A stretch of DNA of 64,000 nucleotides. Origin: Cyanocohniella sp. LLY. GTDB lineage: Bacteria > Cyanobacteriota > Cyanobacteriia > Cyanobacteriales > Nostocaceae. Made by a program: the position numbers and the translations under genes. The notes beneath the pieces were generated by a model. It ran no database searches. It was given only the letters and a program-made list of their open reading frames with translations, and was not told the DNA's origin. Below, piece after piece: positions 1 through 64,000 of the stretch (within the stretch, counting starts at the first letter, position 1; the number at the start of each line of letters is the position of its first letter). Location of the stretch: NCBI GenBank assembly GCA_022241785.1, contig JAKOMP010000016.1, positions 2,040 to 66,039 on the forward strand, read 5' to 3'.

Positions 1-279
1 ATCATCGACACGTTGAACAAAGTTGCGTTGTACTAATCTTTCTGTAGTTGCTGAAGCTGTCGCACAGGTGACACCCAGATGTTCTGCTAAATCAGATAAC
101 GAAGCATCTGGATTGCGATTGAGAAATGCCAGCGATCGCAACTGTGGTACTGATAAGGAAGCAGCACTATGAACCCGCATATCTGCGCGAATAAACCGCA
201 TCATTAAGGGAACTGTCTCCATAACTCTAGCGGCACATTCTTCAGCAGTTTTAGGTTGCGTAGATTTACTTTTTTTCAT
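1..279 (-). CDS. MarR-family transcriptional regulator, N-terminal part (the gene runs off the left edge)
   Basis: My own translation of the minus strand from the ATG (complement of 277-279) gives MKKSKSTQPKTAEECAARVMETVPLMMRFIRADMRVHSAASLSVPQLRSLAFLNRNPDASLSDLAEHLGVTCATASATTERLVQRNFVQRVDD. This has a MarR-like winged-helix pattern. The gene starts 20 nt downstream of the ABC-2 permease on the same strand. Confidence 0.7.
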   Translation of the reverse strand, partial: MKKSKSTQPKTAEECAARVMETVPLMMRFIRADMRVHSAASLSVPQLRSLAFLNRNPDASLSDLAEHLGVTCATASATTERLVQRNFVQRVDD

Positions 280-299
280 AATGCTAAACGTTCTCTTAA

Positions 300-1157
300 T
301 TACATTGCTACCCGTGGATAAAGTTTTCCACAAATTAGGGTTAAGCCTATCAATGTTAACAAGAGAATCATACAGTCCCAACCATAGCCATAAACACTAG
401 TGCCGTTGGCTAACATTGTTCCCCGTAATGCGTCCACTTCGTAAGTCAAAGGATTGATGTGAGATAAAAACTTTAACCAGTTTGGCATTAAGGTAATGGG
501 ATAGATGGCATTACTAGCAAAAAATAACGGCATAGTTAACAATTGTCCAATTCCTGTCATCCGTTCTCTGGTTTTCACCAAACAACCAATAATTAAGGAA
601 AAAGTGCAGAAACAACCAGCACCCAGCATCACAACTAGTAAGACTTGCAAAAAAGCTAAAGGATGCAGATTCAGTTGTACACCTAACAAAAATGCCAATC
701 CATAAATAATAAATACCTGTGATAAACACCTGATCCCACAAGCCAAAGACTTACCCAATACCATCGATATTCTGGGTGTCGGACTAGCCAGAAATTTATG
801 TACAACACCTAAATCTCGCTCCCAAATTAGTGTCATCCCACCTGTAAAAATGGCGACAAACAAAACACTCTGTGCCAGAATACCAGCCGCCATAAAGTCT
901 AAATAAGGTAAATCCCCTGTAGGAATTGCTCGCAGACGAGAGAAGACTTGACCAAAAATTAATAGCCATAACGCAGGTTGTACTGCGCGAATGATTAAAT
1001 CAGTGGGATCGTGCCGAAGTTTCCGCACTTCCATTTCGGCAATTACAAGAGTTTTTGTGAATATCTGATTTAATGCAGAGATGACATTATTAGTCCGGCG
1101 ATGAGGTTTTGTTCTAACCCAACCGTTGAGATGTACGTCTGGTTCTTGCTGTGTCAC
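300..1157 (-). CDS. ABC-2 type exporter permease
   Basis: 285-aa ORF with multiple hydrophobic segments. It overlaps the 3' end of the upstream ATPase gene, the typical DrrA/DrrB-like pairing. The start is GTG. Confidence 0.75.
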   Translation of the reverse strand: MTQQEPDVHLNGWVRTKPHRRTNNVISALNQIFTKTLVIAEMEVRKLRHDPTDLIIRAVQPALWLLIFGQVFSRLRAIPTGDLPYLDFMAAGILAQSVLFVAIFTGGMTLIWERDLGVVHKFLASPTPRISMVLGKSLACGIRCLSQVFIIYGLAFLLGVQLNLHPLAFLQVLLVVMLGAGCFCTFSLIIGCLVKTRERMTGIGQLLTMPLFFASNAIYPITLMPNWLKFLSHINPLTYEVDALRGTMLANGTSVYGYGWDCMILLLTLIGLTLICGKLYPRVAM

Positions 1158-1989
1158 GGTAGTTGACTCCTCCTGATTTTAATTGATCGCCTGTATGGTG
1201 AATAAAGACATCATCCAAGGTGGCATTAGGTTTATCCAAAGCGGCTTTCAAGTCACTGGGTACGCCTGTTGTCACAACTTGGCCTTGCTGCATAATCACG
1301 ACTCGATTACATAAACTGTCGGCTTCTTCTAAAAAGTGAGTAGTTAAAAAGATGGTTGTACCGTAATCTTCCCGCAGTTGTTGTACGAGTTCCCATACTT
1401 GATTACGGGCAATGGGATCTAATCCCACAGTCGGCTCATCGAGGAATAAAATTCGGGGTTGGTGCATGATTGATTGGGCAATTTCTAGCTTGCGAATCAT
1501 ACCACCAGAATAGTTACGTACTAAGCGGTGAGCTGCATCTTGCAAACCCATGAAACTGAGAACATCGTGAATACGCCTTTGTCGGCGGCTACGGGGAATG
1601 TCATATAGCTTGGCAAAGATTAACAGATTTTCGTAACCTGTCAGACTCCCATCAGCAGATAAAGCTTGGGGTACATAGCCTAATAATCTTCTCACATCAG
1701 CAGCCTGATGTGTTACGTCGTAGCCTGCTATGGTTGCTTTCCCGGCGCTGACGGGTAACAGGGTAGTTAACATCTTGATAACTGTGCTTTTACCCGCACC
1801 ATTGGGGCCGAGTAAGCCAAAGATTTCGCCATCTTCTACAGTGATGCTTAAATTATCTACTGCAACTGCTTTGTCAAAATAACGTGTCAGTCCTTGAGTT
1901 GCCAAAATCACTGCTGGAGAATCATGAGGTAGTGATTTTGATATGTCTGTGTTTCCCGTAAATATAGTCACGAGTTTTTCGCAATTCAA
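1114..1989 (-). CDS. ABC transporter ATP-binding protein (DrrA/ABC-2 subfamily)
   Basis: Walker A (GPNGAGKST), signature (YSGGMIRKL) and Walker B (ILFLDEP) are present. The track start is a TTG lying inside a palindrome, so the true start may be an internal GTG (about 1971 or 1911). Confidence 0.85.
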   Translation of the reverse strand: MNCEKLVTIFTGNTDISKSLPHDSPAVILATQGLTRYFDKAVAVDNLSITVEDGEIFGLLGPNGAGKSTVIKMLTTLLPVSAGKATIAGYDVTHQAADVRRLLGYVPQALSADGSLTGYENLLIFAKLYDIPRSRRQRRIHDVLSFMGLQDAAHRLVRNYSGGMIRKLEIAQSIMHQPRILFLDEPTVGLDPIARNQVWELVQQLREDYGTTIFLTTHFLEEADSLCNRVVIMQQGQVVTTGVPSDLKAALDKPNATLDDVFIHHTGDQLKSGGVNYRDTARTRRTSQRLG

Positions 1990-2010
1990 TATTTAGTTTA
2001 TCTAAATATT
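1988..2010. promoter_or_regulatory. Perfect 9-5-9 palindrome, candidate MarR operator of the ABC-2 operon
   Basis: AATATTTAG-TTTAT-CTAAATATT, read directly, at the 5' edge of the ATPase ORF. The last gene of the operon encodes a MarR regulator. Confidence 0.35.
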
Positions 2011-2029
2011 AGTTTCTCACAATTTATCG

Positions 2030-2260
2030 GGAAGTCAAGAGTCTATGTACGAATTATTGACACACTCCCCAGCCTGAAGGCATGGGGATTCTAGGCTCAA
2101 ACAGTAATTGCAGGCAAAGCCCGACTTACATCACCTAACCTAATGGTCGATGCCCCAACCATTTGAATATTACGTGCGGCGTTTTCATCCCTGCCATTAA
2201 TTGATTGACAGGATGGACAATGCCATTGTCTAACCAACAAATCAAGGCTTTCTAAAACAT
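2030..2260 (-). ncRNA. Probable omega-RNA (TnpB guide RNA scaffold) overlapping the tnpB 3' end and right end. Extent is approximate.
   Basis: By analogy with characterised TnpB elements. A hairpin CCCCA(T)GCC-TTCA-GGCTGGGG (2067-2087) lies 10 nt past the stop codon and is followed by GAGTGTGTCAA. Confidence 0.4.
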
Positions 2261-3221
2261 AGCCACAGTGGGAACAGGTCTTAGTGCTGGGATACCATTG
2301 GTCGATGAACACAACCAATTTATTCTTCTTTTTAGCAACCCATGCGAGGATTTGTATAAACTCACCAAAAGCCAAGTCTGATATCTTGCGTCCCCAAAGA
2401 CGTTGCATTCCCCTAAGATTTAAAGTCTCAAAACATAGAACATCGAACTTATCAGTTAATTCATGTGCCAACTTCCAAAACCAGTCGCGTCTACGATGAG
2501 AAATATCCTCATGCTTGCGGACTAAATTCTTTCTAGCACGTTCTCTGTTAGATGAACCTTTTGACTTTTTGGAATGCTGTGAACTCGCCTTTTTAATAGC
2601 GTTAAGAGATTGCTGGAAAAATTGGGGAGACTCAATTGTTGTACCGTCAGAGCAGGTGAGGAATGTTCGCAAACCAAAGTCAAAACCAGCGATTTTACCC
2701 GTCTTCACTTCAACTTCCGGTTGACTACTTTCGTCAACAACCACAACCATAAACAATTCACCCAATGGTGTGCGTTTAATAGTTAGGGTCTTGACTGTTC
2801 CCTCGATCTCTCTCGACTGCCAAAATTGATAAATCTTGTTGCCAATTTTTACTCTATTACCACCCAAAAACTTATAACCTGCTTGTTTTAGGGTGAATGA
2901 TTTATATTTTTTAACTTTCTTGAATCCTGGTGGACGTACTCCTTTGTTATTGTGCTTAAAAAATAATTGGTAGGCTTTCTCAATGCGTTGACAGATATCT
3001 TGCACTGCTTGAGAACCTACTGATTGCCAAAATGAATTACGCTTTCTCAACTTGGCAATGTGAGACTGAAGTTTTGCACAACTTAAATGCTTGCCCCACA
3101 TCCGATAGTAGCGTTTGTGTAGGGCAATGCAATGATTATAAATTACCCCGGCAGCATTGATTATACGCTTGAGGCATCTATTTTTTTTGTGTTGATATAG
3201 CTTAAACTTCAGTGTTTTCAT
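2097..3221 (-). CDS. tnpB: TnpB (IS605 OrfB family) RNA-guided endonuclease-like transposase accessory protein
   Basis: 374 aa. RuvC-like motifs are present (GFDFG, CFETLNL, GRDENAARNI), with a Zn finger CSHCG...CPSC between them. Confidence 0.9.
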   Translation of the reverse strand: MKTLKFKLYQHKKNRCLKRIINAAGVIYNHCIALHKRYYRMWGKHLSCAKLQSHIAKLRKRNSFWQSVGSQAVQDICQRIEKAYQLFFKHNNKGVRPPGFKKVKKYKSFTLKQAGYKFLGGNRVKIGNKIYQFWQSREIEGTVKTLTIKRTPLGELFMVVVVDESSQPEVEVKTGKIAGFDFGLRTFLTCSDGTTIESPQFFQQSLNAIKKASSQHSKKSKGSSNRERARKNLVRKHEDISHRRRDWFWKLAHELTDKFDVLCFETLNLRGMQRLWGRKISDLAFGEFIQILAWVAKKKNKLVVFIDQWYPSTKTCSHCGYVLESLDLLVRQWHCPSCQSINGRDENAARNIQMVGASTIRLGDVSRALPAITV

Positions 3222-3288
3222 ATTAGTATTTTACCAAAAATATGAAACTAAAAACTCAAATTATTTTTAAATTAAGCAAAGTCGCTCT

Positions 3289-3696
3289 TCAAGGGCGAGG
3301 CTTTAAACCCATGTTTTTGGTAAACTCTGCTATTTCTAGACGATTTCCCCCAGGATCACGAATAAAAAAGCGGTTGACGAAGGGTATGGGCTGACCATTG
3401 ATAATTTCTACTCCATGATTTTGCAGATGTTGTGCAAAAGCTGGTAAGTTGTTAACTTGAAAACAAATATGTCGTCTTGATGTTGCGTTATTTACTGAGT
3501 TTTCTGTGCTGACATGAATTTGAATATTTCCCAGTACATACCATGCGCCCTCATTAGCTTGCAGAGCCTCTGGTTTAGTAATTTCTTTTAGTCCTAGAAC
3601 TTGACTATAAAAAAACAGCATAGAATCTTTAGCTTCAGTAGATGATGTCACCTGAATATGATCAATTGCATTCAGCCACATTGTCATGTTCTCCAA
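3289..3696 (-). CDS. VOC (glyoxalase/bleomycin-resistance/dioxygenase) family protein
   Basis: 135 aa. The HIQV...RHICFQV...GGNRLEI pattern is typical of the VOC fold. Confidence 0.7.
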   Translation of the reverse strand: MENMTMWLNAIDHIQVTSSTEAKDSMLFFYSQVLGLKEITKPEALQANEGAWYVLGNIQIHVSTENSVNNATSRRHICFQVNNLPAFAQHLQNHGVEIINGQPIPFVNRFFIRDPGGNRLEIAEFTKNMGLKPRP

Positions 3697-3781
3697 ATTA
3701 CTTTTTGACTCATACCATTTCCCGATAAATCTGATACAGATGTAAACCCTGAAAGCTGTGCTGCATCTAAGTTTTTTAATT

Positions 3782-3870
3782 GCGTAAAGCCCTAGTGGGC
3801 ATGGCTGCGCTTAACACGCAGTGTGCCGGAGGCTCTATTGCGTACAGCCTGGCGGCATCCGGAGGCTAAG
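3782..3870. repeat. Cluster of small dispersed repeats (SDR-like units)
   Basis: GTGTGCCGGAGGCTCT (3821-3836) and GCGTACAGCCTGGCGGCATCCGGAGGCT (3840-3867). Related copies lie at 39160-39183, 53539-53568 and 59441-59464. Confidence 0.7.
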
Positions 3871-3948
3871 AGTACGAATTAGTATCAGTAGTTATTACTG
3901 AGATTGTAATTGCAGTGTTTGAGACATTATGCAATACTATTTCTAATC

Positions 3949-3974
3949 TACGATAAATCGATAAAGTTTAAGAA
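3949..3974. promoter_or_regulatory. Weaker copy of the 26-bp TAC-N20-GTA box
   Basis: TACGATAAATCGATAAAGTTTAAGAA. The left half is good and the right half degenerate. It lies 100 nt upstream of the mrp-like gene. Confidence 0.3.
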
Positions 3975-4073
3975 CATTATTGTTGTCTTCAATTGGCTAG
4001 AAGATGTTGACCTTAAGGAAAGGATGCTTAAACAATGACAGATTCATCGCACTCTCTGTAATAATTTTTACTA

Positions 4074-5144
4074 ATGTCCAGACATCAATCACCCTTCCAA
4101 AAACCAGAGGAAGAAGTACAATCCGCTTCTCCCGATTCTCTTACCATGGTTCGTAAACAAGAAGTTGTGCAACTCCTCAAGAAAATTAACGATTCCATCC
4201 TCAAAAATGACATCGTTAGTCTGGGAATGGTGCGAAATTTGCGAATAGTTGATGACTATATATATTTGCGTTTATATATCGGTTCCCATCAACATCAATT
4301 AGAAGCCGAGATTCAAACTGTATTATCATCTCTGACTTGGAGCAAAAAAACTTACATTCAACTCTGTACCATTCCTCAAGTAAGAACCACTCTAGCCGTT
4401 TCCAGTGGTAAGGGTGGTGTGGGTAAATCTACCACGGCGGTTAATTTAGCAGCTGCTTTGCAATTAGCCGGGGCAAAAGTCGGTCTGTTGGATGCTGATG
4501 TTTACGGCCCCAATGTCCCGCAAATGCTGGGGCTGGGTAAATCTGAGGTGAAAGTTATCGATACTCCCAATGGCCAAAGGTTTGTACCATTAGAAGCTTA
4601 CGGGATTAAAGTGATGTCTGTGGGACTGTTAGCAGAAGCAGACCATCCTTTAGCTTGGCGTGGCCCGGTTTTACACAAAATTATTATCCAATTTATCCAT
4701 GAAGTAGAGTGGGGAGAATTGGATTATTTATTAATTGACCTTCCTCCTGGTACTGGTGATGCTCAAATTACGATTGTGCAAGAAAGCCCTATTTGTGGGG
4801 TAATCTTGGTCACAACTCCCCAAAATGTCGCTGTTTCGGATGTCCGCCGCAGTATTTATATGTTTCGTCAAGTTGGGGTTCCTGTGGTCGGTATTATCGA
4901 AAATATGAGCTATTTTCTAGGAAGTGGTGGCGAAAAAATTCCGATTTTTGGCAGTGGTGGAGGTCAAAGGTTGGTAGAAGAACTCAAAGCACCGCTTTTA
5001 GGACAGATTCCTATTGATCCCCTCATCTGTAATGGTGGGGATGTTGGAGAACCGCTAACACTTGCTGACCCTGATTCCACAGCTAGTCAAGTATTTGTAC
5101 GAATTGCTGAGGCGTTAAATGCTACTTTTGCTGGTTCTGTTTGA
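4074..5144 (+). CDS. Mrp/NBP35 (ApbC) family Fe-S cluster carrier ATPase
   Basis: N-terminal DUF59-like region, deviant Walker A (SGKGGVGKST) and a conserved ParA-like core. Confidence 0.85.
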   Translation: MSRHQSPFQKPEEEVQSASPDSLTMVRKQEVVQLLKKINDSILKNDIVSLGMVRNLRIVDDYIYLRLYIGSHQHQLEAEIQTVLSSLTWSKKTYIQLCTIPQVRTTLAVSSGKGGVGKSTTAVNLAAALQLAGAKVGLLDADVYGPNVPQMLGLGKSEVKVIDTPNGQRFVPLEAYGIKVMSVGLLAEADHPLAWRGPVLHKIIIQFIHEVEWGELDYLLIDLPPGTGDAQITIVQESPICGVILVTTPQNVAVSDVRRSIYMFRQVGVPVVGIIENMSYFLGSGGEKIPIFGSGGGQRLVEELKAPLLGQIPIDPLICNGGDVGEPLTLADPDSTASQVFVRIAEALNATFAGSV

Positions 5145-5181
5145 GTAATTTTCGGCGTTGCTATTAAATAGGAATTAGTTT

Positions 5182-5250
5182 CACGCAGAGTCGAGCCAGT
5201 GCGTTGGGCGGCTCCGCCGACTTGTAGCAACTGGCGTGCAGAGAGTAAGA
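5182..5250. repeat. Dispersed hairpin repeat (GCCAGT...ACTGGC family)
   Basis: GCCAGTGCGTTGGGCGGCTCCGCCGACTTGTAGCAACTGGC. A near-identical copy lies at 48426-48495. Confidence 0.75.
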
Positions 5251-5286
5251 GTTTGAGAAACGCCTCAGCACAATTTATTTATAAAA

Positions 5287-5312
5287 TACGGTAATTCGAC
5301 TGATTTATAGTA
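5287..5312. promoter_or_regulatory. 26-bp TAC-N20-GTA palindromic box (putative sulfur-regulon operator)
   Basis: TACGGTAATTCGACTGATTTATAGTA. It ends 30 nt before the ATG of the SDR gene. Its 3' part contains a -10-like TATAGT. Confidence 0.6.
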
Positions 5313-5342
5313 GATTAAATGAAGGACGCATAGGAGTAAGTT

Positions 5343-6092
5343 ATGGCAGAGAAATTAGATGGTAAAGTAGCTATTATTACTGGAGCTTCTGCGGGGATTG
5401 GTGAAGCTACGGCTATAGCCTTAGCAGTAGAAGGGGCAAAGGTGGTAATTGCAGCTAGAAGAGGCGATCGCCTGGAAGCATTAGCCCAAAAAATTGCTAC
5501 AAATGGTGGACAAGCATTACCTATAGTTACTGATATCACCGACGAAACCCAAGCCAACAACCTCATCCATAAAGCCAACGCAGAGTTCGGGCGAGTTGAT
5601 ATTTTAGTCAATAACGCAGGTATAGCCCTGACAGGGAATATTGATGGCGGTAACACCTCAGATTGGCGACGGATGTTTGATGTCAACGTCTTCGGATTGC
5701 TTTATGCTACCCATGCAGTCTTACCAATTTTTAAAGCCCAAGGTGTCGGACATATCGTTAATATTTCATCAGTCGCAGGTCGTTTAGCCCGTGCAGGTGT
5801 GGGGATATACAATGCCACTAAATGGGGTGTGAATGCTATTTCCGAATCTTTACGGCAAGAAGTATTAAAAGATAACATCCGCGTTACCATTATCGAACCT
5901 GGTTTAGTCGATACAGAAATCAACAATCATATTACCGACCCCATATCCAAACAGATTAGTGAAGAACGACGTAAATCAATCAAAGCCTTAGAAAGCGAAG
6001 ATATTGCCAGGGCGATCGCCTATGCTGTAACTCAGCCACCCCACGTTAATGTGAATGAAATTCTCATTCGACCAACTCAGCAAGATAGATAA
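5343..6092 (+). CDS. Short-chain dehydrogenase/reductase (SDR) family oxidoreductase
   Basis: TGASAGIG cofactor motif, NNAG, and the YxxxK catalytic motif (YNATK). Confidence 0.85.
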   Translation: MAEKLDGKVAIITGASAGIGEATAIALAVEGAKVVIAARRGDRLEALAQKIATNGGQALPIVTDITDETQANNLIHKANAEFGRVDILVNNAGIALTGNIDGGNTSDWRRMFDVNVFGLLYATHAVLPIFKAQGVGHIVNISSVAGRLARAGVGIYNATKWGVNAISESLRQEVLKDNIRVTIIEPGLVDTEINNHITDPISKQISEERRKSIKALESEDIARAIAYAVTQPPHVNVNEILIRPTQQDR

Positions 6093-6152
6093 GGTGAAAG
6101 TATTAATTATCTGGCAATTTTCCGAGGCTGAAAAACTGAATTTACTCAAATT

Positions 6153-6581
6153 ATGGATGAAATATTTATGCTGACTGCTCTAGATCAAAGCAGAAAAGCA
6201 TTACCACAATGTTTGCCCAACCCACCAGTAGGCTGCGTAATCGTAGACAATGAAAAAATAGTGGCGCAAGGATATACACAACCACCAGGAAAACCTCATG
6301 CTGAGGCTAATGCGCTCAACCATATTCAAGGAAAAGCTTTCGACTTCTTGAAAATGTATGTAACTCTTGAACCTGGTTCTTTTTATGGACGTAAACCTGC
6401 GTGTGCTTTAACCATTTCTGAAGATACTCGTATACATGAAATATATGTATCTATACTTGATTCAGATCCTCGCAACAATGGTCAAGGATTAGAAATTATT
6501 AGAAAAGCAGGAAAGACAGTTTATGTAGGGTTATGCGCCAATGAGGTGAACACTTTTCTGAGACAATATTTATTAAGGTGA
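6153..6581 (+). CDS. Stand-alone CMP/dCMP (RibD-N-like) deaminase domain protein with an atypical zinc site
   Basis: HAEANAL is present, but the expected EPC...PPC reads LEPGSFYGRKPAC, so the first Cys is replaced by Gly. Confidence 0.6.
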   Translation: MDEIFMLTALDQSRKALPQCLPNPPVGCVIVDNEKIVAQGYTQPPGKPHAEANALNHIQGKAFDFLKMYVTLEPGSFYGRKPACALTISEDTRIHEIYVSILDSDPRNNGQGLEIIRKAGKTVYVGLCANEVNTFLRQYLLR

Positions 6582-6964
6582 TAAAAAATAATCTAGATAG
6601 AGCAATGAAAGAAAATAGCATAATTACTAATTTTCATGCTCATGTCTACTACGATACTGACATTCGTGAAATTGCTGCCCGTATCCGAGAAGGCTTAGGA
6701 GCTAGATTTGAAGTACAGTTGGGACGCTGGCATGACAACCCTATTGGCCCGCATCCCAAATCCATGTATCAAGTTGCCTTTTCCCCATCTGAATTTACAC
6801 AAGTTGTTCCCTGGTTAATGCTCAACCGTGAGGGGTTAGATATTCTCGTCCACCCAAACACAGGCGATGATGTCACAGATCATACAGCCCACGCCCTCTG
6901 GCTAGGCACCAAGCTAGATTTAAACATCGATTTCCTCCAACGCATCAAACCCAACGCCTCTTAA
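6578..6964 (+). CDS. DOPA 4,5-dioxygenase-like family protein
   Basis: About 120 aa with the N-terminal FHAHVYYD signature of this family. The GTG start overlaps the upstream stop by 4 nt; an alternative ATG is at 6605. Confidence 0.55.
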   Translation: MIKNNLDRAMKENSIITNFHAHVYYDTDIREIAARIREGLGARFEVQLGRWHDNPIGPHPKSMYQVAFSPSEFTQVVPWLMLNREGLDILVHPNTGDDVTDHTAHALWLGTKLDLNIDFLQRIKPNAS

Positions 6965-7002
6965 TTACGAATTACAAATTACGAATTACGAATTACGAAT
7001 TA
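6963..7002. repeat. Heptamer tandem repeat (AATTACG x5.7)
   Basis: Read directly. It fills the whole gap between two convergent stop codons. Confidence 0.9.
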
Positions 7003-7665
7003 ACGCTTGCGTGCTAAAGTCAGACCATCTGCGATCGCAATCAAACTTAAATCTATGCGATCGTCTTGAGATAGCTTACTATTAAACTCACGAATAGCTA
7101 CAGTAGCCGAATCTTCTACTTCCGGCTGAATCACCCTTCCAGACCACAGCACATTATCAATAGCAATTAAACCACCAGGTCGTACTAACTTTAACGCTGA
7201 TTCGTAATAACTGTAATAGTTTTCCTTATCAGCATCAATAAAAGCAAAATCAAAAGTTTCTGCCTGACCTTGTGATAAAAGATACTGTAAACTTTCTGTT
7301 CCTGGCGCTAGGAGCAAGTCAATTTTATCTGCCACACCTGCTTTCTCCCAATAGCGACGAGCAACCGATGTAAACTCTTCACTGACATCACAGGCAATAA
7401 TCTTACCATCAGGCGGCAGAGCTAAAGCAACACTCAAAGAACTGTAACCAGTAAAAACTCCTACTTCCAATGTTTTCTTTGCATTAATTAACTTGACTAA
7501 AAGCGCCAAAAACTGTCCTTGTTCTGGTGCAACCTGCATATTTGCACGAGAATGATTAGCGGTTTCTTGGCGTAACTGCAAAAGAACTTCTGGTTCACTT
7601 AAAGAGACGGATAACAGGTATTCGTGCAGATTTTGCGTTATATTCAGTGTTTTTCCAGTAGACAT
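7000..7665 (-). CDS. Class I SAM-dependent O-methyltransferase (caffeoyl-CoA OMT-like, family 3)
   Basis: 221 aa. It carries LEVGVFTGYS (SAM motif I) and FDFAFIDADK, typical of family-3 OMTs. Confidence 0.8.
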   Translation of the reverse strand: MSTGKTLNITQNLHEYLLSVSLSEPEVLLQLRQETANHSRANMQVAPEQGQFLALLVKLINAKKTLEVGVFTGYSSLSVALALPPDGKIIACDVSEEFTSVARRYWEKAGVADKIDLLLAPGTESLQYLLSQGQAETFDFAFIDADKENYYSYYESALKLVRPGGLIAIDNVLWSGRVIQPEVEDSATVAIREFNSKLSQDDRIDLSLIAIADGLTLARKR

Positions 7666-7720
7666 ACTTTTTTTGGAGCTTGCATTTACAGCTTATTTAT
7701 GTAAATATCCTACTATTAAA

Positions 7721-7746
7721 TACGGTAAATTGCTAGATTTAGTGTA
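7721..7746. promoter_or_regulatory. 26-bp TAC-N20-GTA palindromic box (putative sulfur-regulon operator)
   Basis: TACGGTAAATTGCTAGATTTAGTGTA. It ends 32 nt before the ATG of the SsuA-like gene. Confidence 0.6.
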
Positions 7747-7778
7747 GTATTAAATCTACCTGTGTTTGCAATGTAAGT

Positions 7779-8837
7779 ATGTTGACCAAGTATTTACCTA
7801 AACGATTGATGAAGATTGTCAGTAGCTTTCTTCAGAATTATGAATTAACCAGAACGGCTGTATTTGCTTTATTCTTTGCCGTCGGATTAAGCTTGACTCT
7901 TGTCATATCTGCGTGTTCTCCCAATAACACAAGCAACTCCGCCGCCACACAAGCAACAAGTCAAGGTGTAGTGATTCGTATCGGCTATCAAAAAGCGGCA
8001 ACTATTCTGAATGCGCTGAAAAACAGAGGTGGTTTAGCACAAACTTTAGAAGCGACTGGTGCGAGAGTCACATGGGCAGAATTTCCCGCAGGCCCACCTA
8101 TGCTAGAAGCTATGAACGCAGGTAGTATTGACTTTGGTTACACAGGTGAATCACCACCAATATTTGCTCAAGTTGCAGGTACTCCCTTGCTTTATGTGGC
8201 GTATGATCCTTGGAGTCCGAAAGCTGAAGCAATTATCGTGCGTAAAGATTCACCAATTCAAACAGTTGCTGACCTCAAGGGGAAAAGAGTAGCCTTTGCT
8301 AGAGGGTCAAATACTAACTATCTTGTGGTCAAAGCTGTAGAAGCTGCCGGATTAAACTATAGTGACATTCAACCAACACATCTCACACCAGCAGATGCCC
8401 GTGCAGCATTTGAAGGCGGTAATGTTGATGCTTGGGCAATTTGGGACCCTTATTTAGCAGCAGTAGAGCATGATACAGAAGTAAGGATTTTAACAGATGC
8501 CACAAATTTAGCACCGAATCGGGGTTACTATCTTGCTCGTCAAGACTTTGTTAAGTCTCACCCAGATTTGTTGAAAACCATTTTAGATGAAGTCGGCAAA
8601 GTAGACGAATGGGCAACAAATAATCCAGCAGAAGTTGCCAAGTTTCTAGAACCAGAATTAGGTATTCCCGCAGCAGCCTTAGAGATTGGGGAAAAACGGC
8701 GGAAGTATGGCGTTTTACCGCTAACAGATGAAATCATCACTCAGCAACAAGAGATTGCTGATACTTTTTACAAAATCAAGCTAGTTCCTAAGCAAATCCA
8801 AGTCAAAGACATCGTTTGGAACGGTAATAAATCCTAG
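7779..8837 (+). CDS. ssuA: Aliphatic sulfonate ABC transporter substrate-binding protein (SsuA family), lipoprotein
   Basis: Lipobox (VISAC). Conserved WAEFPAGPPMLEAMNAGSIDFGYTGESPPIFAQ block, shared with the paralogues at 39277, 50324 and 52455. Confidence 0.8.
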   Translation: MLTKYLPKRLMKIVSSFLQNYELTRTAVFALFFAVGLSLTLVISACSPNNTSNSAATQATSQGVVIRIGYQKAATILNALKNRGGLAQTLEATGARVTWAEFPAGPPMLEAMNAGSIDFGYTGESPPIFAQVAGTPLLYVAYDPWSPKAEAIIVRKDSPIQTVADLKGKRVAFARGSNTNYLVVKAVEAAGLNYSDIQPTHLTPADARAAFEGGNVDAWAIWDPYLAAVEHDTEVRILTDATNLAPNRGYYLARQDFVKSHPDLLKTILDEVGKVDEWATNNPAEVAKFLEPELGIPAAALEIGEKRRKYGVLPLTDEIITQQQEIADTFYKIKLVPKQIQVKDIVWNGNKS

Positions 8838-8862
8838 AAATTTCCTCCCCATTCCCTCGGTT

Positions 8863-8922
8863 ACTGAGCGACTTGTACTGAGCGACTTGTACTGAGCGAA
8901 GTCGAAGTAAGTCGAAGTAACT
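8863..8922. repeat. Composite tandem repeat
   Basis: ACTGAGCGACTTGT x2.6, followed by AGTCGAAGTA x2. Confidence 0.85.
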
Positions 8923-8947
8923 CCCCACTCCCCATTTGTAAAAGCTT

Positions 8948-10657
8948 ATGAATATCAACACTCAACAAATAAAAACTGATGTACTTGTCATTGGTGGCGG
9001 TACGGCTGGGACAATGGCAGGTATCAAAGCCAAACAAGCAAATCCAGACGCAGAGGTACTGATTTTAGAAAAGGCTAACATACGACGGAGTGGTGCGATC
9101 GCAATGGGGATGGATGGGGTAAACACCGCCGTCATTCCTGGACACTCGACACCAGAACAATACGTCCGCGAAATCACCCTAGCTAACGATGGTATTGTCA
9201 ACCAAAAAGCCGTATATCAAACAGGCAAATTAGGTTATGAAGTCATCCAAGAACTAGAAAGCTGGGGTGTGAAATTTCAAAAAGATGCCCAAGGCAACTA
9301 TGACTTAAAACAAGTGCATCGTGTAGGTAAATATGTCTTACCCATGCCAGAAGGTAAAGACCTGAAAACCATTCTCACCAGGCAAGTCAAACGCCACAAA
9401 GTCAAAGTCACAAATCGCGTCATGGCAACCCGTGTGTTAGTCAAAGCTGGACGTGCGATTGGTGCTGTGGGATTTGATGTTAGAAACGGCGATTATATAA
9501 TCATTCAAGCCAAAGCCGTCATCTTATGCACAGGTGCTTGTGGCAGATTAGGATTACCAGCTTCCGGCTATCTCTACGGCACTTACGAAAATCCCACCAA
9601 TGCCGGGGACGGCTATTCAATGGCTTATCATGCAGGTGCAGAACTCAGCAATATTGAATGTTTTCAAGTTAATCCTTTAATCAAAGATTATAACGGCCCT
9701 GCCTGTGCTTATGTCGCTGGGCCATTTGGCGCACATACAGCCAACGCCGAAGGAAATCGCTTCATTAGTTGCGACTATTGGAGTGGTCAAATGATGTTGG
9801 AAATTTGGAAAGAATTAAACTCTGGGAAAGGGCCAGTCCAACTAAAAATGACCCACCTTGATGAAGATACAATCGCCGAAATTGAATCCATACTTTGGGC
9901 GAATGAACGACCAAGTAGAGAACGCTTTCATCAAGGCAGAAATGAAGATTACCGCACCCACGGCGTAGAGATGCACATCTCAGAAATCGGCTTATGTAGC
10001 GGTCATAGTGCCTCTGGCGTATGGGTAAACGAAAACGCCCAAACAACAGTCCCAGGTTTATATGCAGCTGGAGACATGGCCAGCGTTCCCCATAATTATA
10101 TGATTGGAGCATTTGTTTTTGGTCGCATAGCTGGGACTCATGCCATTGAATATATTGAAAATTTAGATTTTACCGAACCAGATACAGATTTTTTAGAAGC
10201 TGAAAAAATCAGAATTTATGCCCCATTAACTCGTCCCAATGGTGTACCTCATACTCAAGTTGAATATAAATTAAGACGCTTAGTTAATGATTATCTGCAA
10301 CCACCAAAATCAGGTAATAAAATTGAGATTGGTTTGAAGAATTTTGTCCAATATCAACAAACCTTAGATTTAATGGGTGCGCGTGACCCCCATGAATTGA
10401 TGCGTTCTCTAGAAGTGCATTTTATTCGAGACTGTGCAGAAATGGCAGCCAGAGCATCATTATATCGTCAAGAAACACGTTGGGGACTTTATCATTACCG
10501 TTTAGATTATCCCGAAAAGAATGATGATGAGTGGTTTTGTCACGTCAACTTAAAAAAAAATGAATCAGGACAAATGGTATTATTTAAACGTCCTGTAGAT
10601 CCTTACATTGTAGAAGTAGATGCAGTCAAAGAATTTTATGATGTAACTGTAAGGTAA
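8948..10657 (+). CDS. AprA-like FAD flavoprotein (adenylylsulfate reductase alpha / fumarate reductase flavoprotein superfamily)
   Basis: 569 aa. N-terminal GGGTAG FAD fold, and GLYAAGD near the C-terminal third. The overall layout resembles AprA. A cognate AprB-like ferredoxin lies at 14079. Confidence 0.65.
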   Translation: MNINTQQIKTDVLVIGGGTAGTMAGIKAKQANPDAEVLILEKANIRRSGAIAMGMDGVNTAVIPGHSTPEQYVREITLANDGIVNQKAVYQTGKLGYEVIQELESWGVKFQKDAQGNYDLKQVHRVGKYVLPMPEGKDLKTILTRQVKRHKVKVTNRVMATRVLVKAGRAIGAVGFDVRNGDYIIIQAKAVILCTGACGRLGLPASGYLYGTYENPTNAGDGYSMAYHAGAELSNIECFQVNPLIKDYNGPACAYVAGPFGAHTANAEGNRFISCDYWSGQMMLEIWKELNSGKGPVQLKMTHLDEDTIAEIESILWANERPSRERFHQGRNEDYRTHGVEMHISEIGLCSGHSASGVWVNENAQTTVPGLYAAGDMASVPHNYMIGAFVFGRIAGTHAIEYIENLDFTEPDTDFLEAEKIRIYAPLTRPNGVPHTQVEYKLRRLVNDYLQPPKSGNKIEIGLKNFVQYQQTLDLMGARDPHELMRSLEVHFIRDCAEMAARASLYRQETRWGLYHYRLDYPEKNDDEWFCHVNLKKNESGQMVLFKRPVDPYIVEVDAVKEFYDVTVR

Positions 10658-10661
10658 AATC

Positions 10662-11444
10662 ATGCCTATTTATAACTCAATTGGTCAGCAATATTCAAGA
10701 ACTCGTGTTCCTGATATTCGCATTGTCAATCAACTAATTGATTTACTCAATTTACCAAAAGATAGCATTATCGCTGATATTGGTGCTGGTACTGGTGGTT
10801 ACAGCCTAGCTCTAGCTAACCAAGGATTTTTTGTTAATGCTATTGAACCTTCTGTAGTGATGCAAAAACAAGCAGGAAATCATCCGCAAGTTAAGTGGTT
10901 CCCTGACTATGCAGAAAAATTACCTCTACCAGATAAGTCTGTTGATGCTGTTGTCAGTATCCTAGCAATTCATCACTTTAATAATCTCGAAAAAGCTTTT
11001 CAAGAAATGCAACGAGTTATTAGAGATGGAGTAATAGTTTTGCTAAGTTTTGATATTAGGTTTGCTCAGAAGATATGGCTGTATGATTACTTTCCGTTTT
11101 TGTGGGAAGATGCTTTACGATTTTTGCCTCTTCAGGAACAGATTGATTTAATTCAGACTCATACTAAAAGGCGCGTTGAAGCCATACCCCTTTTATTACC
11201 ATACGATTTATCTGATTTATTCGCAGCAGCAGCCTGGAGAAGACCAGAGTTATATCTTCAACCAGAAGTACGAGCCGGAATATCATCTTTTGCTTTAGCA
11301 AATCAAGATTTAATAGAGCAAGGATTACAGTTATTAACAGCAGATTTAAATAGTGGTGAATGGATAAAAAAGTATGGTGATATTCGCAATTTAACAGAGA
11401 TTGATTTAGGCTATCGTTTTATCCGTGCAACGCTGGTTAACTAA
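10662..11444 (+). CDS. Class I SAM-dependent methyltransferase
   Basis: DIGAGTGGYS motif I. It starts 4 nt after the upstream stop. Confidence 0.75.
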   Translation: MPIYNSIGQQYSRTRVPDIRIVNQLIDLLNLPKDSIIADIGAGTGGYSLALANQGFFVNAIEPSVVMQKQAGNHPQVKWFPDYAEKLPLPDKSVDAVVSILAIHHFNNLEKAFQEMQRVIRDGVIVLLSFDIRFAQKIWLYDYFPFLWEDALRFLPLQEQIDLIQTHTKRRVEAIPLLLPYDLSDLFAAAAWRRPELYLQPEVRAGISSFALANQDLIEQGLQLLTADLNSGEWIKKYGDIRNLTEIDLGYRFIRATLVN

Positions 11445-11463
11445 ATAATTGTAATTTAAAATC

Positions 11464-11934
11464 ATGACAAATCAAATTACTGTAGGTGAGACAATTAAAA
11501 TTAGACAAGCTGAGATGAAAGATGTAGAGAGAATTGTTAGTCTTTGCGAACAACTTGAATATTCTGTAACAAATAAACAAATAGAGCAAAGACTTGCTAA
11601 AATTTTAAATAGTGATGCTCATATTGTGTATGTTGCAACTTTAGTAAATGAAGATGTGATTGGTTGGGCGCACGCTCATATTTGTGACTCAATAGTTATT
11701 TCGACTCCAGCGATTCTTTTGGGATTAGTTGTAGATCAAGATTATCGTTATAATGGAATTGGACGTTATTTAATGCAGCAAATCGAGCAGTGGGCTTATC
11801 TAGTTGGATGTGAGAGTGTTCTGTTACGTTCTAATATTAAACGTCAAGAGGCTCACTCGTTTTATGAAAAAATTGGTTATACCAATATCAAACAGTCGGT
11901 GACATTTTCTAAAAAATTGCAACCTCAAGAGTAA
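11464..11934 (+). CDS. GNAT family N-acetyltransferase
   Basis: RYNGIGRYLMQ acetyl-CoA-binding motif. It is a paralogue of 13072-13542. Confidence 0.8.
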   Translation: MTNQITVGETIKIRQAEMKDVERIVSLCEQLEYSVTNKQIEQRLAKILNSDAHIVYVATLVNEDVIGWAHAHICDSIVISTPAILLGLVVDQDYRYNGIGRYLMQQIEQWAYLVGCESVLLRSNIKRQEAHSFYEKIGYTNIKQSVTFSKKLQPQE

Positions 11935-11946
11935 AGAATTTAAAAA

Positions 11947-12356
11947 ATGATTACTGGAGTTAATCACATTACTTTATCTGTCAGAAATTTAGAAGAATCT
12001 ATCAATTTTTATACCAATGTCCTAGATTTCGCTTACTGGCAAAATGGACTAAAGGTGCTTATCTTTCGGCTGGTGACATTTGGTTGGCATTAATTCTAGA
12101 CAAGAAAGTTAGAGAAAATCCTCTACCTGAATATACCCATATTGGTCTGACTGTTTCTGTGAAAAATTTTCCTATTCTTAGCCAACGCATTCAACAATCA
12201 GGAGCAAAAATTTGGCAACAAAATCAAAGTGAAGGTGCTTCTTTGTATTTCCTTGATCCAAATAATCATAAACTGGAAATTCATGCTTCTGATTTAAATA
12301 CCAGAATCAAAACTGCTAAAGCATCTCCGTGGGAAGGGTTAGAATTTTTCGTTTAA
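11947..12356 (+). pseudogene. FosA-like (VOC family, glutathione transferase type) gene with a 1-nt frameshift
   Basis: The frame-1 ORF from ATG 11947 reads MITGVNHITLSVRNLEESINFYTNVLDF and then goes out of frame. The homologous continuation (R)LLAKWTKGAYLSAGDIWLALILDKK... is in the frame of the 12084 ORF. The shift is at about 12026-12031. Confidence 0.7.
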
Positions 12357-12425
12357 AGCTCGGATAAAAAAAAATTGTAATTAGAGTATCTAAAAATTAA
12401 TTAGCAATTCAATTATTTTTCTAAA

Positions 12426-12950
12426 ATGCTTGAGTTAATTAACCCAACTTGTGATTTACATTCTGAGTTTATTGATATGGTGGCGGAATATCAAGAACGT
12501 AGTGAATCACGACTATTTGATCAGAATAATTTGACGTTAATTCAAAAAAATTTTTCAGATCATATTCAATACTTAGAAAATAACTCAAAAGGTATGGATT
12601 TAAAACCTGGTTTCGTAACTGCAACAACTTTTTGGTTAGTAGTACAGAAGAAACTAATTCTGGGCGAAAGCCAATTACGCCATTGGTTAGTACCTAATTT
12701 AGAACATCGTGGAGGACATATTGGATATATGATTCGTCCTCTGCAAAGAAGTAAAGGATATGGTACACAAATACTGGCTATGACTTTAGAAAAAGCTAGA
12801 AACATGGGTTTAAGTCGCGTTCTTTTAACTTGCGACCAAGATAATCTTGCTTCCGCCCGCATAATTCAGAAAAATCAAGGTAAATTAGCAAGTGAGGGAT
12901 TTTTGGAAAATTCAGACACAGTTATTTTCCGCTATTGGATTGATTTATAA
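12426..12950 (+). CDS. GNAT family N-acetyltransferase
   Basis: 174 aa with an RSKGYGTQILAM motif. Confidence 0.7.
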   Translation: MLELINPTCDLHSEFIDMVAEYQERSESRLFDQNNLTLIQKNFSDHIQYLENNSKGMDLKPGFVTATTFWLVVQKKLILGESQLRHWLVPNLEHRGGHIGYMIRPLQRSKGYGTQILAMTLEKARNMGLSRVLLTCDQDNLASARIIQKNQGKLASEGFLENSDTVIFRYWIDL

Positions 12951-13071
12951 AAACTTAATTTGAGACTAATAAAAATACTATGATTAATTTAGATGCAAAA
13001 TACATAAATCGTTTATTTTAAATTTAATTAATATTATAATAGATATATTTATCAAAATTTAATTTTTAACT

Positions 13072-13542
13072 ATGATCAAAGAATTTACTATAATTGACCA
13101 AATCACAATTAGACAAGCTGAAATTAAAGATGTAGAGCGGATTACTAATCTTTCCAAGCAATTGAAATATTTTGTATCCCAGGAACAAGTAGAACAGAGA
13201 CTAGCTATAATTCAAAATAATGATGCTCATGTTGTGTATGTGGCAACTTTAGATGTAGATAATGAATATGTTGTTGGTTGGGTACACGCTTATATTTGTG
13301 ACTCAATAGTGATTCCCGCTCCAGCTATTATTTTAGGATTAGTTGTAGATAAAAGTTATCGTCGTCATGGTATAGGGAGTTATTTAATGCAGCAAATTGA
13401 GCAGTGGGCTTTTTTAGTAGGATGTGACAGTGTTATGTTAAATTCAAATATTAAACGTAAAAAAAAAAACTTATTTTATAAAAAACTTGGTTACTTTAAC
13501 ATAAAACAGTCGTTAAATTTTCAAAAAAAATTAATTGACTAA
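13072..13542 (+). CDS. GNAT family N-acetyltransferase (paralogue of 11464-11934)
   Basis: Same length (156 aa). By eye it is about two-thirds identical to the 11464 product. Confidence 0.8.
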   Translation: MIKEFTIIDQITIRQAEIKDVERITNLSKQLKYFVSQEQVEQRLAIIQNNDAHVVYVATLDVDNEYVVGWVHAYICDSIVIPAPAIILGLVVDKSYRRHGIGSYLMQQIEQWAFLVGCDSVMLNSNIKRKKKNLFYKKLGYFNIKQSLNFQKKLID

Positions 13543-13545
13543 AAT

Positions 13546-14055
13546 ATGCAGTTAGTAGAAAATTTTTCCACACCCCGATTGTTAGCTGAACGCTTACGTT
13601 TTCAACATTTGCATGAACTTTGCGAGATGCACCAAAATACACAAGTGATGGCGACCTTGGGTGGCGTACGTTCTGATGAAAATACACGATTATTTATTTT
13701 CAATAATTTGCATCATTGGCAGCGTTATGGTTTTGGTTTATGGGTGTTTCGAGATAAAACTAGTCATAAATTTGTTGGTCGTGCTGGGCTTCGCAATAGT
13801 GATGTAGAAGGTATAAATAAAGTAGAATTAGCTTATGCTATTATGTCTGATTTTTGGGGACAAGGATTAGCTACAGAAATGGGTGAAGCAATTTTGAAAA
13901 TTGGTTTTGAATTGCTGAATTTACAAGAAATAGTTTGCTTTGCTCTCACCACAAATCAAGCTTCACAAAGAGTTATGGAAAAGTTGAGATTTAAATATGA
14001 GCATGAGATTATTCATGCTAATTTACCCCATTTATTGTACCGCTTAACGGCTTAA
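13546..14055 (+). CDS. GNAT family N-acetyltransferase (RimJ/RimL-like)
   Basis: 169 aa. It has a WGQGLATE motif and a typical RimL-like layout. Confidence 0.75.
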   Translation: MQLVENFSTPRLLAERLRFQHLHELCEMHQNTQVMATLGGVRSDENTRLFIFNNLHHWQRYGFGLWVFRDKTSHKFVGRAGLRNSDVEGINKVELAYAIMSDFWGQGLATEMGEAILKIGFELLNLQEIVCFALTTNQASQRVMEKLRFKYEHEIIHANLPHLLYRLTA

Positions 14056-14078
14056 TTATAAAATCAAGGAGTAGTTTT

Positions 14079-14306
14079 ATGGCTTTAATCAATCAAAGAA
14101 TAGATGTACCTGTCATCGTTGATGAATCTAAATGCTTAGAAAAATGTACAGCCTGTATTGAAGTTTGTCCATTAGATGTGTTGGCAAAAAATCCAGAGAC
14201 AGGAAAAGCATATATGAAATATGATGAATGCTGGTTTTGTCTACCTTGTGAAAAGGAATGTCCTACCAATGCAATTACAGTACAAATTCCCTTTTTGTTG
14301 CGGTAA
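14079..14306 (+). CDS. 4Fe-4S dicluster ferredoxin, AprB-N-terminal-like
   Basis: 75 aa. The cysteine patterns are CLEKCTACIEVCP and CWFCLPCEKECP. Confidence 0.7.
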   Translation: MALINQRIDVPVIVDESKCLEKCTACIEVCPLDVLAKNPETGKAYMKYDECWFCLPCEKECPTNAITVQIPFLLR

Positions 14307-14360
14307 TTGTATCAGATCATAAACTTACTTATAACAAACCAATTGATATCAGGATTTTAA

Positions 14361-15338
14361 ATGTCTACAAATAGTACTAATTCCGAATTGAATCAATGGC
14401 TAGAAATGCTGAGATCGCCTGATGTAAATGACCGTCTAGTAGCTGTCAAAACCTTACAACATTTAGGTGATGAAGAAACAATTGATGCTTTAATTATGGC
14501 GTTGCAAGATGAAAATACCAGTGTCCAGAAAATAGCTATATCTGCTCTTTGGGAAATTGCCGATCCTGTGGCTATCCCAGCTTTAATTGAACGCTTAAAT
14601 TCAGCAGATGCAGAGATTCGATCTGAAGCCGCATCAGCCTTAAACGAATTAGTTACACAAGATGATTTGTTACTTTTATTAGATAAGTTACAAATTAATC
14701 ATATCAATACACAATTAAATATTTTAGTATTGCTACGTAAGATACACGACATTCAATCTTTACCCTATATATTACCATTTTTACAATCAAACAATCCTGA
14801 TTTAAGAGAAGCTGCTATTACCACGTTGCGATATCTCAATCAACTAGAAAAATGTCCCCAAGCTTTAGAGTTAATATTTGATGAATCAGCAGTTGTACGT
14901 CGTGCTGCTGCTTTAACTTTAGGAAATTTACAAGATACAGAAATAATTATAATACTTTCCCAAGCACTGACAAACGATAGTGACTGGCAAGTTCGCCGGA
15001 ATGCAGCGAAATCTCTGGCTATTCCTGAAAATCATCAAGCAACTTCCGCATTAGTAATAGCCTTAGATGATGAACATTGGCAAGTGCGAAAAGCAGCAGC
15101 ACAAGCTTTGCAAAAAATCCCAGATATTCAAGTTATGCCGAAATTAATTCAAGCATTAACAGATGAATATGCAGATGTCCGCAAAGAAGCTGCGATCGCA
15201 CTTGGAAATTTAGCTCACCCTGACGTTATTAACCCCTTACAACAAGCCTTAGATGATCCTGATAAAGAAGTGTCCATCCAAGCACAACGGGCAATCCAGA
15301 AAATTCAAACAGCTAAAATAGGTTCAAGAAAGCAGTAA
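14361..15338 (+). CDS. HEAT-repeat (PBS-lyase HEAT-like) protein
   Basis: Repeated D..VR..AA.ALG units run throughout the 325 aa. Confidence 0.8.
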   Translation: MSTNSTNSELNQWLEMLRSPDVNDRLVAVKTLQHLGDEETIDALIMALQDENTSVQKIAISALWEIADPVAIPALIERLNSADAEIRSEAASALNELVTQDDLLLLLDKLQINHINTQLNILVLLRKIHDIQSLPYILPFLQSNNPDLREAAITTLRYLNQLEKCPQALELIFDESAVVRRAAALTLGNLQDTEIIIILSQALTNDSDWQVRRNAAKSLAIPENHQATSALVIALDDEHWQVRKAAAQALQKIPDIQVMPKLIQALTDEYADVRKEAAIALGNLAHPDVINPLQQALDDPDKEVSIQAQRAIQKIQTAKIGSRKQ

Positions 15339-15357
15339 ATAATTAAAAAAAAGCACA

Positions 15358-15420
15358 ATGGGAAATCCATTTCCTGGAATGAACCCGTATTTGGAACAAC
15401 CTGAACTTTGGCATCAAAAT
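15358..15420 (+). pseudogene. N-terminal remnant of a DUF4058-type gene
   Basis: MGNPFPGMNPYLEQPELWHQ matches the characteristic N-terminus of cyanobacterial DUF4058 proteins. The reading frame ends after 33 codons. Confidence 0.45.
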
Positions 15421-15732
15421 CTATTGGGGATGTTGGAGGTTTTGATGAGCAACTTCTAATTTGTCTCGGTTTACCCAACGATTAACAAAATCATTTTGAT
15501 TCTTCTGCACTTTGACTTGCACTTGCTTAGAGCCAAGTTTTACAACTTCGGCTGGAATCCGTTGAATTTTTTCAGAATCAGCACGCGATTTATACAGCCA
15601 AACAACTTTTTGTCCTATAAAATAATCAGAATTAGAAATTGAATTTGATATGTCATCTGCCAAAGAAGGATTAGAAGTAGCTAAATTTATAATAAATATT
15701 AGAATCATTAAAGCGATTTTAATAGTCTTCAT
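15421..15732 (-). CDS. Small secreted hypothetical protein
   Basis: The signal-peptide-like N-terminus MKTIKIALMILIFIINLATS appears if the start is at the internal ATG. It lies immediately downstream of the CadD-like gene. Confidence 0.45.
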   Translation of the reverse strand: MKTIKIALMILIFIINLATSNPSLADDISNSISNSDYFIGQKVVWLYKSRADSEKIQRIPAEVVKLGSKQVQVKVQKNQNDFVNRWVNRDKLEVAHQNLQHPQ

Positions 15733-15752
15733 GTTGCCTCTGTGTTCAAAAT

Positions 15753-16436
15753 TCAATTAAAAAGCATTGCTAAATTAGGAAAAAGTTGATAACTGCCGCT
15801 ATCGATGATGATTGATAAACCCAAATATATCAAGATGAATGGAAAGATTTTGCGACCGTAACGAGTTAAAACCGAAGCCATTACAGGATTGCGAGTCAGA
15901 TTATAGGAGAGAAAGCACCATGTACCAATTGCGGAATAACAAACACACAAAATTACTGCTAAACTTGGAATATTACTACTAGCAAATAACGGTATATAAA
16001 TACCAATATTATTACCACCGTTAGCAATAGTGACTGCTGATACACGATAGGTTTGTGGATCTTTGAGAGTGGCTAATAATGTTTTTTTCTGACGTGGTTT
16101 CTGATATTGACTTTTTACTGACTGCTCAAATTGAACTGATACAGTTTGTAAAACTTCTTCCTCTTCTTTACTCATCAGATGACTAATACCAATAAAGATA
16201 GGGAGAAGTCCTAGTAACCCAATCCATGCTTCTGGCAGAATTAAACCACCCAAAAAACCAGGGAGACTAGCCATTACTAATGTCGTAAATCCCACAAATT
16301 CGCCTATGATAATATGTCTGGGACGAAAGGCATGATTTACTTTACCGAAAAAAGCAGTCAAATATAAATTATCATCAAATGTAGTAGCAAAAGCCGCAGA
16401 CATTCCCATCAATACAGTACCAATTAGCCATCCCAT
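15753..16436 (-). CDS. CadD-family (cadmium resistance transporter-like) membrane protein
   Basis: 227 aa, multi-pass, with an N-terminal FDDNLYLTAFF motif reminiscent of CadD. Confidence 0.5.
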   Translation of the reverse strand: MGWLIGTVLMGMSAAFATTFDDNLYLTAFFGKVNHAFRPRHIIIGEFVGFTTLVMASLPGFLGGLILPEAWIGLLGLLPIFIGISHLMSKEEEEVLQTVSVQFEQSVKSQYQKPRQKKTLLATLKDPQTYRVSAVTIANGGNNIGIYIPLFASSNIPSLAVILCVCYSAIGTWCFLSYNLTRNPVMASVLTRYGRKIFPFILIYLGLSIIIDSGSYQLFPNLAMLFN

Positions 16437-16698
16437 AGTTTCCTCCGCAATGATTTAGCAAGTTTTTCCAGAAGATAATTGCAGTGATCGCCTTAACTAC
16501 AGATGTAATTTCGTTCTTCAACTGGTAAGCTTGTTAGCCTATGAAATTAATAGTATTATCTGACTCAGATAAGAGCAAATATTCTTTCTTCTTAAAACGA
16601 TAAATTGAATTTATTAAATAAAAAAATAAAAAGCACCAGGTGCAGAAATAGCCTAGTGCAAGATATCTATTAATTCAGTAACTGCTAACTGTTAACTA

Positions 16699-17499
16699 TT
16701 AAACCCCTGGAGTACTACCGCCATCAACTATAATCTCGCCTCCAGTGATAGAAGATGCTAAATCAGAAACTAAAAATAAAGCTAATGCAGCAATTTCCTC
16801 TGGTTTGACAACTTTACCCAATGGTATGGCTTTTAAAGATTCGGCTTTGATTTCTTCTACACTCACACCGCGAATTTGAGCATTTTGCAACGCTAAACTT
16901 TCCGCACGTTCGGTAGCAGTTAATCCAGGAGAAATGGCATTAATGCGAATATTGTACTGGGCTAACTCTTTAGAAATACCGCGTGTGAAGTTCAATAAAG
17001 CTGCATTGGTTGTACCGCCAGGGAGGAAAGAAGGACGGGGTGTGCGTCCTGCACCACCAATAATATTGACAATTCGCCCATCGCGTCTGTTTTTCTGATG
17101 GGGGACAACAGCTCTTACCAATCTGATGTAACCTAATAATTTTAAGTTCCAAGCATCCAAAAAAGCATCGTCACCCAACTCTAAAAAAGAACCTGCACGT
17201 GCTGAACCAGCATTGTTAATTAAAATATCAATTTGACCGAATTGTTCTAGAGTTGTTGATACCACTTTTTCAATACTTTCGGCTTGTGTAATATCTGCAC
17301 TCACAGAAATTACTTTAGCTCCTGATGTCGGTAGAGACTGAATATCTGCTACGGCTGTTTCTAGTTTTTCTTGATTACGAGCAGCAATTACCACATTTAC
17401 ACCTTCAGTGTAGAGCGCTTTGGCGATCGCTAACCCAATACCTGCACTTCCACCTGTGACAATTGCTGTTTTACCTGATAGTTGTAGGTCTAAGCTCAT
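16699..17499 (-). CDS. SDR family oxidoreductase
   Basis: TGGSAGIG and NNAG motifs. 266 aa. Confidence 0.8.
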   Translation of the reverse strand: MSLDLQLSGKTAIVTGGSAGIGLAIAKALYTEGVNVVIAARNQEKLETAVADIQSLPTSGAKVISVSADITQAESIEKVVSTTLEQFGQIDILINNAGSARAGSFLELGDDAFLDAWNLKLLGYIRLVRAVVPHQKNRRDGRIVNIIGGAGRTPRPSFLPGGTTNAALLNFTRGISKELAQYNIRINAISPGLTATERAESLALQNAQIRGVSVEEIKAESLKAIPLGKVVKPEEIAALALFLVSDLASSITGGEIIVDGGSTPGV

Positions 17500-17551
17500 A
17501 CAAAATTATCCTCAATATATAATTTGATTGTTTATACAACATTAATAGCGA

Positions 17552-18238
17552 TTAGATATCACGCTTTGACTTTGCGCTGTTAACAAAGTATTGATTTTGC
17601 TCTAACAAGTTTGGTAATAATTTCATGTCATTAAATACAACAGATGCACCAACTTCTCGTAGTTTTTCGGGGTTAATCATTTCTGTATGACCATTTTTGG
17701 TCATACCTGCATCAACTCCAGCTCGAACACCTGTTGGTGTATCTTCGATTACTACACATTCTTGTGGTAAAAATCCCATTTTTTCGGCTGCATATAAAAA
17801 TACATCTGGGTATGGTTTACTACGTGTAACTTCTTTGGCACTAAAGATTTTTCCTGAAAAGTAAGAAAGCAAATCTGTCTTGGCTAAGGCTTTTCCCACC
17901 CAATTACGACCGCTATTTGAGGCAACACAATGAGCAAGCTTGAGCGTACTTAAAACATCCTTGATTCCTTGTACTGGCTGCAAATCTGTTATAAAAGCTT
18001 GTATACATCTTCGCTCAAATTCAGTAGCAAAGTTTTCTGGTGGAGATTTACCAAACCTATTTTGAATTATTTCTATACAGAAATTCGTGGATGTGCCAAT
18101 AAAAATATCAATGACCTCCTCTAAAGTTAAAAATATCCCTATTTCGTTGAGTATTTCCAACAAAATAATGTTGGCTATGCGTTCACTATCTATCAGAACA
18201 CCATCACAATCAAAAATAACTAATTTAATTTTGTCCAT
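17552..18238 (-). CDS. HAD-superfamily hydrolase (subfamily IA)
   Basis: DCDGVLIDSE motif I and EDTPTGVRAG motif near the C-terminus. Confidence 0.8.
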   Translation of the reverse strand: MDKIKLVIFDCDGVLIDSERIANIILLEILNEIGIFLTLEEVIDIFIGTSTNFCIEIIQNRFGKSPPENFATEFERRCIQAFITDLQPVQGIKDVLSTLKLAHCVASNSGRNWVGKALAKTDLLSYFSGKIFSAKEVTRSKPYPDVFLYAAEKMGFLPQECVVIEDTPTGVRAGVDAGMTKNGHTEMINPEKLREVGASVVFNDMKLLPNLLEQNQYFVNSAKSKRDI

Positions 18239-18267
18239 GAATTTACAAAAAATTCGATGAATGATAC

Positions 18268-19155
18268 TTATTTTGGTGCAGTTTCGTCGGAAAGAGTAGT
18301 AATGATTTCACTCAAAAGGCGTTCGCGGTTACGTTCTTCTGGTGTTTCCTTACCTAACGAGGTATCCTTCACCAAGCGGTAAATGTCGGCGGCTCCGTAA
18401 AAAGTCCGCTCAGTCAAACCTACTTCTTTAAAAGTTTCCGCAATCTCTTCCATTTCTCCGATCCAACGATGTGCTTTTGGTGTCATGGATGGAATGGAAC
18501 GGGTGAGAATAGCCGCAAGTTCTGGTTGACTGCTAGATATTTCGTTCCATAATTGCTCATCCAAGCCTAAGCGATGGGCGGCAATCAGTAATTCTGTACC
18601 AATAGCTGTTAATCCTTTCGTTAAGGCGGCGTAAGACATCTTCAATCCTGAAGCCTGACCGATTTCTTCGCCAATAATTCGGATATCTAATCCATAATTT
18701 CCTAGTTGTAGAAATTCATCGGTCTGTTTTCCTGACGCATAAATGCGGGTACGTCCGGGAACTCTGGGAGGAGGGCCAATGATAGAAGCATCGATAAATG
18801 TTCCTCCCACTGATTCGATGATTTGGGCAATACGCTTTACTTTTTGCGGTGCGATCGCATTAGCATCAACATACAGAATTTGTTTCCCCACATTATCTAT
18901 AGCTTCTGCTACTTGCTTGGCTGCTGCTTTTGCGGCTGCGGGGACAAGAACTGATAACACTACATCTGATTGAATTACCAGTTGTGTGAGAGAACCGACA
19001 TCTTCGATATTGGCTGCGGCTGCTAATTGCCGAGTTCTTGGACTGCGATCCTCTAGCGCCGCAATGGTCTTTAATCCATTTTGATTGAGAACAGCTGCGA
19101 TCGCCTGTCCCATGTCACCTGGACTTAAAATACCGACCGTTTGTATTGCCGCCAT
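18268..19155 (-). CDS. NAD(P)-dependent oxidoreductase (6-phosphogluconate dehydrogenase-like N-domain plus DUF1932-like C-domain)
   Basis: N-terminal GILSPGDMG Rossmann motif. 295 aa. Confidence 0.6.
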   Translation of the reverse strand: MAAIQTVGILSPGDMGQAIAAVLNQNGLKTIAALEDRSPRTRQLAAAANIEDVGSLTQLVIQSDVVLSVLVPAAAKAAAKQVAEAIDNVGKQILYVDANAIAPQKVKRIAQIIESVGGTFIDASIIGPPPRVPGRTRIYASGKQTDEFLQLGNYGLDIRIIGEEIGQASGLKMSYAALTKGLTAIGTELLIAAHRLGLDEQLWNEISSSQPELAAILTRSIPSMTPKAHRWIGEMEEIAETFKEVGLTERTFYGAADIYRLVKDTSLGKETPEERNRERLLSEIITTLSDETAPK

Positions 19156-19228
19156 AAAACACCTGATTTTATGTGTATTCAGCTTTTAACTAATGCGCTG
19201 ATTTTAGTGATTGAGTTATGAAATAAAC

Positions 19229-19254
19229 TACTGTAACTTGATAGAATTACCGTA
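19229..19254. promoter_or_regulatory. 26-bp TAC-N20-GTA palindromic box (putative sulfur-regulon operator)
   Basis: TACTGTAACTTGATAGAATTACCGTA, in the divergent region between 19155 (minus) and 19308 (plus). Confidence 0.6.
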
Positions 19255-19307
19255 GTTAGTCTAAATAGCAACTTACCATAAATTATTCTGAGGAAGCAAG
19301 CTATTCC

Positions 19308-19754
19308 ATGAGTCAAAAAGCAAAATTTTCTCGATTTATCCTGGCTTTTGTGGCTGGATTTATTGCTGTGTTGGTATTTCACCAAGGCTTGCTGGCATTG
19401 CTTCATGCAATTAACTTTGCACCCCGCGCACCCTATCAAACCACGCCAACACCACCCTTTGGTATACCACAATTTATTTCGGCGGCTTTCTGGGGAGGAA
19501 TTTGGGGTTTAGTTTGGGCTACTCTGACATTACGTTGGCAAGTAAATAGAAATTATTGGATAGCGGCGCTGCTTTTTGGTGCTGTTGCACCGACATTGGT
19601 GGCTTGGTTTGTAGTTGCACCATTGAAAGGTTTACCCATAGCTGGAGGTTGGCAAGCACCAGGGATGATTACAGCTTTATTAGTCAACGGTGCTTGGGGA
19701 TTGGGAACAGCTTTATTGTTCAGTTGGTTTGCTAGAAGACAAGTATTGCCGTGA
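19308..19754 (+). CDS. Hypothetical integral membrane protein
   Basis: 148 aa with four hydrophobic segments. I recognise no family. Confidence 0.5.
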   Translation: MSQKAKFSRFILAFVAGFIAVLVFHQGLLALLHAINFAPRAPYQTTPTPPFGIPQFISAAFWGGIWGLVWATLTLRWQVNRNYWIAALLFGAVAPTLVAWFVVAPLKGLPIAGGWQAPGMITALLVNGAWGLGTALLFSWFARRQVLP

Positions 19755-20028
19755 ATCTTGGCGCTTTCGCATCCTGGTCTTACCAACAAGCACGAACAAT
19801 AATATCATTGACGAGATATATCATAGATGATAAGTTAGGGGGATGTGCTGGAATGTTGAATTGCATCCCTTACTTTCCACTCTCCAAAACTACATTGCTG
19901 CGATGGGCGGCAGTCTCATTATTACCGTTGAGCTTCCAAATAAGCAACCTGTTCGCCTCAATATGCTAAGTGACCTTGTAGACAATTAGGTTACGAACAA
20001 GATGATCCAAGCTACCCAACTCTAAATG

Positions 20029-20128
20029 CTTGAGCAAGCTATTCAATCAGGTTTTAAATTTGCGATCGCCTGATGAATTTGGATTTCGCCCAGATGAGCA
20101 ACAGATGGCTGAAGCTTCTAATGGTGAA
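20029..20128 (+). pseudogene. Fragment of a paralogue of the DUF442-type gene at 32571-33044
   Basis: CTTGAGCAAGCTATTCAA...TTTGCGATCGCCTGATGAATT...CCAGATGAGCAACA aligns with 32636-32745 and has an 11-nt deletion. Confidence 0.6.
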
Positions 20129-20130
20129 AT

Positions 20131-20793
20131 TCATTTTTCCCAGCCATCAATCAGTAATTGCGTAATCTCCTCTGGAGAATGAGCAATCCTATCAGCACCG
20201 TGAGTTTTTAATTCCTCCTCAGTTCCATAGCCGTAGGTGACACCAATTGCTTTAACATTGTGAAGCTTGGCTCCGATGATATCATGAGAGCGGTCGCCTA
20301 CCATTACCACAGTAGATGAGGCAAGATTTTCTGTCATCAAAATGTGATAAATTAAGTCACCTTTCACACTTCTTGTACCATCAAATTCACTACCATAGAC
20401 ACCATTTAAAAGTGACGATAAGCCAAAATATTTAATGATTTTTTTAGCATAAATATAAGGTTTAGAAGTAGCAACAAAGGTTTGATAACCAGCATAATGA
20501 AGCTCTTTCAGCGCTTCAGGAATTTGGGGATAAAGAAAATTCTCCAACAATCCAATCGTAGAAAACCGACTACGATAAAGTGCGATCGCTTCTTCCAATA
20601 CACCATGATCAGAAGTTTTCAGTAGCTGAATAAAACTGTCTTTAAGTGGAGGACCAATACACCAAAGTAACTCCTCAGTATCCGGTGGTTTATAACCGAG
20701 TTCGGACAGAGCATACTGAATACAGCGAGTAATACCCAGCTTGGGATCGGTCAAAGTTCCATCTAAATCAAACAAAATAGAAGAGATAGACAT
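20131..20793 (-). CDS. HAD-superfamily hydrolase (phosphoglycolate phosphatase-like)
   Basis: FDLDGTLTD motif I and VGDRSHDIIG motif III. Confidence 0.8.
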   Translation of the reverse strand: MSISSILFDLDGTLTDPKLGITRCIQYALSELGYKPPDTEELLWCIGPPLKDSFIQLLKTSDHGVLEEAIALYRSRFSTIGLLENFLYPQIPEALKELHYAGYQTFVATSKPYIYAKKIIKYFGLSSLLNGVYGSEFDGTRSVKGDLIYHILMTENLASSTVVMVGDRSHDIIGAKLHNVKAIGVTYGYGTEEELKTHGADRIAHSPEEITQLLIDGWEK

Positions 20794-20865
20794 ACCGTTC
20801 CTTCATGGTGAAGTTTTGAATTCAGAATTGATAGACGAGTGCGAGTTAAATAATGAGAAAGAGTG

Positions 20866-21906
20866 TCAACGAAAGTTAATTAATAGCTCATTCAGGGCTT
20901 CTATATCAATTAAAAAAGCATCGTGACCATAAATTGATTTCAGAAAACCTAGTTGAGCATGAGGAATTAAATCTGCTAGTTCTTGTTGTTCTATCGGTGG
21001 ATAAAGAATATCAGAATCAATAGCAACAACTAAAGCAGGTTGTTTAATGCTTTGCAAAACAGATTTATAGTCTTGACCTTGAGCAATATCATGACTATCC
21101 ATTGCTTTGGTAAGAGTGATGTAGGTATTAGGATCAAATCTCTCTACTAGCTTTTGACCATGATATTGTAAGTACCTAGAGATGGAAAATTGTTCAGCAG
21201 AAGCATCATACTGTCGTCCAAAACGATCTGTAAAGGTCTGCCAAGAACGGTAAGCACTCATCGCCATCATCCGCGCTACAGCTAATCCTTGGTTTGGTGG
21301 CTGTTCTGGTGTGTAGTGACCCCCAAGCCAATTGGGATCGGCATAAATAGCTTGTCTTTGAGCTTCACTTAACCCAATACACCAAGCTGAATGTCTACCG
21401 GAAGTGGCGATAGGTGCGATCGCTTGTACGATTTCTGGATATAATAACGCCCATTCTAGTACCTGCATCCCACCGAGTGACCCGCCAATGACTAACTGTA
21501 AAGATTTAATTCCCAGGTATTTAATCAGTGCAGCTTGTAAGTGAACCATATCCCGAATCGTAATCGCTGGAAATGAGCCGCCATAACGGATTCCTGTTTG
21601 GGGATTGATGCTAGTTGCTCCCGTAGTGCCGTAACAACTTCCCAAAATATTGCTGCATACAACAAAATTGCGATCGCTATCCAGTGCTTTTTTTACACCT
21701 AACAAACCTTCCCACCAGTCATCTGCATCAGCTGAACCAGTTAAGGCATGACAAATGAGTATTCCATTGTCACCTTCTGAGTTTAACTTTCCCCAAGTCC
21801 GATAAGCAACCTGAACCCCAGTTAAAACTTCGCCTCCTTCTAACTCAAATGGCTTCGGCAAATGATAATACTGAGTTTGTGGTGAAATGAAGTGCTGATA
21901 ATTCAT
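20866..21906 (-). CDS. metX: Homoserine O-acetyltransferase
   Basis: 346 aa alpha/beta hydrolase with a GGSLGGMQ nucleophile elbow. It is immediately downstream of metY. Confidence 0.85.
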   Translation of the reverse strand: MNYQHFISPQTQYYHLPKPFELEGGEVLTGVQVAYRTWGKLNSEGDNGILICHALTGSADADDWWEGLLGVKKALDSDRNFVVCSNILGSCYGTTGATSINPQTGIRYGGSFPAITIRDMVHLQAALIKYLGIKSLQLVIGGSLGGMQVLEWALLYPEIVQAIAPIATSGRHSAWCIGLSEAQRQAIYADPNWLGGHYTPEQPPNQGLAVARMMAMSAYRSWQTFTDRFGRQYDASAEQFSISRYLQYHGQKLVERFDPNTYITLTKAMDSHDIAQGQDYKSVLQSIKQPALVVAIDSDILYPPIEQQELADLIPHAQLGFLKSIYGHDAFLIDIEALNELLINFR

Positions 21907-21956
21907 CTATAGCAGGGAACGGGGAACAGGGGAATATAGAGAACAACGGCTAATGA

Positions 21957-23267
<1,311 letters not shown>

Positions 23268-23432
23268 TTATTGGTAGCAAATACAAAACAAAAAATATAT
23301 ATAGAGATATGTTGATTATATAGGACTCCTATTTGATTTTTGAAAAACCAAATTGCCTAGAAGCTTGTTATACAAAGGTTGCTTTCTCAGTATACTTAGC
23401 AAGAATCAAGTCGAATTTCTATATTTATCAAC

Positions 23433-23458
23433 TATTATAAGTCTATAGACTTTTAGTA
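23433..23458. promoter_or_regulatory. Degenerate copy of the 26-bp box
   Basis: TATTATAAGTCTATAGACTTTTAGTA. Its core AAGTCTATAGAC is identical to the 32375 site. It lies between metY and the rhodanese gene. Confidence 0.35.
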
Positions 23459-23778
23459 TATTAACATTTTTGACTCTCTATCTACTTACTGATTTATCTC
23501 ACAAGTGAAAAAAAAGCTGGACATACTCAAAATCATTGATACTGACGCACATTAAAATTTGCTGAAAAACCGCTCAAAAAAACCTGACAATGATATGCTA
23601 ACTTTCCTAGTTTTTAGCTATTGATTTTTTTCGGTATACATGGAATAGTAATATACATAATTATTAAATACGATTGTCCGATTGACATTAAGTATTTTAC
23701 AGAATAGGCAACTTGCAAAAGAGTTGTCATTATCTACAGTGTCAATGCGATCGCAAAGTATATTGCACAGCAAGGAGC

Positions 23779-24747
23779 ATGATTGTGAGGTTTAAATTTT
23801 CTTTAGAGAAATTAAAAAAAAATAAATTCTTCGTTTTGGGAGCAGTGTTTTTTGCCAGTTTATTCATAATGCCTCTGCTACCATTTTCAGCTGCATTATC
23901 ATCTACTAATAACAATGCCAAAATTCAATTTGTTTCCCCAAGTTGGGTAACGGAAAATGCCAAAGACTCTAATTTAAGAATCTTGGATGTGCGTAACTTC
24001 CCCTTAGACTATATAGAAGGTCACGTTCCAGGTGCAGTGAATATTGCTGATATTGCCTTCCGGGGGCCCCAAGAAGGTTTACCGGTGCAGTATTGGAGTA
24101 ATGAAAAAATAGGACAAATATTTGCCAATTCTGGGATAACTAACAATAGCCGAGTCCTTGTCTATTCAGACGATAGAGATGTTTTAGGTGCAACAATGGT
24201 TGCTTATTTACTAGAACGTTCTGGAGTCAAAGACATTGCTGTTTTAGATGGTGGCTATAAAGGTTATGAAGCATCTCAAGCAATCACCAAAGAGTTTCCC
24301 CAATATAAAGTAGGTCGGTTTACAGTGCGAGATAATCCGGCTGTGCGTGTGAATTTAGCTCAAGTCAAACAGCTAATTGGTAAGCCAGGAATCACCTTTA
24401 TTGATCCCAGACCAGCAAACCTTTTCCGTGGGGAAGAGGATATTTGGGTACGCAACGGACATATCCCCGGTGCGCGGAATATTCCTTGGCCGACATTTAC
24501 AGATGCTGATAATCCCCACAAACTCAAGCCATTAGCAGACATCAGAAAACTACTAGCAGAAAAAAATATTCGTTCCTCAGATGACATTATTGTCACTTGC
24601 AGTACAGGTAGAGAAGCAACACTACAATATGTTGTCTTGAAACATTTACTTAACTACCCCAAAGTAAGAGTTTACGAGGGTTCTTGGACAGAATATAGTA
24701 CTCAAAAAGATTTACCTGTAGCCACTGGCCCGGAACAGGTAAGCTAA
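23779..24747 (+). CDS. Secreted tandem-rhodanese sulfurtransferase
   Basis: Two rhodanese domains with an active-site loop CSTGREA. I prefer the ATG at 23779, preceded by AAGGAG, over the TTG at 23713. A signal-peptide-like N-terminus follows. Confidence 0.8.
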   Translation: MIVRFKFSLEKLKKNKFFVLGAVFFASLFIMPLLPFSAALSSTNNNAKIQFVSPSWVTENAKDSNLRILDVRNFPLDYIEGHVPGAVNIADIAFRGPQEGLPVQYWSNEKIGQIFANSGITNNSRVLVYSDDRDVLGATMVAYLLERSGVKDIAVLDGGYKGYEASQAITKEFPQYKVGRFTVRDNPAVRVNLAQVKQLIGKPGITFIDPRPANLFRGEEDIWVRNGHIPGARNIPWPTFTDADNPHKLKPLADIRKLLAEKNIRSSDDIIVTCSTGREATLQYVVLKHLLNYPKVRVYEGSWTEYSTQKDLPVATGPEQVS

Positions 24748-24775
24748 GTAAATATACATTCAGAGGAAACTGTTG

Positions 24776-24943
24776 ATGAAAATCGTCATGTTATCGATGG
24801 CTTTTTTGTTGGCCGGGGTTGGCGCTTTAGAACTACAAGAATTGCGTCTAACTAACAATACAGAGCCAGAAACTTTGGTAAGTTGTACAAGAAGCAGAGA
24901 TAGGAGATCAGAAAACTCTGATAAAGATCGTCCGCAGACTTAG
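24776..24943 (+). CDS. Possible 55-aa small protein with a hydrophobic N-terminus
   Basis: My own translation is MKIVMLSMAFLLAGVGALELQ... No family recognised and no clear SD. Confidence 0.2.
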   Translation: MKIVMLSMAFLLAGVGALELQELRLTNNTEPETLVSCTRSRDRRSENSDKDRPQT

Positions 24944-25011
24944 ACCAGCTAAGTGAGGACATGACATAGAGTTGTGTCCCACTGGCACTAGATCAACTTT
25001 GATATTTGTCT

Positions 25012-26196
25012 ATGACTAGTAGTATTGAGAATCCCTTACCATCAGCTCGACCCCAGAAATTAATTGTAGCGATCGCCTTAGCTGTATTCACAGGTGGAGC
25101 GGTAGCTTTAAGTACCTACGGTTGGCGACAAAGCGGATTATTTCTCATTGGCGGTTTGTTAGGCGTTAGTCTTTATCATTCCCGATTTGGCTTTAGTTCT
25201 GCTTATCGCAAGCTGCTAGTAAATCGAGACGTGAGGGGGATATATGCTCAGTTATTGATGCTGGCGATCGCCACTATAATATTTGCGCCTGTGTTAGCGG
25301 CTGGCTCGATATTTGGTCAAGAAGTTGATGGCGCGATCGCACCAGTGGGACTACAAGGTGCTATTGGTGCTTTTTTATTCGGTATTGGGATGCAGTTAGG
25401 TGGTGGCTGTGCTTGTGGCACACTTTATACAATTGGTAGCGGTAGTTACACCATGCTGATTACCCTATTCACTTTTTGTATAGGTGCATTCTGGGGAAGT
25501 TTAACTAGAGATATATGGCCTAAACTACCACAAACATCGCCAATTGTTTTGGGAGAAACTCTAGGTTGGGTAGGAGCAGTTACTTTACAGTTAGGCTTGT
25601 TTATCTTAATTGCAGGTTTACTGTGGTGGTGGAGTCAAAGCAATCAGAATCAGCCACAAACCGAGTCAGATAAATCGCCAATTTTCCCTCATCCCGGAGA
25701 AATTTTATCAGGCCCTTGGCCCTTATTCACAGGAGCGATCGCTTTAGCTATTCTCAATTGGCTCACCTTAGTCATTTCTGGAAATCCTTGGCGAATTACT
25801 TGGGGATTTGCCTTATGGTCAGCGAAAATCGCCACTATTTTGGGTTGGAATCCTGATAGTAGTCCATTTTGGGAAGGAATGTCATTCTCCGATATTGTAT
25901 TTACTGATGTTTCCTCAGTGATGAATATTGGAATTATTTTAGGAGCTTTATTAGCCGCAGCCGCAGCCGGAAACTTAGTTGCTAAAACTCAGATTTCTCC
26001 TTCATTAGTAATTGCAACCATTATTGGTGGATTAATGATGGGTTATGGTGCTTTTTTGGCATTTGGTTGTAACGTCAGCGTCTTTTTTAGTGGTATTGCT
26101 TCCACCAGTTTACACGGTTGGATTTGGATTCTTGCTGCTTTATGCGGGACTGGAGTTGGTATTCGGTTACGTTCTTTATTGCAATTATCCAATTGA
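25012..26196 (+). CDS. YeeE/YedE family (thiosulfate/sulfur-compound) transporter
   Basis: Two sulphur-transport repeats with conserved GGCACG and FGCN motifs. Multi-pass. Confidence 0.8.
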   Translation: MTSSIENPLPSARPQKLIVAIALAVFTGGAVALSTYGWRQSGLFLIGGLLGVSLYHSRFGFSSAYRKLLVNRDVRGIYAQLLMLAIATIIFAPVLAAGSIFGQEVDGAIAPVGLQGAIGAFLFGIGMQLGGGCACGTLYTIGSGSYTMLITLFTFCIGAFWGSLTRDIWPKLPQTSPIVLGETLGWVGAVTLQLGLFILIAGLLWWWSQSNQNQPQTESDKSPIFPHPGEILSGPWPLFTGAIALAILNWLTLVISGNPWRITWGFALWSAKIATILGWNPDSSPFWEGMSFSDIVFTDVSSVMNIGIILGALLAAAAAGNLVAKTQISPSLVIATIIGGLMMGYGAFLAFGCNVSVFFSGIASTSLHGWIWILAALCGTGVGIRLRSLLQLSN

Positions 26197-26269
26197 AATT
26201 AACTGTATTAAGCTCGGCTTAATCTAAATGACGCGATAATTCTGACAATACCACAACGTCTTACCAGCC

Positions 26270-27336
26270 TTATGTCCCAGACAAAGCATTTTCCAAATCA
26301 GCTTGCAAGTCTAATACATTCTCAATACCCACAGAAAGACGGACTAAATTATCATTAATTCCCCGCTTATATCTTTCTGCGTCTGGTAAAGAACCATGAG
26401 TCATTTTCGCAGGATAACAAAGTAATGACTCTACACCTCCTAAACTTTCGGCTAACAAAAACAGCTTGAGACGAGCAGCAAATTTTTCCACTTCTGCAAA
26501 ACCGCCTTTTAATTCCAAACTAATCATTCCACCAAAACCAGACATTTGTGATTTTGCCAATTGATGTTGTTCGTGGCTAGGTAAACCGGGATAATAAATA
26601 CGCTCGACTTTGGGATGTTGGGCTAAAAATTTAGCTAATATTAAAGCATTTTTTTCATGTTCTCGCATTCTCACAGCTAGAGTTTTAATTCCTCGCAGCA
26701 CTAACCAGCTATCAAAAGGACTAGGAACTGCTCCAATTGCATTTTGATAAAATTTCAATTCGGTGTATAGTTGCTGATTAGATGTCACAACTGCGCCGCC
26801 AATAATATCACTGTGTCCTCCTAGATATTTGGTGGTGCTGTGGACTACTATATCAGCACCATTATCCAGTGGTCTTTGAAAATAAGGACTGGCGAAAGTA
26901 TTATCAATTACTAAAATGATATTGTGTTGACGAGCAATTTTTCCTAACGCGGCAATATCAATTATTTTTAACAAGGGATTGGTTGGAGTTTCCACCCAAA
27001 TTAGTTTAGTCTGGGGTTGAATAGCAGCCTCAAAGTTAGTGATATCATCAATATCTACATAAGTGGTTGTCACACCCCAATTTTTCACCACTTTTTCTAA
27101 CAAACGATCGCCTCTCGAAATGCTTTGTCACCCCAAGTAATGGCATATTGGTTAATATCTGCCTCAATTGCTTGATAAGCTGCTTGTTTTAACTCTGATG
27201 GACAGGGAAAATCTGGAAACCCCTGAGCCAAATTCACCGCATCATATTGCAGTGCTACCCGTGTCATTTCTCGAATCACGGACTCTGTAAACTGGCTCGC
27301 TTTTGCGGATATTTTTTGACGCTGAATCTGTGTCAC
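26270..27336 (-). pseudogene. Chimeric remnant: 5' 79 codons of a class I aminotransferase joined out of frame to the 3' about 277 codons of a cystathionine beta-lyase/gamma-synthase-type gene
   Basis: The 27097-27336 product (..NLAQGFPDFPCP..) is an aminotransferase N-terminus only. The 26270-27103 product has the PLP-lysine region (STTKYLGGHSD) but lacks about 100 N-terminal residues. The junction sits on GGCGATCG. Confidence 0.65.
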
Positions 27337-27359
27337 CTGCTTTCTCCGTACATGAAAAA

Positions 27360-27385
27360 TACGTAAACCGTATAGATTTACTGTA
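27360..27385. promoter_or_regulatory. 26-bp TAC-N20-GTA palindromic box (putative sulfur-regulon operator)
   Basis: TACGTAAACCGTATAGATTTACTGTA, 23 nt upstream of the chimeric gene's start. Confidence 0.55.
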
Positions 27386-27450
27386 GTATACTCCCCATAA
27401 CCAGAGAAATGTCACGCCGCATTATGATTAACATGGGATCAATTGATTGA

Positions 27451-28335
27451 TTATAATTCTTCAGGATTTGGCCGCCAGCGTAAAATGTAGCTTTCTAAAG
27501 CCCGAACACCCCAATCAAGAAAAACACTAATCACTGCTAAAACTACCAATATTGCCCAGGCTTGATCTACATTCAAAATTCCCTGGGCTGACATCAACAG
27601 ATAGCCTAAACCTTGAGTTGAACCCACATACTCAGCCACCAGCGCCCCTACTAGAGCCATACCCAAACTTGTCCGAATCCCTGCAATGACCCAACTAATT
27701 ACCGAAGGTAGTACAACCATACGCAACATCTGCCAGCGATTAGCACCCATGACCTGAAAAGCAGAAATTAATTCCCGGTCAATGCTTTGGAGTCCCTGAT
27801 AGGTTGTGAAAAAGATGGGGAAAAAAGCACTCAAAGCTGCTAAAAAGACTTTGGAAAGTAATCCAATCCCAAACCAGATAATAAAAAAGGGCGCTAAGGC
27901 AATGCGAGGTAGAGAATTAAATACCTGGACGTAAGGCAGAGTTATTTTTGCCCCTGCTGGAGAATAAGCTAACCCAATTCCCAGGCTGATACCTCCACTC
28001 ACCGCCAGAGCCAATCCACCCATCGCTTCTTGAAAGGTGACAAAAATATGTTTAAAGATAATACCACTGAGAAATAGTTGCTTTAACTCTTGAACAATGT
28101 TGCTTGGTTTACCTACAAGGGCTGGTTCAATCAACTTGGGAATGTTAAATCCGCCTGTACCAAGTTCCCACACCAATAAAATTACGACAAGGGGTGTTAG
28201 CTGTACGGCTAGTTGTATTAAACGTTTTTGCCAGTTGGTTTTTTGCGGGTTAGAATCGGAAAGGTTTGTCTGTTCATGAGTAGGAGAGGGCGCAGATTGC
28301 CCAATGGTTAAGGTTCTATTGCGGATATTGCTCAT
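27451..28335 (-). CDS. ABC transporter permease (NitT/TauT/SsuC family)
   Basis: 294 aa with a BPD-type EAA loop region (ELISAFQVMGANRWQMLRMVVLP). Confidence 0.85.
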   Translation of the reverse strand: MSNIRNRTLTIGQSAPSPTHEQTNLSDSNPQKTNWQKRLIQLAVQLTPLVVILLVWELGTGGFNIPKLIEPALVGKPSNIVQELKQLFLSGIIFKHIFVTFQEAMGGLALAVSGGISLGIGLAYSPAGAKITLPYVQVFNSLPRIALAPFFIIWFGIGLLSKVFLAALSAFFPIFFTTYQGLQSIDRELISAFQVMGANRWQMLRMVVLPSVISWVIAGIRTSLGMALVGALVAEYVGSTQGLGYLLMSAQGILNVDQAWAILVVLAVISVFLDWGVRALESYILRWRPNPEEL

Positions 28336-28346
28336 ATTATTTTCTA

Positions 28347-29144
28347 TTAAGTTTTAAAGAGTGCGAATCCTCGATCTTGCTGTTGCAATACCTGTGTAGT
28401 TAAATCTGACCACATCTCACGCTGGATTTTTTGAAATCGGGGATCTGTGCGAATTGCGATCGCCGAACGTCCAGAAGGTAAATCAATTTCATATTCCTTG
28501 ACAATTTTCCCAGGACGTGGACTAAGTAAAAATACTCTTTGGGAAAGTGCGATCGCTTCATCCAGGTCATGAGTTACCAAAATAAAGGTGCATCCCGTAT
28601 CGCGCCATAATCGCAAAAACTCATCCTGTAAAAGCGCGCGTGTTTGAGCATCCAGACTACTCAGAGGCTCATCAAGTAACACTACATCTGGTTCATAAAT
28701 CAATGTCCGAATCAGCAAAACGCGCTGCTGCATTCCACCTGACAATTCTCTAGGAAAGCTATGCTCAAAACCATACAAGCCATATTTTTCTAGCAGTGCC
28801 AAAGCCTTGTCCCGTCCTTCCTTTCGCGGGACACCACGAATTTCCAGAGGAGCAGTGACATTATCTAGGACTGTCCGCCAAGGTAGTAGAGTTTGCTTTT
28901 GAAACAAATAGCCAATTTCTTTAATGCCACTATTATTAAAAGTACCTTTGACATCTGTACCAGGACGAACTAACCCCGCAATCACATTCAGTAAAGTACT
29001 CTTACCACAGCCACTTGGCCCAATCAACGCGACAAATTCACCAGCATGAATAGTCAAGTTAATATCTTGTAATGCTTCAATCCGCTTATTCTTACTCCAA
29101 TAAGAAATGGAGAGATTTTGGGTGGTGATCATAGGGGTTGACAT
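28347..29144 (-). CDS. ABC transporter ATP-binding protein (NitT/TauT/SsuB family)
   Basis: [17 protein letters not shown] and VVLLDEP motifs. I prefer the ATG at 29144 over the TTG at 29159. Confidence 0.85.
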   Translation of the reverse strand: MSTPMITTQNLSISYWSKNKRIEALQDINLTIHAGEFVALIGPSGCGKSTLLNVIAGLVRPGTDVKGTFNNSGIKEIGYLFQKQTLLPWRTVLDNVTAPLEIRGVPRKEGRDKALALLEKYGLYGFEHSFPRELSGGMQQRVLLIRTLIYEPDVVLLDEPLSSLDAQTRALLQDEFLRLWRDTGCTFILVTHDLDEAIALSQRVFLLSPRPGKIVKEYEIDLPSGRSAIAIRTDPRFQKIQREMWSDLTTQVLQQQDRGFALFKT

Positions 29145-29186
29145 AAGCAAAAATCCCAAAGAAGAATTAATCCCGAAAATTATGAA

Positions 29187-30227
29187 TTAAGCTCGACGAC
29201 CTGCATATTTATCAAATACTGCTTGAGAGTAGGGAACTAATTTATCAATAATTCCAGCATCGAAGAATACTTGTTGGTCTGCAAGATATGCTGCTTCACT
29301 AATAGAGGCATTTCTAGGAACTGACAGTTGCAATTCAGTCTGAAGACCTGTCAGAATCGCATCTAAATTTGCTCCTTGAAAACGTTGTCCCACCGCATCT
29401 AGGATTTTTTCTGGTGAAGTCTGATGCATATATTCAAAAGTGCGATTGACTGCTGTAACTAATCTCTCAACGACTTCAGGTTTTTCAGTAGTAACTCGTT
29501 CGTGACTCAGCCAAGCACGGGTCATAGCTTCCGGAGCGCCAAAATATTTTTGATGTGTCGCGGGTTCCAGAGCATTAACCAATTGGACAACAGTTCCTTC
29601 TTTGAGTAGTCTGTGCAAATCAGGCGCACCAGTTACCGCCGCGTCTACCTGACCACTGGTTAGTAGTGCATAAGTCGTGCTATTTGTACTTTGCACATAT
29701 TCCACATCTTTTTCACTCAGACCGTGTTGACGCAAATATTTGACTGACACAGCCCAGCCCCAAGAACCAACCTCACCGACAGAGAACTTTTTTCCCTTGA
29801 GGTCATTCACTGTTTTGACTTGAGATTGCAAATCAGAACGGATAACTAAGGAAGTATCTACTAGATTACGGCGATTAGCGACAACATTTAGAGGGACTCC
29901 CTTCAGCTGAGAGAGATAGACGTGTAAAGGTGCTTGGGCAGAAAAATCGATTTCTCCCGCAATTAGAGCATCTCGCATTCTCCCGCCGCCTTGGAATTGA
30001 ATCACTTCTGCACTTAAGCCCGCCTCCTTAAAGTAACCCAAATCCTCTGGAATCCAAACATCAATGGAGTTAATACCGCTTACTGCGCCTAGTCTGACTT
30101 TAATAGTTCCCTGAGTTCCCTGATCAGCCACAGATTGATTGATAGTGTTATCTGCACAAGAGATTGTCGTGACAGCAGTTGCTAATCCTATAGAAGTGTA
30201 TTTTAAAAAGTCTCTACGTGAAGTCAT
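29187..30227 (-). CDS. ABC transporter substrate-binding protein (NMT1/THI5-like, NitT/TauT family) with a Tat signal
   Basis: MTSRRDFLKYTS twin-arginine motif. 346 aa. Confidence 0.8.
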   Translation of the reverse strand: MTSRRDFLKYTSIGLATAVTTISCADNTINQSVADQGTQGTIKVRLGAVSGINSIDVWIPEDLGYFKEAGLSAEVIQFQGGGRMRDALIAGEIDFSAQAPLHVYLSQLKGVPLNVVANRRNLVDTSLVIRSDLQSQVKTVNDLKGKKFSVGEVGSWGWAVSVKYLRQHGLSEKDVEYVQSTNSTTYALLTSGQVDAAVTGAPDLHRLLKEGTVVQLVNALEPATHQKYFGAPEAMTRAWLSHERVTTEKPEVVERLVTAVNRTFEYMHQTSPEKILDAVGQRFQGANLDAILTGLQTELQLSVPRNASISEAAYLADQQVFFDAGIIDKLVPYSQAVFDKYAGRRA

Positions 30228-30277
30228 AGATTTATTTGAGATATATCTAAATTAGAAACATTAGAAATAGGTGGAAC

Positions 30278-30303
30278 TACGGTATAGCGATCGCCAAGTC
30301 CCA
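30278..30303. promoter_or_regulatory. Half-site copy of the 26-bp box
   Basis: TACGGTATAGCGATCGCCAAGTCCCA. Only the left arm is conserved. It lies 50 nt upstream of the binding-protein gene. Confidence 0.3.
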
Positions 30304-30332
30304 CCATTTTGTAGTGGACTAACACAGTAAAT

Positions 30333-30410
30333 GTAGGTTGGGTGGAAGAACGAAAGAAACCCAACCTTACCCAATATTTGGTTTGCTTCGTTGGGTGGCG
30401 CTGCGCTTAA
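30333..30410. repeat. Hairpin-forming dispersed repeat
   Basis: AGGTTGGGT (30335-30343) pairs with ACCCAACCT (30359-30367). A related GTAGGTT hairpin lies at 40705-40740. Confidence 0.6.
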
Positions 30411-30481
30411 CTACAATTTTTTTGCAACATTTTAGTTATGTCAGTCCACTGCTAGCTTAGGTGTGATCAAATCCTTGCCAT

Positions 30482-31426
30482 TTAAGACACAGATAACGAA
30501 GCAACTCGGTTGCTAACGATGCGCTCAAAAGTGGCATCAGGTTCAATAAGTCCCCAATTCACCATCCAGTCGTAGGTACGTTGAAAGTCAGTTTCAGCGT
30601 ATGGTGCTGGGTCGGCGTAGCGCAATCGGTTACGACGGAAGTCTGAGGGTCCAAGCTTTACAATATCCTCTGCTACGTCGTCGATCAGATATTGGACATA
30701 TTGCAGAGGGTCTTTTTGTAGGTCTTTCACAGCGCGACGAATTGCTCTGTTGATGGCCTCGAATGTTTCTTCATCCAAGTCTGGACTACCAATCTCTAGG
30801 CCTACATAGTGTGCCTCAGCGATAATTTTGTAGCCGAGTTTTTCTGCTACTGTAATCCAGGGTTCCATAACGGCAACAGCATCAACAACTCCGTCACGCA
30901 AAGCAACAAAGCGGTTGAAACGTTTTCCTTGACCACCACCATCGATATGTACTACTTTGATTTCTTCTTTGGGTAAGAAACCTTCCAGGGTTTGAATAGC
31001 GATGTAGTGGGAGCCGTGGTGAAAGTTAACACCGACGGGTACGTTAGCTAAATCCTGAGGAATATTGTAGGGTGAATCGGGTCGCACAATGATTGCTTGG
31101 CTGGCAATGGCAGCACGTTTGGCTACAACTTGACCACCACGAGAACTGTCATAAGTGCGTCTCACTTGTCCCCACTCACAAGCACGGTAGAGGGTGGTAT
31201 CTCCTTGTTCAAATAGGGATTTTCCGTTACCACCAAAAGAACTAACTTGGTGATGATCTTCAATTAGTTTAATTTCTGGTGGACGTTCATAGTTGCGCTT
31301 CACAAATTCGATATCAATCCCTTCGTCTGCGAAGTAGCCTTGATCGCGAGCTACATAGTACGGCAACGAGAACACAGTCCCACTGATCTCATTCTTGATC
31401 TTTTTGAGTGTTGCAGAGTTACTCAT
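30482..31426 (-). CDS. Signal-less NMT1/THI5-like (SBP-fold) protein
   Basis: Periplasmic-binding-protein type II fold pattern, but no signal peptide from the preferred ATG at 31426. Confidence 0.6.
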   Translation of the reverse strand: MSNSATLKKIKNEISGTVFSLPYYVARDQGYFADEGIDIEFVKRNYERPPEIKLIEDHHQVSSFGGNGKSLFEQGDTTLYRACEWGQVRRTYDSSRGGQVVAKRAAIASQAIIVRPDSPYNIPQDLANVPVGVNFHHGSHYIAIQTLEGFLPKEEIKVVHIDGGGQGKRFNRFVALRDGVVDAVAVMEPWITVAEKLGYKIIAEAHYVGLEIGSPDLDEETFEAINRAIRRAVKDLQKDPLQYVQYLIDDVAEDIVKLGPSDFRRNRLRYADPAPYAETDFQRTYDWMVNWGLIEPDATFERIVSNRVASLSVS

Positions 31427-31499
31427 GATCTGTGTGGATATAAATTTTATAATCAATGTTTATTCTCCGGTATCTACACGTATTTAGTCAAGATTAAAG

Positions 31500-32240
31500 T
31501 TATTGGGGCGAGTCAGTATTTTGAGTTTGTTTATCTAGTAATCGTTGGACGATTTGCCGCCTACTAGCTTGAAACTTTTGACTGGCGGCTTGAACACGAG
31601 CAGTTATGGACGGAGGAGCAGTTTGGGGAGAGCCACTATTAAAGGGTGGTTGGGGATTGTATTCTATGGCTAGTTGAATTTCTTGAGCGTAGGCGTAGCC
31701 CGTCGTAGACATCGCTTCTGTAAACAACTCGGCTGCGATCGCTAATCCAAAATCAATTCCAGCTGTGACACCACCGCCTGTAATCCGATTCCGGTCAATT
31801 ACTACTCTTTCTCTGACTACTTCTACTCCCAATAACTCTAGTACGTTTAGTGATAACCAGTGAGTAGTAGCACGATAACCTGTCAGTAAACCAGCCGCAG
31901 CTAAGAGTAAGGAACCAGTACAAACAGAGGTGACGTAGCGGGCTTGTTCCTCTTGGGTTTTGAGAAAATCTAAGAAACTTTGGTCTTCCATTTTGGCATT
32001 GACTCCAGGGCCTCCTGGCACAAACAACACATCCAACTTCGGTGCTTGAGCAAAAGTTGTGTTAGGTAAAACAATCAAGCCGCGATCGCTCGATATCGGT
32101 TCTAGAGTTTCTGCTAACAGATATAACTTTGTATTTGGCAATCTAGAAAAGACTTCATAGGGTGCGGTGAAGTCTAATTGTGTCAGGTTGGAAAACAGTA
32201 TTATCCCGATGGATACAGAAATATCTTCTTTGGTACTCAT
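31500..32240 (-). CDS. DJ-1/PfpI family protein
   Basis: Nucleophile elbow SVCTGSLLLA. The preferred start is MSTKEDISVSIGIILF. Confidence 0.75.
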   Translation of the reverse strand: MSTKEDISVSIGIILFSNLTQLDFTAPYEVFSRLPNTKLYLLAETLEPISSDRGLIVLPNTTFAQAPKLDVLFVPGGPGVNAKMEDQSFLDFLKTQEEQARYVTSVCTGSLLLAAAGLLTGYRATTHWLSLNVLELLGVEVVRERVVIDRNRITGGGVTAGIDFGLAIAAELFTEAMSTTGYAYAQEIQLAIEYNPQPPFNSGSPQTAPPSITARVQAASQKFQASRRQIVQRLLDKQTQNTDSPQ

Positions 32241-32374
32241 TACTTTATCTCCTGGTTGAGTCTGATGTTCTGATATATCAGCACCTACCATTACCAAATT
32301 ATGGTGACTACTGAAATCTAAAAAAATATAAACTACAGTAATCCTATCGACAAACTGTATAACTATTTCTTAAC

Positions 32375-32402
32375 TACGGTAAGTCTATAGACAAACCGGG
32401 TA
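32375..32402. promoter_or_regulatory. Copy of the TAC...GTA box with 2 extra nt
   Basis: TACGGTAAGTCTATAGACAAACCGGGTA, in the divergent region between the DJ-1 and DUF442 genes. Confidence 0.5.
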
Positions 32403-32570
32403 TTATAAGTAAAGCAAAAAAATTAAACGCATCTTCCAGCTAATTCAGATGTCATCAAAGGATATCTAGTTTTATTTGGAAAATTTTGGCATACGTATTT
32501 TAAATAGCTGCTTATAGGTTTCTAAAGCAGGCATTTACCAACTCAGGCGAGAAAGTCAAAAGGAGTAAAA

Positions 32571-33044
32571 GTGATCAACAGTATCCGGGTTAGCGAAAAT
32601 TTCACAACAACAGGACAAGTCATCCCACAACAACTTGAGCAAGCTATTCAAGAAGGTTTTAAATCTGTGTTAAATTTGCGATCGCCTGATGAATTAGGAT
32701 TTAAACCAGATGAGCAACAAATAGCAGAATCATTAGGACTAAATTATGTCAATGCACCTTTAAAGTTAGAAGAATTGAATGAAGAGTTAATTACTAAAAT
32801 TCTTGAGATATTAAAAGAACTTCCTAAACCAGCTGTCATCCATTGTGCAGCAGCTATGCGTTCCACAGGGATTGCATTATTAAGTATTGCTATTGAAGAA
32901 GGATTAACACCAGAACAAACCCTAGCCAAAGCTCGAAGTTTAGGCTTCGGTTTTATTGAACACCCTCATGTTAGTCCCCGATTAAAAGGAGTATTTGTAG
33001 ACTATCTGAATAAACACACTAAAGTAGCCGTAACAGCAGGATAA
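32571..33044 (+). CDS. DUF442 (beta-lactamase-hydrolase-like / phosphatase-like) sulfur-metabolism-associated protein
   Basis: 157 aa with an IHCAAAMRS P-loop-like motif. The start is GTG, preceded by AAAGGAG. Confidence 0.6.
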   Translation: MINSIRVSENFTTTGQVIPQQLEQAIQEGFKSVLNLRSPDELGFKPDEQQIAESLGLNYVNAPLKLEELNEELITKILEILKELPKPAVIHCAAAMRSTGIALLSIAIEEGLTPEQTLAKARSLGFGFIEHPHVSPRLKGVFVDYLNKHTKVAVTAG

Positions 33045-33078
33045 ACGTGCTGAATAGTCACAAAAATTGTGTAATGAG

Positions 33079-33101
33079 AGAGACGCGTTAATCGCGTCTC
33101 T
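33079..33101. terminator. Hairpin between convergent genes (no clean U-tract)
   Basis: AGAGACGCG-TTAAT-CGCGTCTCT. Confidence 0.4.
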
Positions 33102-33111
33102 AAAAACTAAT

Positions 33112-33927
33112 TCAAGTCCAGTTGCGTACCACAACAATCTTAAACTGGCGTTCCTCGGAAAAATCGTAATCTAGAGAACTAAAACGTTGCAAAGTCCACT
33201 CACGTAAATCTTGAACAGCACGAGTAAAAATATCATCAGGAATTGCCCAAGATGCACTTTGGGTTTTGTTTTCATGATTTTCTAGTAACGTACCCACAGT
33301 TTGCTGAAATTGCCATTTGGCAGCAATTACCGTTTCTAAAGTCACGCCTTGTGTTTCCAACTCAGTTAATACTTCCTCTTGCGTCGCACCATAACGAGGT
33401 AAGGGATGACCATAATCATCTAAAATAGCCCGCCAACGCTGAGAAAATTCCCACCTATCAGGATTAGTGTCCGCACTAGGTTGAGTAGCATTAGCTTGAC
33501 TATGACTATAAAGGTAAATCCCCCCTGACTTGAGGACACGGCGAATTTCTGCCAATGCTTGCTTCCAATTAGAAATTAGATGAAATACATGAACCGTCAC
33601 AGCGACATCAAAAGAATTTTCCTCGAATGGTAAAGCAGTAGCATCTCCTTGAATGGCTGTTAACTTGTGAGACACACCCTCTAGTTTTTGATGCAATTCA
33701 GCCAACATTTTCTCAGAGACATCTATTCCTGTATAGGAATAACCTCTTTTCGCAATTGGTACAGCGATTCTACCAGTACCAATACCAGTTTCAAAAAACT
33801 TAGTTTCTGGGGTAGCGGAAACTAGGTTGAGGATAAAATCAGTGACTTGTTCAGAAATTTCAGGAGGAAATCCCCGTGTAGCATCGTAAATATCAGAAAC
33901 TCGGTCAAAAGAAATCACCTTAGTCAT
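33112..33927 (-). CDS. Class I SAM-dependent methyltransferase
   Basis: ETGIGTGRIA motif I. 271 aa. Confidence 0.75.
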   Translation of the reverse strand: MTKVISFDRVSDIYDATRGFPPEISEQVTDFILNLVSATPETKFFETGIGTGRIAVPIAKRGYSYTGIDVSEKMLAELHQKLEGVSHKLTAIQGDATALPFEENSFDVAVTVHVFHLISNWKQALAEIRRVLKSGGIYLYSHSQANATQPSADTNPDRWEFSQRWRAILDDYGHPLPRYGATQEEVLTELETQGVTLETVIAAKWQFQQTVGTLLENHENKTQSASWAIPDDIFTRAVQDLREWTLQRFSSLDYDFSEERQFKIVVVRNWT

Positions 33928-34061
33928 AAATTCTGCCTTGATAGTTAGAGAAAATCAACTCAAAATATTGAGCATTTATAAATGCACTGCCAACAATTAA
34001 TAATTGTTAATTAAGAATTACATACAGCCTGCCTAGCAGCATCCGCAGGAAAGATTACGAA

Positions 34062-34826
34062 TTAAATACGTCCCCAAATTAAAATCCGCTTGTAGGGAAA
34101 AAAGAATGGACGCTCATCGGGTAAAATCTCAAATAACTTTTGCTGATAACGCTGGACAAATTTTTCATAAGTTGCGCTCTCTAAATGTGATTCATAAGCT
34201 GTTAATAATGAGCCACGATACCATTCAGCTACGGCTTCTCTTGAAGGTAATACATGACCGTAAATTTGAAGTTTTACGTTTTGTTTAATAAAGCCTAACT
34301 TATAAAGTAGTTTGGCATAATCGGCTGGAGATAGTACTTTTAATCGCCGCACATACCCCCCCAATTCTTCACTAAATTCTTTTGCTGTCTCCACTGCTAA
34401 CTGATGCACTGGCTCATCATCCATTGTGGGAATTTGTATAGCCAATTGTCCATTTGGTTGTAGCTTATTTCGTAATTTTGTCAGTAAAATTTCATGCCCT
34501 ATCAACCACTGTAAAGCAGCATTAGAAAAAACTACATCAAACTTTCCGTCCCCTGGATTATCTTCAATTTTTCCTAGTTCAAAGCGTAGTCCATCACCTT
34601 CGTATTGACGTGCCTTTTGCAACATATTTTCCGAAGCATCTATTCCTATAGTTTCCCTTGCTGCTAGGGTATCATGCAGATATTTCGTGAGCTTTCCTGT
34701 TCCAGATCCTAAGTCTATAACTCGTAAATTCTCTTGGTGTTGGATCAAATCTACCAAGTCGTAAAATGGACGACTGCGTTCTGCTTGAAACCTTTCATAT
34801 TGTTCAGGATTCCATTTATCTGACAT
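34062..34826 (-). CDS. Trans-aconitate 2-methyltransferase-like (Tam family) methyltransferase
   Basis: From the internal ATG the protein begins MSDKWNPEQYERFQAERSRPFYDL, the hallmark Tam N-terminus. DLGSGTG is motif I. Confidence 0.7.
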   Translation of the reverse strand: MSDKWNPEQYERFQAERSRPFYDLVDLIQHQENLRVIDLGSGTGKLTKYLHDTLAARETIGIDASENMLQKARQYEGDGLRFELGKIEDNPGDGKFDVVFSNAALQWLIGHEILLTKLRNKLQPNGQLAIQIPTMDDEPVHQLAVETAKEFSEELGGYVRRLKVLSPADYAKLLYKLGFIKQNVKLQIYGHVLPSREAVAEWYRGSLLTAYESHLESATYEKFVQRYQQKLFEILPDERPFFFPYKRILIWGRI

Positions 34827-35236
34827 TTTGATATCCCTGGAAAATTTGTTAAAAAATGAGAAATAGGGGAGATAGTTGTCCTCATCCCCCATTTTTAGTT
34901 ATGCCCAATATTGTGGAAGTCATCTTTTTTCTCCTGTAATTTTTGGATGTCTATTGCTAGATATGAAACTACTTTTGAGTTGTTAATTTGAATATTTCTA
35001 TTTCCGTACAAAAAATAGATAGTCATACTAAAAGCAACAACTATGACAAATCTGCGGACTAATTGAGGTTCCAGCTTACGTGCATAATGAGTAGTTAAAT
35101 AACCTTTGTAAATCCGGTTCTACGTATCCACCGATTAAAAATAAACCGACTACGAGATGTTCGGAAAACAAAACTCGCACGGTGACATTATGAAACGTCA
35201 ACACAAACGAGGATAGAAGAACCGTCAGTATTATTT

Positions 35237-35833
35237 TTAAGACTCTGGCTTTGTTGCTTGCAGGGATGGTCGCTGGGAAAACTCATCATACCATTGTGCC
35301 AGTTTGGGATAATTTGGTCGCCATTGAAGTTCAGGTAGACGAATTTCTAGTCCTAGTGCAGAAGCAAGGGTGATATGAGCAAGCTTAGGAGTTTGATCGA
35401 GTCTATCGGAAATCTTCTCAAAGTAATCCAAGATTCTTAAAGCACGCGATCGCTCTAACTCGATTATGCTAGGTGATTGCTCACTTTCATGACGAAATTT
35501 TCGCTCTCTTGTCCAGGTACTAATACCATCTATAAACGCCGTTGTGATGCCTTCTAGCTGCTGGGAAAATCCGTCAGAATCGTCAGCGACAATTTTGATT
35601 TCTGGATTTAATCGGTTTAGATAAGCGACAATGATTCGGGTTTCACTCAAAATAAATCCGTCATCAGTGGCCAAGGTTGGTACTTTTCCTGTGGGATTGT
35701 AATTGAGTAATTCGCTATGGCGATCGCGTATCGTGACTTCTTGCAGTTCCACTTGATCAACTAAATCTAGCTCAATAATTGCTACACGCGCTATACGTGC
35801 GTATTGGGATGTTTTTCTGGAGAAGAGTTTCAT
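35237..35833 (-). CDS. Glutathione S-transferase family protein
   Basis: 198 aa with a GKVPTL...SE motif in the thioredoxin-like N-domain. Confidence 0.65.
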   Translation of the reverse strand: MKLFSRKTSQYARIARVAIIELDLVDQVELQEVTIRDRHSELLNYNPTGKVPTLATDDGFILSETRIIVAYLNRLNPEIKIVADDSDGFSQQLEGITTAFIDGISTWTRERKFRHESEQSPSIIELERSRALRILDYFEKISDRLDQTPKLAHITLASALGLEIRLPELQWRPNYPKLAQWYDEFSQRPSLQATKPES

Positions 35834-35847
35834 AAAAAAGGGTGATG

Positions 35848-35890
35848 TTTTTCAGTATCTCTTCCCGAACAGAGAAGAGATACTGAAAAA
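35848..35890. repeat. 17-bp perfect inverted repeat with a 9-nt loop
   Basis: TTTTTCAGTATCTCTTC-CCGAACAGA-GAAGAGATACTGAAAAA. Confidence 0.85.
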
Positions 35891-35896
35891 TTAGTG

Positions 35897-36372
35897 TCAA
35901 ATAGCAGCACCTGCTAATTCAGGAGATGCAACTTGGGTAAATTGGTTAACTGGACGAGGTAAACCAAGATTTTCTCGTAGGGTGCTACCTTCATACTCAG
36001 TCCGGAACAAACCAGGGATGCAAACTTGCGGGCGATGTGAAAGGGTTCTTCGTAGGTAGTTGATGCTGTTGCTACTAACCCAATATTTTTTGTAACTACA
36101 GATAGGGCTGATAACAAGGTTAGGGGTTCAAAGTGGACGCTAAATTGTCCCGAACGACTAAAAGCTTCTTTCCCCTGTCCGCGATCCCAGACGGCTAAAC
36201 CATCGGCGAGGAACACCATGTCAAATTTGCCCCGTTCGGCATGTGCTAGTTGCTGGTAATGCTGAAAATTTAAGCCCCCATCTGCTTGAGATTGGGGGTG
36301 TCGCCATGCTGCTACGTGATGGCCGGAACCGGGTAAGAATGCGCCTAGTTTGATTTGTTTTTTCGTAGTCAT
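35897..36372 (-). pseudogene. NtaA/SnaA/DszA-type LLM flavin monooxygenase with a large internal deletion
   Basis: The first about 120 codons (..GAFLPGSGHHVAAWRHP..HIARKFASL) match the family N-terminus. The family C-terminus FRTEYEGSTLRENLGLPRPVNQF... is present in another frame and ends at TGA (complement of 35897-35899). About 300 codons are missing. Confidence 0.7.
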
Positions 36373-36432
36373 AATTATGAAATTTGCATACCGCCAAGGG
36401 GAAACCAGGCAATAGGGAGGGAAATTTTGCTT

Positions 36433-37299
36433 CTATTCAGGGTAAAAAACGAATGTCCGTAGTTCGATGCTTTCCCGTGGAGGAGCATCTGCTGGGCTTG
36501 TGGGGTCTGTAAAAGCTGTATGAGCCGCAAAACGCGCGATTCCCTCTTCTGCGGAATCAAAACACTTAATAAATAGTGCCTCATCGCTGTGCATTTGCGG
36601 AAAATAATACCATTGATGCTGAGGATTATAGGTAGCCGAATAAGTTTCACCCACGCGATCGCGGTACACCAAATCACCAGCTATCAGGTCTGTAGGTGCA
36701 ATACTTTGAGCATCACACAATGCTAAAGGTGACTCTTGAATAGGTTGAGCGATCGCTCGCCAAACGTTAATAATGGCAAAACGTCGTTGCAATAAACTAT
36801 CAATATTTTCTATTCTCCGTGCAGTTAATTCTCGACGGGCGCGAGTATAGCCAGATTTTGCTGTAAAGTCGTTATGTACGCGCTTGGCAGGTTCTTTAAT
36901 ATTATTTTCACCAGGCTTAGACTGACCAGCATTACGCAAAGTGTGATCAAATATCACCACCTGAGTTGCACCTGTGACATCTTTTAATAACTGCTCTGCT
37001 TCTGGATAGTAGACACGCCGTACTTCGTCTTCATCATAAAAGTTACTGACATTAGTTTCATGTCTAGTAAATGCAAATCCTTCTCGATCTAACAAGATTT
37101 GCTCAGAGATAGAACGAGCATTGTAAATTGGTAACTTGTGTGTCTGATGAGTGCCATTAGAGCGAGGAATCCCGGCTGGCGGTTCATAAGTATAGTTAAT
37201 TGGTTTTTCTGCCATTGGAACCAGGTAACTGAGGTTAGCCTCTACGTATGGCAGTTTTGCGGAAACTGGTTTGTCTAGAATTTGGCTATCTAGGCTCAT
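36433..37299 (-). CDS. CmcJ/NvfI (AsaB-like) family oxidoreductase
   Basis: RVHNDFT, NVWRAI..P..SPLALCDA and SIELRTFVF motifs. I prefer the start at MSLDSQ. Confidence 0.6.
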   Translation of the reverse strand: MSLDSQILDKPVSAKLPYVEANLSYLVPMAEKPINYTYEPPAGIPRSNGTHQTHKLPIYNARSISEQILLDREGFAFTRHETNVSNFYDEDEVRRVYYPEAEQLLKDVTGATQVVIFDHTLRNAGQSKPGENNIKEPAKRVHNDFTAKSGYTRARRELTARRIENIDSLLQRRFAIINVWRAIAQPIQESPLALCDAQSIAPTDLIAGDLVYRDRVGETYSATYNPQHQWYYFPQMHSDEALFIKCFDSAEEGIARFAAHTAFTDPTSPADAPPRESIELRTFVFYPE

Positions 37300-37422
37300 A
37301 GTTTTTATCCTGATTGTTTGACCCAACTTTTGATAAGGGACTTCCAGAAAATAAATTACTCTACAAAAAACGAAAGACAGCATTCATTTAAGAATGATAA
37401 TAATTATTTTTTAGGAAATATT

Positions 37423-37845
37423 TTATTTTTTGTAAGTCTCATTGTTTCCCAGATACCTTTGTAACCGTTGATTTAGAGTTCCTGTATGTAACTCAAATAA
37501 ATGGTTGTCGTAGTCGTAAAAATATAAGGAGCGCCCTTCTCCTTCTACACGACTTCGACCTTCCTTCACATCTAAATCAAGACTCCTAACTTTGGCAGTG
37601 TAAAGTTCGTAGTCTTCTTCGGTTATTTTAAAAGCCACATGGTTATAAGTTTTTTCTGGTAAAGAATCCCCTTCCATGATGGCAATCCATAAGCCATTTA
37701 TCAGGAAGAATTTTTCTTTTGAGATGGAGAAGGCTTGCTCACCACTATAATAAATCTCCTCAGCATCAAATATGGATACAAGGAATTTTGTCATATTCTC
37801 CAAGTTTTTGACGATGAATGTGATATGACTAATTCCTTCAATCAT
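37423..37845 (-). CDS. FosX/FosB-like VOC family protein (fosfomycin-resistance-type)
   Basis: 140 aa. It tracks my memory of Listeria FosX closely: SHITFIVKNL, EEIYYSG, KEKFFLINGLWIAIMEGDSL, TYNHVAF, EGEGRSLYFYDYDNHLFELHTGTL. Confidence 0.65.
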   Translation of the reverse strand: MIEGISHITFIVKNLENMTKFLVSIFDAEEIYYSGEQAFSISKEKFFLINGLWIAIMEGDSLPEKTYNHVAFKITEEDYELYTAKVRSLDLDVKEGRSRVEGEGRSLYFYDYDNHLFELHTGTLNQRLQRYLGNNETYKK

Positions 37846-37895
37846 TCTTCTTTGTTAGGTTGAGTTAGACTTCGGTTAATAAACACTCTTGCAAG

Positions 37896-38297
37896 TCATT
37901 TTATTTCCAAGGCAACAGATAGATTTCTGTACGCCTTTAGTTCGATTGCATTTCCACTCGGATCGCTTAACAGCATCTTTGCTTGCTCTGCGTCGGTATC
38001 CACACCAGAAACATTTGGCCTTACCTTGAACTGAATCCTCATTTCATCAAGGCGATTTGCAAGCGTCTCCCAATCACTCCACGCCAAAACAGCACCGAAG
38101 TGACGCACGCCATGTTCTTCTATCGGTAAAACCTCAGAGGGTCGTTCATGCAAAGTAATCTGTGCTTCAAAAAGAAATATGTCGAGCCACTTGTCACGGA
38201 TACGACCGACCTTGGCACCGAAGGTGGTGACATAAAAATTCTTAGATTCTTCTAACTCTCGGACGGGGAAGGCAAGATGAAAAATTGGGCGAAACAT
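37896..38297 (-). CDS. VOC (glyoxalase) family protein
   Basis: 133 aa with an FHLAFPV...GNAIELK pattern. Confidence 0.65.
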   Translation of the reverse strand: MFRPIFHLAFPVRELEESKNFYVTTFGAKVGRIRDKWLDIFLFEAQITLHERPSEVLPIEEHGVRHFGAVLAWSDWETLANRLDEMRIQFKVRPNVSGVDTDAEQAKMLLSDPSGNAIELKAYRNLSVALEIK

Positions 38298-38383
38298 AAC
38301 CAGAGTTATTTTTGAGTAAAAGGCTTTGGGACTATTTCAATTCATTACGTGCTGAAATTATGCACCTTTCTCCACCTTTTGCC

Positions 38384-39067
38384 TTACTTTTGTCCAGCAC
38401 CAACAGCAGTAGGTTGACCGAGAACCTTAGAAAATCTCTGCACGTAGAAATCTATCGGATTTGCTACTGCTTGAATTGAAGAGCGATCGCTTACTGCATT
38501 CCACCATGTTTGCAAACGGGGTGTTTTTGCTGGTAGTTGGAATTGACGGAAGTGATCTAAAACAGGTAAGCGTTCAAACCAAGGATAGAAGCTAATATCC
38601 ACCAAACTAAACTGCTCCCCTAACCAGTAAGGGCCATTTTCAGATAACTTAGCTAATCCTTCTTGCTCTATATATAACAATGCTTCTGTAAACTCTCGTC
38701 GTCCTTGTTCTTGTTCTTGTGCATCCTTACCACGCAAGAACTTGTTAAACGCAGGTACTAATCGAGTGTTGGCGTAGTCGATCCAGAGGCGGGCGATCGC
38801 TTTTGTTGCAGGATCAGCAGGTAATAACGCTGGTTCGGGAAACACTTCTTCTAAATATTCATTGATAATTGCAGATTCATAGAGTTCCACATCTCCATGT
38901 TTGATGGCTGGAACTTTGCCATAACGGGAAATATTGGTGTATCCATCTGGTTTGTTTTGTAAATCAATTTCAATCTGGCTAAAATCAATACCTTTCTCTA
39001 ACAAAACCACACGGGTACGTTGCGAGAAGGTAGAAGCTTTAGCAAAGTAAAGTTGAACGTTACTCAT
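38384..39067 (-). CDS. Glutathione S-transferase (Ser-type paralogue of 44982-45647)
   Basis: YGKVPAI..ESA.INEYL and FYPWFER blocks are shared with 44982. The active-site position reads AKASTFSQR. Confidence 0.75.
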
Positions 39068-39222
39068 GGAGTGCTTTCCTTTGTAAAAATGATGTTGCTG
39101 ACTATGGGATTGAGATAAATAAGCACCTAGCCCTGGCGATTATAAAAGCAGCCCAAGGATGCCGCTAGGCTGTACGGGGCCGACTTGTAATAGCAGGTGT
39201 TTATCTATGCTAGATTGCATAT

Positions 39223-39248
39223 TACGGTTTATCAATAGATTTACCGTA
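39223..39248. promoter_or_regulatory. 26-bp TAC-N20-GTA palindromic box, the best palindrome
   Basis: TACGGTTTATCAATAGATTTACCGTA, upstream of the GST at 39067 (minus). Confidence 0.6.
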
Positions 39249-39276
39249 GTTTTAATTATCATACAATCTTTTGTAG

Positions 39277-40344
39277 CTAAACCATAATTTCTGATGGTGT
39301 GATGGCTGCATACACTTCAGATGGAAGTAGCGCCTCCTTAATGTCAATTTTTCTAGGAATGACACCTACTTCCGTGAATAAATCGGCAACACGTTGTTGT
39401 TCTGCGATTAATGCGGGACTGAGGCCTCTACGTCCTGCAAAGGTACGACGAGACATGACTCTTTCAGCTACATCTGGATCTAGCTTTTGTTCGGTGATCA
39501 TCAATTGTTTCACGTCATCTCGATTTGTATCTGCCCATTTATCAAGAGCATGAAGTTCCTCAATCAGAATTTTCAGCAAGCCAGGATTTTCCAAAGCAAA
39601 CTGTCTGTCTGCAATATAGTAACCACCAGGAGAATCTAACCCCACAGAGTCCCTCAATACACGAATGCGATTCATTTTTTGGGCGATCGCATAATGTGGA
39701 TCTCCTGTCATCCACACGGGAATCCTCCCTTCTAAGAAAGCACCCCGTGCTTCAATAGTTGCCATATTTTTGATGATGATATCGTTAATGGTCAAGCCTA
39801 TTGACTGCAAAGCTCTAAGAATAAAATAGTGTGATGCCGAGCCTCTTTGAAAATAAACTTCTTGCCCTTTTATCTCCTCAAACTTCTGAAGTGAAGACTC
39901 TGGTGGCACAGCAATTACACTAGATACACCTGATTGGGGATTTCTATTAGTCCCAACAACGTAAACAATATCTGAGCCGGCTACCTGGGCAAAAATCGGT
40001 GGGGTTTCTCCTACTGATCCCACATCAACCCTACGCGCCGCCATCCCTTCCATGAGTTGAGGTCCCTGGGCAAATTGCAACCATTCGACTTTTACCCCCA
40101 AAGGATCTAAGCGTTTTTCTAAAACTTGTCGATTCCAGACAAGATCGCCAGCACTTTGATAACCCATGCGGAGAACTTTAGTTGTGATTGCAGAGTAATC
40201 TAAATTGCTTGTACTACCACTTACAGCAGAAGTTTGGACAATATTTTGTTGGTCTTGCTGACTACAACTCCCTAACAAATATGCTGTGGAAAAACCACTT
40301 AGACTATACGTAGCCATATTGAGAAAACGACGGCGTTTAATCAT
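39277..40344 (-). CDS. ssuA: Aliphatic sulfonate ABC transporter substrate-binding protein (SsuA family), Tat/lipoprotein
   Basis: The preferred start is MIKRRRFLNM...LLGSCS. It has the conserved WLQFAQGPQLMEGMAARRVDVGSVGETPPIFAQ block. Confidence 0.8.
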   Translation of the reverse strand: MIKRRRFLNMATYSLSGFSTAYLLGSCSQQDQQNIVQTSAVSGSTSNLDYSAITTKVLRMGYQSAGDLVWNRQVLEKRLDPLGVKVEWLQFAQGPQLMEGMAARRVDVGSVGETPPIFAQVAGSDIVYVVGTNRNPQSGVSSVIAVPPESSLQKFEEIKGQEVYFQRGSASHYFILRALQSIGLTINDIIIKNMATIEARGAFLEGRIPVWMTGDPHYAIAQKMNRIRVLRDSVGLDSPGGYYIADRQFALENPGLLKILIEELHALDKWADTNRDDVKQLMITEQKLDPDVAERVMSRRTFAGRRGLSPALIAEQQRVADLFTEVGVIPRKIDIKEALLPSEVYAAITPSEIMV

Positions 40345-40704
40345 AACTGTGTTGCCTCTCAGATTAGTGATGGTATGAGAAAATGCCAATATTTTGGGAA
40401 TTTCTGAAAATAAATGATCCAAGTTTAATGGAATTTTTTCTTCTTCCCTTACTCCCTACTTCTCTCGACCAGTGTTCGCGTAGCGTCCCGCAGGGATGGG
40501 GATAATTTTTGAGTTGGAAGTTACTTATGGTGCGATCGCCTGAAGTTTACTGAATGAAGTATTGAGCAATATTAGATGTTATCTTAGTGATTCTTGCTAA
40601 ATTAAAGAGGTGTTGAACAATACAAAGATTCATCAATAAAATTTATAAAAAATCAGTCTTTCTTTATTTAGAGAGGTAAAAGCTAAATTTTTTGTAGAAA
40701 AAAT

Positions 40705-40740
40705 TGTAGGTTAGATTATCGTTAGAAAATCTAACCTACA
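40705..40740. repeat. 13-bp-stem perfect hairpin
   Basis: TGTAGGTTAGATT-ATCGTTAGAA-AATCTAACCTACA. Confidence 0.8.
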
Positions 40741-40757
40741 TCTAGCAGAAGATTGAG

Positions 40758-40783
40758 TACGGTATCTTAGCTATATCATCCAG
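40758..40783. promoter_or_regulatory. Half-site copy of the 26-bp box
   Basis: TACGGTATCTTAGCTATATCATCCAG. Confidence 0.25.
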
Positions 40784-40906
40784 TTAATCTTATTACATCT
40801 GGGATATTGGCATCAGGTAAAAAATGAAGACAGCATCTGGGCTTAACTACAGTTCTGATGAAGTAAATAGGTAGTAGATCAAATACTATTATGTATTCTC
40901 AGCAAC

Positions 40907-40932
40907 TACCTAAACTTGATCGAATTACCGTA
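40907..40932. promoter_or_regulatory. 26-bp TAC-N20-GTA palindromic box (putative sulfur-regulon operator)
   Basis: TACCTAAACTTGATCGAATTACCGTA, in the ssuA/porin divergent region. Confidence 0.55.
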
Positions 40933-41068
40933 GATTAGTCACAACTAAGCTTTTCATACTTAAGAGTTAAACGCAAGTACTGGTTAACAAAAATTAACCA
41001 AAAAATAGTTCTTAAGGGACTTGCGTTTTTTATTAAATTATGCAAATATCCAAAGTTAATAGTAAAAC

Positions 41069-41094
41069 TACTAAATACCGATAAAAATTTAGTA
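41069..41094. promoter_or_regulatory. 26-bp TAC-N20-GTA palindromic box (variant arms)
   Basis: TACTAAATACCGATAAAAATTTAGTA, with perfect 8-bp arms. It lies 116 nt upstream of the porin ATG. Confidence 0.45.
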
Positions 41095-41210
41095 GTTTGA
41101 TAGCAAATGCCAATTTAATGATTGAAAAAATGTGTCATGGGGATGTAAAACTCCCGTGGGTTGCTATCAATAAAAGACTTATTAATTTTTTGTGCATAAC
41201 TCAATAACCA

Positions 41211-42953
41211 ATGTCTAAATTTTTGTGGAATTATGGGCTATTGATTCCAGCCCTTTTTAATGGATATTTTGTCCTGTCTTCAGTCACAATTGCTGCTGAA
41301 AAGCCAAATTTATCTGAGCAAAAAATAGAGGAAAGTTCTCCAAATAACACAAGTATTTCGGTAAAAAATCTTCAGTATACATACGACCAAATCACCAGCG
41401 CAGAAATCATTGAAACACCAAATTCTCTTTCATTTCCCCATGAAAATTTATTTTCTCAGCAGAATATAAATCAAAATCATCCTACACAATCAGTTACATC
41501 AGTATCTGAATTATCAGATGTTCAGCCGACAGATTGGGCATTTCAGGCTTTACAGTCTTTAGCTGAACGTTATCAATGTCTGACGACATACCCCACAGGT
41601 GATTTTCAGGGAAATCGTGCTATCACACGCTATGAGTTTGCTTATGGATTGAATACTTGTCTTGATAGAATTAACCAGCTAATTGCTACTAGCACTGAGA
41701 ATTTAGTCACAACAGAAGATTTAGCTACCTTACAAAACTTGCGCGAACAATTTGCGTCAGAACTTGTGGCTTTACGGGGTAGGTTGGATGCTTTGGAAGA
41801 ACGAACGGCTAAAGTAGAAGCCAGTCAGTTTTCTACAACTACCAAATTAGTTGGGGATGCTTTTTTTGTGGTGGCTGATCCCTTTGGCGATCGCGTGGGT
41901 GGTGATCGAGATGAGACTAATACATTTCTTGGCTATCGCGCCAGACTCAACTTTCAAACTAGTTTTACTGGTCAAGATTTACTGACAACATTAATCACAG
42001 CTGCTAGTACTGTTCCTAATTTGGCTGGAACTACGGGAACTCACATGACTCGGTTTACATTTGATAGTGCCATAGGAAACAATACAGCTCTTACCACTTT
42101 GACATATCGCTTTCCTGTGGATTCTCAAACTACTGTCTGGGTAGGGCCTGTAGGATTACAAACAGCTACTTTCACACCGACGTTAAATGGTTCAGTCGGT
42201 GGCGCAAATGGTGCTTTATCTAGGTTTTCAGCTTTTAATCCCACTATTTATCGACCGGGGTTTGAAGGTGCGGGAGCTGCGATCACCCATCGGTTTAGTG
42301 ATCAATTGCAGTTAAACGTAGGTTACATTGCAGATAATAATCAAGCTAGTACCCCAAGTGGCGGTGCTAATGGATTTTTCAACGCCAACCATTCAGCATC
42401 TGCTCAGTTGACCTTTTCGCCTACTAATCAATTAGATATTGGTTTGGCTTACGTGCGTAAATATTTTGGCACTGGAACTGGTTTTAATCTCACTGGTGGC
42501 ACAGGTAGCGCCTTTGCGAGAAATCCTTTTGAACAAAACGCCACTACTAGCAATAACTTTGGCTTAAATTTTAACTGGAGAACTAGTAGCCGCTTGATTG
42601 TTGGGGGTTGGTTTGGTTACACATTAGCCCAACAAGCAAACGCCTCTAATACTGATGCAACTATCATAAATAGTGCGCTGACTTTTGCTTTTCTTGACTT
42701 AGGTAAACCAGGAAATACAGGGGGAATTGTCATAGGTGTGCCACCAAAAGTGACCAGCAGTAACTATATTGCTACTAATGGACAACAGCGTGAAGATCCA
42801 GATACATCTTTGCATTTAGAAGCTTTCTATACTTATCGAGTGAATAATAACATCACGATCACACCAGCTTTGTTCGTTATTACCAATCCTGAACACAACA
42901 ATGCCAACGATACTATTTGGGTGGGTGCGCTGCGAACAAACTTTTCTTTTTAG
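41211..42953 (+). CDS. Outer-membrane porin with an N-terminal SLH domain and an OprB-like beta-barrel
   Basis: Signal peptide, SLH motif (DVQPTDWAFQALQSLAERY), coiled-coil linker, and C-terminal beta-barrel ending in F. Confidence 0.85.
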   Translation: MSKFLWNYGLLIPALFNGYFVLSSVTIAAEKPNLSEQKIEESSPNNTSISVKNLQYTYDQITSAEIIETPNSLSFPHENLFSQQNINQNHPTQSVTSVSELSDVQPTDWAFQALQSLAERYQCLTTYPTGDFQGNRAITRYEFAYGLNTCLDRINQLIATSTENLVTTEDLATLQNLREQFASELVALRGRLDALEERTAKVEASQFSTTTKLVGDAFFVVADPFGDRVGGDRDETNTFLGYRARLNFQTSFTGQDLLTTLITAASTVPNLAGTTGTHMTRFTFDSAIGNNTALTTLTYRFPVDSQTTVWVGPVGLQTATFTPTLNGSVGGANGALSRFSAFNPTIYRPGFEGAGAAITHRFSDQLQLNVGYIADNNQASTPSGGANGFFNANHSASAQLTFSPTNQLDIGLAYVRKYFGTGTGFNLTGGTGSAFARNPFEQNATTSNNFGLNFNWRTSSRLIVGGWFGYTLAQQANASNTDATIINSALTFAFLDLGKPGNTGGIVIGVPPKVTSSNYIATNGQQREDPDTSLHLEAFYTYRVNNNITITPALFVITNPEHNNANDTIWVGALRTNFSF

Positions 42954-43060
42954 TCAGTGAATCACGAAAAAGTCCTACAAATAACCACAAAAAAATTCTG
43001 TAATTTTTACTTTTTGGGGTTGATTTTTACGTAATTTCGTGTAAGATTGTCTCTATATTC

Positions 43061-43086
43061 TACGGTAAATCGGTCGGAATACAGTA
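43061..43086. promoter_or_regulatory. 26-bp TAC-N20-GTA palindromic box (putative sulfur-regulon operator)
   Basis: TACGGTAAATCGGTCGGAATACAGTA, 143 nt upstream of ssuC. Confidence 0.6.
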
Positions 43087-43228
43087 TTTGATTTCATACC
43101 CTGACAATTTTGCTGTTTTCTATATCTGTGTAGAAAAAACCACAAATTACCGCATCAAGACATTTTAAATTTTCCTTGTCGAAGTCATCATACATGAAAA
43201 ATTTGCAAAATAACTAAATCAGTGCCTT

Positions 43229-44056
43229 ATGACTATTACTCTAAAAAATACGAGAAGCCGCGAAAAATCCCTAGAAACAGTACTCAATGGCAAATTTGCT
43301 AATCAAGTTATCCCTTGGGCAGTACCCTTTGCTATACTCATGCTCTGGGAAATTTCTTCCAGAACTGGGTTACTTTCCAGTAGAATTTTACCCCCACCAA
43401 GTGGCGTAGTTATTACAGCATTTAATCTGGCCTTATCTGGAGAACTTTTTAAGCACATAGGAATTAGTGCTTTACGGGCCATATCTGGGTTTGTAGTTGG
43501 TGGGGGAATTGGTTTTATTTTAGGATTAATTACTGGATTTTCTCGCATTGGTGAGGCTTTGTTAGATAGTTCCTTACAAATGCTGCGTAACATTCCTAAT
43601 TTGGCACTCATTCCTCTAGTCATTTTATGGTTTGGGATTGGGGATGAAGCTAGATTATTTTTGGTGGTCATGGGGGTATTTTTCCCAATTTACTTGAATA
43701 CTTATCATGGGATTCGTAGCGTCGATTCTGATCTAATTGAAATGGGTAAAGTCTACGGTTTAAGCACAACTCAACTCCTACAACAAGTTGTTTTTCCCGG
43801 AGCCTTACCTTCAATTCTAATTGGAGTTCGCTTTTCCTTGGGTATTATGTGGCTATCGCTAATTGTTGCTGAACAAATTGCCGCAGATTCTGGTATCGGC
43901 TACATGGCAATGAACGCCCGTGAGTTTATGCAAACAGATGTTGTGGTGCTAAGTATCATCATTTATGCCCTGTTAGGTAAACTAGCAAATTCCTTAGCTA
44001 AAGGCTTGGAACAGAAATTCTTATCATGGAATCCTAATTACAGACCTGCTAGTTAA
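43229..44056 (+). CDS. ssuC: Aliphatic sulfonate ABC transporter permease
   Basis: 275 aa, NitT/TauT-type permease with an EAA-loop region (DLIEMGKVYGLSTTQLLQQVVFPGALP). Confidence 0.85.
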   Translation: MTITLKNTRSREKSLETVLNGKFANQVIPWAVPFAILMLWEISSRTGLLSSRILPPPSGVVITAFNLALSGELFKHIGISALRAISGFVVGGGIGFILGLITGFSRIGEALLDSSLQMLRNIPNLALIPLVILWFGIGDEARLFLVVMGVFFPIYLNTYHGIRSVDSDLIEMGKVYGLSTTQLLQQVVFPGALPSILIGVRFSLGIMWLSLIVAEQIAADSGIGYMAMNAREFMQTDVVVLSIIIYALLGKLANSLAKGLEQKFLSWNPNYRPAS

Positions 44057-44155
44057 ACAAGTCGGAACGGGCTACGCCCCGCTTCGCTAACGGAACGTTT
44101 CCACTTTGTCGATCATCAATGCCTCAACAATTTACTTAGAGCAGGAGAAATAGAT

Positions 44156-44917
44156 ATGGGTTTAAATACAAAAGGTTCAGAACTGAAAATCTTGGATTTA
44201 AAAAAGACTTTTGGTACTACAAAAGTCTTAAAGTCACTAAATTTAGAAGTATCACCAGGAGAGTTTATTGCTATTGTGGGGCGCAGTGGTTGCGGTAAAA
44301 GTACCTTACTACGCCTTGTATCTGGGTTAGATAAACCTACTGATGGTGGCATATTGGTAGATGGAGAACCGCTACGTAAGCTTAGTCACTTTGTTAGAGT
44401 GATGTTTCAAGATCCCCGCTTGCTACCGTGGAAAAAGGTAATTGACAATGTAGGGCTGGGTTTACAAGGAAAAAATTGGATTGAAAAAGCTACACGAGTA
44501 TTAAGACAAGTGGGTCTGGAAGATAGATCAGATGAGTGGCCTTATGTACTATCTGGAGGACAACGACAAAGGGTAGCATTGGCAAGAGCATTGGTGAGCC
44601 AACCACGTTTATTACTACTAGATGAACCGTTAGGCGCATTGGATGCCTTAACTCGTCTAGAAATGCAACATTTAATCGAAGAGTTATGGCAAGAGCGAGG
44701 CTTTACGGCGTTTTTAGTCACTCATGATGTAGAAGAAGCTGTAGCGATGGCAGATCGAGTGATAGTGATTGAAGAAGGCCGCATTTCTTTAGATGTACCT
44801 GTAAAATTGCCGCGTCCACGAGACCGAGCTAGTGATGCATTTATACATATCAGAGAAGTAGTACTAGAAAAAGTGATGAGTAATGATGCATATCAATTAT
44901 TACAAGTAAGTCATTAA
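44156..44917 (+). CDS. ssuB: Aliphatic sulfonate ABC transporter ATP-binding protein
   Basis: [17 protein letters not shown] and LLLLDEP motifs. Confidence 0.85.
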
Positions 44918-44981
44918 TTTTTTGTACTCAAGACTCTGCCCTCTGCGATATTCATAGTTCATTTAAAGAAAGGAACAGAAA

Positions 44982-45647
44982 ATGTCCCAAATCAAGATAT
45001 ATAGTGCAGTTGTTTGTCCTTATGCTCATCGTTCACGCCTGGTACTCCAAGAAAAAGGTGTTGATTTTGAATTGATTGAGATTAATTTGCAGAACAAGCC
45101 GGAAGGATTTATAGATATTTCGCCTTATGGCAAAGTACCTGCGATCGCACATGGTGATCAACGTGTGTGGGAATCGGCTGTAATTAACGAATATCTTGAT
45201 GAAGTCTTTCCCAATCCACCACTATTACCCAGCAGTCCCATTGCTAAAGCACAAGCGCGGATTTGGATTGATTTTGCTAATACAAGATTAGTTCCGGCTT
45301 TTTCTACCCTCTTACGGAATCCAGATGTTTCACAACAAGAAGCCGCCAAACAGGAACTATACAAACATCTGGAGTTTATTGAAAATGAAGGTTTAGGAAA
45401 ACTTTCGGGAGAAGGCCCTTACTGGTTTGGAGAATCGGTAAGTTTAGTTGATTTTACCTTTTATCCTTGGTTTGAACGCTGGCCAGCACTGAAACACTAT
45501 CGCGGTTTTGCTATTCCCGAAGAATTTACCCGTCTGCGTCAATGGAAAAAAGCTTTAAAACAGCGCGAATCTGTGCAGGCGATCGCTCATAATAAAGAGT
45601 TCTATATAGAACGATATGCTAGATTTGCAACTCCTGTTGCTGCTTAA
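44982..45647 (+). CDS. Glutathione S-transferase (Cys-type, omega/glutaredoxin-like active site)
   Basis: N-terminal AVVCPYAHR motif. It is a paralogue of 38384-39067 and the last gene of the ssuCB operon. Confidence 0.75.
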   Translation: MSQIKIYSAVVCPYAHRSRLVLQEKGVDFELIEINLQNKPEGFIDISPYGKVPAIAHGDQRVWESAVINEYLDEVFPNPPLLPSSPIAKAQARIWIDFANTRLVPAFSTLLRNPDVSQQEAAKQELYKHLEFIENEGLGKLSGEGPYWFGESVSLVDFTFYPWFERWPALKHYRGFAIPEEFTRLRQWKKALKQRESVQAIAHNKEFYIERYARFATPVAA

Positions 45648-45688
45648 CTTCTAGCTAATTCCCACATCCTCCACATGGCAAAAATAAA

Positions 45689-45731
45689 GTTGACTGTCGA
45701 AACTTATACATCAACAGTCAACTCTTTTTTA
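45689..45731 (+). terminator. Rho-independent terminator of the ssuCB-gst operon
   Basis: GTTGACTGT-(16 nt loop)-ACAGTCAAC followed by TCTTTTTTA. Confidence 0.6.
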
Positions 45732-45804
45732 TCTGAGTGTCATTCCACTAAAGCACTCAGGGAAATATGTCTTTATCAAAAATTGTCACTTGTCATCAAA
45801 GAAT

Positions 45805-46212
45805 TTAGCCACATAGTAGAGCCGCATCTGCCACCAAGCTGGAGCGACGGAAATAAGAAACAGAATTAAGTCCCATTTTCTTGCAATATTCAGCACACTT
45901 GCGGCACATAGCGGCACATAACATCATCGTGGCATCGCTACTCATTCTTTCACAAGCCATTGCGGTGCGATCGCACATTTCGGCACATAAGCTACAGGTG
46001 TTACCCATAAACTCAGAACCGTCGTTAATCATGTTCACACATATCATGCACATTTCAGCACAATCGCGCATCATGGACATCATTGTCATATCAGCATATT
46101 TATTACCCTGAGTCTTGCAATATTTCAGGGTATCAATACAAGTAGTTTGACACTCTATGCAGGTTTCTTTACAAGCTTGCATTTCGTTAAGTATAACTTC
46201 GGTTGTCATCAT
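45805..46212 (-). CDS. Cys/Met-rich four-helix-bundle (DUF326, copper-storage-like) protein
   Basis: 135 aa with 17 Cys and 19 Met by my count, in repeated C-x3-C / MC arrays. Confidence 0.7.
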   Translation of the reverse strand: MMTTEVILNEMQACKETCIECQTTCIDTLKYCKTQGNKYADMTMMSMMRDCAEMCMICVNMINDGSEFMGNTCSLCAEMCDRTAMACERMSSDATMMLCAAMCRKCAEYCKKMGLNSVSYFRRSSLVADAALLCG

Positions 46213-46881
46213 AATAATAATTTCCTTATTTTTGCAATTCAGTGGAATGGCTTATCTAATTAACAAGTTAAAACCTTATTTTTAGGAAATCAAGGGGTTA
46301 GAGAATTTACCCAAGTTTAAGGTCACATTATCTATCTACTTGACGTAAATTTAGGGGGTTTACATACATTTTTTTGGATTAATTTGCCTGAAACCCTTAT
46401 CATTCAAGACTTGGTGGTTTCCCACTGTTGTTGGATTTTAACTGATGAAAAGCAAAATTTGGCTGAAAGCAGTTAATGGCTATTCAGTTACTCTGATTGT
46501 TTCAACTCTCAAACATAAAAATCCTTTAGCAATTGATAAATCATGAACATCTTATCCAGCAAGCTTTCTAGCTATTTATTCATGAATTAGTTGATGAAAA
46601 TTTTCAATGCTATAAGTATATATTCTTATAGCCAAGATAATATCAAGTTTTCATGACATTATGAAGCTTCATATCATTCTAGTCTTGAATTTACTTCAAC
46701 TCAAAATCAAAATATTTAACAATCAGACCTGATTAAAAATTAACAAATTCTACAGATTTGCAGAATATAAATAAAAAGTAAAAAACTTTCATTACTTCCT
46801 AGCTTAAAAATGTCGTTGGCGATTTTTTTCAAGATACTTGTCTTTTCAAGCTAACTATGCAAAACTATTACTATGAAAATC

Positions 46882-46907
46882 TACTTCAAATCTACCGATT
46901 TACCGTA
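46882..46907. promoter_or_regulatory. 26-bp TAC-N20-GTA palindromic box (putative sulfur-regulon operator)
   Basis: TACTTCAAATCTACCGATTTACCGTA, in the 950-bp AT-rich divergent region and 257 nt upstream of the sfnB-like gene. Confidence 0.6.
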
Positions 46908-47163
46908 GATTATGCGCTTAATTTGTGAAACCTCAGCCAAATCAACTGGTTGTACAGATTTAATCACAAATGCTCACTAAGAGCGATCGCCTGGCTAAAT
47001 ATCTCCTAAATTCCCAAGCTGCATAGATTTTTTACCAGAATTAAATATTGGGACTTGGGGAGAGCTATACCTCTTTATGTAGTCCACAACTCCTAACTTC
47101 CACCATGTTTAACTTATCCCCATTTCCCTTTTCCTCATCCCATCACAAGCATAACAACAGGCT

Positions 47164-48351
47164 ATGGTGCAACTATTAGTTAAAAAAGAGTCCCAAGACT
47201 GGATTAATGTTGCCACTTCTTTATCTACAGAACTAGCTGCTAGTGCCGTAGAAAGAGATATTAAAGCAGGACTACCAGATTTAGAAATCCAACGATTGCG
47301 AGAAACTGGCTTATTACCTTTAGTTGTACCCAAAGAATATGGTGGTACTGGTGCTACTTGGGTAGAAGCTTTCAAAATCGTCCAAGAACTATCGAAAGCA
47401 GATGGTTCTATTGGTCAATTGTATGGCAATCACCTGAACTTGACAGCTTTGGCTCATGTTTCTGGAACACCAGAGCAAAAAGCAAGATACTACAAGGAAA
47501 CTGCCGAAAAAAACTTATTTTGGGCAAATGCCATTAATACCAGAGATACAAAACTGAAAATTACTCCAGAAGGTGACAATTTTCGGGTTAACGGGTTTAA
47601 AAGTTTTGGTACTGGTGTGGCTATTGCAGATTTGCGTGTCTTCTCTGCGATTCCAGATCATTCAGAACTGCCTTTGTTGTTTGTGATTCCCAAAGATAGG
47701 ACTGGTGTTGCTTCTAACCAAGATTGGGATAATATAGGACAACGCCGCACAGATAGCGATACATTCACCTTTCACGATGTTTTGGTGAAAAAAGATGAAA
47801 TTTTGGGATATCCTCACCCTCCTGATGGTGCTTTTAGTACATTTTTGGGAATTATTGCCCAACTGACGAAGACATATATTTATTTAGGAATTGCGGAAGG
47901 AGCATTAGAGGCTGCCAAACAATACACCATCAATGAAACTAAACCTTGGATTACCTCAGGTGTAGATAGTGCAACTCAAGACCTATATATTTTGCGTCGT
48001 TATGGAGACTTGTGGACAGAATTGCAAGCAGCCATTAGCCTAGCAGATAAAGCTGCTACCCAAGTACAGCAGGCATGGGAGCAAGAAGTTAATCTGACTG
48101 AAGCAGAAAGGGGAGAAGTGGCAGTTTCTGTTTTTGCCGCCAAAGTTTTTGCTACCAGTGCTGGGTTAGATATTACTTCAGGTACGTTTGAAGTCATGGG
48201 AACCCGTTCCACAGCGAACAAATACGGGTTTGATAGATATTGGCGTGATTTACGTACTTTTACGCTACATGACCCTGTAGATTATGAGTTGCGTGATATT
48301 GGCAATTGGGTACTTAACCAAGAATTACCCGTTATTACGCAATATTCCTAA
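47164..48351 (+). CDS. Acyl-CoA dehydrogenase-fold flavin monooxygenase (SfnB/DszC-like sulfur acquisition oxidoreductase)
   Basis: 395 aa ACAD fold without the typical catalytic-base context. It heads a sulfonate-type operon. Confidence 0.65.
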   Translation: MVQLLVKKESQDWINVATSLSTELAASAVERDIKAGLPDLEIQRLRETGLLPLVVPKEYGGTGATWVEAFKIVQELSKADGSIGQLYGNHLNLTALAHVSGTPEQKARYYKETAEKNLFWANAINTRDTKLKITPEGDNFRVNGFKSFGTGVAIADLRVFSAIPDHSELPLLFVIPKDRTGVASNQDWDNIGQRRTDSDTFTFHDVLVKKDEILGYPHPPDGAFSTFLGIIAQLTKTYIYLGIAEGALEAAKQYTINETKPWITSGVDSATQDLYILRRYGDLWTELQAAISLADKAATQVQQAWEQEVNLTEAERGEVAVSVFAAKVFATSAGLDITSGTFEVMGTRSTANKYGFDRYWRDLRTFTLHDPVDYELRDIGNWVLNQELPVITQYS

Positions 48352-48425
48352 AGTTTCCGCCACAGTATACCTCTAAATCGGTTGTTTAAGGTGGGTAACA
48401 CCACCTTACTTCCTTTTTTTAATCT

Positions 48426-48495
48426 CACGCAAAGGCAAGCCAGTGCGTTGGGCGGGTTCCCCGACTTGTAGCAACTGGCGCGCAAAGGCGCAAGG
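48426..48495. repeat. Dispersed hairpin repeat (GCCAGT...ACTGGC family)
   Basis: GCCAGTGCGTTGGGCGGGTTCCCCGACTTGTAGCAACTGGC flanked by CGCAAAGGC direct repeats. A copy lies at 5182-5250. Confidence 0.75.
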
Positions 48496-48505
48496 AAATC
48501 AAGTT

Positions 48506-50275
48506 ATGAGTCTTAATGAGAAGAAATCTAAAGTCTTAAATGCTGCTAGTAGACGGTCTTTTTTGTTACACACAGGTCTATTTACTGCAAGTGGTGTTGT
48601 CGCAGGGATGGTGGGTTCAACGTTCTCTCCTGAAAAAAGTCTAGCACGGGAGAGCATTGTCCAAAGAAGACGCGGAAGACAGTCGTTGGGTGAGCGGTAC
48701 ATTGACAAAGCTTATCGCGTACGTATTGCTGCTGCTGAAGCTAATCGTCGGATTCCTGCTGCACTTAATCCTACTAATGGCGACGAGGAACGGTATCCGA
48801 ACAAAATTGGCTCTGATAGTAGAGGACTACCACATAATCGACTCGGTGAAGTTGATTTAGTTGCTTATGAATCTTTGACTAGAGCTATAAATACCCAATC
48901 TCATGAAGATTTTGAGAAAGTAATTTTGGGTGGCACTAGAAAACTGGTAAATGCTCAAGGGCCGCTTGCAGCTAGTTTAGAAGGAATTCACGGAGCGCAG
49001 GTTCCATTACCACCGCCTCCAGCTTTAGCTAGTTCCGAACGAGCTGTAGAAGCTGTTGAATTATATTGGCAAGCTTTATTACGGGACGTACCTTTCGACG
49101 AGCTAAATAATAATACTAGTAATCGTCTGGTTTTAGCAGCAGTTGAAGAACTGAATAAGTTTTCCAATTTCTTTGGGCCAAGGGAAAATGGACGTGTGAC
49201 ACCCCAAACCTTATTTCGTGGTAGTGTCACTTATGTTGACCCAAATGATAGATCTGGTACAACAGCAAGACACGTAACTCCGCCAGGAGTATTAGTCGGG
49301 CCTCACATTTCCCAGTTTGCTTTATTGAATATTCCTTGGGGAGTTCAATATATTCCGCCTGTAATTCGCACAGCTTTACCTGGTAATGATTTTCTCACTG
49401 ATTATGATGAATGGTTGAATGTGCAAAATGGTGGCACTCCTAGAACTATTCAGTATGACCCAGTACGTCGTTATGTATCGACAATTCGTGACTTATCTGA
49501 ATACTCCCATGCACCAGGGGCAGCCTTTTCTGGAGCGGCTTTAATTTTAGGTGGTAGTCGCAACGCTCCTGATCCTTTTGGTGTTGGTATTGGCGCACCG
49601 TTTGATTCAGGTAATCCCTTTGTTCTATCACCAACTCAACAAGGCGGAAATGGGTCATTTGCTTTGGGACATTTACAAGCCTTACTGTATTTGGGAAGAT
49701 CCCGCGCCATTAGAGCTGCATACTGGTCAAAGTTTTATGTTCACCGGACTTTGCGTCCAGAGGCTTATGCTGGATTAATCTACAACAACGCTGTTAATAA
49801 CACCCAATATCCCATTCATAGGGATATATTAAACTCCCAAGCCTTAGCTCAAAGTTTTAGTAAATTTGGCTCTTATCTCTTACCGCATGGATACCCAGAA
49901 GGTTCACCCATACATTCATCTTATGTGGGTGGTGCAGCTGCGATCGCCGGTGTCAGTGCCACATTGTTAAAAGCATACTTTGACGAAAATTATATCATTC
50001 CCGACCCTGTAGTTCCTGATCCAAATAATCCGACTAGGGTTATACCCTATATAGGAGAAGTTTTAACTGTGGGTAGTGAATTAAACAAACTGGCAGCTAA
50101 TTATACCCTTGGTCGTGGTCATGGTGGGATTCACTGGCGCACAGATGGTGCTGCTGGCTTGGCTTTGGGGGAACAAATTGCCATCAGTATTTTGAGGGAT
50201 GAAAGATTGGGTTACAACGAAACATTTAATGGCTTCACTTTCACCAAATTTGATGGTACAAGAGTCACGGTTTAA
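48506..50275 (+). CDS. Tat-exported PAP2 / vanadium-haloperoxidase-like protein
   Basis: The preferred start is MSLNEKKSKVLNAASRRSFLL (twin-arginine). The C-terminal motifs are YPEGSPIHSS and GRGHGGIHWRTDG. Confidence 0.6.
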   Translation: MSLNEKKSKVLNAASRRSFLLHTGLFTASGVVAGMVGSTFSPEKSLARESIVQRRRGRQSLGERYIDKAYRVRIAAAEANRRIPAALNPTNGDEERYPNKIGSDSRGLPHNRLGEVDLVAYESLTRAINTQSHEDFEKVILGGTRKLVNAQGPLAASLEGIHGAQVPLPPPPALASSERAVEAVELYWQALLRDVPFDELNNNTSNRLVLAAVEELNKFSNFFGPRENGRVTPQTLFRGSVTYVDPNDRSGTTARHVTPPGVLVGPHISQFALLNIPWGVQYIPPVIRTALPGNDFLTDYDEWLNVQNGGTPRTIQYDPVRRYVSTIRDLSEYSHAPGAAFSGAALILGGSRNAPDPFGVGIGAPFDSGNPFVLSPTQQGGNGSFALGHLQALLYLGRSRAIRAAYWSKFYVHRTLRPEAYAGLIYNNAVNNTQYPIHRDILNSQALAQSFSKFGSYLLPHGYPEGSPIHSSYVGGAAAIAGVSATLLKAYFDENYIIPDPVVPDPNNPTRVIPYIGEVLTVGSELNKLAANYTLGRGHGGIHWRTDGAAGLALGEQIAISILRDERLGYNETFNGFTFTKFDGTRVTV

Positions 50276-50323
50276 ATCTTGAATTGAAAAAATTTTTTGA
50301 CAAATTCAGAGGTATATTAATTC

Positions 50324-51421
50324 ATGGCAGATTTCAAAGAGCAATTTGCATCATGGACACGCCGAGGCATTACTCGTCGTTATGCCATGCTTGCCTTTGG
50401 CTACGGTTTAGTATTATCTACCACATTGTTTAGTTGTAGTAGTTCACCGGATAATTCTCAGCAACAAACAGGTTCATCTGCTTCTAATGTAGCTAGTAGT
50501 AATGCACCGAATAAAGTAATTAGAATTGTTCGTTCTAAACAACTTACTTCCCTAGCTGTCTTAGAACAAAAAGGCATTTTAGCAGAAAGATTAGCCCCTT
50601 TAGGCTATAGTGTAGAGTGGCCAGAATTTGCGGCAGGGCCCCAACAATTAGAAGCTTTAAATGCAGGCGCACTGGATATTGCTTCTACAGCTGAGTCACC
50701 GCCAATTTTTTCTCAAGCAGCCGGCGCACCTCTTGTATATCTAGCGGCTAATTCTTCGGATGGACAAGCAGTTTCACTTTTAGTCCCTCAGAACTCTCCC
50801 ATTCAAAGTATCAAAGAGTTGAAAGGAAAAAAAGTAGCTTTTCAAAAGGCATCAATTGGTCATTATCTTATAGTTAGAGCCTTAGAAAGAGAAGGTCTAC
50901 AACTTAGTGATATAGAATCAGTTGCCTTAGCACCTCCAGATGCTAACGTGGCATTTAGTCAACGTAAAGTAGATGCTTGGTTTATTTGGGAACCCTTTGT
51001 TACTCGCAATGTGCAGAATGGTACAGGTAGAGTTTTGACAGATGGTGGTAATGGTTTGCGAGATACCAATAACTTTATTTCCACTAATCGTAAATTTTAT
51101 GAAGAAAATCGGGAAGTAATTAAAGTCTTTCTAGAAGAACTGCAAAAAGCTAATAATTGGGCTATAAATAACCCCAAAGAAATTGCTCAATTACTTTCTG
51201 CAACAACTCAACTTGAGCCACCAATATTAGAAATCATGCACGATAAGTATGATTTCACACTTGTCCCAATTACTGAGGCGATTATTAATAAACAACAAGA
51301 AGTTGCCGAAAAATGGTATGGACTGGGACTCATACCTAAGGAAGTCAATGTCAGAGATTCCTTCTTGACTCCCGAACAATATGCCGAAATTACACCCCAG
51401 GAAGTACGTGCAAAAAATTAG
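50324..51421 (+). CDS. SsuA/TauA family substrate-binding protein
   Basis: Tat-like TRRGITRRYAML N-terminus with lipobox-like LFSCS, and a WPEFAAGPQQLEALNAGALDIASTAESPPIFSQ block. Confidence 0.8.
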   Translation: MADFKEQFASWTRRGITRRYAMLAFGYGLVLSTTLFSCSSSPDNSQQQTGSSASNVASSNAPNKVIRIVRSKQLTSLAVLEQKGILAERLAPLGYSVEWPEFAAGPQQLEALNAGALDIASTAESPPIFSQAAGAPLVYLAANSSDGQAVSLLVPQNSPIQSIKELKGKKVAFQKASIGHYLIVRALEREGLQLSDIESVALAPPDANVAFSQRKVDAWFIWEPFVTRNVQNGTGRVLTDGGNGLRDTNNFISTNRKFYEENREVIKVFLEELQKANNWAINNPKEIAQLLSATTQLEPPILEIMHDKYDFTLVPITEAIINKQQEVAEKWYGLGLIPKEVNVRDSFLTPEQYAEITPQEVRAKN

Positions 51422-51530
51422 TAGTGGGGAAAGATATTTTAGTAGGTAAAAAATTACCTCTTTATCTCCAACTCTATGAATTTTGTGTTTCTGTGATTCA
51501 TTATTTGTAGAAAATTTTTAATAATCAATT

Positions 51531-52394
51531 ATGTCAACACTCACCTTAACTAACTTTCAAATCACCCCTCTGAATGCACCTTTAGGCGCTGTAGTTACTG
51601 GCTTAGATGCTAGTCAACAACTTAAACCTGAAGTCATATTACAACTAAAACAAACATTACGCGATCGCCACATTCTCATCTTCAAAAATCAATACCTCAC
51701 AGATGAGCAATTTTTAAACTTTGCTTTTCATTTTGGTTCACTGTTTGTCCCTCCAGATGATATACCAGTACTCGCGTCTCAGCCAGGAGTAACACCAGTA
51801 ATTATTCCCGTTTCCAATGTTGATGGTGGCTATACTGGGACTGGGGAATTAGCTTTTCATTCTGATCATAAGTGGACTCCTTATCCTTCTAGTGGTTCTT
51901 TACTTTATGCGTTGGAAGTACCCAATGAAGGCGGAGATACGTTTTGGTTAAATTTGAACTTAGCTTATGAAACTTTAGATGAAGCTACCAAGCGTCGCAT
52001 TGCTGATTTACAATTGATTACCTATAACCCATTTGTCAGGAAACCCGATACACCCCGTTCTAAATACCGTTTTGACAAGAGTATCCCCCTAATTAGTCCT
52101 GTTTTTCCTCATCCATTGGTGAGGACCCATCCAGAAAGTGGGAAGAAGATTTTATATCTTGATTACGCCACAGAAGTAGAAGTTGTTGGTTTAGATCCAC
52201 AAGAGGGATCTGAATTAATTGAACAGTTGCGCTCGCATTTACATCAACCGCAATTTTACTACCAACATAAATGGTCTGTAGGTGATATTGTTTATTGGGA
52301 TAATCAATCAACTTTACATTATCGCCAAGCATTTAACTCTCAGCAACGCCGCGTAATGAAGCGGGTAAGTTTGGCAGGTAGTCGTCCATTTTAA
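51531..52394 (+). CDS. tauD: TauD/TfdA family Fe(II)/2-oxoglutarate dioxygenase
   Basis: 287 aa. It has an HSDH iron-binding motif and a distal WDNQSTLH...R motif. Confidence 0.8.
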   Translation: MSTLTLTNFQITPLNAPLGAVVTGLDASQQLKPEVILQLKQTLRDRHILIFKNQYLTDEQFLNFAFHFGSLFVPPDDIPVLASQPGVTPVIIPVSNVDGGYTGTGELAFHSDHKWTPYPSSGSLLYALEVPNEGGDTFWLNLNLAYETLDEATKRRIADLQLITYNPFVRKPDTPRSKYRFDKSIPLISPVFPHPLVRTHPESGKKILYLDYATEVEVVGLDPQEGSELIEQLRSHLHQPQFYYQHKWSVGDIVYWDNQSTLHYRQAFNSQQRRVMKRVSLAGSRPF

Positions 52395-52454
52395 TATTTA
52401 CCTGTTGTCATCTTGACTTAATAATCCTCATCAGAATTAATCGCTAGTTTTGTC

Positions 52455-53516
52455 ATGGTGTTTGCTACAAAATCTTTTCAATTTAATATATTTCAGAGAT
52501 TTGTATTAGTCATATTACCTGGTTTTATGGCTATATCTACCTTAACTAGTTGCTCAAATCAAACTCCCACAGCCGAGACAAAATCGGTGGCTTTTAAAAC
52601 TCAAGTTGTGCGAATGGGATATCAAAGTTCTGGTGATATTGTCAGACTTAAAGGAGTTTTAGAAGAACGACTTACACCTTTAGATGTAAAAGTAGAGTGG
52701 GCGCAATTTCCCGCAGGTCCGCAATTAATGGAAGCCATGAATGTCGGTCATGTTGATTTAGGTTCTGTTGGTGAAACTCCTCCGATATTTGCCCAAGCTG
52801 CTGGAACTTCTTTAGTATATGTAGCTGGAAGAAAACCAACCACAGGTGAAGGTAGTGGTATTATTGTTAGAGGTGATTCTCCGATTCAAAGTGTAGCTGA
52901 CCTTAAAGGTAAAAGAGTTGTTTTTCAAAGAGGTTCAGCATCACATTATTTGTTAATTAAAGCTTTGGAAGAAGCAGGGTTGCAGTATAGTGATATTCAA
53001 CCTATTAGTATGCCTCCATCAGAAGTCCGTGCTGCTTTTATCCAAGGTAAAATTGATGCTTGGGTAACTTGGGACCCACATTTAACTTTGGTACAAAACA
53101 GTGTTGATTCCCGAATTATCAGAAATGCCAGTGGTATTGCCACTCAAGGTGGATTTTATATGGCTTCTCGGCCTTTTGCAACAGAAAATCCCGAATTAGT
53201 GCAGATAATTTTAGAAGAAATAGACAAATTAGGCGAGTGGGCAGAGAATAATACTAGTGAAGTTGCTCAATTACTTGCTCCAGAACTAAAAATTGATGTG
53301 CCAATTTTGGAAACAGTTACTGCAAGAAGAACTTATCGTTTAAGAGCAATTACTCCAGAATTAATGGCAAATCAACAAGCCATCGCTGATTTGTTTTCCA
53401 CTGAAAACATTATTCCCAACAAAATTGATATTCGGGAAGCTACTTTAACATCTGAACAGTATGCGGCTTTAACACCACCAAGACTGAGGCAAGATACTGT
53501 CACTTCTCAAAATTAA
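52455..53516 (+). CDS. ssuA: Aliphatic sulfonate substrate-binding protein (SsuA family), lipoprotein
   Basis: Lipobox LTSCS and a WAQFPAGPQLMEAMNVGHVDLGSVGETPPIFAQ block. Confidence 0.8.
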   Translation: MVFATKSFQFNIFQRFVLVILPGFMAISTLTSCSNQTPTAETKSVAFKTQVVRMGYQSSGDIVRLKGVLEERLTPLDVKVEWAQFPAGPQLMEAMNVGHVDLGSVGETPPIFAQAAGTSLVYVAGRKPTTGEGSGIIVRGDSPIQSVADLKGKRVVFQRGSASHYLLIKALEEAGLQYSDIQPISMPPSEVRAAFIQGKIDAWVTWDPHLTLVQNSVDSRIIRNASGIATQGGFYMASRPFATENPELVQIILEEIDKLGEWAENNTSEVAQLLAPELKIDVPILETVTARRTYRLRAITPELMANQQAIADLFSTENIIPNKIDIREATLTSEQYAALTPPRLRQDTVTSQN

Positions 53517-53629
53517 CTCGATAAAACCAATTCGCAATAGAGCCTCCGGATGCCGCTAGGCTGTACGCAATTCGCAATAAAGCAGCAGTAATTGTTCTCC
53601 AACTCATACCAATTTCCATCATACTATAG

Positions 53630-53660
53630 CCCTGACTTGATTTAAGTTAGGGTTTTTTTT
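53630..53660 (+). terminator. Rho-independent terminator
   Basis: CCCTGACTT-GATTT-AAGTTAGGG followed by T8. Confidence 0.75.
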
Positions 53661-53746
53661 GAGCCTAATTTAATGATATTTCAACTTTCTCTTTCTGAGT
53701 AATTATGAATAATTTTTGACGAAGATAGATGATATATATTATAATC

Positions 53747-53772
53747 TACACTAAGCCTATCAGCTTATAGTA
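53747..53772. promoter_or_regulatory. 26-bp TAC-N20-GTA box (variant)
   Basis: TACACTAAGCCTATCAGCTTATAGTA. It ends 28 nt before ATG 53801. Its 3' TATAGT is identical to that of the 5287 site. Confidence 0.45.
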
Positions 53773-53800
53773 CTTTGTGCAGTTTACAGGAGAAATCACC

Positions 53801-54043
53801 ATGACAGTAGCCCAACAAATCCGTATCCCCAACAATGAACAAGTCAATGCAAATGTTTTACATCAAATATCAAAATTAATTGCTGGCTTATTTAAAGGGT
53901 TATGGTGGCATCTGCAAGCTTACACATCAGTTTTTTCGATTATGCTGCTAACTTTTGCTAGTTTATTTTTTTTATATGTTCATTACTCTGGTCGAAAATT
54001 AACTCAAGTTTTGCCAAACAACATTGTTATAGAACAAAAATGA
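53801..54043 (+). CDS. Small single-pass membrane protein
   Basis: AGGAG lies 8 nt upstream of ATG 53801. One hydrophobic helix. The stop overlaps the next start (ATGA). Confidence 0.5.
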   Translation: MTVAQQIRIPNNEQVNANVLHQISKLIAGLFKGLWWHLQAYTSVFSIMLLTFASLFFLYVHYSGRKLTQVLPNNIVIEQK

Positions 54044-54837
54044 ATCAATTAACAAGCTTGCAGGCTGTATCTTACTTAGCACCTAATTGGTTTGAATTAT
54101 ATCAGGCGATCGCAGCTTATTTAGGTCGTGTTTTACAAGTAGAAATTCAATTACATCAAAGTGAATACGACCCTTTAAAAGATCCTTTATTATTTCAAGA
54201 CCAAATAGACTTAGCTTTTATCTGTGGATTACCATTAATTCGTTACAGTCGAGTTGTTTTAGACCAATTGCAGACATTGATTGCACCTGTAATGCAAGCA
54301 CCTCGGTATGGTAATTGTCCGATTTACTATGCAGATGTGATTGTTAAAGCTGATAGTAATATTAAAAAGTTTGCTGATTTGTCAGGAAAGACGTTTTGCT
54401 ACAACGATTCTGGTTCTAATAGTGGTTATAATTTACTTTTTCAGCGTTTAGGTCAAGAACAATATCCACACAATTTTTTTGAAAAAACCATAGAATCAGG
54501 TTTTCATCAGCGTTCAATTCGTTGGGTGGTTGAGGGGAAAGCGGATTGTGCAGCCATTGACAGCATTGTATTAGAACAAGAATTAAAAGATTGTCCTGAA
54601 TTATCACCACATTTACGTGTAATAGAAGCAATCGGGCCTTCTCCTATGCCACCTTTAGTAGTAGCACAGCGTTTAAGTATATCTTTAATTCAGCAAATGC
54701 AGTTAGCACTACTCCAACCAGATGCAGAGTTAGAAACAGTGATGAAACAATTCGGAGTTAGACGCTTTGCTGCGGTGAAATTAGACGATTATCGGGTATT
54801 AAATCAGAATCTCTCTTTTGTTGGTTTATATTCTTAG
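54040..54837 (+). CDS. PhnD/SsuA/transferrin-family substrate-binding-fold protein without a signal peptide
   Basis: 265 aa with a PhnD-like pattern (..FCYNDSGSNSGY..). It is translationally coupled to the upstream small gene. Confidence 0.6.
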   Translation: MNQLTSLQAVSYLAPNWFELYQAIAAYLGRVLQVEIQLHQSEYDPLKDPLLFQDQIDLAFICGLPLIRYSRVVLDQLQTLIAPVMQAPRYGNCPIYYADVIVKADSNIKKFADLSGKTFCYNDSGSNSGYNLLFQRLGQEQYPHNFFEKTIESGFHQRSIRWVVEGKADCAAIDSIVLEQELKDCPELSPHLRVIEAIGPSPMPPLVVAQRLSISLIQQMQLALLQPDAELETVMKQFGVRRFAAVKLDDYRVLNQNLSFVGLYS

Positions 54838-54854
54838 CTGACTGGTTAGTATCG

Positions 54855-55268
54855 TCAAAACTGGGATAACAAAGCAAGAAATTCAGTTGCTTTGACAATT
54901 GTAATTGCTTGATACTTCCCTAAAGATAAAAGATGCTTGTCGCCAGTAACAATATGAGTTGCACCACCAATGACAGCACATTCAACTACCATATTGTCAT
55001 CTGGATCAGCATCTACCGCTTTCAATTCTGTAGATATTTTGACCAACCGAGAAAAGTTACGCACCTCTTCTACTGCTGCTTGTGCCATTTCTTGAGAAAA
55101 CTTAAATTTGATAATCAACTTCTCAGTAAACTCGTCTAGGATATTCTGACAAGTCACAGACTCAATTTGCCCAATCTTTGCCAGAGCTAAACATCGAAAC
55201 GGATTACTATTTGTAGATAATAAAGCAGAAATTAAAATGTTGGTATCAAAAACAGCAGTATATCGCAC
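54855..55268 (-). CDS. PIN-domain toxin (VapC-like)
   Basis: 137 aa. It has an N-terminal FDTNILISA acidic motif and a C-terminal TGDKHLL. Confidence 0.8.
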   Translation of the reverse strand: MRYTAVFDTNILISALLSTNSNPFRCLALAKIGQIESVTCQNILDEFTEKLIIKFKFSQEMAQAAVEEVRNFSRLVKISTELKAVDADPDDNMVVECAVIGGATHIVTGDKHLLSLGKYQAITIVKATEFLALLSQF

Positions 55269-55507
55269 TAATCCTCATGTACCACGTCGTTAATCAAAGC
55301 TTCTCGCTCATCCTCAGTCATTGTATCCCAGTTATGTCCTCGTTCTTGAGCAACAATTCTGGCTCTATCCGCTCCATATTGCGATAGAGATTCCCACTGT
55401 CCCCACTGTTGTAGCAGTAAAAATCTAAACACTTCAATCTGTTGTTCGGTGGGTAGTTGTTTGACTAACTCAACAACTTGCTCATTAGTCAGAGTGAAAG
55501 TAGGCAT
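55268..55507 (-). CDS. Putative antitoxin of the PIN toxin
   Basis: 79-aa ORF overlapping the toxin start by 1 nt. I recognise no family. Confidence 0.55.
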   Translation of the reverse strand: MPTFTLTNEQVVELVKQLPTEQQIEVFRFLLLQQWGQWESLSQYGADRARIVAQERGHNWDTMTEDEREALINDVVHED

Positions 55508-55553
55508 TTTTTACCTTTAGGATGTTGTAAAACTACTTCTACTTCAATCTTAT

Positions 55554-55646
55554 AGGACTTACGCACTCGCCACGAAAATAAAGGCTTTGAGATTGCTTCC
55601 CTACGGTCGCAATGACGGAAATGCGTGGTTGGTTACGTAAGTCCTG
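55554..55646. mobile_element. MITE copy A (93 bp) with a 6-bp target-site duplication, TCTTAT
   Basis: Terminal inverted repeats AGGACTTACG...CGTAAGTCCTG. TCTTAT is present on both flanks. Confidence 0.8.
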
Positions 55647-55697
55647 TCTTATTATCAATCCTAGTAGTCCACCACGCAAATTATTCTGCACTAGTTT

Positions 55698-56945
55698 TTA
55701 AGATACGGCATACATCAAAATTTGTTTTTGTGTCCCCAACACCGCATGATGATAGACTTGCTCAAATAAAACTCGCTGTGCATGACTTCCACCAATTTCA
55801 TGCAAGTGTGGTAAAACTAATTGCAGTTGTGTCACAGTTGTCTGAAAATCTCCTTGGGCATGGGCTACCATAGCTTTAGCTGCGGGAATTGCCACTTCTA
55901 ACCAACCGCGCCGCAAGAAAGGATTAATACTTAAAGCGTGATACTGCATACTTTGCAGCATTTCTTTCACCCAATCATTGTGTCCAGCTTTAGCTAAGGC
56001 GTAAACATAATGCAAATCCTGGAATGGTAATGCGTGTTCATCAATACGGCTGTATAAATAAGGACTAATACTTTGCCAACGATCGCCTACATTTACTCCA
56101 CGTAATTCCAGCCGTAACAATATTGAAATTGCCCCTACTTGGTCTTTAGGAGATTGTTTATTAGCACGTTGCCAAATGTGATTATCGTATAGTGAAAGAA
56201 CTTTTTGATAGTTTTCTAGTTTCAAATAAAATAAGGCAATGTGCCACCAATTATGGGTATAAAGCATAGAATTGCAGTTTTCCCAAGTATCTGCATAGCT
56301 TTCCATCCAAACTATACCCTCACTCACTCTCCCTTGAGTTTCCATGACATGACTAATTGCATGATGCGCCCAAGGATCATTTCTATTGAAAGCGATCGCC
56401 TGACGTGCCATTTTTTCTGCTGCTTTCAATTGATGGCATTGTTCTAAACCAAAAGCTACCATCCCATATAAATAATGATGCTGGGGATTGCTAGGTAAAA
56501 CTTTCTGGGCAATTTCGAGTAACTTTTCTTTATTACCTGTATAAAAATAATGATATTGTCCCTGCTGTACAGAGATTAAATCACGGGGAAATTTGTTAGC
56601 AATTTCTTCATGCAAGGCGATCGCTACATCAATTTCTTTGTTAGCCCAAGCCAAAATCGCCTGCACATATAACTGTTCTCGGTCAGTAATCTTAGTTAAA
56701 TTCCGTTGTGCTACTTGCAAATATGGTTGCGCTTGCTGCCAAGCCTTGCTGTTTTCTTGGGTGAGATAATAAGCACCTGCATAAGCATGAGCTAAAACAC
56801 AAGTTGGATCGGCTTCAATTGCTTGTAAAATCGCGGTTTCTGCATCTTTGCCATAACCAAGAGCTTGATCAATAAAACGGTTAATAGCTGCGATCGCCTG
56901 GGCTGAATCTGTCGTTACTACCAATCCTTGTGCATCTTCAAGCAT
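55698..56945 (-). CDS. TPR protein (TTC38-like)
   Basis: 415 aa, all-helical TPR-type repeats. It is divergent from ssuD. Confidence 0.65.
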   Translation of the reverse strand: MLEDAQGLVVTTDSAQAIAAINRFIDQALGYGKDAETAILQAIEADPTCVLAHAYAGAYYLTQENSKAWQQAQPYLQVAQRNLTKITDREQLYVQAILAWANKEIDVAIALHEEIANKFPRDLISVQQGQYHYFYTGNKEKLLEIAQKVLPSNPQHHYLYGMVAFGLEQCHQLKAAEKMARQAIAFNRNDPWAHHAISHVMETQGRVSEGIVWMESYADTWENCNSMLYTHNWWHIALFYLKLENYQKVLSLYDNHIWQRANKQSPKDQVGAISILLRLELRGVNVGDRWQSISPYLYSRIDEHALPFQDLHYVYALAKAGHNDWVKEMLQSMQYHALSINPFLRRGWLEVAIPAAKAMVAHAQGDFQTTVTQLQLVLPHLHEIGGSHAQRVLFEQVYHHAVLGTQKQILMYAVS

Positions 56946-56985
56946 GATGAATTCCTTACAGCAAGAATATAAAAGGTTTATAAAG

Positions 56986-57011
56986 TACGGTAAGTCTGTC
57001 GGAATGATGTA
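56986..57011. promoter_or_regulatory. 26-bp TAC-N20-GTA palindromic box (putative sulfur-regulon operator)
   Basis: TACGGTAAGTCTGTCGGAATGATGTA. Confidence 0.6.
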
Positions 57012-57062
57012 CTTACAAACTAGAGTATGTCACAGCGATCACAAAACCGCAAGGGATAAACT

Positions 57063-57088
57063 ACTGTAAGTTGATAAAGATGCCGTAT
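57063..57088. promoter_or_regulatory. 26-bp TAC-N20-GTA palindromic box (putative sulfur-regulon operator)
   Basis: TACTGTAAGTTGATAAAGATGCCGTA. Confidence 0.55.
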
Positions 57089-57151
57089 TTATTTTGCCCA
57101 AACTATTGCTTTGTAGAAAAACCTATGCGATAGTCAGAGTAACTCAAATAA

Positions 57152-57177
57152 TCCGGTAACTCGATAAACTTACCGTA
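57152..57177. promoter_or_regulatory. 26-bp palindromic box (putative sulfur-regulon operator)
   Basis: TCCGGTAACTCGATAAACTTACCGTA. It ends 39 nt before the ssuD ATG. Confidence 0.6.
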
Positions 57178-57216
57178 TTTAAAATCTAGGAAATATTGCA
57201 GCTACTCTGAGATATC

Positions 57217-58362
57217 ATGCAGCTACTTTGGTTTATTCCCACTCACGGAGAAGGACGCTACTTAGGCACTGCCATAGGTGGACGGTCAGTCAACTTTGAT
57301 TATTGGCGACAGATTGCTCAAGCAGTAGATCATTTAGGATTCACAGGGGCATTATTACCTACAGGGCGTTCATGTGAGGACGCTTGGGTTTTAGCATCAA
57401 CCTTGGTGACATATACCAAGCAGATGAAATTTTTAGTCGCCATCCGTCCGGGATTGATGTCACCGGGAGTAGCAGCAAGAATGGCAGCCACCTTTGATCG
57501 CATATCTGGTGGTAGATTACTAATTAACGTAGTTACAGGCGGTGATCCTGTAGAATTAGCTGGAGATGGCTTACATCTTTCTCATGACGATCGCTACAAA
57601 TTAACAGATGAATTTTTAGCAGCTTGGCGACAGATAGCAGCCGGAGAAACAGCAGACCTCGAGGGAGATTATCTGAATATTCAAGGTGGAAAACTCTTAT
57701 TTCCTCCAGTACAGAAACCACATCCGCCTTTATGGTTTGGTGGTTCCTCTCCCATCGCCCAAGAAATAGCTGCCAAACACGTAGATGTATATTTAACCTG
57801 GGGCGAAACGCCAGAACAAGTAGCCCAAAAAATTGCCTCTGTACGCCAAAAAGCAGAAGCCCAAGGCAGAACATTACGCTTTGGTATTCGTCTCCACGTC
57901 ATTGTGCGAGAAACAGAAAGTAAAGCCTGGGATGCAGCCAACGACTTAATTCGCTACGTAGACGAAGAAGCGATCGCCAAAACCCAACAAGCTTACGCCC
58001 GCATGGACTCCGAAGGACAACGCCGGATGAAAGAACTACACAACGGGTCGCGTGAAGCCCTAGAAATCAGCCCGAACTTGTGGGCAGGAATTGGCTTAGT
58101 CCGTGGTGGTGCCGGTACAGCCCTAGTAGGCGACCCCGATACAGTAGCCCAAAGAATGTTGGAATATCAAAAATTAGGCATTGATACCTTCATCTTCTCT
58201 GGTTATCCCCACCTAGAAGAAGCCTACCGAGTAGCGGAACTACTATTCCCTCGCTTACCCCTAGAAAATCAACCAATAGTTCAACCACAATTATTTAGTC
58301 CCTTTGGTGAAATCGTCGCCAACCGAGAATTCCCCAAACAACGAATCGCCACCGTAGACTAA
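57217..58362 (+). CDS. ssuD: FMNH2-dependent alkanesulfonate monooxygenase
   Basis: 381 aa LLM-family protein. The N-terminus [18 protein letters not shown] is typical of SsuD. Confidence 0.9.
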
Positions 58363-58504
58363 AATCCCCTCCGTTTATACCAATTCGCAATTCGCAATTT
58401 AAAAACTTAGATGTAGTAAAGTTTTCAATGGTTACATCCATATCAAGTTTTTTGTGAAATGGTATCACCTCTGCGTTTAAAAATCCTCAAAGGTCTAACC
58501 TAAA

Positions 58505-59071
58505 ATGACAAATATCTTAGCGATCGCCGGCAGTCCCTCCCATCCTTCCAGAACCTACGCCATCCTAGAAAAAGCTGCCAAAACCCTATCACAGCAAGAA
58601 TTAAATATAGATATCATCTCAGTACGAGATATACCCGCCGAAGACTTAGCCTATGGACGTTATGATAGTGCTGCTTTAGAAAAACCAAAAGCTCTACTAG
58701 AAAAAGCAAGCGGCGTAATTATCGCTACGCCCATATATAAAGCAGCCTACACAGGCGTACTCAAAGCATTTTTAGATTTACTACCCCAGAAAGCATTGAT
58801 AGGCAAAGTCGTCTTACCAATAGCCACAGGTGGAACCATAGCGCATTTATTATCAGTAGAGTATGCCTTAAAACCTGTGTTATCAGAACTAGGCGCACGG
58901 CATATCTTGAGTACCGTGTATGCAGTCGATAAACAAATTCAAATTCAGCCAGATGGTAGCGTGCAACTCGATGAAGAAATAGACCAAAGATTGCAAGATG
59001 TCCTCAAAGAGTTTGCTCAAGCAGTGAATTACTCCCAGAATGCTGCCAAAGAATTTGCCCATGCTGGCTAG
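58505..59071 (+). CDS. ssuE: NAD(P)H-dependent FMN reductase
   Basis: 188 aa with an AGSPSHPSRT flavodoxin-like motif. It is adjacent to ssuD. Confidence 0.85.
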   Translation: MTNILAIAGSPSHPSRTYAILEKAAKTLSQQELNIDIISVRDIPAEDLAYGRYDSAALEKPKALLEKASGVIIATPIYKAAYTGVLKAFLDLLPQKALIGKVVLPIATGGTIAHLLSVEYALKPVLSELGARHILSTVYAVDKQIQIQPDGSVQLDEEIDQRLQDVLKEFAQAVNYSQNAAKEFAHAG

Positions 59072-59171
59072 TTAATTAGAGTTTCCCTTACTCCCTTCTC
59101 AATAGCGGTTGGGTGATTGCCATCCATCTGCTATTTTTTATAAATTTTACAATTTTTCTGATGAGTTAGGT

Positions 59172-59210
59172 CGGTCGCAGATATTGTTGAGCATCTGCGA
59201 TCGCTTTTTT
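59172..59210 (+). terminator. Rho-independent terminator downstream of ssuE
   Basis: 11-bp stem (CGGTCGCAGAT / ATCTGCGATCG, including one G-U pair) followed by CTTTTTT. Confidence 0.65.
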
Positions 59211-59392
59211 ATGTGTCAGTACGTCGATAGCCTTCTACTTGATGATTCTCAGGTATGGACAAGTCCCTTATTTATTTCTTTTGATATTTTGTATTTCATG
59301 TATCAAGCTAATATATGTTTACTGTTTTGTTTATCTAATAATTCGTTCAGCTAATCATTTGCTTAACATTATTATAGTTTCTATAAATTACT

Positions 59393-59508
59393 CAGGACTT
59401 ACGTAACCAACCACGTATTTCCGTCATTGCGACAGTAGGGTTCGCGTAGCGTGCCGGAGGCTCTAGCAATCTCAAGTCCTTGATTTTCGTGGCGAGTGCG
59501 TAAGTCCT
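59393..59508. mobile_element. MITE copy B (116 bp), inverted relative to copy A, with a 6-bp TSD (ATTACT) and a nested 24-nt SDR insertion
   Basis: Same termini as copy A. ATTACT is present on both flanks. The extra TTCGCGTAGCGTGCCGGAGGCTCT at 59441-59464 is absent from copy A. Confidence 0.8.
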
Positions 59509-59689
59509 ATTACTAAAAATACTTAAAAAAATAGTCTATTTTTTATCAAATTATCGCTAAAAAGGTCGCCTTTACAAAGCTTACGTTTTTTAAAAGTTAT
59601 GACATCATCATATTCTTGATTGAGATTATGGTGAATATCTTGCTATTTCATAAAGTTATCTGTAATATCGATTACTAAGTCCCCGTAAA

Positions 59690-59715
59690 TACTAAAACTT
59701 GATCGATTATTTGTA
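59690..59715. promoter_or_regulatory. 26-bp TAC-N20-GTA palindromic box (putative sulfur-regulon operator)
   Basis: TACTAAAACTTGATCGATTATTTGTA. Its core CTTGATCGA is shared with the 40907 site. It ends 27 nt before the sbp ATG. Confidence 0.5.
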
Positions 59716-59742
59716 GATTAACCCAAGGAGCCTAGAATCAGG

Positions 59743-60810
59743 ATGTGGCTGGATAAATGGAATCGATGGAAACGTACATCTTTAAAAAGTTTTATTTCAC
59801 TGTTTTTGGTAGCAGTCAGCTTGACTGTCACGACTGCATCTTGCTCTCCTGGTAATGGTGGGGGGGCTTCTGGAACCAAAGAAATTACCCTAGTTAGCTA
59901 CGCCGTTACCCGGGCCGCCTATGAAAATATTATTCCTCTGTTTACCAAACAGTGGCAAGAGAAAACCGGAGAGACCGTTACCTTTGACCAAAGCTACGGC
60001 GGCTCAGGCTCCCAAACTCGTGCAGTAATTGACGGCTTAGAAGCAGACGTTGTTGCCCTAGCACTATCAGCAGATACTTTACAAATCCAGGATGCCGGAT
60101 TAATTCAGCCAGGCTGGGAGAAAAAGACCCCCGATGGCGACGGTATTGTCCACCGCTCTGTGGGCGTAATCGTTACCCGTGAAGGCAACCCCAAAAATAT
60201 TCAAGACTGGGATGATTTAGCCCGCGATGATGTCAGTGTAATCACCGCTAACCCTAAAACCTCTGGTGGCGCTCGTTGGAACTACATGGCACTATGGGGG
60301 AAGATAACCAAAACAGGTGGTACTGAAGCACAAGCCAAAGAATTTGTGACTAAAGTCTATGCCAATGTGCCGGTGCTGCCAAGAGATGCCCGTGAAGCCA
60401 CTGACGCATTCTTTGCTCAAAATCAGGGAGATGCCCTCATCAACTATGAGAACGAAGTTATCTTAGCTAAACAGCAGGGACAGGATTTACCCTACGTAGT
60501 TCCTGATATCAATATTTCCATCGATAACCCCATTGCCATAGTCGATAGCTACGTTGATAAGCGAGGAACCCGCGAAGTAGCAGAAGCCTTTGTCCAGTTT
60601 CTCTTTACCCCCGAAGCCCAGCGCGAATTTGCCAAAGTAGGCTTCCGACCGGTGGTACCAGAAGTAGTCGCGGAATTTGCCGATAAATATCCCAAAATCT
60701 CCACCCTGTTCACTATCGACGATTTTGGCGGCTGGAATCAAGTCAGTCCCAAGTTCTTTGCTGACGGCGCAATTTTTGACGACATCCAGGCTAATATTGC
60801 CCGACGCTAG
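59743..60810 (+). CDS. sbpA: Sulfate/thiosulfate ABC transporter substrate-binding protein
   Basis: 355 aa with lipobox TASCS. It has conserved SYGGSGSQ and NPKTSGGARWNY motifs. Confidence 0.9.
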   Translation: MWLDKWNRWKRTSLKSFISLFLVAVSLTVTTASCSPGNGGGASGTKEITLVSYAVTRAAYENIIPLFTKQWQEKTGETVTFDQSYGGSGSQTRAVIDGLEADVVALALSADTLQIQDAGLIQPGWEKKTPDGDGIVHRSVGVIVTREGNPKNIQDWDDLARDDVSVITANPKTSGGARWNYMALWGKITKTGGTEAQAKEFVTKVYANVPVLPRDAREATDAFFAQNQGDALINYENEVILAKQQGQDLPYVVPDINISIDNPIAIVDSYVDKRGTREVAEAFVQFLFTPEAQREFAKVGFRPVVPEVVAEFADKYPKISTLFTIDDFGGWNQVSPKFFADGAIFDDIQANIARR

Positions 60811-60832
60811 CGTCTCACTCATATCCTTAGCC

Positions 60833-61684
60833 ATGACAGTTTCAAATACACAGTCTAATTTTTCCCTCGCGCCCAAAAATTGGTTCCAGCGCTTTTCGTT
60901 GCCGTGGGGGTTTACCCTTAGTTATATCTCCATCATCCTATTGCTGCCTGTCGCTGCCTTGATTCTTCGGGCTACAACACTCTCACCAGCAGAGTTTTGG
61001 CGACTGGCCACTGCCCCCATTGCCCTATCAGCCTACAGCATCACCTTTGGCACTGCCTTATTTGCAGCCGCTATTAACTGTGTCGCTGGTACTGCTACAG
61101 CTTGGGTCTTGGTACGCTACGATTTTCCTTTTAAGCGGGTTTTGGATGCGGTGATTGACCTGCCCTTTGCCCTACCCACGGCAGTTGCAGGTATCACCCT
61201 GGCAACGGTTTACAGTGAGCAAGGCTGGATTGGTTCGCTGCTTACTCCTTTTGGTATTAGGGTTTCCTTCACTCGGTTGGGGGTGGCGGTGGCGATGGTG
61301 TTTATTTCCGTCCCCTTCGTTGTTCGTGCTGTACAGCCCGTGCTGCAAGAGCTAGATTTAACAGTTGAAGAAGCTGCCTGGTCTTTAGGGGCTTCCCGAT
61401 GGGTAACTTTTTGGAAAGTGATATTACCACCACTTGTACCAGCTATCCTGACTGGTACAACCCAGGCTTTTGCTAGGGCGGTGGGAGAGTATGGCTCGGT
61501 GGTATTGATTGCTGCTAACGTCCCCTTTCAAGATTTAATTGCCCCCATCTTAGTATTCCAGCGCCTCGAACAAAACGACATGGCTGGGGCGACGGCTATT
61601 GGCACAGTGCTGCTGATGATTTCCCTATTGCTGCTGCTGGCAGTGAATTTCTTGCAAACTTGGAGGCAACGCTATGACGCTTGA
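60833..61684 (+). CDS. cysT: Sulfate ABC transporter permease CysT
   Basis: I prefer ATG 60833 (MTVSNTQSNF...). It has the CysT/W EAA loop (EEAAWSLGASRWVTFWKVILP). Confidence 0.9.
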   Translation: MTVSNTQSNFSLAPKNWFQRFSLPWGFTLSYISIILLLPVAALILRATTLSPAEFWRLATAPIALSAYSITFGTALFAAAINCVAGTATAWVLVRYDFPFKRVLDAVIDLPFALPTAVAGITLATVYSEQGWIGSLLTPFGIRVSFTRLGVAVAMVFISVPFVVRAVQPVLQELDLTVEEAAWSLGASRWVTFWKVILPPLVPAILTGTTQAFARAVGEYGSVVLIAANVPFQDLIAPILVFQRLEQNDMAGATAIGTVLLMISLLLLLAVNFLQTWRQRYDA

Positions 61685-62549
61685 TGTCAAATCTACCCAG
61701 TCTCTTCCATCTGAGGGAGTAAAACCCAAACAAGTTAGGGATTGGGGCAGAATTGTGTTAATTGGGTCAGTGGTGGCTTATTTTGCCCTGATATTGTTGC
61801 TACCCACCCTTTATGTCTTCATTGGAGCCTTTAGCCGCGGTATTGGCCCGTTTTTCGCCACCCTTACCAGCCGCGATTTTACTCAAGCCTTTCGTTTGAC
61901 GGCACTAGCGGTAGCAATAGCCGTGCCGTTCAATATCGTCTTTGGTTTATGTGCTGCCTGGGTCATTGCCCGCCGTCGATTTCCAGGACGCACTTTGTTA
62001 CTAAGTATTATTGACTTGCCCTTTTCCATTTCACCCATTGTGGCAGGTTTAATGCTGGTCTCGCTCTATGGACGTAATGGGTTACTTGGCCCCTTGCTAC
62101 AATCCTTAGATATCAGGATTATTTTTGCGTTCCCCGGCATTGCTCTGGCAACTATGTTGGGGGGAATGCCCTTTGTGGCGCGGGAAGTGATTCCAGTACT
62201 AGAAGAAGTTGGTACTCAAGAAGAAGAAGCTGCTAAAACCTTGGGCGCTACTGAATGGCAAACTTTCTGGCGGGTGACCCTACCTTCTATTCGCTGGGCA
62301 TTGTTGTATGGCACTATTCTTACCACTGCTCGCGCCATGGGAGAGTATGGTGCTATTGCGGTTGTCTCTAGTAATTTAATTGGCCGTACCCAGACCCTCA
62401 CCCTATATGTAGAAGGGGCTTATCGCAATTACGATTCCCAAAGTGCCTTTGCAGCTTCAGTGGTGCTAGCCGGATTAGCTGCTTTCACCTTGGTGATTAA
62501 AGAGTTGTTTGAGCGCCGCTTCCAGATCAAAAATGCAGGGGACGAATAG
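61674..62549 (+). CDS. cysW: Sulfate ABC transporter permease CysW
   Basis: EEAAKTLGATEWQTFWRVTLP loop. It overlaps the cysT stop. Confidence 0.9.
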   Translation: MTLDVKSTQSLPSEGVKPKQVRDWGRIVLIGSVVAYFALILLLPTLYVFIGAFSRGIGPFFATLTSRDFTQAFRLTALAVAIAVPFNIVFGLCAAWVIARRRFPGRTLLLSIIDLPFSISPIVAGLMLVSLYGRNGLLGPLLQSLDIRIIFAFPGIALATMLGGMPFVAREVIPVLEEVGTQEEEAAKTLGATEWQTFWRVTLPSIRWALLYGTILTTARAMGEYGAIAVVSSNLIGRTQTLTLYVEGAYRNYDSQSAFAASVVLAGLAAFTLVIKELFERRFQIKNAGDE

Positions 62550-62602
62550 AGTCGCACATAGCATTTCTTCCTGATAATTTCTGACAAAAAGGTAATTGGC
62601 AT

Positions 62603-62869
62603 ATGGTTACTGACAATCAGATAATTCACAAACAAATTCGCCTGCGAATTCCCAGAAATTTCCATCAAGAACCGGTGATTTCTCGTTTAGTCTCAGACTA
62701 CGGTCTCACAATTAATATTACAGCTGCAATTTTGGGTGCCAATGCTGTTGGCGACGGTTGGTTTGAACTTGATTTACAGGGTACAGCAGCACAAATAGAT
62801 GATGCTATCAATTATCTCCAGGAGATAGAACTAGAATTCTGGGATGAAAACAGCGTTAGTAATTGGTGA
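62603..62869 (+). CDS. Stand-alone NIL-domain protein
   Basis: 88 aa. The pattern IRLRIP...PVISRLVSDYGLTINITAAIL...GWFELDLQG resembles the C-terminal NIL domain of MetN. Confidence 0.7.
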   Translation: MVTDNQIIHKQIRLRIPRNFHQEPVISRLVSDYGLTINITAAILGANAVGDGWFELDLQGTAAQIDDAINYLQEIELEFWDENSVSNW

Positions 62870-62901
62870 TTAACTGTTCTACCAATTCTCTATTCTTTCC
62901 T

Positions 62902-63510
62902 ATGCAACGTCAAAAATTACACCCTTCCACTCCCGTTGATAGTCGCATTCGGATTCCTCTGCATTATCAACGCCAACCTCTAATTTCCCGTTTGGTATCA
63001 CGCTACGGTGTCACGGTAAATATCACGGCAGCGATGCTCTCTGCAACAGAAAACTACGGTTGGTTTGATTTGCAACTCCAAGGTAATTATGAACATATCT
63101 GTGACGGACTGCTGTATTTACAGAACCTGGGAGTACATTTAATGCATACAAGTATTGCAGATAATGTGCAATGTGCTGTAAGTCCTCAGTCCTTACATCA
63201 CTCATTACCAACACCTGCACCACCTGTAGCTTATCAAGTTTACAGTAGTCAATCTTATCGACTGCGGGTGCAAATTTGCATTTTGAAAGATTATTATCAG
63301 ACACCAATCATCTTTGACTTAGTGTCGCGCTACGGAATCACAGTCAATATCATGGAAGCTTCATTACCAGCTAATCAACAGGAGGATGGGTGGTTTGATT
63401 TAGATCTTTGGGGTAAACCGCAGCAACTATTTTCTAGTTGCGACTATTTAGAAAATCTCAATTTACCACTGTGGTTAGATGCTTCTTCTTTACATGGACA
63501 GCTTATATGA
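62902..63510 (+). CDS. Tandem double NIL-domain protein
   Basis: Two NIL-like units (..YGVTVNITAAML..GWFDLQLQG.. and ..YGITVNIMEASL..GWFDLDLWG..). I prefer the ATG at 62902. Confidence 0.65.
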   Translation: MQRQKLHPSTPVDSRIRIPLHYQRQPLISRLVSRYGVTVNITAAMLSATENYGWFDLQLQGNYEHICDGLLYLQNLGVHLMHTSIADNVQCAVSPQSLHHSLPTPAPPVAYQVYSSQSYRLRVQICILKDYYQTPIIFDLVSRYGITVNIMEASLPANQQEDGWFDLDLWGKPQQLFSSCDYLENLNLPLWLDASSLHGQLI

Positions 63511-63628
63511 ATTAAATGTGAGTTTATAGCAGTTCTAAATAATTTGTAACATCTTGCATACAGGCTATTGATTGTTGACATTCAATAAGAAAAATTGATA
63601 TTTATCACAACTAAAATAGGATTGCTAT

Positions 63629-63919
63629 ATGGTTGTTTTATTTAGTAAAAGCAGTAGTATGACTCGACTGCGTTTGCGTTTATATATTCCTCCAATTTAC
63701 TTGCAAGAGCCGATTATTTCCCAAATAATTTCTCGTTATAACTTGACGGTTAATATTACGGGTGCAGCGCTAGACAAAAATACTAATGGACAAGGATGTT
63801 TTGACTTAGAACTACAAGGTTCTATGTCTCACATCAGCAATTGTTTAAATTATCTGGAATCTTTACATCTGAAGATTATAGGTAAGCCAAATACAGATGA
63901 AGATAGTTGGTATTGTTGA
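63629..63919 (+). CDS. Stand-alone NIL-domain protein
   Basis: ..PIISQIISRYNLTVNITGAAL..GCFDLELQG.. An alternative start is at 63659. Confidence 0.65.
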   Translation: MVVLFSKSSSMTRLRLRLYIPPIYLQEPIISQIISRYNLTVNITGAALDKNTNGQGCFDLELQGSMSHISNCLNYLESLHLKIIGKPNTDEDSWYC

Positions 63920-64000
63920 GTTTTTGAGATTCCTGATTGTTAAATTTCATAGTGCCAAATATCTTCTTCTCTCAGCACAATTCTATGTAAACGCAGCCGT

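What the first reader, a model, noticed from the sequence alone, without database searches (positions are those of the whole stretch)
3949..59715. Recurrent 26-bp palindromic box (TACGGTAAAT-N6-ATTTACCGTA) in front of nearly every sulfur-related operon: candidate operator of an unassigned sulfur regulon
Reading the intergenic regions, I found the same 26-nt TAC-N20-GTA element again and again.

Good copies:
- 5287 TACGGTAATTCGACTGATTTATAGTA
- 7721 TACGGTAAATTGCTAGATTTAGTGTA
- 19229 TACTGTAACTTGATAGAATTACCGTA
- 27360 TACGTAAACCGTATAGATTTACTGTA
- 39223 TACGGTTTATCAATAGATTTACCGTA
- 40907 TACCTAAACTTGATCGAATTACCGTA
- 41069 TACTAAATACCGATAAAAATTTAGTA
- 43061 TACGGTAAATCGGTCGGAATACAGTA
- 46882 TACTTCAAATCTACCGATTTACCGTA
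- 53747 TACACTAAGCCTATCAGCTTATAGTA
- 56986 TACGGTAAGTCTGTCGGAATGATGTA
- 57063 TACTGTAAGTTGATAAAGATGCCGTA
- 57152 TCCGGTAACTCGATAAACTTACCGTA
- 59690 TACTAAAACTTGATCGATTATTTGTA
- 32375, a variant with 2 extra nt

Weaker or half sites are at 3949, 23433, 30278 and 40758.

Frequency: the 8-mer TACGGTAA or its complement TTACCGTA occurs at least 10 times (5287, 7721, 32375, 43061, 56986; 19247, 39241, 40925, 46900, 57170). My rough expectation for this base composition is 2-3. Every copy I noticed is intergenic.

Genes downstream of the sites:
- Three of the four ssuA paralogues directly (7779, 39277, and 50324 via its operon head at 47164). The fourth, 52455, is covered only if it belongs to the 47164-53516 operon.
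- ssuCB-gst, ssuD/ssuE, and the sbp-cysTW-NIL operon.
- The second NitT/TauT importer and the SfnB-like operon.
- The porin and a GST.
- Several uncharacterised operons: the SDR at 5343, the oxidoreductase-HAD-SDR operon at 19155-16699, and the small membrane protein plus PhnD-like pair.

Position relative to start codons: in four cases (5287, 7721, 53747, 59690) the box ends 27-32 nt before the ATG. In three of these (5287, 7721, 53747) the 3' arm doubles as a -10-like hexamer (TATAGT or TAGTGT). This suggests the box overlaps the core promoter, which is repressor-like geometry.

The dyad symmetry implies a dimeric DNA-binding protein. The window encodes no plausible cognate regulator; the only one present is a MarR at the far left edge, tied to an ABC-2 exporter. 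The box matches neither the NtcA (GTA-N8-TAC) nor the Crp-type (TGTGA-N6-TCACA) consensus as I remember them.
Basis: seen in the sequence. Interest (0 to 1): 0.85.

Follow-up and report, generated by a model that had tools for sequence, protein, structure and literature searches.

The report
Cyanobacterial sulfur-regulon operator box
The repeated 26-bp palindrome is real and is very probably the DNA docking site of a repressor that switches on dozens of sulfur-scavenging genes across many cyanobacteria; the most likely repressor, a CymR-like Rrf2 protein encoded beside a cysteine synthase gene, lies just past the window's right edge, and I found no published description of it.

Summary

- **In the window.** A weight matrix built only from other genomes finds 19 boxes here, against 0.015 expected. 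All 19 lie in the 16% of the window that is non-coding, and all are on the 5' side of at least one gene.
- **The element.** It is a 34-bp palindrome: tAAA(A/C)-TACGGTAAnT(C/T)(G/T)AT(C/A)(G/A)AnTTACCGTA-(T/G)TTTa.
- **In other genomes.** 103 of the 120 loci are cyanobacteria of many orders. The boxes sit upstream of the same families (sbp, ssuD/E/A/B, tauD and others).
- **Not an RNA hairpin or dispersed repeat.** The two arms vary independently of each other.
- **A regulator is nearby.** The window ends inside a Crp-family (CysR-like) gene. An identical contig continues with cysA, cysE, two boxes, then an Rrf2-cysK operon.
- **Both regulator genes carry boxes** at their start codons in every lineage examined.

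I assign the box to the Rrf2 protein (about 0.6). It is closest to CymR, has no Fe-S cysteine triad, always ends in MYYI, and is co-operonic with CysK. The box length and its position downstream of the promoter fit an Rrf2 repressor. They do not fit a Crp-type dimer whose recognition helix matches NtcA. The CysR-like protein is the main rival (about 0.2). I found no published motif or Rrf2 link.

The parts
3949..3974 (.). Box (weaker right arm), between the glyoxalase gene (-, 252 nt away) and the Mrp/ParA Fe-S NTPase gene (+, 99 nt away)
   Evidence: External PWM score 19.4; gene context
5287..5312 (.). Box 30 nt upstream of the SDR-deaminase-DOPA-dioxygenase-like operon (5343, +)
   Evidence: PWM 36.6
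7721..7746 (.). Box in a divergent gap: O-methyltransferase (-, 55 nt) and SsuA-like/FAD flavoprotein operon (+, 32 nt)
   Evidence: PWM 32.7. Orthologous boxes sit upstream of FAD_binding_2 and SsuA genes in other genomes
19229..19254 (.). Best-scoring box; divergent gap between the NAD_binding_2/DUF1932-HAD-SDR operon (-, 73 nt) and hyp148 (+, 53 nt)
   Evidence: PWM 42.7; same arrangement in L045 and L038
23433..23458 (.). Box 171 nt upstream of the O-acetylhomoserine sulfhydrylase-like operon (21957-23261, -)
   Evidence: PWM 15.9
23669..23694 (.).
   Evidence: PWM 11.0. Boxes lie upstream of rhodanese genes in L126 and L117
27360..27385 (.). Box 256 nt upstream of the second Cys/Met PLP enzyme gene (26270-27103, -)
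   Evidence: PWM 26.3
32334..32359 (.).
   Evidence: PWM 20.3
32375..32402 (.). Box variant with 2 extra nt (TAC-N22-GTA); serves the BLH-phosphatase-like gene (+, 170 nt) and/or the DJ-1 operon
   Evidence: PWM 27.0 on the first 26 nt; boxes upstream of BLH_phosphatase homologues in L054, L076, L082
39223..39248 (.). Box 155 nt upstream of GST 38384-39067 (-); it lies downstream of the binding-protein gene 39277-40422 (-), not upstream of it
   Evidence: PWM 34.9; strand
40907..40932 (.). Box in the 788-nt divergent gap between binding-protein gene 39277-40422 (-) and the OprB porin gene (+)
   Evidence: PWM 28.1
41069..41094 (.). Box 116 nt upstream of the OprB porin gene (41211, +)
   Evidence: PWM 16.1; box upstream of an OprB gene in L053
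43061..43086 (.). Box 142 nt upstream of ssuC-ssuB-GST (43229, +)
   Evidence: PWM 31.3; boxes upstream of ssuB in the Microcoleus loci L022, L063 and L078
46882..46907 (.). Box 256 nt upstream of the SfnB-like acyl-CoA dehydrogenase-hyp610-SsuA-TauD-SsuA operon (47164, +)
   Evidence: PWM 32.5; boxes upstream of hyp610 and TauD homologues
53747..53772 (.). Box just upstream of hyp88 and the PhnD-like binding-protein gene (53777, +)
   Evidence: PWM 21.1
56986..57011 (.). First of three boxes in the hyp415-TPR (-) / ssuD-ssuE (+) divergent gap; 40 nt from the TPR gene
   Evidence: PWM 22.0; the same three-box arrangement occurs in L112
57062..57087 (.).
   Evidence: PWM 33.8
57152..57177 (.). 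Third box, 39 nt upstream of ssuD (57217, +)
   Evidence: PWM 39.6; most ssuD orthologues have a box 34-45 nt upstream
59690..59715 (.). Box 27 nt upstream of sbp-cysT-cysW-NIL x3; lies at about +15 to +41 of the inferred promoter
   Evidence: PWM 19.7; a box in the same position occurs in L126 and L122, and in many other sbp loci
59640..59668 (+). Inferred sbp promoter: -35 TTGCTA (59640-59645), 17-nt spacer, -10 TAATAT (59663-59668)
   Evidence: Conserved as TTGCTA-17-TA(A/G)TAT in Anabaenopsis (L126) and Chlorogloeopsis (L122). This is inference; no transcription start was mapped
63939..64000 (-). 3' end (C-terminus ...RLRLHRIVLREEDIWHYEI*) of a Crp-family, CysR-like regulator gene cut by the window edge
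   Evidence: Translation; full gene on the identical contig L131 at 4459-5046

Best explanation
The box is the operator of a sulfur-starvation regulon conserved across cyanobacteria. It is most probably bound, as a dimer, by a cluster-less Rrf2-family repressor related to CymR.

**Where the regulator is.** In this genome its gene lies 3.4 kb beyond the right edge of the window. It forms an operon with cysK and is transcribed divergently from cysE.

**Proposed mechanism**
1. When sulfur is sufficient, the repressor occupies the 34-bp palindromes. These overlap or lie just downstream of core promoters. This blocks transcription of sulfate and sulfonate importers, SsuD/E, TauD, SfnB-like and other oxidoreductases, GSTs, a porin, rhodanese/YeeE, cysE, its own operon, and the Crp-family cysR-like gene.
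2. When sulfur is limiting, the repressor leaves the DNA. By analogy with Bacillus CymR-CysK, the trigger would be O-acetylserine breaking a repressor-CysK complex held through the invariant C-terminal MYYI tail.
3. The CysR-like activator is then also made, giving a two-tier cascade.

**Shown here:** the motif, its enrichment, its conservation, its gene associations, its placement at both regulator genes, and the gene order beyond the window edge.

**Inferred:** which protein binds the box, the sign of regulation, and the CysK/O-acetylserine signal.
For: **The box is real and specific.**
- 19 sites against 0.015 expected, all intergenic and on the 5' side of genes.
The unspecified centre of the pattern is again T(C/T)(G/T)AT(C/A)(G/A)A.
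- 118 of 162 sites with a downstream gene sit upstream of a homologue of a protein from this sulfur island.

**It acts as DNA.** The arms vary independently: 118 double deviations against 131 expected, and 434 one-sided changes. Rfam finds nothing in the window.

**Link to the Rrf2 protein.**
- cysE <two boxes about 90 nt apart> Rrf2-cysK is conserved in Chlorogloeopsis, Nostoc, Anabaenopsis, Leptolyngbya and in this genome. A box ends 3-6 nt before the Rrf2 start codon.
- S. elongatus plasmid pANL has an Rrf2 gene inside its sulfur region, and the plasmid's best box hit lies just upstream of that gene.
- The operon partner is CysK (TIGR01139, 463.7 bits) and the divergent gene is CysE.
- The closest named Rrf2 subfamily is CymR (NCBIfam 89 bits; PDB 2Y75, E=1.7e-16).
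- Only 2 of 120 homologues have as many as three cysteines, so no Fe-S triad is conserved. All 120 end in MYYI.

**Geometry.**
- The conserved core is 26 bp (34 bp with flanks), and the strongest positions are 11.5 bp either side of the dyad. From my knowledge of IscR, NsrR and CymR operators (23-27 bp), this fits an Rrf2 dimer.
- At sbp the box lies downstream of a promoter conserved in three genera, and 27 nt before the ATG with a Shine-Dalgarno sequence in between. That placement indicates a repressor.
Against: - No binding experiment exists.
- The Crp-family cysR-like gene is linked to the box equally consistently: a box lies 4-12 nt before its start in five of the nine lineages examined and about 190-220 nt upstream, or ahead of an upstream ORF, in the other four. 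It often neighbours the Rrf2 gene. Co-localisation and autoregulation therefore do not separate the two candidates.
- The Rrf2 protein scores below NCBIfam's CymR cut-off (89 against 195 bits).
- The published B. subtilis CymR box, as I remember it, has a different sequence.
- One Rrf2 gene (L062) has no box within 120 nt.
- Distances to start codons rest on longest-ORF calls.
- No transcription start sites were available.
- I could not scan a whole genome, so the fraction of boxes outside sulfur genes is only sampled.
Confidence: 0.6

Rival explanations
1. The box is bound by the Crp-family CysR-like protein whose gene is cut by the right edge of the window. That protein would autoregulate and directly control the sulfur regulon, and Rrf2-cysK would merely be one of its targets.
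For: - CysR is the only sulfur regulator so far described in cyanobacteria.
- The gene sits inside the sulfate-transporter cluster.
- It has a box 4-12 nt before its start in Anabaenopsis, Nostoc, Leptolyngbya, Merismopedia, Phormidium and this genome.
- The box contains GTA and TAC triplets, which are the half-site bases read by NtcA-like helices.
- All 120 homologues keep an invariant recognition helix, matching the invariance of the box.
Against: - The recognition helix R(V/I)T(V/I)TR is essentially that of NtcA. NtcA reads GTA-N8-TAC, from my knowledge of the family.
- In the box the equivalent triplets are GTA-N12-TAC, 4 bp too far apart, and the most conserved triplets are TAC-N20-GTA in the opposite orientation.
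- I know of no Crp/Fnr member with a 26-bp core conserved along its whole length.
- GTA-N8-TAC is not enriched next to boxes.
- Loss of cysR in S. elongatus lowers thiol pools and nblA induction, so CysR acts positively. The box at sbp lies downstream of the promoter, which is a repressor position.
Confidence: 0.22
2. The box is bound by some other regulator. Candidates are the LysR-type protein encoded near sulfur genes in several loci, or a factor encoded elsewhere in the genome.
For: - LysR genes lie within 4-5 kb of boxes in Microcoleus.
- A LysR gene has a box 54 nt upstream in Chlorogloeopsis, and a weak box in this genome.
- CysB and Cbl of proteobacteria are LysR-type sulfur regulators (my knowledge).
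Against: - The Microcoleus LysR genes have no box of their own.
- LysR sites are typically T-N11-A dyads of about 15 bp inside long footprints, not 26-34-bp perfect palindromes (my knowledge).
- Linkage is far less consistent than for the Rrf2 and Crp-like genes.
Confidence: 0.1
3. The box is a dispersed palindromic repeat of the REP/MITE type that happens to be common in this island. GTAG-tagged REPs are known in Nostocales, and about one third to one half of the boxes end ...CCGTAG.
For: - It is palindromic, intergenic and multi-copy.
- GTAG-tagged REP families are reported in Anabaena and Nostoc.
- An IS605-type tnpB gene lies at 2097-3221.
Against: - The box sits at orthologous promoters of the same gene families in several cyanobacterial orders, with variable non-consensus positions.
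- None lies in the eight convergent 3'-3' gaps of the window.
- 73% of sites with a downstream gene precede sulfur-island homologues.
- No flanking repeat structure is shared beyond the 34 bp.
Confidence: 0.03
4. The palindrome acts as an RNA hairpin in the 5' leaders, for example as an attenuator, a processing site or a protein-binding stem.
For: - A perfect copy could form a 13-bp stem.
- At sbp the box is probably transcribed, at about +15 to +41.
Against: - There is no compensatory variation: 434 one-sided changes break pairing, and double changes are no more frequent than chance.
- Mean arm complementarity is only 60%.
- Boxes also lie in divergent gaps where they serve both strands and overlap the start regions of the regulator genes.
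- No Rfam family matches.
Confidence: 0.03

Closest known systems
CymR-CysK control of cysteine metabolism in Bacillus subtilis and Staphylococcus aureus (Rrf2 family)
   Same: - An Rrf2 protein without the Fe-S cysteine triad.
- CymR is the closest named subfamily and among the closest solved structures.
- The regulon covers sulfur uptake and cysteine synthesis.
- The operator is long (about 26-27 bp) and dyad-like.
- There is a genetic link to CysK and CysE, so O-acetylserine is the expected signal.
   Different: - Cyanobacterial rather than Firmicute.
- The protein scores below the CymR equivalog cut-off (89 against 195 bits).
- The operator sequence is different.
- The regulator is co-operonic with cysK and autoregulated through two boxes.
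- The regulon is much larger on the sulfonate-scavenging side and includes a second regulator (CysR-like).
- No interaction with CysK has been shown.
CysR of Synechococcus elongatus PCC 7942 (Crp/Fnr family)
   Same: - The same organism group and the same physiological regulon (sulfate permease, sulfur-regulated plasmid genes).
- A probable orthologue is encoded in the sulfate-transporter cluster at the edge of the window and is itself preceded by a box.
   Different: - In the papers I could read, CysR's regulon structure is described as still undefined and no binding site is given.
- It behaves as a positive factor.
- Its NtcA-like helix predicts a GTA-N8-TAC site, not this box.
IscR and NsrR operators (Rrf2 family, proteobacteria)
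   Same: Long palindromic operators of 23-26 bp, conserved along their whole length, overlapping promoters; IscR autorepresses its own operon (my knowledge of those systems).
   Different: Those proteins sense Fe-S status or NO through a three-cysteine cluster. That cluster is absent here, and the sequences are unrelated.
NtcA sites (GTA-N8-TAC) in cyanobacteria
   Same: Palindromic sites that use GTA/TAC triplets and belong to a global nutrient regulon in cyanobacteria.
   Different: - The spacing and orientation differ (TAC-N20-GTA outside, GTA-N12-TAC inside).
- NtcA sites centre at -41.5 with a -10 box about 22 nt downstream. No fixed outside -10 exists here.

Membership tests
Transcription-factor operator of a regulon | Over-represented relative to chance and confined to non-coding 5' regions | tested here: met
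   19 sites against 0.015 expected; all lie in the 16% of the window that is intergenic; none in convergent gaps
Transcription-factor operator of a regulon | Conserved upstream of orthologous genes in other genomes (phylogenetic footprint) | tested here: met
   103 of the 120 returned pattern hits are cyanobacterial and precede sbp, ssuD/E/A/B, tauD, FAD flavoprotein, hyp610 and TPR genes
Transcription-factor operator of a regulon | Functional coherence of the downstream genes | tested here: met
   The window is a sulfur-scavenging island. 118 of 162 external sites precede homologues of its proteins. Other targets include an FGE-sulfatase-domain gene, an NMT1 binding-protein gene and an aldo/keto reductase gene, and a TauE gene in L102
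Transcription-factor operator of a regulon | Bound by a protein; expression changes with the signal | not testable with these tools
   Needs EMSA/DAP-seq and RNA-seq with and without sulfate
Rrf2-family (CymR-like) operator | Cognate Rrf2 gene linked to the sites and preceded by them (autoregulation) | tested here: met
   A box lies 3-6 nt before the Rrf2 start in L087, L107, L112, L122-128 and L131, and upstream of the pANL Rrf2 gene; the exception is L062
Rrf2-family (CymR-like) operator | Operator is a long (about 23-29 bp) dyad conserved along its length and overlaps the promoter | tested here: met
   26-bp core, 34 bp with flanks. It lies downstream of the sbp promoter and at the regulators' start regions. 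The family norm is from my knowledge
Rrf2-family (CymR-like) operator | The protein belongs to the CymR equivalog | tested here: not met
   NF047409 scores 89 bits against a cut-off of 195. It is the best specific family but below threshold. I therefore file the protein as CymR-like, not as CymR
Rrf2-family (CymR-like) operator | No Fe-S cysteine triad; works with CysK and O-acetylserine | tested here: inconclusive
   Only 2 of 120 homologues have three cysteines (91 have one). All end in MYYI. The gene is co-operonic with CysK. The complex itself was not tested
Crp/Fnr-type site (including NtcA GTA-N8-TAC and Crp TGTGA-N6-TCACA) | Two 3-5-bp half-sites about 11 bp apart centre to centre, with a poorly conserved centre | tested here: not met
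   The conserved triplets are 23 bp (outer) or 15 bp (inner) apart and the centre is conserved. There are no TGTGA-N6-TCACA sites in the window
REP / GTAG-tagged dispersed palindromic repeat | High-copy, species-specific, no functional bias, often in 3' gaps | tested here: not met
   The box is conserved across orders, lies 5' of sulfur genes and is absent from convergent gaps. Whole-genome copy number was not measured
Structured cis-regulatory RNA | Compensatory base changes that keep a helix; match to a known family | tested here: not met
   No covariation; no Rfam hit

The most novel reading that the evidence does not exclude
Cyanobacteria have a previously unrecognised master sulfur sensor. 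It would be a cluster-less Rrf2 repressor that is co-transcribed with CysK. It would use CysK as an O-acetylserine-sensitive co-repressor, docking through its invariant C-terminal MYYI tail, which would mimic the C-terminal isoleucine that CysE inserts into CysK. It would hold a regulon of perhaps 50-100 operators, including the long-known CysR, which would then be a second-tier activator. The CysR-like protein also ends in an invariant ...WHYEI, so CysK might gate both regulators.
Probability: 0.4. Interest if true: 0.72.

Novelty: new member of a known kind. Interest (0 to 1): 0.62.

Why it matters
How cyanobacteria sense sulfur is poorly understood. CysR has been known since the early 1990s, but a 2024 systems study still calls its regulon structure undefined. 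I found no binding motif in the literature I could search.

A well-defined 34-bp operator has several uses:
- It allows regulon prediction in any cyanobacterial genome. Targets include many uncharacterised oxidoreductases, a porin, GSTs and NIL-domain proteins.
- It supplies sulfate-responsive promoter parts for engineering.
- It names two concrete proteins to test.

If the Rrf2-CysK reading holds, the CymR-type 'enzyme as co-repressor' logic would extend from Firmicutes to cyanobacteria. That would suggest it is ancient.

Tried and rejected
- **Source record.** A PLSDB plasmid search with 10 kb of the window found nothing.
- **Rfam** on the whole window gave no hit.
- **Literature.** Searches for the 8-mer, CysR, Rrf2, CymR, slr0846 and sulfur-responsive promoters found no paper describing the box or a cyanobacterial Rrf2 sulfur regulator. 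Nicholson and Laudenbach 1995 is not held.
- **Regulator inside the window.** The hypothetical ORFs have no DNA-binding domain. hyp135 is a Cys-rich four-helix-bundle protein.
- **Fixed -10 element outside the box** (class II activator geometry): none between -44 and +71.
- **Second, NtcA-like motif next to boxes:** no general enrichment. The three GTA-N8-TAC hits near sbp boxes turned out to be the conserved -10 region of the sbp promoter.
- **Consensus promoter scan** of 56900-59800: no better than shuffles.
- **RNA hairpin reading:** rejected on covariation.
- **REP reading:** rejected on distribution.
- **Separating Rrf2 from the Crp-like protein by co-localisation or autoregulation:** not possible, because both are linked.
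- **S. elongatus pANL:** only diverged boxes (scores 8-21), so it neither confirms nor separates the candidates.

Full report

Yes.
- The 8-mer TACGGTAA or its complement occurs 10 times, at exactly the listed positions. Dinucleotide-preserving shuffles give 1.18, with a maximum of 4.
- TAC-N20-GTA occurs 28 times against 11.7 expected.
The only correction is that 57063 is 57062.
- A symmetrised matrix trained on the window separates 19 sites (score >=20) from everything else. The next score is 14.5, inside a gene, and the rest are 10 or below.

To avoid circularity I rebuilt the matrix only from sites in other genomes.
- It still finds 19 window sites at >=10 and 14 at >=20. Two hundred shuffles give 0.015 and 0. 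The best score in any shuffle is 15.6.
- 84% of the window is coding, yet all 19 sites are intergenic. Every one lies 5' of at least one gene. None lies in the eight gaps between convergent genes.
The other two, 30278 and 40758, do not score as boxes; 30278 overlaps a HIP1 GCGATCGC repeat.

**2. What surrounds the boxes?**

Pfam and NCBIfam annotation shows a dense sulfur-scavenging island of about 40% G+C.
- Transport: at least five SsuA/NMT1-type binding proteins, two ssuCB-type importers, a PhnD-like binding protein, sbp-cysT-cysW followed by three NIL-domain genes, and an OprB porin.
- Sulfonate and organosulfur enzymes: SsuD/SsuE, TauD and an SfnB-like acyl-CoA dehydrogenase.
- Sulfur amino-acid metabolism: O-acetylhomoserine sulfhydrylase-like enzymes, and rhodanese with YeeE.
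- Others: several GSTs, and a set of uncharacterised SDR, HAD, GNAT and methyltransferase genes and an AprA/Frd-like flavoprotein gene.

ORF 39277-40422 is on the minus strand. Box 39223 therefore follows that gene and precedes the GST gene at 38384-39067.

**3. Evidence from other genomes**

I scanned one genome per species (185,579 species) for TACGGTAANTNNNNNNANTTACCGTA, which has 18 specified bases.
- The scan reached its 120-locus limit. 103 of the 120 loci are cyanobacteria by record title. They include Nostoc, Calothrix, Scytonema, Chlorogloeopsis, Microcoleus, Leptolyngbya, Oculatella, Egbenema, Pseudanabaena, Chroococcidiopsis, Aliterella and Crinalium.
- The rest look like chance matches in AT-rich genomes. 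Two exceptions, L066 and L071, have a cyanobacterial-type centre and sulfur-gene neighbours.
- In the cyanobacterial hits the six unspecified central bases again read (C/T)(G/T)AT(C/A)(G/A), which independently confirms the motif.
- The full logo from 219 oriented sites is a 34-bp palindrome: tAAA(A/C)-TACGGTAAnT(C/T)(G/T)AT(C/A)(G/A)AnTTACCGTA-(T/G)TTTa. Nothing is conserved at a fixed distance outside it.
- These loci hold 180 sites scoring >=22 in 776 kb. Only 11 lie inside my crude ORF calls.
- 162 sites have a downstream gene within 350 nt. For 118 of them that gene is a homologue of a protein encoded in this window. These include ssuD, the TPR protein, the FAD flavoprotein, ssuB, ssuE, sbp, ssuA, tauD, hyp610, the NAD_binding_2/DUF1932 protein, rhodanese and the BLH-phosphatase-like protein.
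- The remainder include a methyltransferase, an aldo/keto reductase, a GNAT, another NMT1 binding protein, MFS transporters, a TauE/SafE-type membrane protein and an FGE-sulfatase-domain protein.

In the sample I could take, the box passes all three.

**4. Not RNA, not a mobile repeat**

- In 94 sites not selected by the exact pattern, deviations in the two arms are independent. There are 118 double deviations against 131 expected. There are 434 one-sided changes that would break a helix. Mean arm complementarity is 60%.
- Rfam finds nothing in the window.
- GTAG-tagged REP families exist in Nostocales, and about one third to one half of the boxes end in GTAG. However, REPs are species-specific and show no functional bias. 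This box is conserved across orders at orthologous promoters.

**5. Where is the regulator?**

In fact the last 62 bases of the window (63939-64000, minus strand) encode ...RLRLHRIVLREEDIWHYEI*, the C-terminus of a Crp-family protein.

A public contig (L131) is 100% identical to window 59482-64000 and runs 9.9 kb further. Its gene order is:
1. sbp-cysT-cysW-NIL-NIL-NIL
2. the Crp-like gene on the minus strand
3. a box
4. cysA
5. cysE on the minus strand
6. two boxes 92 nt apart
7. an Rrf2 gene and cysK
8. further on, a LysR gene with a weak box

The same cysE <2 boxes> Rrf2-cysK module occurs in Chlorogloeopsis, Nostoc UHCC 0302 and Anabaenopsis. In Leptolyngbya BL-A-14 the Rrf2-cysK pair is transcribed divergently from the Crp-like gene, with three boxes between them.

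NCBIfam calls the operon partner cysteine synthase A (463.7 bits) and the divergent gene serine O-acetyltransferase.

S. elongatus plasmid pANL carries the classical sulfur-regulated srp genes. It has an Rrf2 gene in the middle of that region, and the plasmid's best, though diverged, box lies just upstream of it.

**6. Which protein binds the box?**

Both regulator genes are regulon members.
- A box ends 3-6 nt before the Rrf2 start in eight distinct genomes.
- A box ends 4-12 nt before the Crp-like start in Anabaenopsis, Nostoc linckia, Leptolyngbya, Merismopedia, Phormidium and this genome. It lies about 190-220 nt upstream in three further loci, and ahead of a small upstream ORF in L062.

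Linkage alone therefore cannot decide. Three arguments favour Rrf2.

(a) Architecture.
- The most conserved bases, TAC and GTA, lie 11.5 bp either side of the dyad. Further blocks lie at about 6.5 bp and at the centre.
- From my knowledge of the family, Rrf2 dimers such as IscR, NsrR and CymR use 23-27-bp operators conserved along their length. The wing reaches the AT-rich ends.
- Crp/Fnr dimers read two half-sites 11 bp apart and leave the centre free.
- The Crp-like protein's recognition helix, R(V/I)T(V/I)TR, is invariant in 120 homologues and essentially identical to that of NtcA. NtcA is also its best PDB match.
- NtcA reads GTA-N8-TAC. The box offers GTA-N12-TAC, or TAC-N20-GTA in the opposite orientation.
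- TGTGA-N6-TCACA is absent from the window, and GTA-N8-TAC is not enriched beside boxes.

(b) Sign of regulation.
- Upstream of sbp, a promoter TTGCTA-17-TA(A/G)TAT is conserved in this genome, Anabaenopsis and Chlorogloeopsis.
- The box starts about 21 nt after the -10 element and ends 27 nt before the ATG, with the Shine-Dalgarno sequence in between. That places it at roughly +15 to +41, which is a repressor position. This is inference; no start site was mapped.
- CysR in S. elongatus behaves as a positive factor. Its loss lowers thiol pools and nblA induction.

(c) Biochemical logic.
- The Rrf2 protein is closest to CymR among named subfamilies (NCBIfam 89 bits, below the 195-bit equivalog cut-off) and close to CymR among solved structures (2Y75, E=1.7e-16).
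- It lacks the three-cysteine Fe-S site. 91 of 120 homologues have a single cysteine.
- It is co-transcribed with CysK, next to CysE.
- In Bacillus, CymR represses only in complex with CysK, and O-acetylserine releases it (my knowledge).
- All 120 cyanobacterial homologues end in MYYI. The related Gram-positive proteins in the PDB end in M(Y/F)YI. A C-terminal isoleucine is the feature by which CysE docks into the CysK active site (my knowledge). This step is inference.

I put Rrf2 at about 0.6, the CysR-like protein at about 0.2, and another factor such as LysR at about 0.1.

**7. Likely mechanism**

- With sulfur sufficient, Rrf2 (probably with CysK) occupies the boxes. This shuts off sulfate and sulfonate uptake, desulfonation enzymes, cysE, its own operon and cysR-like.
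- With sulfur limiting, O-acetylserine accumulates and the repressor leaves. The regulon is derepressed, and the CysR-like activator is made and adds a second tier.
- The constant 5-nt gap between the box and the Rrf2 ATG suggests that the right arm (TAnnnT) serves as the -10 element of a leaderless mRNA. That would make autorepression direct. This is speculative.

**8. Novelty**

- The kind of element is ordinary: an operator and its regulon, with a CymR-like repressor.
- The instance appears to be undescribed. Eight full-text searches and the papers I read gave no binding site for CysR and no link between Rrf2 and sulfur in cyanobacteria. A 2024 PNAS study states that the CysR regulon structure remains undefined.
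- I cannot exclude a description in subscription journals or in curated regulon databases.
- I rate it a new member of a known kind. It is of solid interest to cyanobacterial physiology and useful for annotation and engineering.

**9. Limits**

- There are no binding or expression data and no mapped transcription starts.
- ORF starts are longest-ORF calls.
- The cross-genome sample is the first 120 hits of a truncated scan with a strict pattern.
- No complete genome could be scanned, so the size of the regulon and the share of boxes outside sulfur genes are estimates only.

Noticed in passing
window 63939-64000 (-); L131 4459-5046: The window is cut inside a Crp-family, CysR-like gene. All 120 homologues end in W(H/Y/F)Y(E/Q/D)I, so they always have a C-terminal isoleucine, as the Rrf2 proteins do (MYYI). 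Both tails resemble CysK-binding C-termini. This raises the idea that CysK gates both regulators.
   Followed up: partly
window 59640-59668: A likely sbp promoter, TTGCTA-17-TAATAT, is conserved in Anabaenopsis and Chlorogloeopsis. Its -10 region produces a GTA-N8-TAC match that could be mistaken for an NtcA site.
   Followed up: partly
window 62603-63919: Three stand-alone NIL-domain genes follow cysT-cysW in place of cysA. The same trio occurs in Anabaenopsis (L126). cysA lies beyond the Crp-like gene. The role of free NIL domains in sulfate transport is unexplained.
   Followed up: no
window 45805-46212 (-): A Cys-rich protein of 135 aa gives a faint DUF326 match. pANL annotates a 'four-helix bundle copper-binding protein' in its sulfur region (8694-9050); I did not compare the two proteins directly. 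The nearest box is 669 nt away.
   Followed up: no
window 26270-27103, 35237-35833, 35914-36372: Apparent gene remnants: a Cys/Met PLP enzyme covering only profile positions 107-380, a GST with only the N-terminal domain, and a 152-aa luciferase-like fragment. These suggest decay or rearrangement within the island.
   Followed up: no
window 2097-3221 (-) and 1-330 (-): An IS605-type TnpB gene (OrfB_IS605 plus the Cas12f-like TNB domain), and a MarR gene running off the left edge next to an ABC-2 exporter. Neither is associated with boxes.
   Followed up: no
L039, L058, L061, L095, L036, L080, L106: In several Nostoc genomes a box lies 59 nt upstream of a Methyltransf_20 gene. It is about 430-470 nt upstream of a flavodoxin and alpha/beta-hydrolase pair on the other side. 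Whether flavodoxin, which would replace Fe-S ferredoxin, is sulfur-regulated was not examined.
   Followed up: no
L121 (pANL) 8552, 9886, 10543, 17045: S. elongatus pANL has only diverged boxes. The inner TAAA..GAT..TTTA is kept and the outer TAC/GTA is largely lost. Its Rrf2 protein has Gly where the Nostoc proteins have Glu in the recognition helix (YLGQ against YLEQ). This may be co-variation between protein and site.
   Followed up: partly
L122 15053-15078; L131 11671-11696: A LysR-type regulator gene, near CadD and TauE genes, is preceded by a moderate or weak box. It would be a third regulator gene in the regulon.
   Followed up: no
window 36433-37383 (-): The 'hypothetical' 316-aa protein is a CmcJ/NvfI-family oxidoreductase (NCBIfam 341 bits). 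It sits in the GST-glyoxalase operon downstream of box 39223.
   Followed up: no

Follow-up and report, generated by a model that had tools for sequence, protein, structure and literature searches.

What would a flavoprotein related to AprA, a ferredoxin related to AprB and a HEAT-repeat protein do near an ssuA gene in a cyanobacterium? This set of genes, part of a putative sulfur-starvation gene island, was found in a 64,000-nucleotide stretch of Cyanocohniella sp. LLY DNA (the window). Proteins with 97% identity carry the name Nostoc sp., which marks the organism as a Nostoc. The initial annotation had considered a dissimilatory role unlikely and the function uncharacterised, and was right on both; a literature search found no publication on any member of the module family, and the flavoenzyme module is unstudied, with no characterised function.

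Genes of the locus

The flavoprotein, ferredoxin, HEAT and ssuA open reading frames lie exactly where they were first annotated (Table 1), and all module genes are real and intact. The flavoprotein–ferredoxin pair had been placed directly downstream of ssuA. This holds for the flavoprotein gene, but six ORFs on the same strand, with a G+C content of 0.30–0.35 compared with about 0.43, separate it by 3.4 kb from the ferredoxin and HEAT genes. The 3.4-kb interval is a variable slot; other genes are found there in relatives (tauD, metY and metX in other cyanobacteria). GNATs 1 and 3 are duplicates (76–79% identical), and a search for attC-like repeats at the GNAT/accessory block found none.

Table 1. 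Features of the locus, numbered by position in the window
Feature	Positions	Strand	Basis
ApbC/Mrp-like iron-sulfur cluster carrier ATPase	4074..5144	+	NF008669 ApbC, E 1.4e-83
Palindromic operator-like box, TACGGTAA-N10-TTACCGTA type	7721..7746	.	Motif count in window and related loci
ssuA: SsuA-family substrate-binding lipoprotein, ABC importer	7779..8837	+	NF008588 307 bits (cut-off 299), TIGR01728 245 bits
FAD flavoprotein, putative module alpha subunit, 569 aa	8948..10657	+	NF006131/PRK08275, AprA/PAPS-reductase-related
Variable accessory block within operon, six ORFs	10662..14055	+	Family assignments, low G+C
SAM methyltransferase	10662-11444	+	Family assignment
GNAT 1	11464-11934	+	Family assignment
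Frameshifted FosA-like gene	11947-12356	+	Two reading frames; split evident from comparison with intact orthologue in related locus L032
GNAT 2	12426-12950	+	Family assignment
GNAT 3	13072-13542	+	Family assignment
GNAT 4	13546-14055	+	Family assignment
2x[4Fe-4S] ferredoxin, putative tail-less AprB-like beta subunit, 75 aa	14079..14306	+	AprB N-terminus/MtPAPSR beta alignment
HEAT-repeat (PBS-lyase type) protein, predicted third subunit, 325 aa	14361..15338	+	HEAT_2, E 1.4e-66

Subunits and pocket residues

The flavoprotein scored 1025 bits against the NF006131/PRK08275 profile (cut-off 587). The runner-up profiles were AprA-type, with NF005331 at 325 bits, below its 557-bit cut-off; TIGR02061 gave 194 bits (cut-off 642). 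The nearest solved relative was 8a8o_A, the alpha subunit of a methanogen PAPS reductase (full-length E 2.6e-69), which the family profile matched with E 2.1e-80, while the structure-set matches to AfAprA and SdhA had E-values of 5e-46 and 4e-21. In a quick ML tree, the flavoprotein clade was sister to the short AprA/PAPS-reductase (NF005331) clade (SH-aLRT 98), and the genome's own SdhA-type paralogues fell outside both. The profiles, the 8A8O match and the tree all bear out the original choice of AprA over Frd/NadB, and the protein is a relative of the APS/PAPS reductases, which form sulfite, but it no longer has the residues with which they bind the nucleotide.

The ferredoxin has eight cysteines, arranged as C19-x3-C23-x2-C26-x3-C30-P and C51-W-x-C54-x2-C57-x3-C61-P, and matched the TIGR02060 aprB profile (E 2.2e-9). 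The AprB tail had been reported missing, and the alignment to AprB indeed covers its N-terminal ferredoxin part alone (3gyx_B 1–64 of 166, 1jnr_B 10–65 of 150); MtPAPSR beta was aligned over residues 7–59 of 104 (8a8o_C). All eight cysteines and Trp52, at the position of the Trp-B48 to which an electron-relay role is assigned in AprB (PMC2211403), are invariant from cyanobacteria to Streptomyces, and the module ferredoxins keep the tryptophan of the CW(F/Y)C motif. These features suggest a tail-less AprB-like beta subunit in which the electron-relay Trp has been kept.

The HEAT protein is predicted to be a further subunit, as supported by gene fusion and a complex model. A single Streptomyces gene encodes flavoprotein and HEAT protein as a fusion, and the HEAT protein of the window matched the fused profile NF010374 at positions 610–896. 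The complex model with the HEAT protein scored 0.73, against 0.00 for the best control; 58 of 80 solved complexes attained that mark, as did 2 of 110 mismatched pairs. Runs had at least 80% of contacts in common, with a partner pLDDT of at least 86.

In the alignment, the ligands of the sulfo group by flavin N5 are retained and invariant (Asn-A74 as N59, His-A398 as H353 and His-A446 as H382). Among the aligned flavoproteins, N59 and the G-H motif, equivalent to Asn-A74 and His-A398, occur only in the module and Apr clades. At the positions that bind APS/AMP in AprA (PMC2211403), the module flavoproteins have different but invariant residues: Leu244 for Arg-A265, Glu285 or a gap for Arg-A317, Glu75 for Tyr-A95, Tyr213 for Trp-A234, Ala252/Cys253 for Val273/Gly274 and Ala257 for Leu-A278. 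The Glu141-Gln145 loop has a 5-residue insertion. The PAPS signature of MtPAPSR, Lys120-Arg121-Ser122, reads Lys-Tyr-Val. The pocket loops of the family are invariant between phyla despite 60% overall identity and, together with the Apr-type residues, point to a small-molecule active site. The active centre of AprA has two invariant positive residues, and one of them, Arg-A265, has given way to a Leu that is itself invariant; the sulfite-adduct chemistry may therefore not persist.

The module can be compared with two characterised systems. MtPAPSR, the AprAB-type PAPS reductase of Methanothermococcus thermolithotrophicus (PDB 8A8O; Jespersen & Wagner 2023, PMC10322725), likewise pairs an FAD alpha subunit with a short beta subunit of the ferredoxin type that carries two [4Fe-4S] clusters and a Trp relay, its Asn-A74 and His-A398 equivalents are retained in the module flavoprotein, and its role, a further likeness, is assimilatory rather than respiratory. 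However, the module flavoprotein forms a separate sister clade, Cys-Phe and Leu stand where the FE(M)R...R(V)KD motif has its Arg residues, and the PAPS-loop residues differ. The module also adds a HEAT subunit and an ApbC partner, is linked not to sat and APS kinase but to an SsuA-type importer, and is hosted by aerobes. With AprAB (Archaeoglobus fulgidus 1JNR/2FJA; Megalodesulfovibrio gigas 3GYX) it shares the fold family, FAD, two [4Fe-4S] clusters, the Trp-B48-type relay and the three conserved ligands Asn-A74, His-A398 and His-A446, but it lacks the AprB beta-sheet and tail segments, the five residues Arg-A265, Arg-A317, Tyr-A95, Trp-A234 and Leu-A278, and any Qmo, AprM, Sat or Dsr context.

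Linkage to importers and the box regulon

The proposed synteny of flavoprotein, ferredoxin, HEAT and ssuA genes proved to be conserved in cyanobacteria and recurs, with the gene fusion, in Streptomyces. Of 14 full cyanobacterial loci, 13 have the first three genes linked, and in 10 of 15 loci an ssuA orthologue (52–68% identity) immediately precedes the flavoprotein gene. An ApbC/Mrp orthologue (63–80% identity), often immediately 3' of the HEAT gene, was found beside the trio in 13 of 15 related cyanobacterial loci. The ApbC/Mrp paralogue of the window is a dedicated member of the module; a further copy in the genome, on contig C215, shares only 51% identity with it. In Pseudanabaena the trio is flanked by ssuD, ssuE-like and ssuABC genes, and in Dactylococcopsis it is followed by a TauE/SafE-family transporter and a PF03601 transporter.

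The Streptomyces unit, present in 77–80 of 80 species, reads GntR-ferredoxin-SsuA/TauA-like SBP-permease-ATPase-flavoprotein::HEAT, and on a metagenomic contig the trio is flanked by two SsuA-like ABC sets. Two bacterial phyla have the module together with a sulfonate-type importer, and in both the binding proteins match SsuA and TauA profiles best. Membership of the SsuA family is not a reliable guide to the ligand of a binding protein.

The box control claimed for ssuA rests on a real motif. Allowing up to 3 mismatches, the window has 10 copies of it where 0.19 would be expected, one of them lying 33 nt 5' of the ssuA start. In 224 kb of related loci there are 23 copies, mostly just 5' of ssuA or the flavoprotein gene, and the same box type precedes other ssu genes in the window as well as the orthologous operons. 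The module belongs to this box regulon.

Candidate reaction and alternatives

We put at about even the chance that the module is a soluble, ferredoxin-linked flavo-iron-sulfur enzyme that frees sulfite from an imported sulfo-compound; the homology, the set of subunits, the conserved importer linkage, the lost APS-binding residues and the place in the box regulon are shown, while its substrate, the direction of electron flow and sulfite as the product are what we infer. The alpha, beta and HEAT proteins would form one enzyme, served by the ApbC/Mrp-type Fe-S carrier, that shares ancestry with AprAB and the archaeal AprAB-type PAPS reductase and would be expressed in a sulfur-limitation regulon alongside the SsuA-type binding protein. 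Low-potential electrons would enter via the distal cluster of the ferredoxin subunit, where the HEAT protein is predicted to sit, and reach FAD by way of the proximal cluster and Trp52. The reduced FAD would then attack the sulfo group of the SsuA-imported compound, yielding sulfite for assimilation. Since the residues for nucleotide binding have been replaced, neither AMP nor PAP would be the leaving group. The easiest chemical extrapolation is to an S-O, S-N or S-S bond of a sulfate ester, sulfamate or thiosulfonate-type compound, with a C-S sulfonate as the alternative. Chemically, a C-S sulfonate is an unfavourable target for nucleophilic attack, though the transporter annotation reads 'sulfonate'.

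One point against a catalytic reading is AsfAB, from the asfRABC cluster of Pseudomonas putida S-313 (Vermeij et al. 1999). The strain needs this pair to use arylsulfonates. The pair has been described as an electron transport system (PMC4267179, PMC2864759) and interpreted as an electron-transfer helper and not a catalyst (PMC4267179). It likewise consists of an FAD_binding_2 flavoprotein and a small di-cluster ferredoxin with an SsuA-like binding protein, is on under sulfate limitation (PMC4267179), and, like the module, has no known mechanism. Identity of the two was rejected: they belong to different families, and AsfA/AsfB look-alikes are encoded on another contig of the genome, C51. The asfA/asfB primer peptides LSGMEF and CFMCE are present in the C51 pair and absent from the window proteins, the C51 AsfA-like paralogue falls outside the module clade in the ML tree, and AsfAB has no HEAT partner. 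AsfAB, MtPAPSR (2023) and the linked ApbC/Mrp paralogue did not figure in the initial annotation. By analogy, the flavoprotein and ferredoxin could pass electrons to the regulon's oxygenases (SsuD, TauD, SfnB-like) rather than break a bond themselves, and the cyanobacterial module does lie among ssuD, tauD and acyl-CoA-dehydrogenase-like genes. We consider this unlikely, given 80 Streptomyces units with importer, ferredoxin and flavoprotein::HEAT but no oxygenase, the retained Apr-type pocket residues, pocket loops that do not vary across phyla, and only 24% identity between the window flavoprotein and the AsfA-like protein. About as unlikely is that the enzyme acts on an imported compound without releasing sulfur (for example, by dehydrogenating or reducing an organic acid or amine after NMT1-family uptake), the cyanobacterial sulfur context being co-regulation only. 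The GntR/HutC-type regulator leading the Streptomyces units, with no other sulfur genes beside them, would fit such non-sulfur catabolism, as would the loss of the sulfate-contacting Arg-A265 and the remoter clade members that adjoin TctABC or TRAP organic-acid transporters or sit in unrelated contexts. Against it stand the SsuA/TauA-type binding proteins of both phyla, the restriction of the Asn-A74 and His-A398 equivalents to the module and Apr clades, and a cyanobacterial operon with the sulfur-regulon box, among whose genes lie tauD, metY, metX, ssuD and TauE genes.

Of the sulfonate, sulfite or APS-related steps suggested at the outset, the APS-related one is disfavoured by the residues exchanged in the active site and by the lack of a detectable APS kinase. 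A true APS/PAPS reductase, forming a second, ferredoxin-dependent route of sulfate assimilation, would account for MtPAPSR being the closest solved and characterised relative and for the common alpha-beta architecture and Trp relay. It is nevertheless highly improbable with the APS/AMP-holding residues and the Lys-Arg-Ser signature replaced. Furthermore, sat is encoded elsewhere in the genome and a CysH-type APS reductase on another contig, in line with the CysH-type sulfate assimilation first assumed; APS kinase was not detectable in the genome; and in the loci examined sat or cysC never adjoined the module genes, where importers are found instead. The NCBIfam product name, fumarate reductase/succinate dehydrogenase or L-aspartate oxidase type, and the Pfam domains FAD_binding_2 and Succ_DH_flav_C would make the flavoprotein one of those enzymes, which is scarcely credible: Sdh/Frd/NadB profiles score about 100–170 bits (TfrA 171, SdhA 160, NadB 119), far below cut-offs of 450–930, the tree has the genome's SdhA-type protein as an outgroup, the SdhA motifs H-P-T and A-P-R-D are absent (NPLIKD and a deletion stand there), and the flavoprotein is paired with an AprB-like ferredoxin of 75 aa, not with SdhB. 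Returning to sulfur release, because a sulfonate-type importer accompanies the module in two phyla, the module probably liberates sulfur from an imported compound via an undescribed reaction.

Family and subunits of the module

The flavoprotein scored 1025 bits against NF006131/PRK08275, covering positions 3–563 of 577 and exceeding the curated cut-off of 587. Against the longer NF010374/PRK13800 (898 positions) it scored 922 bits on the N-terminal 570 positions, while the C-terminal 290 positions of that model (610–896) were matched by the HEAT-repeat protein of the window. AprA-type models were next best but below their cut-offs (NF005331, 325 bits against 557; TIGR02061, 194 bits against 641.75), and the TfrA, Sdh/Frd and NadB models gave 100–170 bits, far under theirs. 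The best solved structure was the alpha subunit of MtPAPSR, the AprAB-type PAPS reductase of Methanothermococcus thermolithotrophicus (8a8o_A, full length, E 2.6e-69), with A. fulgidus AprA at 5e-46 and SdhA far weaker at 4e-21. MtPAPSR, characterised in 2023, combines an assimilatory role with the architecture of a dissimilatory enzyme and has a short beta subunit (PMC10322725).

A quick maximum-likelihood analysis of 75 sequences (IQ-TREE) placed the flavoproteins of cyanobacteria, Streptomyces and metagenomes in one clade (SH-aLRT support 99). Together with six more distant metagenomic relatives they made up a larger clade (100), whose sister group (98) comprised nine proteins either above the NF005331 cut-off or with its motifs; the SdhA-type and AsfA-like paralogues of the window's own genome fell outside. 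The profile scores, the 8a8o_A match and the position of the SdhA-type outgroup bear out the initial annotation, which had likened the flavoprotein to AprA, and separate it from the Sdh/Frd/NadB enzymes. Identity was 84–97% across cyanobacterial orders and about 60% between cyanobacteria and Streptomyces, a degree of sequence conservation that suggests strong selection on the family's activity. A literature search for the NF006131/PRK08275–PRK13800 family found no publication on it. An AF2 monomer model of the flavoprotein (11-row alignment) had a mean pLDDT of 54, too low to use.

The ferredoxin aligned with the ferredoxin segment of AprB and of the MtPAPSR beta subunit, scoring 37 bits against TIGR02060 (AprB; cut-off 136). 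Its 75 residues include neither the beta-sheet nor the tail segment of AprB, so the missing tail noticed at first reading is real. The eight cysteines and the tryptophan of the second motif (C51-W52) were invariant in cyanobacteria, Streptomyces and one metagenomic member. W52 occupies the position of Trp-B48, which in AprB acts as a relay linking the proximal cluster to FAD (PMC2211403).

When a three-chain complex was predicted with the HEAT protein as the scored partner, the score was 0.73 and that of the best control 0.00; the mark used for this score was reached by 58 of 80 solved complexes and 2 of 110 mismatched pairs, a calibration that is only approximate because our own alignments were used. 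The runs agreed on at least 80% of contacts, with partner pLDDT of at least 86. In the model, the N-terminal HEAT repeats contact ferredoxin residues 20–28 and 60–63, around the distal-cluster ligands C23, C26 and C61, as well as flavoprotein residues 107–148, 270–271 and 303–307, beside a family-specific loop. The HEAT protein would thereby cover both the cluster at which electrons enter and the opening of the substrate channel, and in aerobic hosts it may replace the shielding or docking role of the absent AprB tail. In Streptomyces the flavoprotein and the HEAT protein are fused in one 925-aa polypeptide, which marks the HEAT protein as a subunit.

An active site differing from that of APS reductase

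The active-centre and channel residues of AprA have been described, including an invariant positively charged pair, Arg-A265/His-A398, and the flavin-shaping, sulfate-contacting Asn-A74 and Trp-A234 (PMC2211403). To map these positions, the window protein and an 11-member family profile were aligned to 2FJA and 8A8O with HMMER; a stretch skipped by these alignments was mapped via a bridging NF005331 protein. Asn-A74 (N59), His-A398 (H353) and His-A446 (H382) are kept and family-invariant. Arg-A265 is replaced by Leu244, which is Leu in all 11 aligned members, and six more distant relatives also have a residue other than Arg. The replacements of Trp-A234 by Tyr213, Tyr-A95 by Glu75, Val-A273/Gly-A274 by Ala252/Cys253 and Arg-A317 by Glu285 or a gap are family-invariant, and Leu-A278 is Ala257, with G, N, S or T in some members. 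In the window flavoprotein the Glu141–Gln145 loop is lengthened by a five-residue insertion, giving VHRVGKYVLPMPEG, and the MtPAPSR specificity residues Lys120-Arg121-Ser122 are Lys-Tyr-Val.

Among 72 aligned related flavoproteins, N59 and the G-H motif were common only to this clade and the Apr-type clade. Three cysteines (C238, C253 and C350) have been gained at pocket positions, C350 being common to most of the wider clade. Our reading of the aligned residues is that the holder of the sulfo group at flavin N5 is partly retained and the nucleotide holder rebuilt; on this comparison the window module does not have the active site of an APS or PAPS reductase.

Genomic context and regulation

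Coordinates of the module, its control sites and related features
Feature	Sequence	Position	Strand	Remarks
ApbC/Mrp-type Fe-S carrier paralogue	window	4074-5144		housekeeping copy on contig C215 of the same genome, 51% identical
Palindromic box copies	window	5287, 7721, 19229, 27360, 39223, 40907, 43061, 46882, 57062, 57152		within region 3949-57177
ssuA	window	7779-8837	+	NF008588, 307 bits, cut-off 299
Short tandem repeats	window	8866-8925		in ssuA-flavoprotein spacer
Flavoprotein, 569 aa	window	8948-10657	+	NF006131
Six small co-directional ORFs	window	10662-14055	+	SAM methyltransferase, four GNAT acetyltransferases, FosA-like gene
Duplicated GNAT genes	window	11447-11918, 13055-13532
FosA-like gene (VOC family)	window	11947-12356		frameshifted
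Ferredoxin, 75 aa	window	14079-14306	+	AprB-like
HEAT-repeat protein, 325 aa	window	14361-15338	+	matches C-terminal part of NF010374
LysR::SBP-fusion regulator, 666 aa	L129 (Dactylococcopsis salina)	7672-9672		divergent from flavoprotein gene
PF03601 (YeiH-type) gene	L129	14215-16029		adjoins flavoprotein-ferredoxin genes
PF03601 (YeiH-type) gene	L042 (locus of a distant clade member)	4443-5690
AsfA-like flavoproteins	L155 (contig C51 of the window's genome)	8575-10230, 17504-19132	-, +
AsfB-like ferredoxin, 109 aa	L155	19284-19613	+

The organism is a Nostoc, and in the window the module belongs to a box-controlled island rich in sulfur genes. The intergenic gaps are short (4 nt between the flavoprotein stop and the methyltransferase start), and a consensus scan found no terminator-like site between the plus-strand genes, the two weak sites both lying within coding sequence. 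It is therefore plausible that the genes from ssuA to the HEAT gene form a single transcription unit. This putative operon is interrupted by a 3.4-kb accessory block of six ORFs with a G+C of 0.30–0.35, compared with about 0.43 in the flavoprotein gene. The FosA-like gene of the block has residues 1–27 in one frame and the remainder in another, as judged against an intact 136-aa orthologue in another cyanobacterial locus, L032 (84% identity). Two of the GNAT genes, with 76–79% DNA identity, derive from a tandem-type duplication and have diverged; the only other repeats in the block were short A+T-rich matches, and an integron or gene-cassette origin was rejected, as the block has no attC-like repeated sites and no integrase. 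The 110-nt spacer between ssuA and the flavoprotein gene consists mostly of short tandem repeats, ACTGAGCGACTTGT twice with a partial third copy followed by AGTCGAAGTA twice.

Of 301 cyanobacterial genomes sampled, 16 had an NF006131 match above the cut-off. In 13 of the 15 fetched loci the flavoprotein gene was followed by those for the ferredoxin and the HEAT protein, the two exceptions being a truncated gene and a contig end; among full loci linkage was 13/14. A close ssuA orthologue lay directly upstream of the flavoprotein gene in 10 of the 15. The grouping of flavoprotein, ferredoxin, HEAT protein and ssuA from which a sulfur-assimilation context had first been proposed is thus conserved. 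An ApbC/Mrp-type paralogue stood beside the module in 13 of the 15 loci, often immediately 3' of the HEAT gene. In Pseudanabaena the module lies between ssuD, an FMN reductase gene, ssuA and further SsuA-type ABC genes, and in Dactylococcopsis its downstream neighbours are genes for a PF03601 transporter and a TauE/SafE-family transporter. A PF03601 gene with a TauE/SafE-family gene beside it adjoins the flavoprotein–ferredoxin genes in two cyanobacteria (L129 and L029), and another PF03601 gene independently adjoins a distant clade member.

The flavoprotein–ferredoxin junction has repeatedly served as a slot for inserted genes within one cyanobacterial family (the window, L026, L028, L030–L033 and L035). 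The ferredoxin gene begins 41–339 nt behind the flavoprotein gene in six loci, while 1.4–5.6 kb of other genes are inserted in seven loci and the window. Several genomes carry a TauD-like dioxygenase, a YghX-like hydrolase, O-acetylhomoserine sulfhydrylase (MetY) and MetX in the slot; others have GNAT, methyltransferase, HAD or FosA-like genes related to those of the window. A GNAT orthologue (64–80% identity) recurs in L026, L030 and L032; L030 also has an orthologue of the methyltransferase (73%), remnants of which are left in L026, L032 and L038.

A palindrome, TACGGTAA-N10-TTACCGTA, occurred ten times in the window against 0.19 copies expected, preceding ssuA (the copy at 7721), ssuCB, ssuD and other sulfur genes. 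In the related cyanobacterial loci there were 23 copies in 224 kb, typically just upstream of ssuA or the flavoprotein gene. Since the box is shared by the sulfur genes of the window and the orthologous operons, the module is a member of a conserved regulon composed largely of sulfur-scavenging genes. In the three loci without the box (L129, L025 and L029) a divergent LysR::SBP-fusion regulator takes its place. This LysR-type protein, fused to an NMT1/SsuA-like binding domain, was found in exactly those loci that lack both the box and an adjacent ssuA; no full-length counterpart was detected in the window's genome, where the best match had 30% identity over the LysR part.

Outside cyanobacteria, 6 of 301 sampled Actinomycetota genomes were above the NF006131 cut-off, all with long fused frames. 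The Streptomyces unit comprises a GntR/HutC-type regulator, the 75-aa ferredoxin, a 453-aa SsuA/TauA-like binding protein, a permease, an ATPase and the flavoprotein::HEAT fusion, each present in 77–80 of 80 species (out of more than 583 matching stretches in records with one genome per species, 80 loci were retained). GNAT or glyoxalase neighbours occurred in only 4–8 of the 80 species, so a link of such genes to the module, to which one Streptomyces locus had pointed, was rejected there as chance. On one metagenomic contig, where the flavoprotein is 63% identical, the flavoprotein, ferredoxin and HEAT genes are flanked by two SsuA-like ABC sets.

Possible function and significance

The module joins an AprAB/PAPSR-related alpha–beta core to a HEAT partner and a dedicated Fe-S carrier; it has a cognate SsuA-type importer across two phyla and a sulfur-gene regulon context in cyanobacteria, and its nucleotide-binding residues are lost. 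We tentatively propose, as a possibility still short of being probable, that it is an undescribed oxygen-independent sulfo-group reductase, which would use ferredoxin electrons and APS reductase flavin-N5 chemistry to release sulfite from an imported sulfate ester, sulfamate, thiosulfonate or sulfonate. In the mechanism that we consider most likely, reduced ferredoxin would supply FAD with electrons by way of the two clusters and Trp52; the flavin, once reduced, would attack the imported compound at its sulfo group, and sulfite would leave for assimilation. The HEAT subunit would cap and protect the electron-entry cluster. The ancestral APS reductase-type chemistry cuts an S–O bond to a good leaving group, so that sulfate esters, sulfamates and thiosulfonates would be chemically easier substrate candidates than C–S sulfonates. 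The new pocket cysteines could point to thiol-assisted chemistry, and the loss of Arg-A265 is the chief internal argument for a possibly deeper change of chemistry.

The family is annotated everywhere as 'fumarate reductase/succinate dehydrogenase flavoprotein', and a fumarate-reductase role is hardly credible. FrdA and SdhA bind their substrate with H-P-T and P-R-D motifs; an SdhA/FrdA/NadB identity was rejected, as neither motif is present when the flavoprotein is aligned with the SdhA-type protein of the genome and the profile scores are too low. A true APS or PAPS reductase has the closest solved structure on its side and is very improbable given the altered site. The genome carries ATP sulfurylase on contig C143 and a CysH-type APS reductase on contig C196, in keeping with the CysH-type assimilation assumed initially. 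No APS kinase was detected in this genome, rated 100% complete (best hit 26 bits), which also argues against a PAPS reductase role. A non-sulfur substrate is rather unlikely, as the SsuA-type importer and the regulon speak against it. Distant clade members always keep the flavoprotein–ferredoxin pair, without HEAT gene or importer, and their heterogeneous neighbours gave no functional clue.

It is also quite unlikely that the module supplies electrons in the manner of AsfAB instead of breaking the bond itself. In Pseudomonas putida S-313, arylsulfonate use under sulfate limitation depends, by a mechanism that is not known, on the asfRABC cluster, whose products are a reductase-type flavoprotein, a ferredoxin, an SsuA-like binding protein and a LysR regulator (PMC4267179, PMC2864759). 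Membership was judged indirectly, from the peptides encoded by published marker primers (LSGMEF for AsfA, CFMCE for AsfB) in place of an authentic AsfA sequence. Both peptides are absent from the window proteins, which read LSNIECF and CWFCLPCE, whereas contig C51 of the same genome encodes both, in a flavoprotein of 542 aa and a ferredoxin of 109 aa whose genes lie among SsuA-like genes; the two flavoproteins share 24% identity. By this indirect test the window module is an analogue of AsfAB and not a member, and the genome has both systems. Contig C51 carries two AsfA-like flavoproteins among four SsuA-like binding-protein genes, one of them with the AsfB-like ferredoxin. From the primer-encoded peptides in these genes, a cyanobacterium appears to hold an asf-type arylsulfonate system.

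The current annotation of the family misleads metabolic reconstructions. Streptomyces venezuelae, a tractable organism, has the compact six-gene form, and the function is therefore directly testable. Soil sulfur is mostly organic, and bacteria release it by hydrolytic sulfatases, O2-dependent mono- and dioxygenases (SsuD, TauD, MsuD), Xsc and anaerobic glycyl-radical lyases. If the proposed sulfo-group reductase is real, it would add to these routes a new, reductive one, by an enzyme that is driven by ferredoxin and descends from APS reductase, and cyanobacteria, streptomycetes and other aerobes would have a path by which organic sulfur yields sulfite with no need of sulfatase-plus-ATP activation or of O2-dependent SsuD/TauD.
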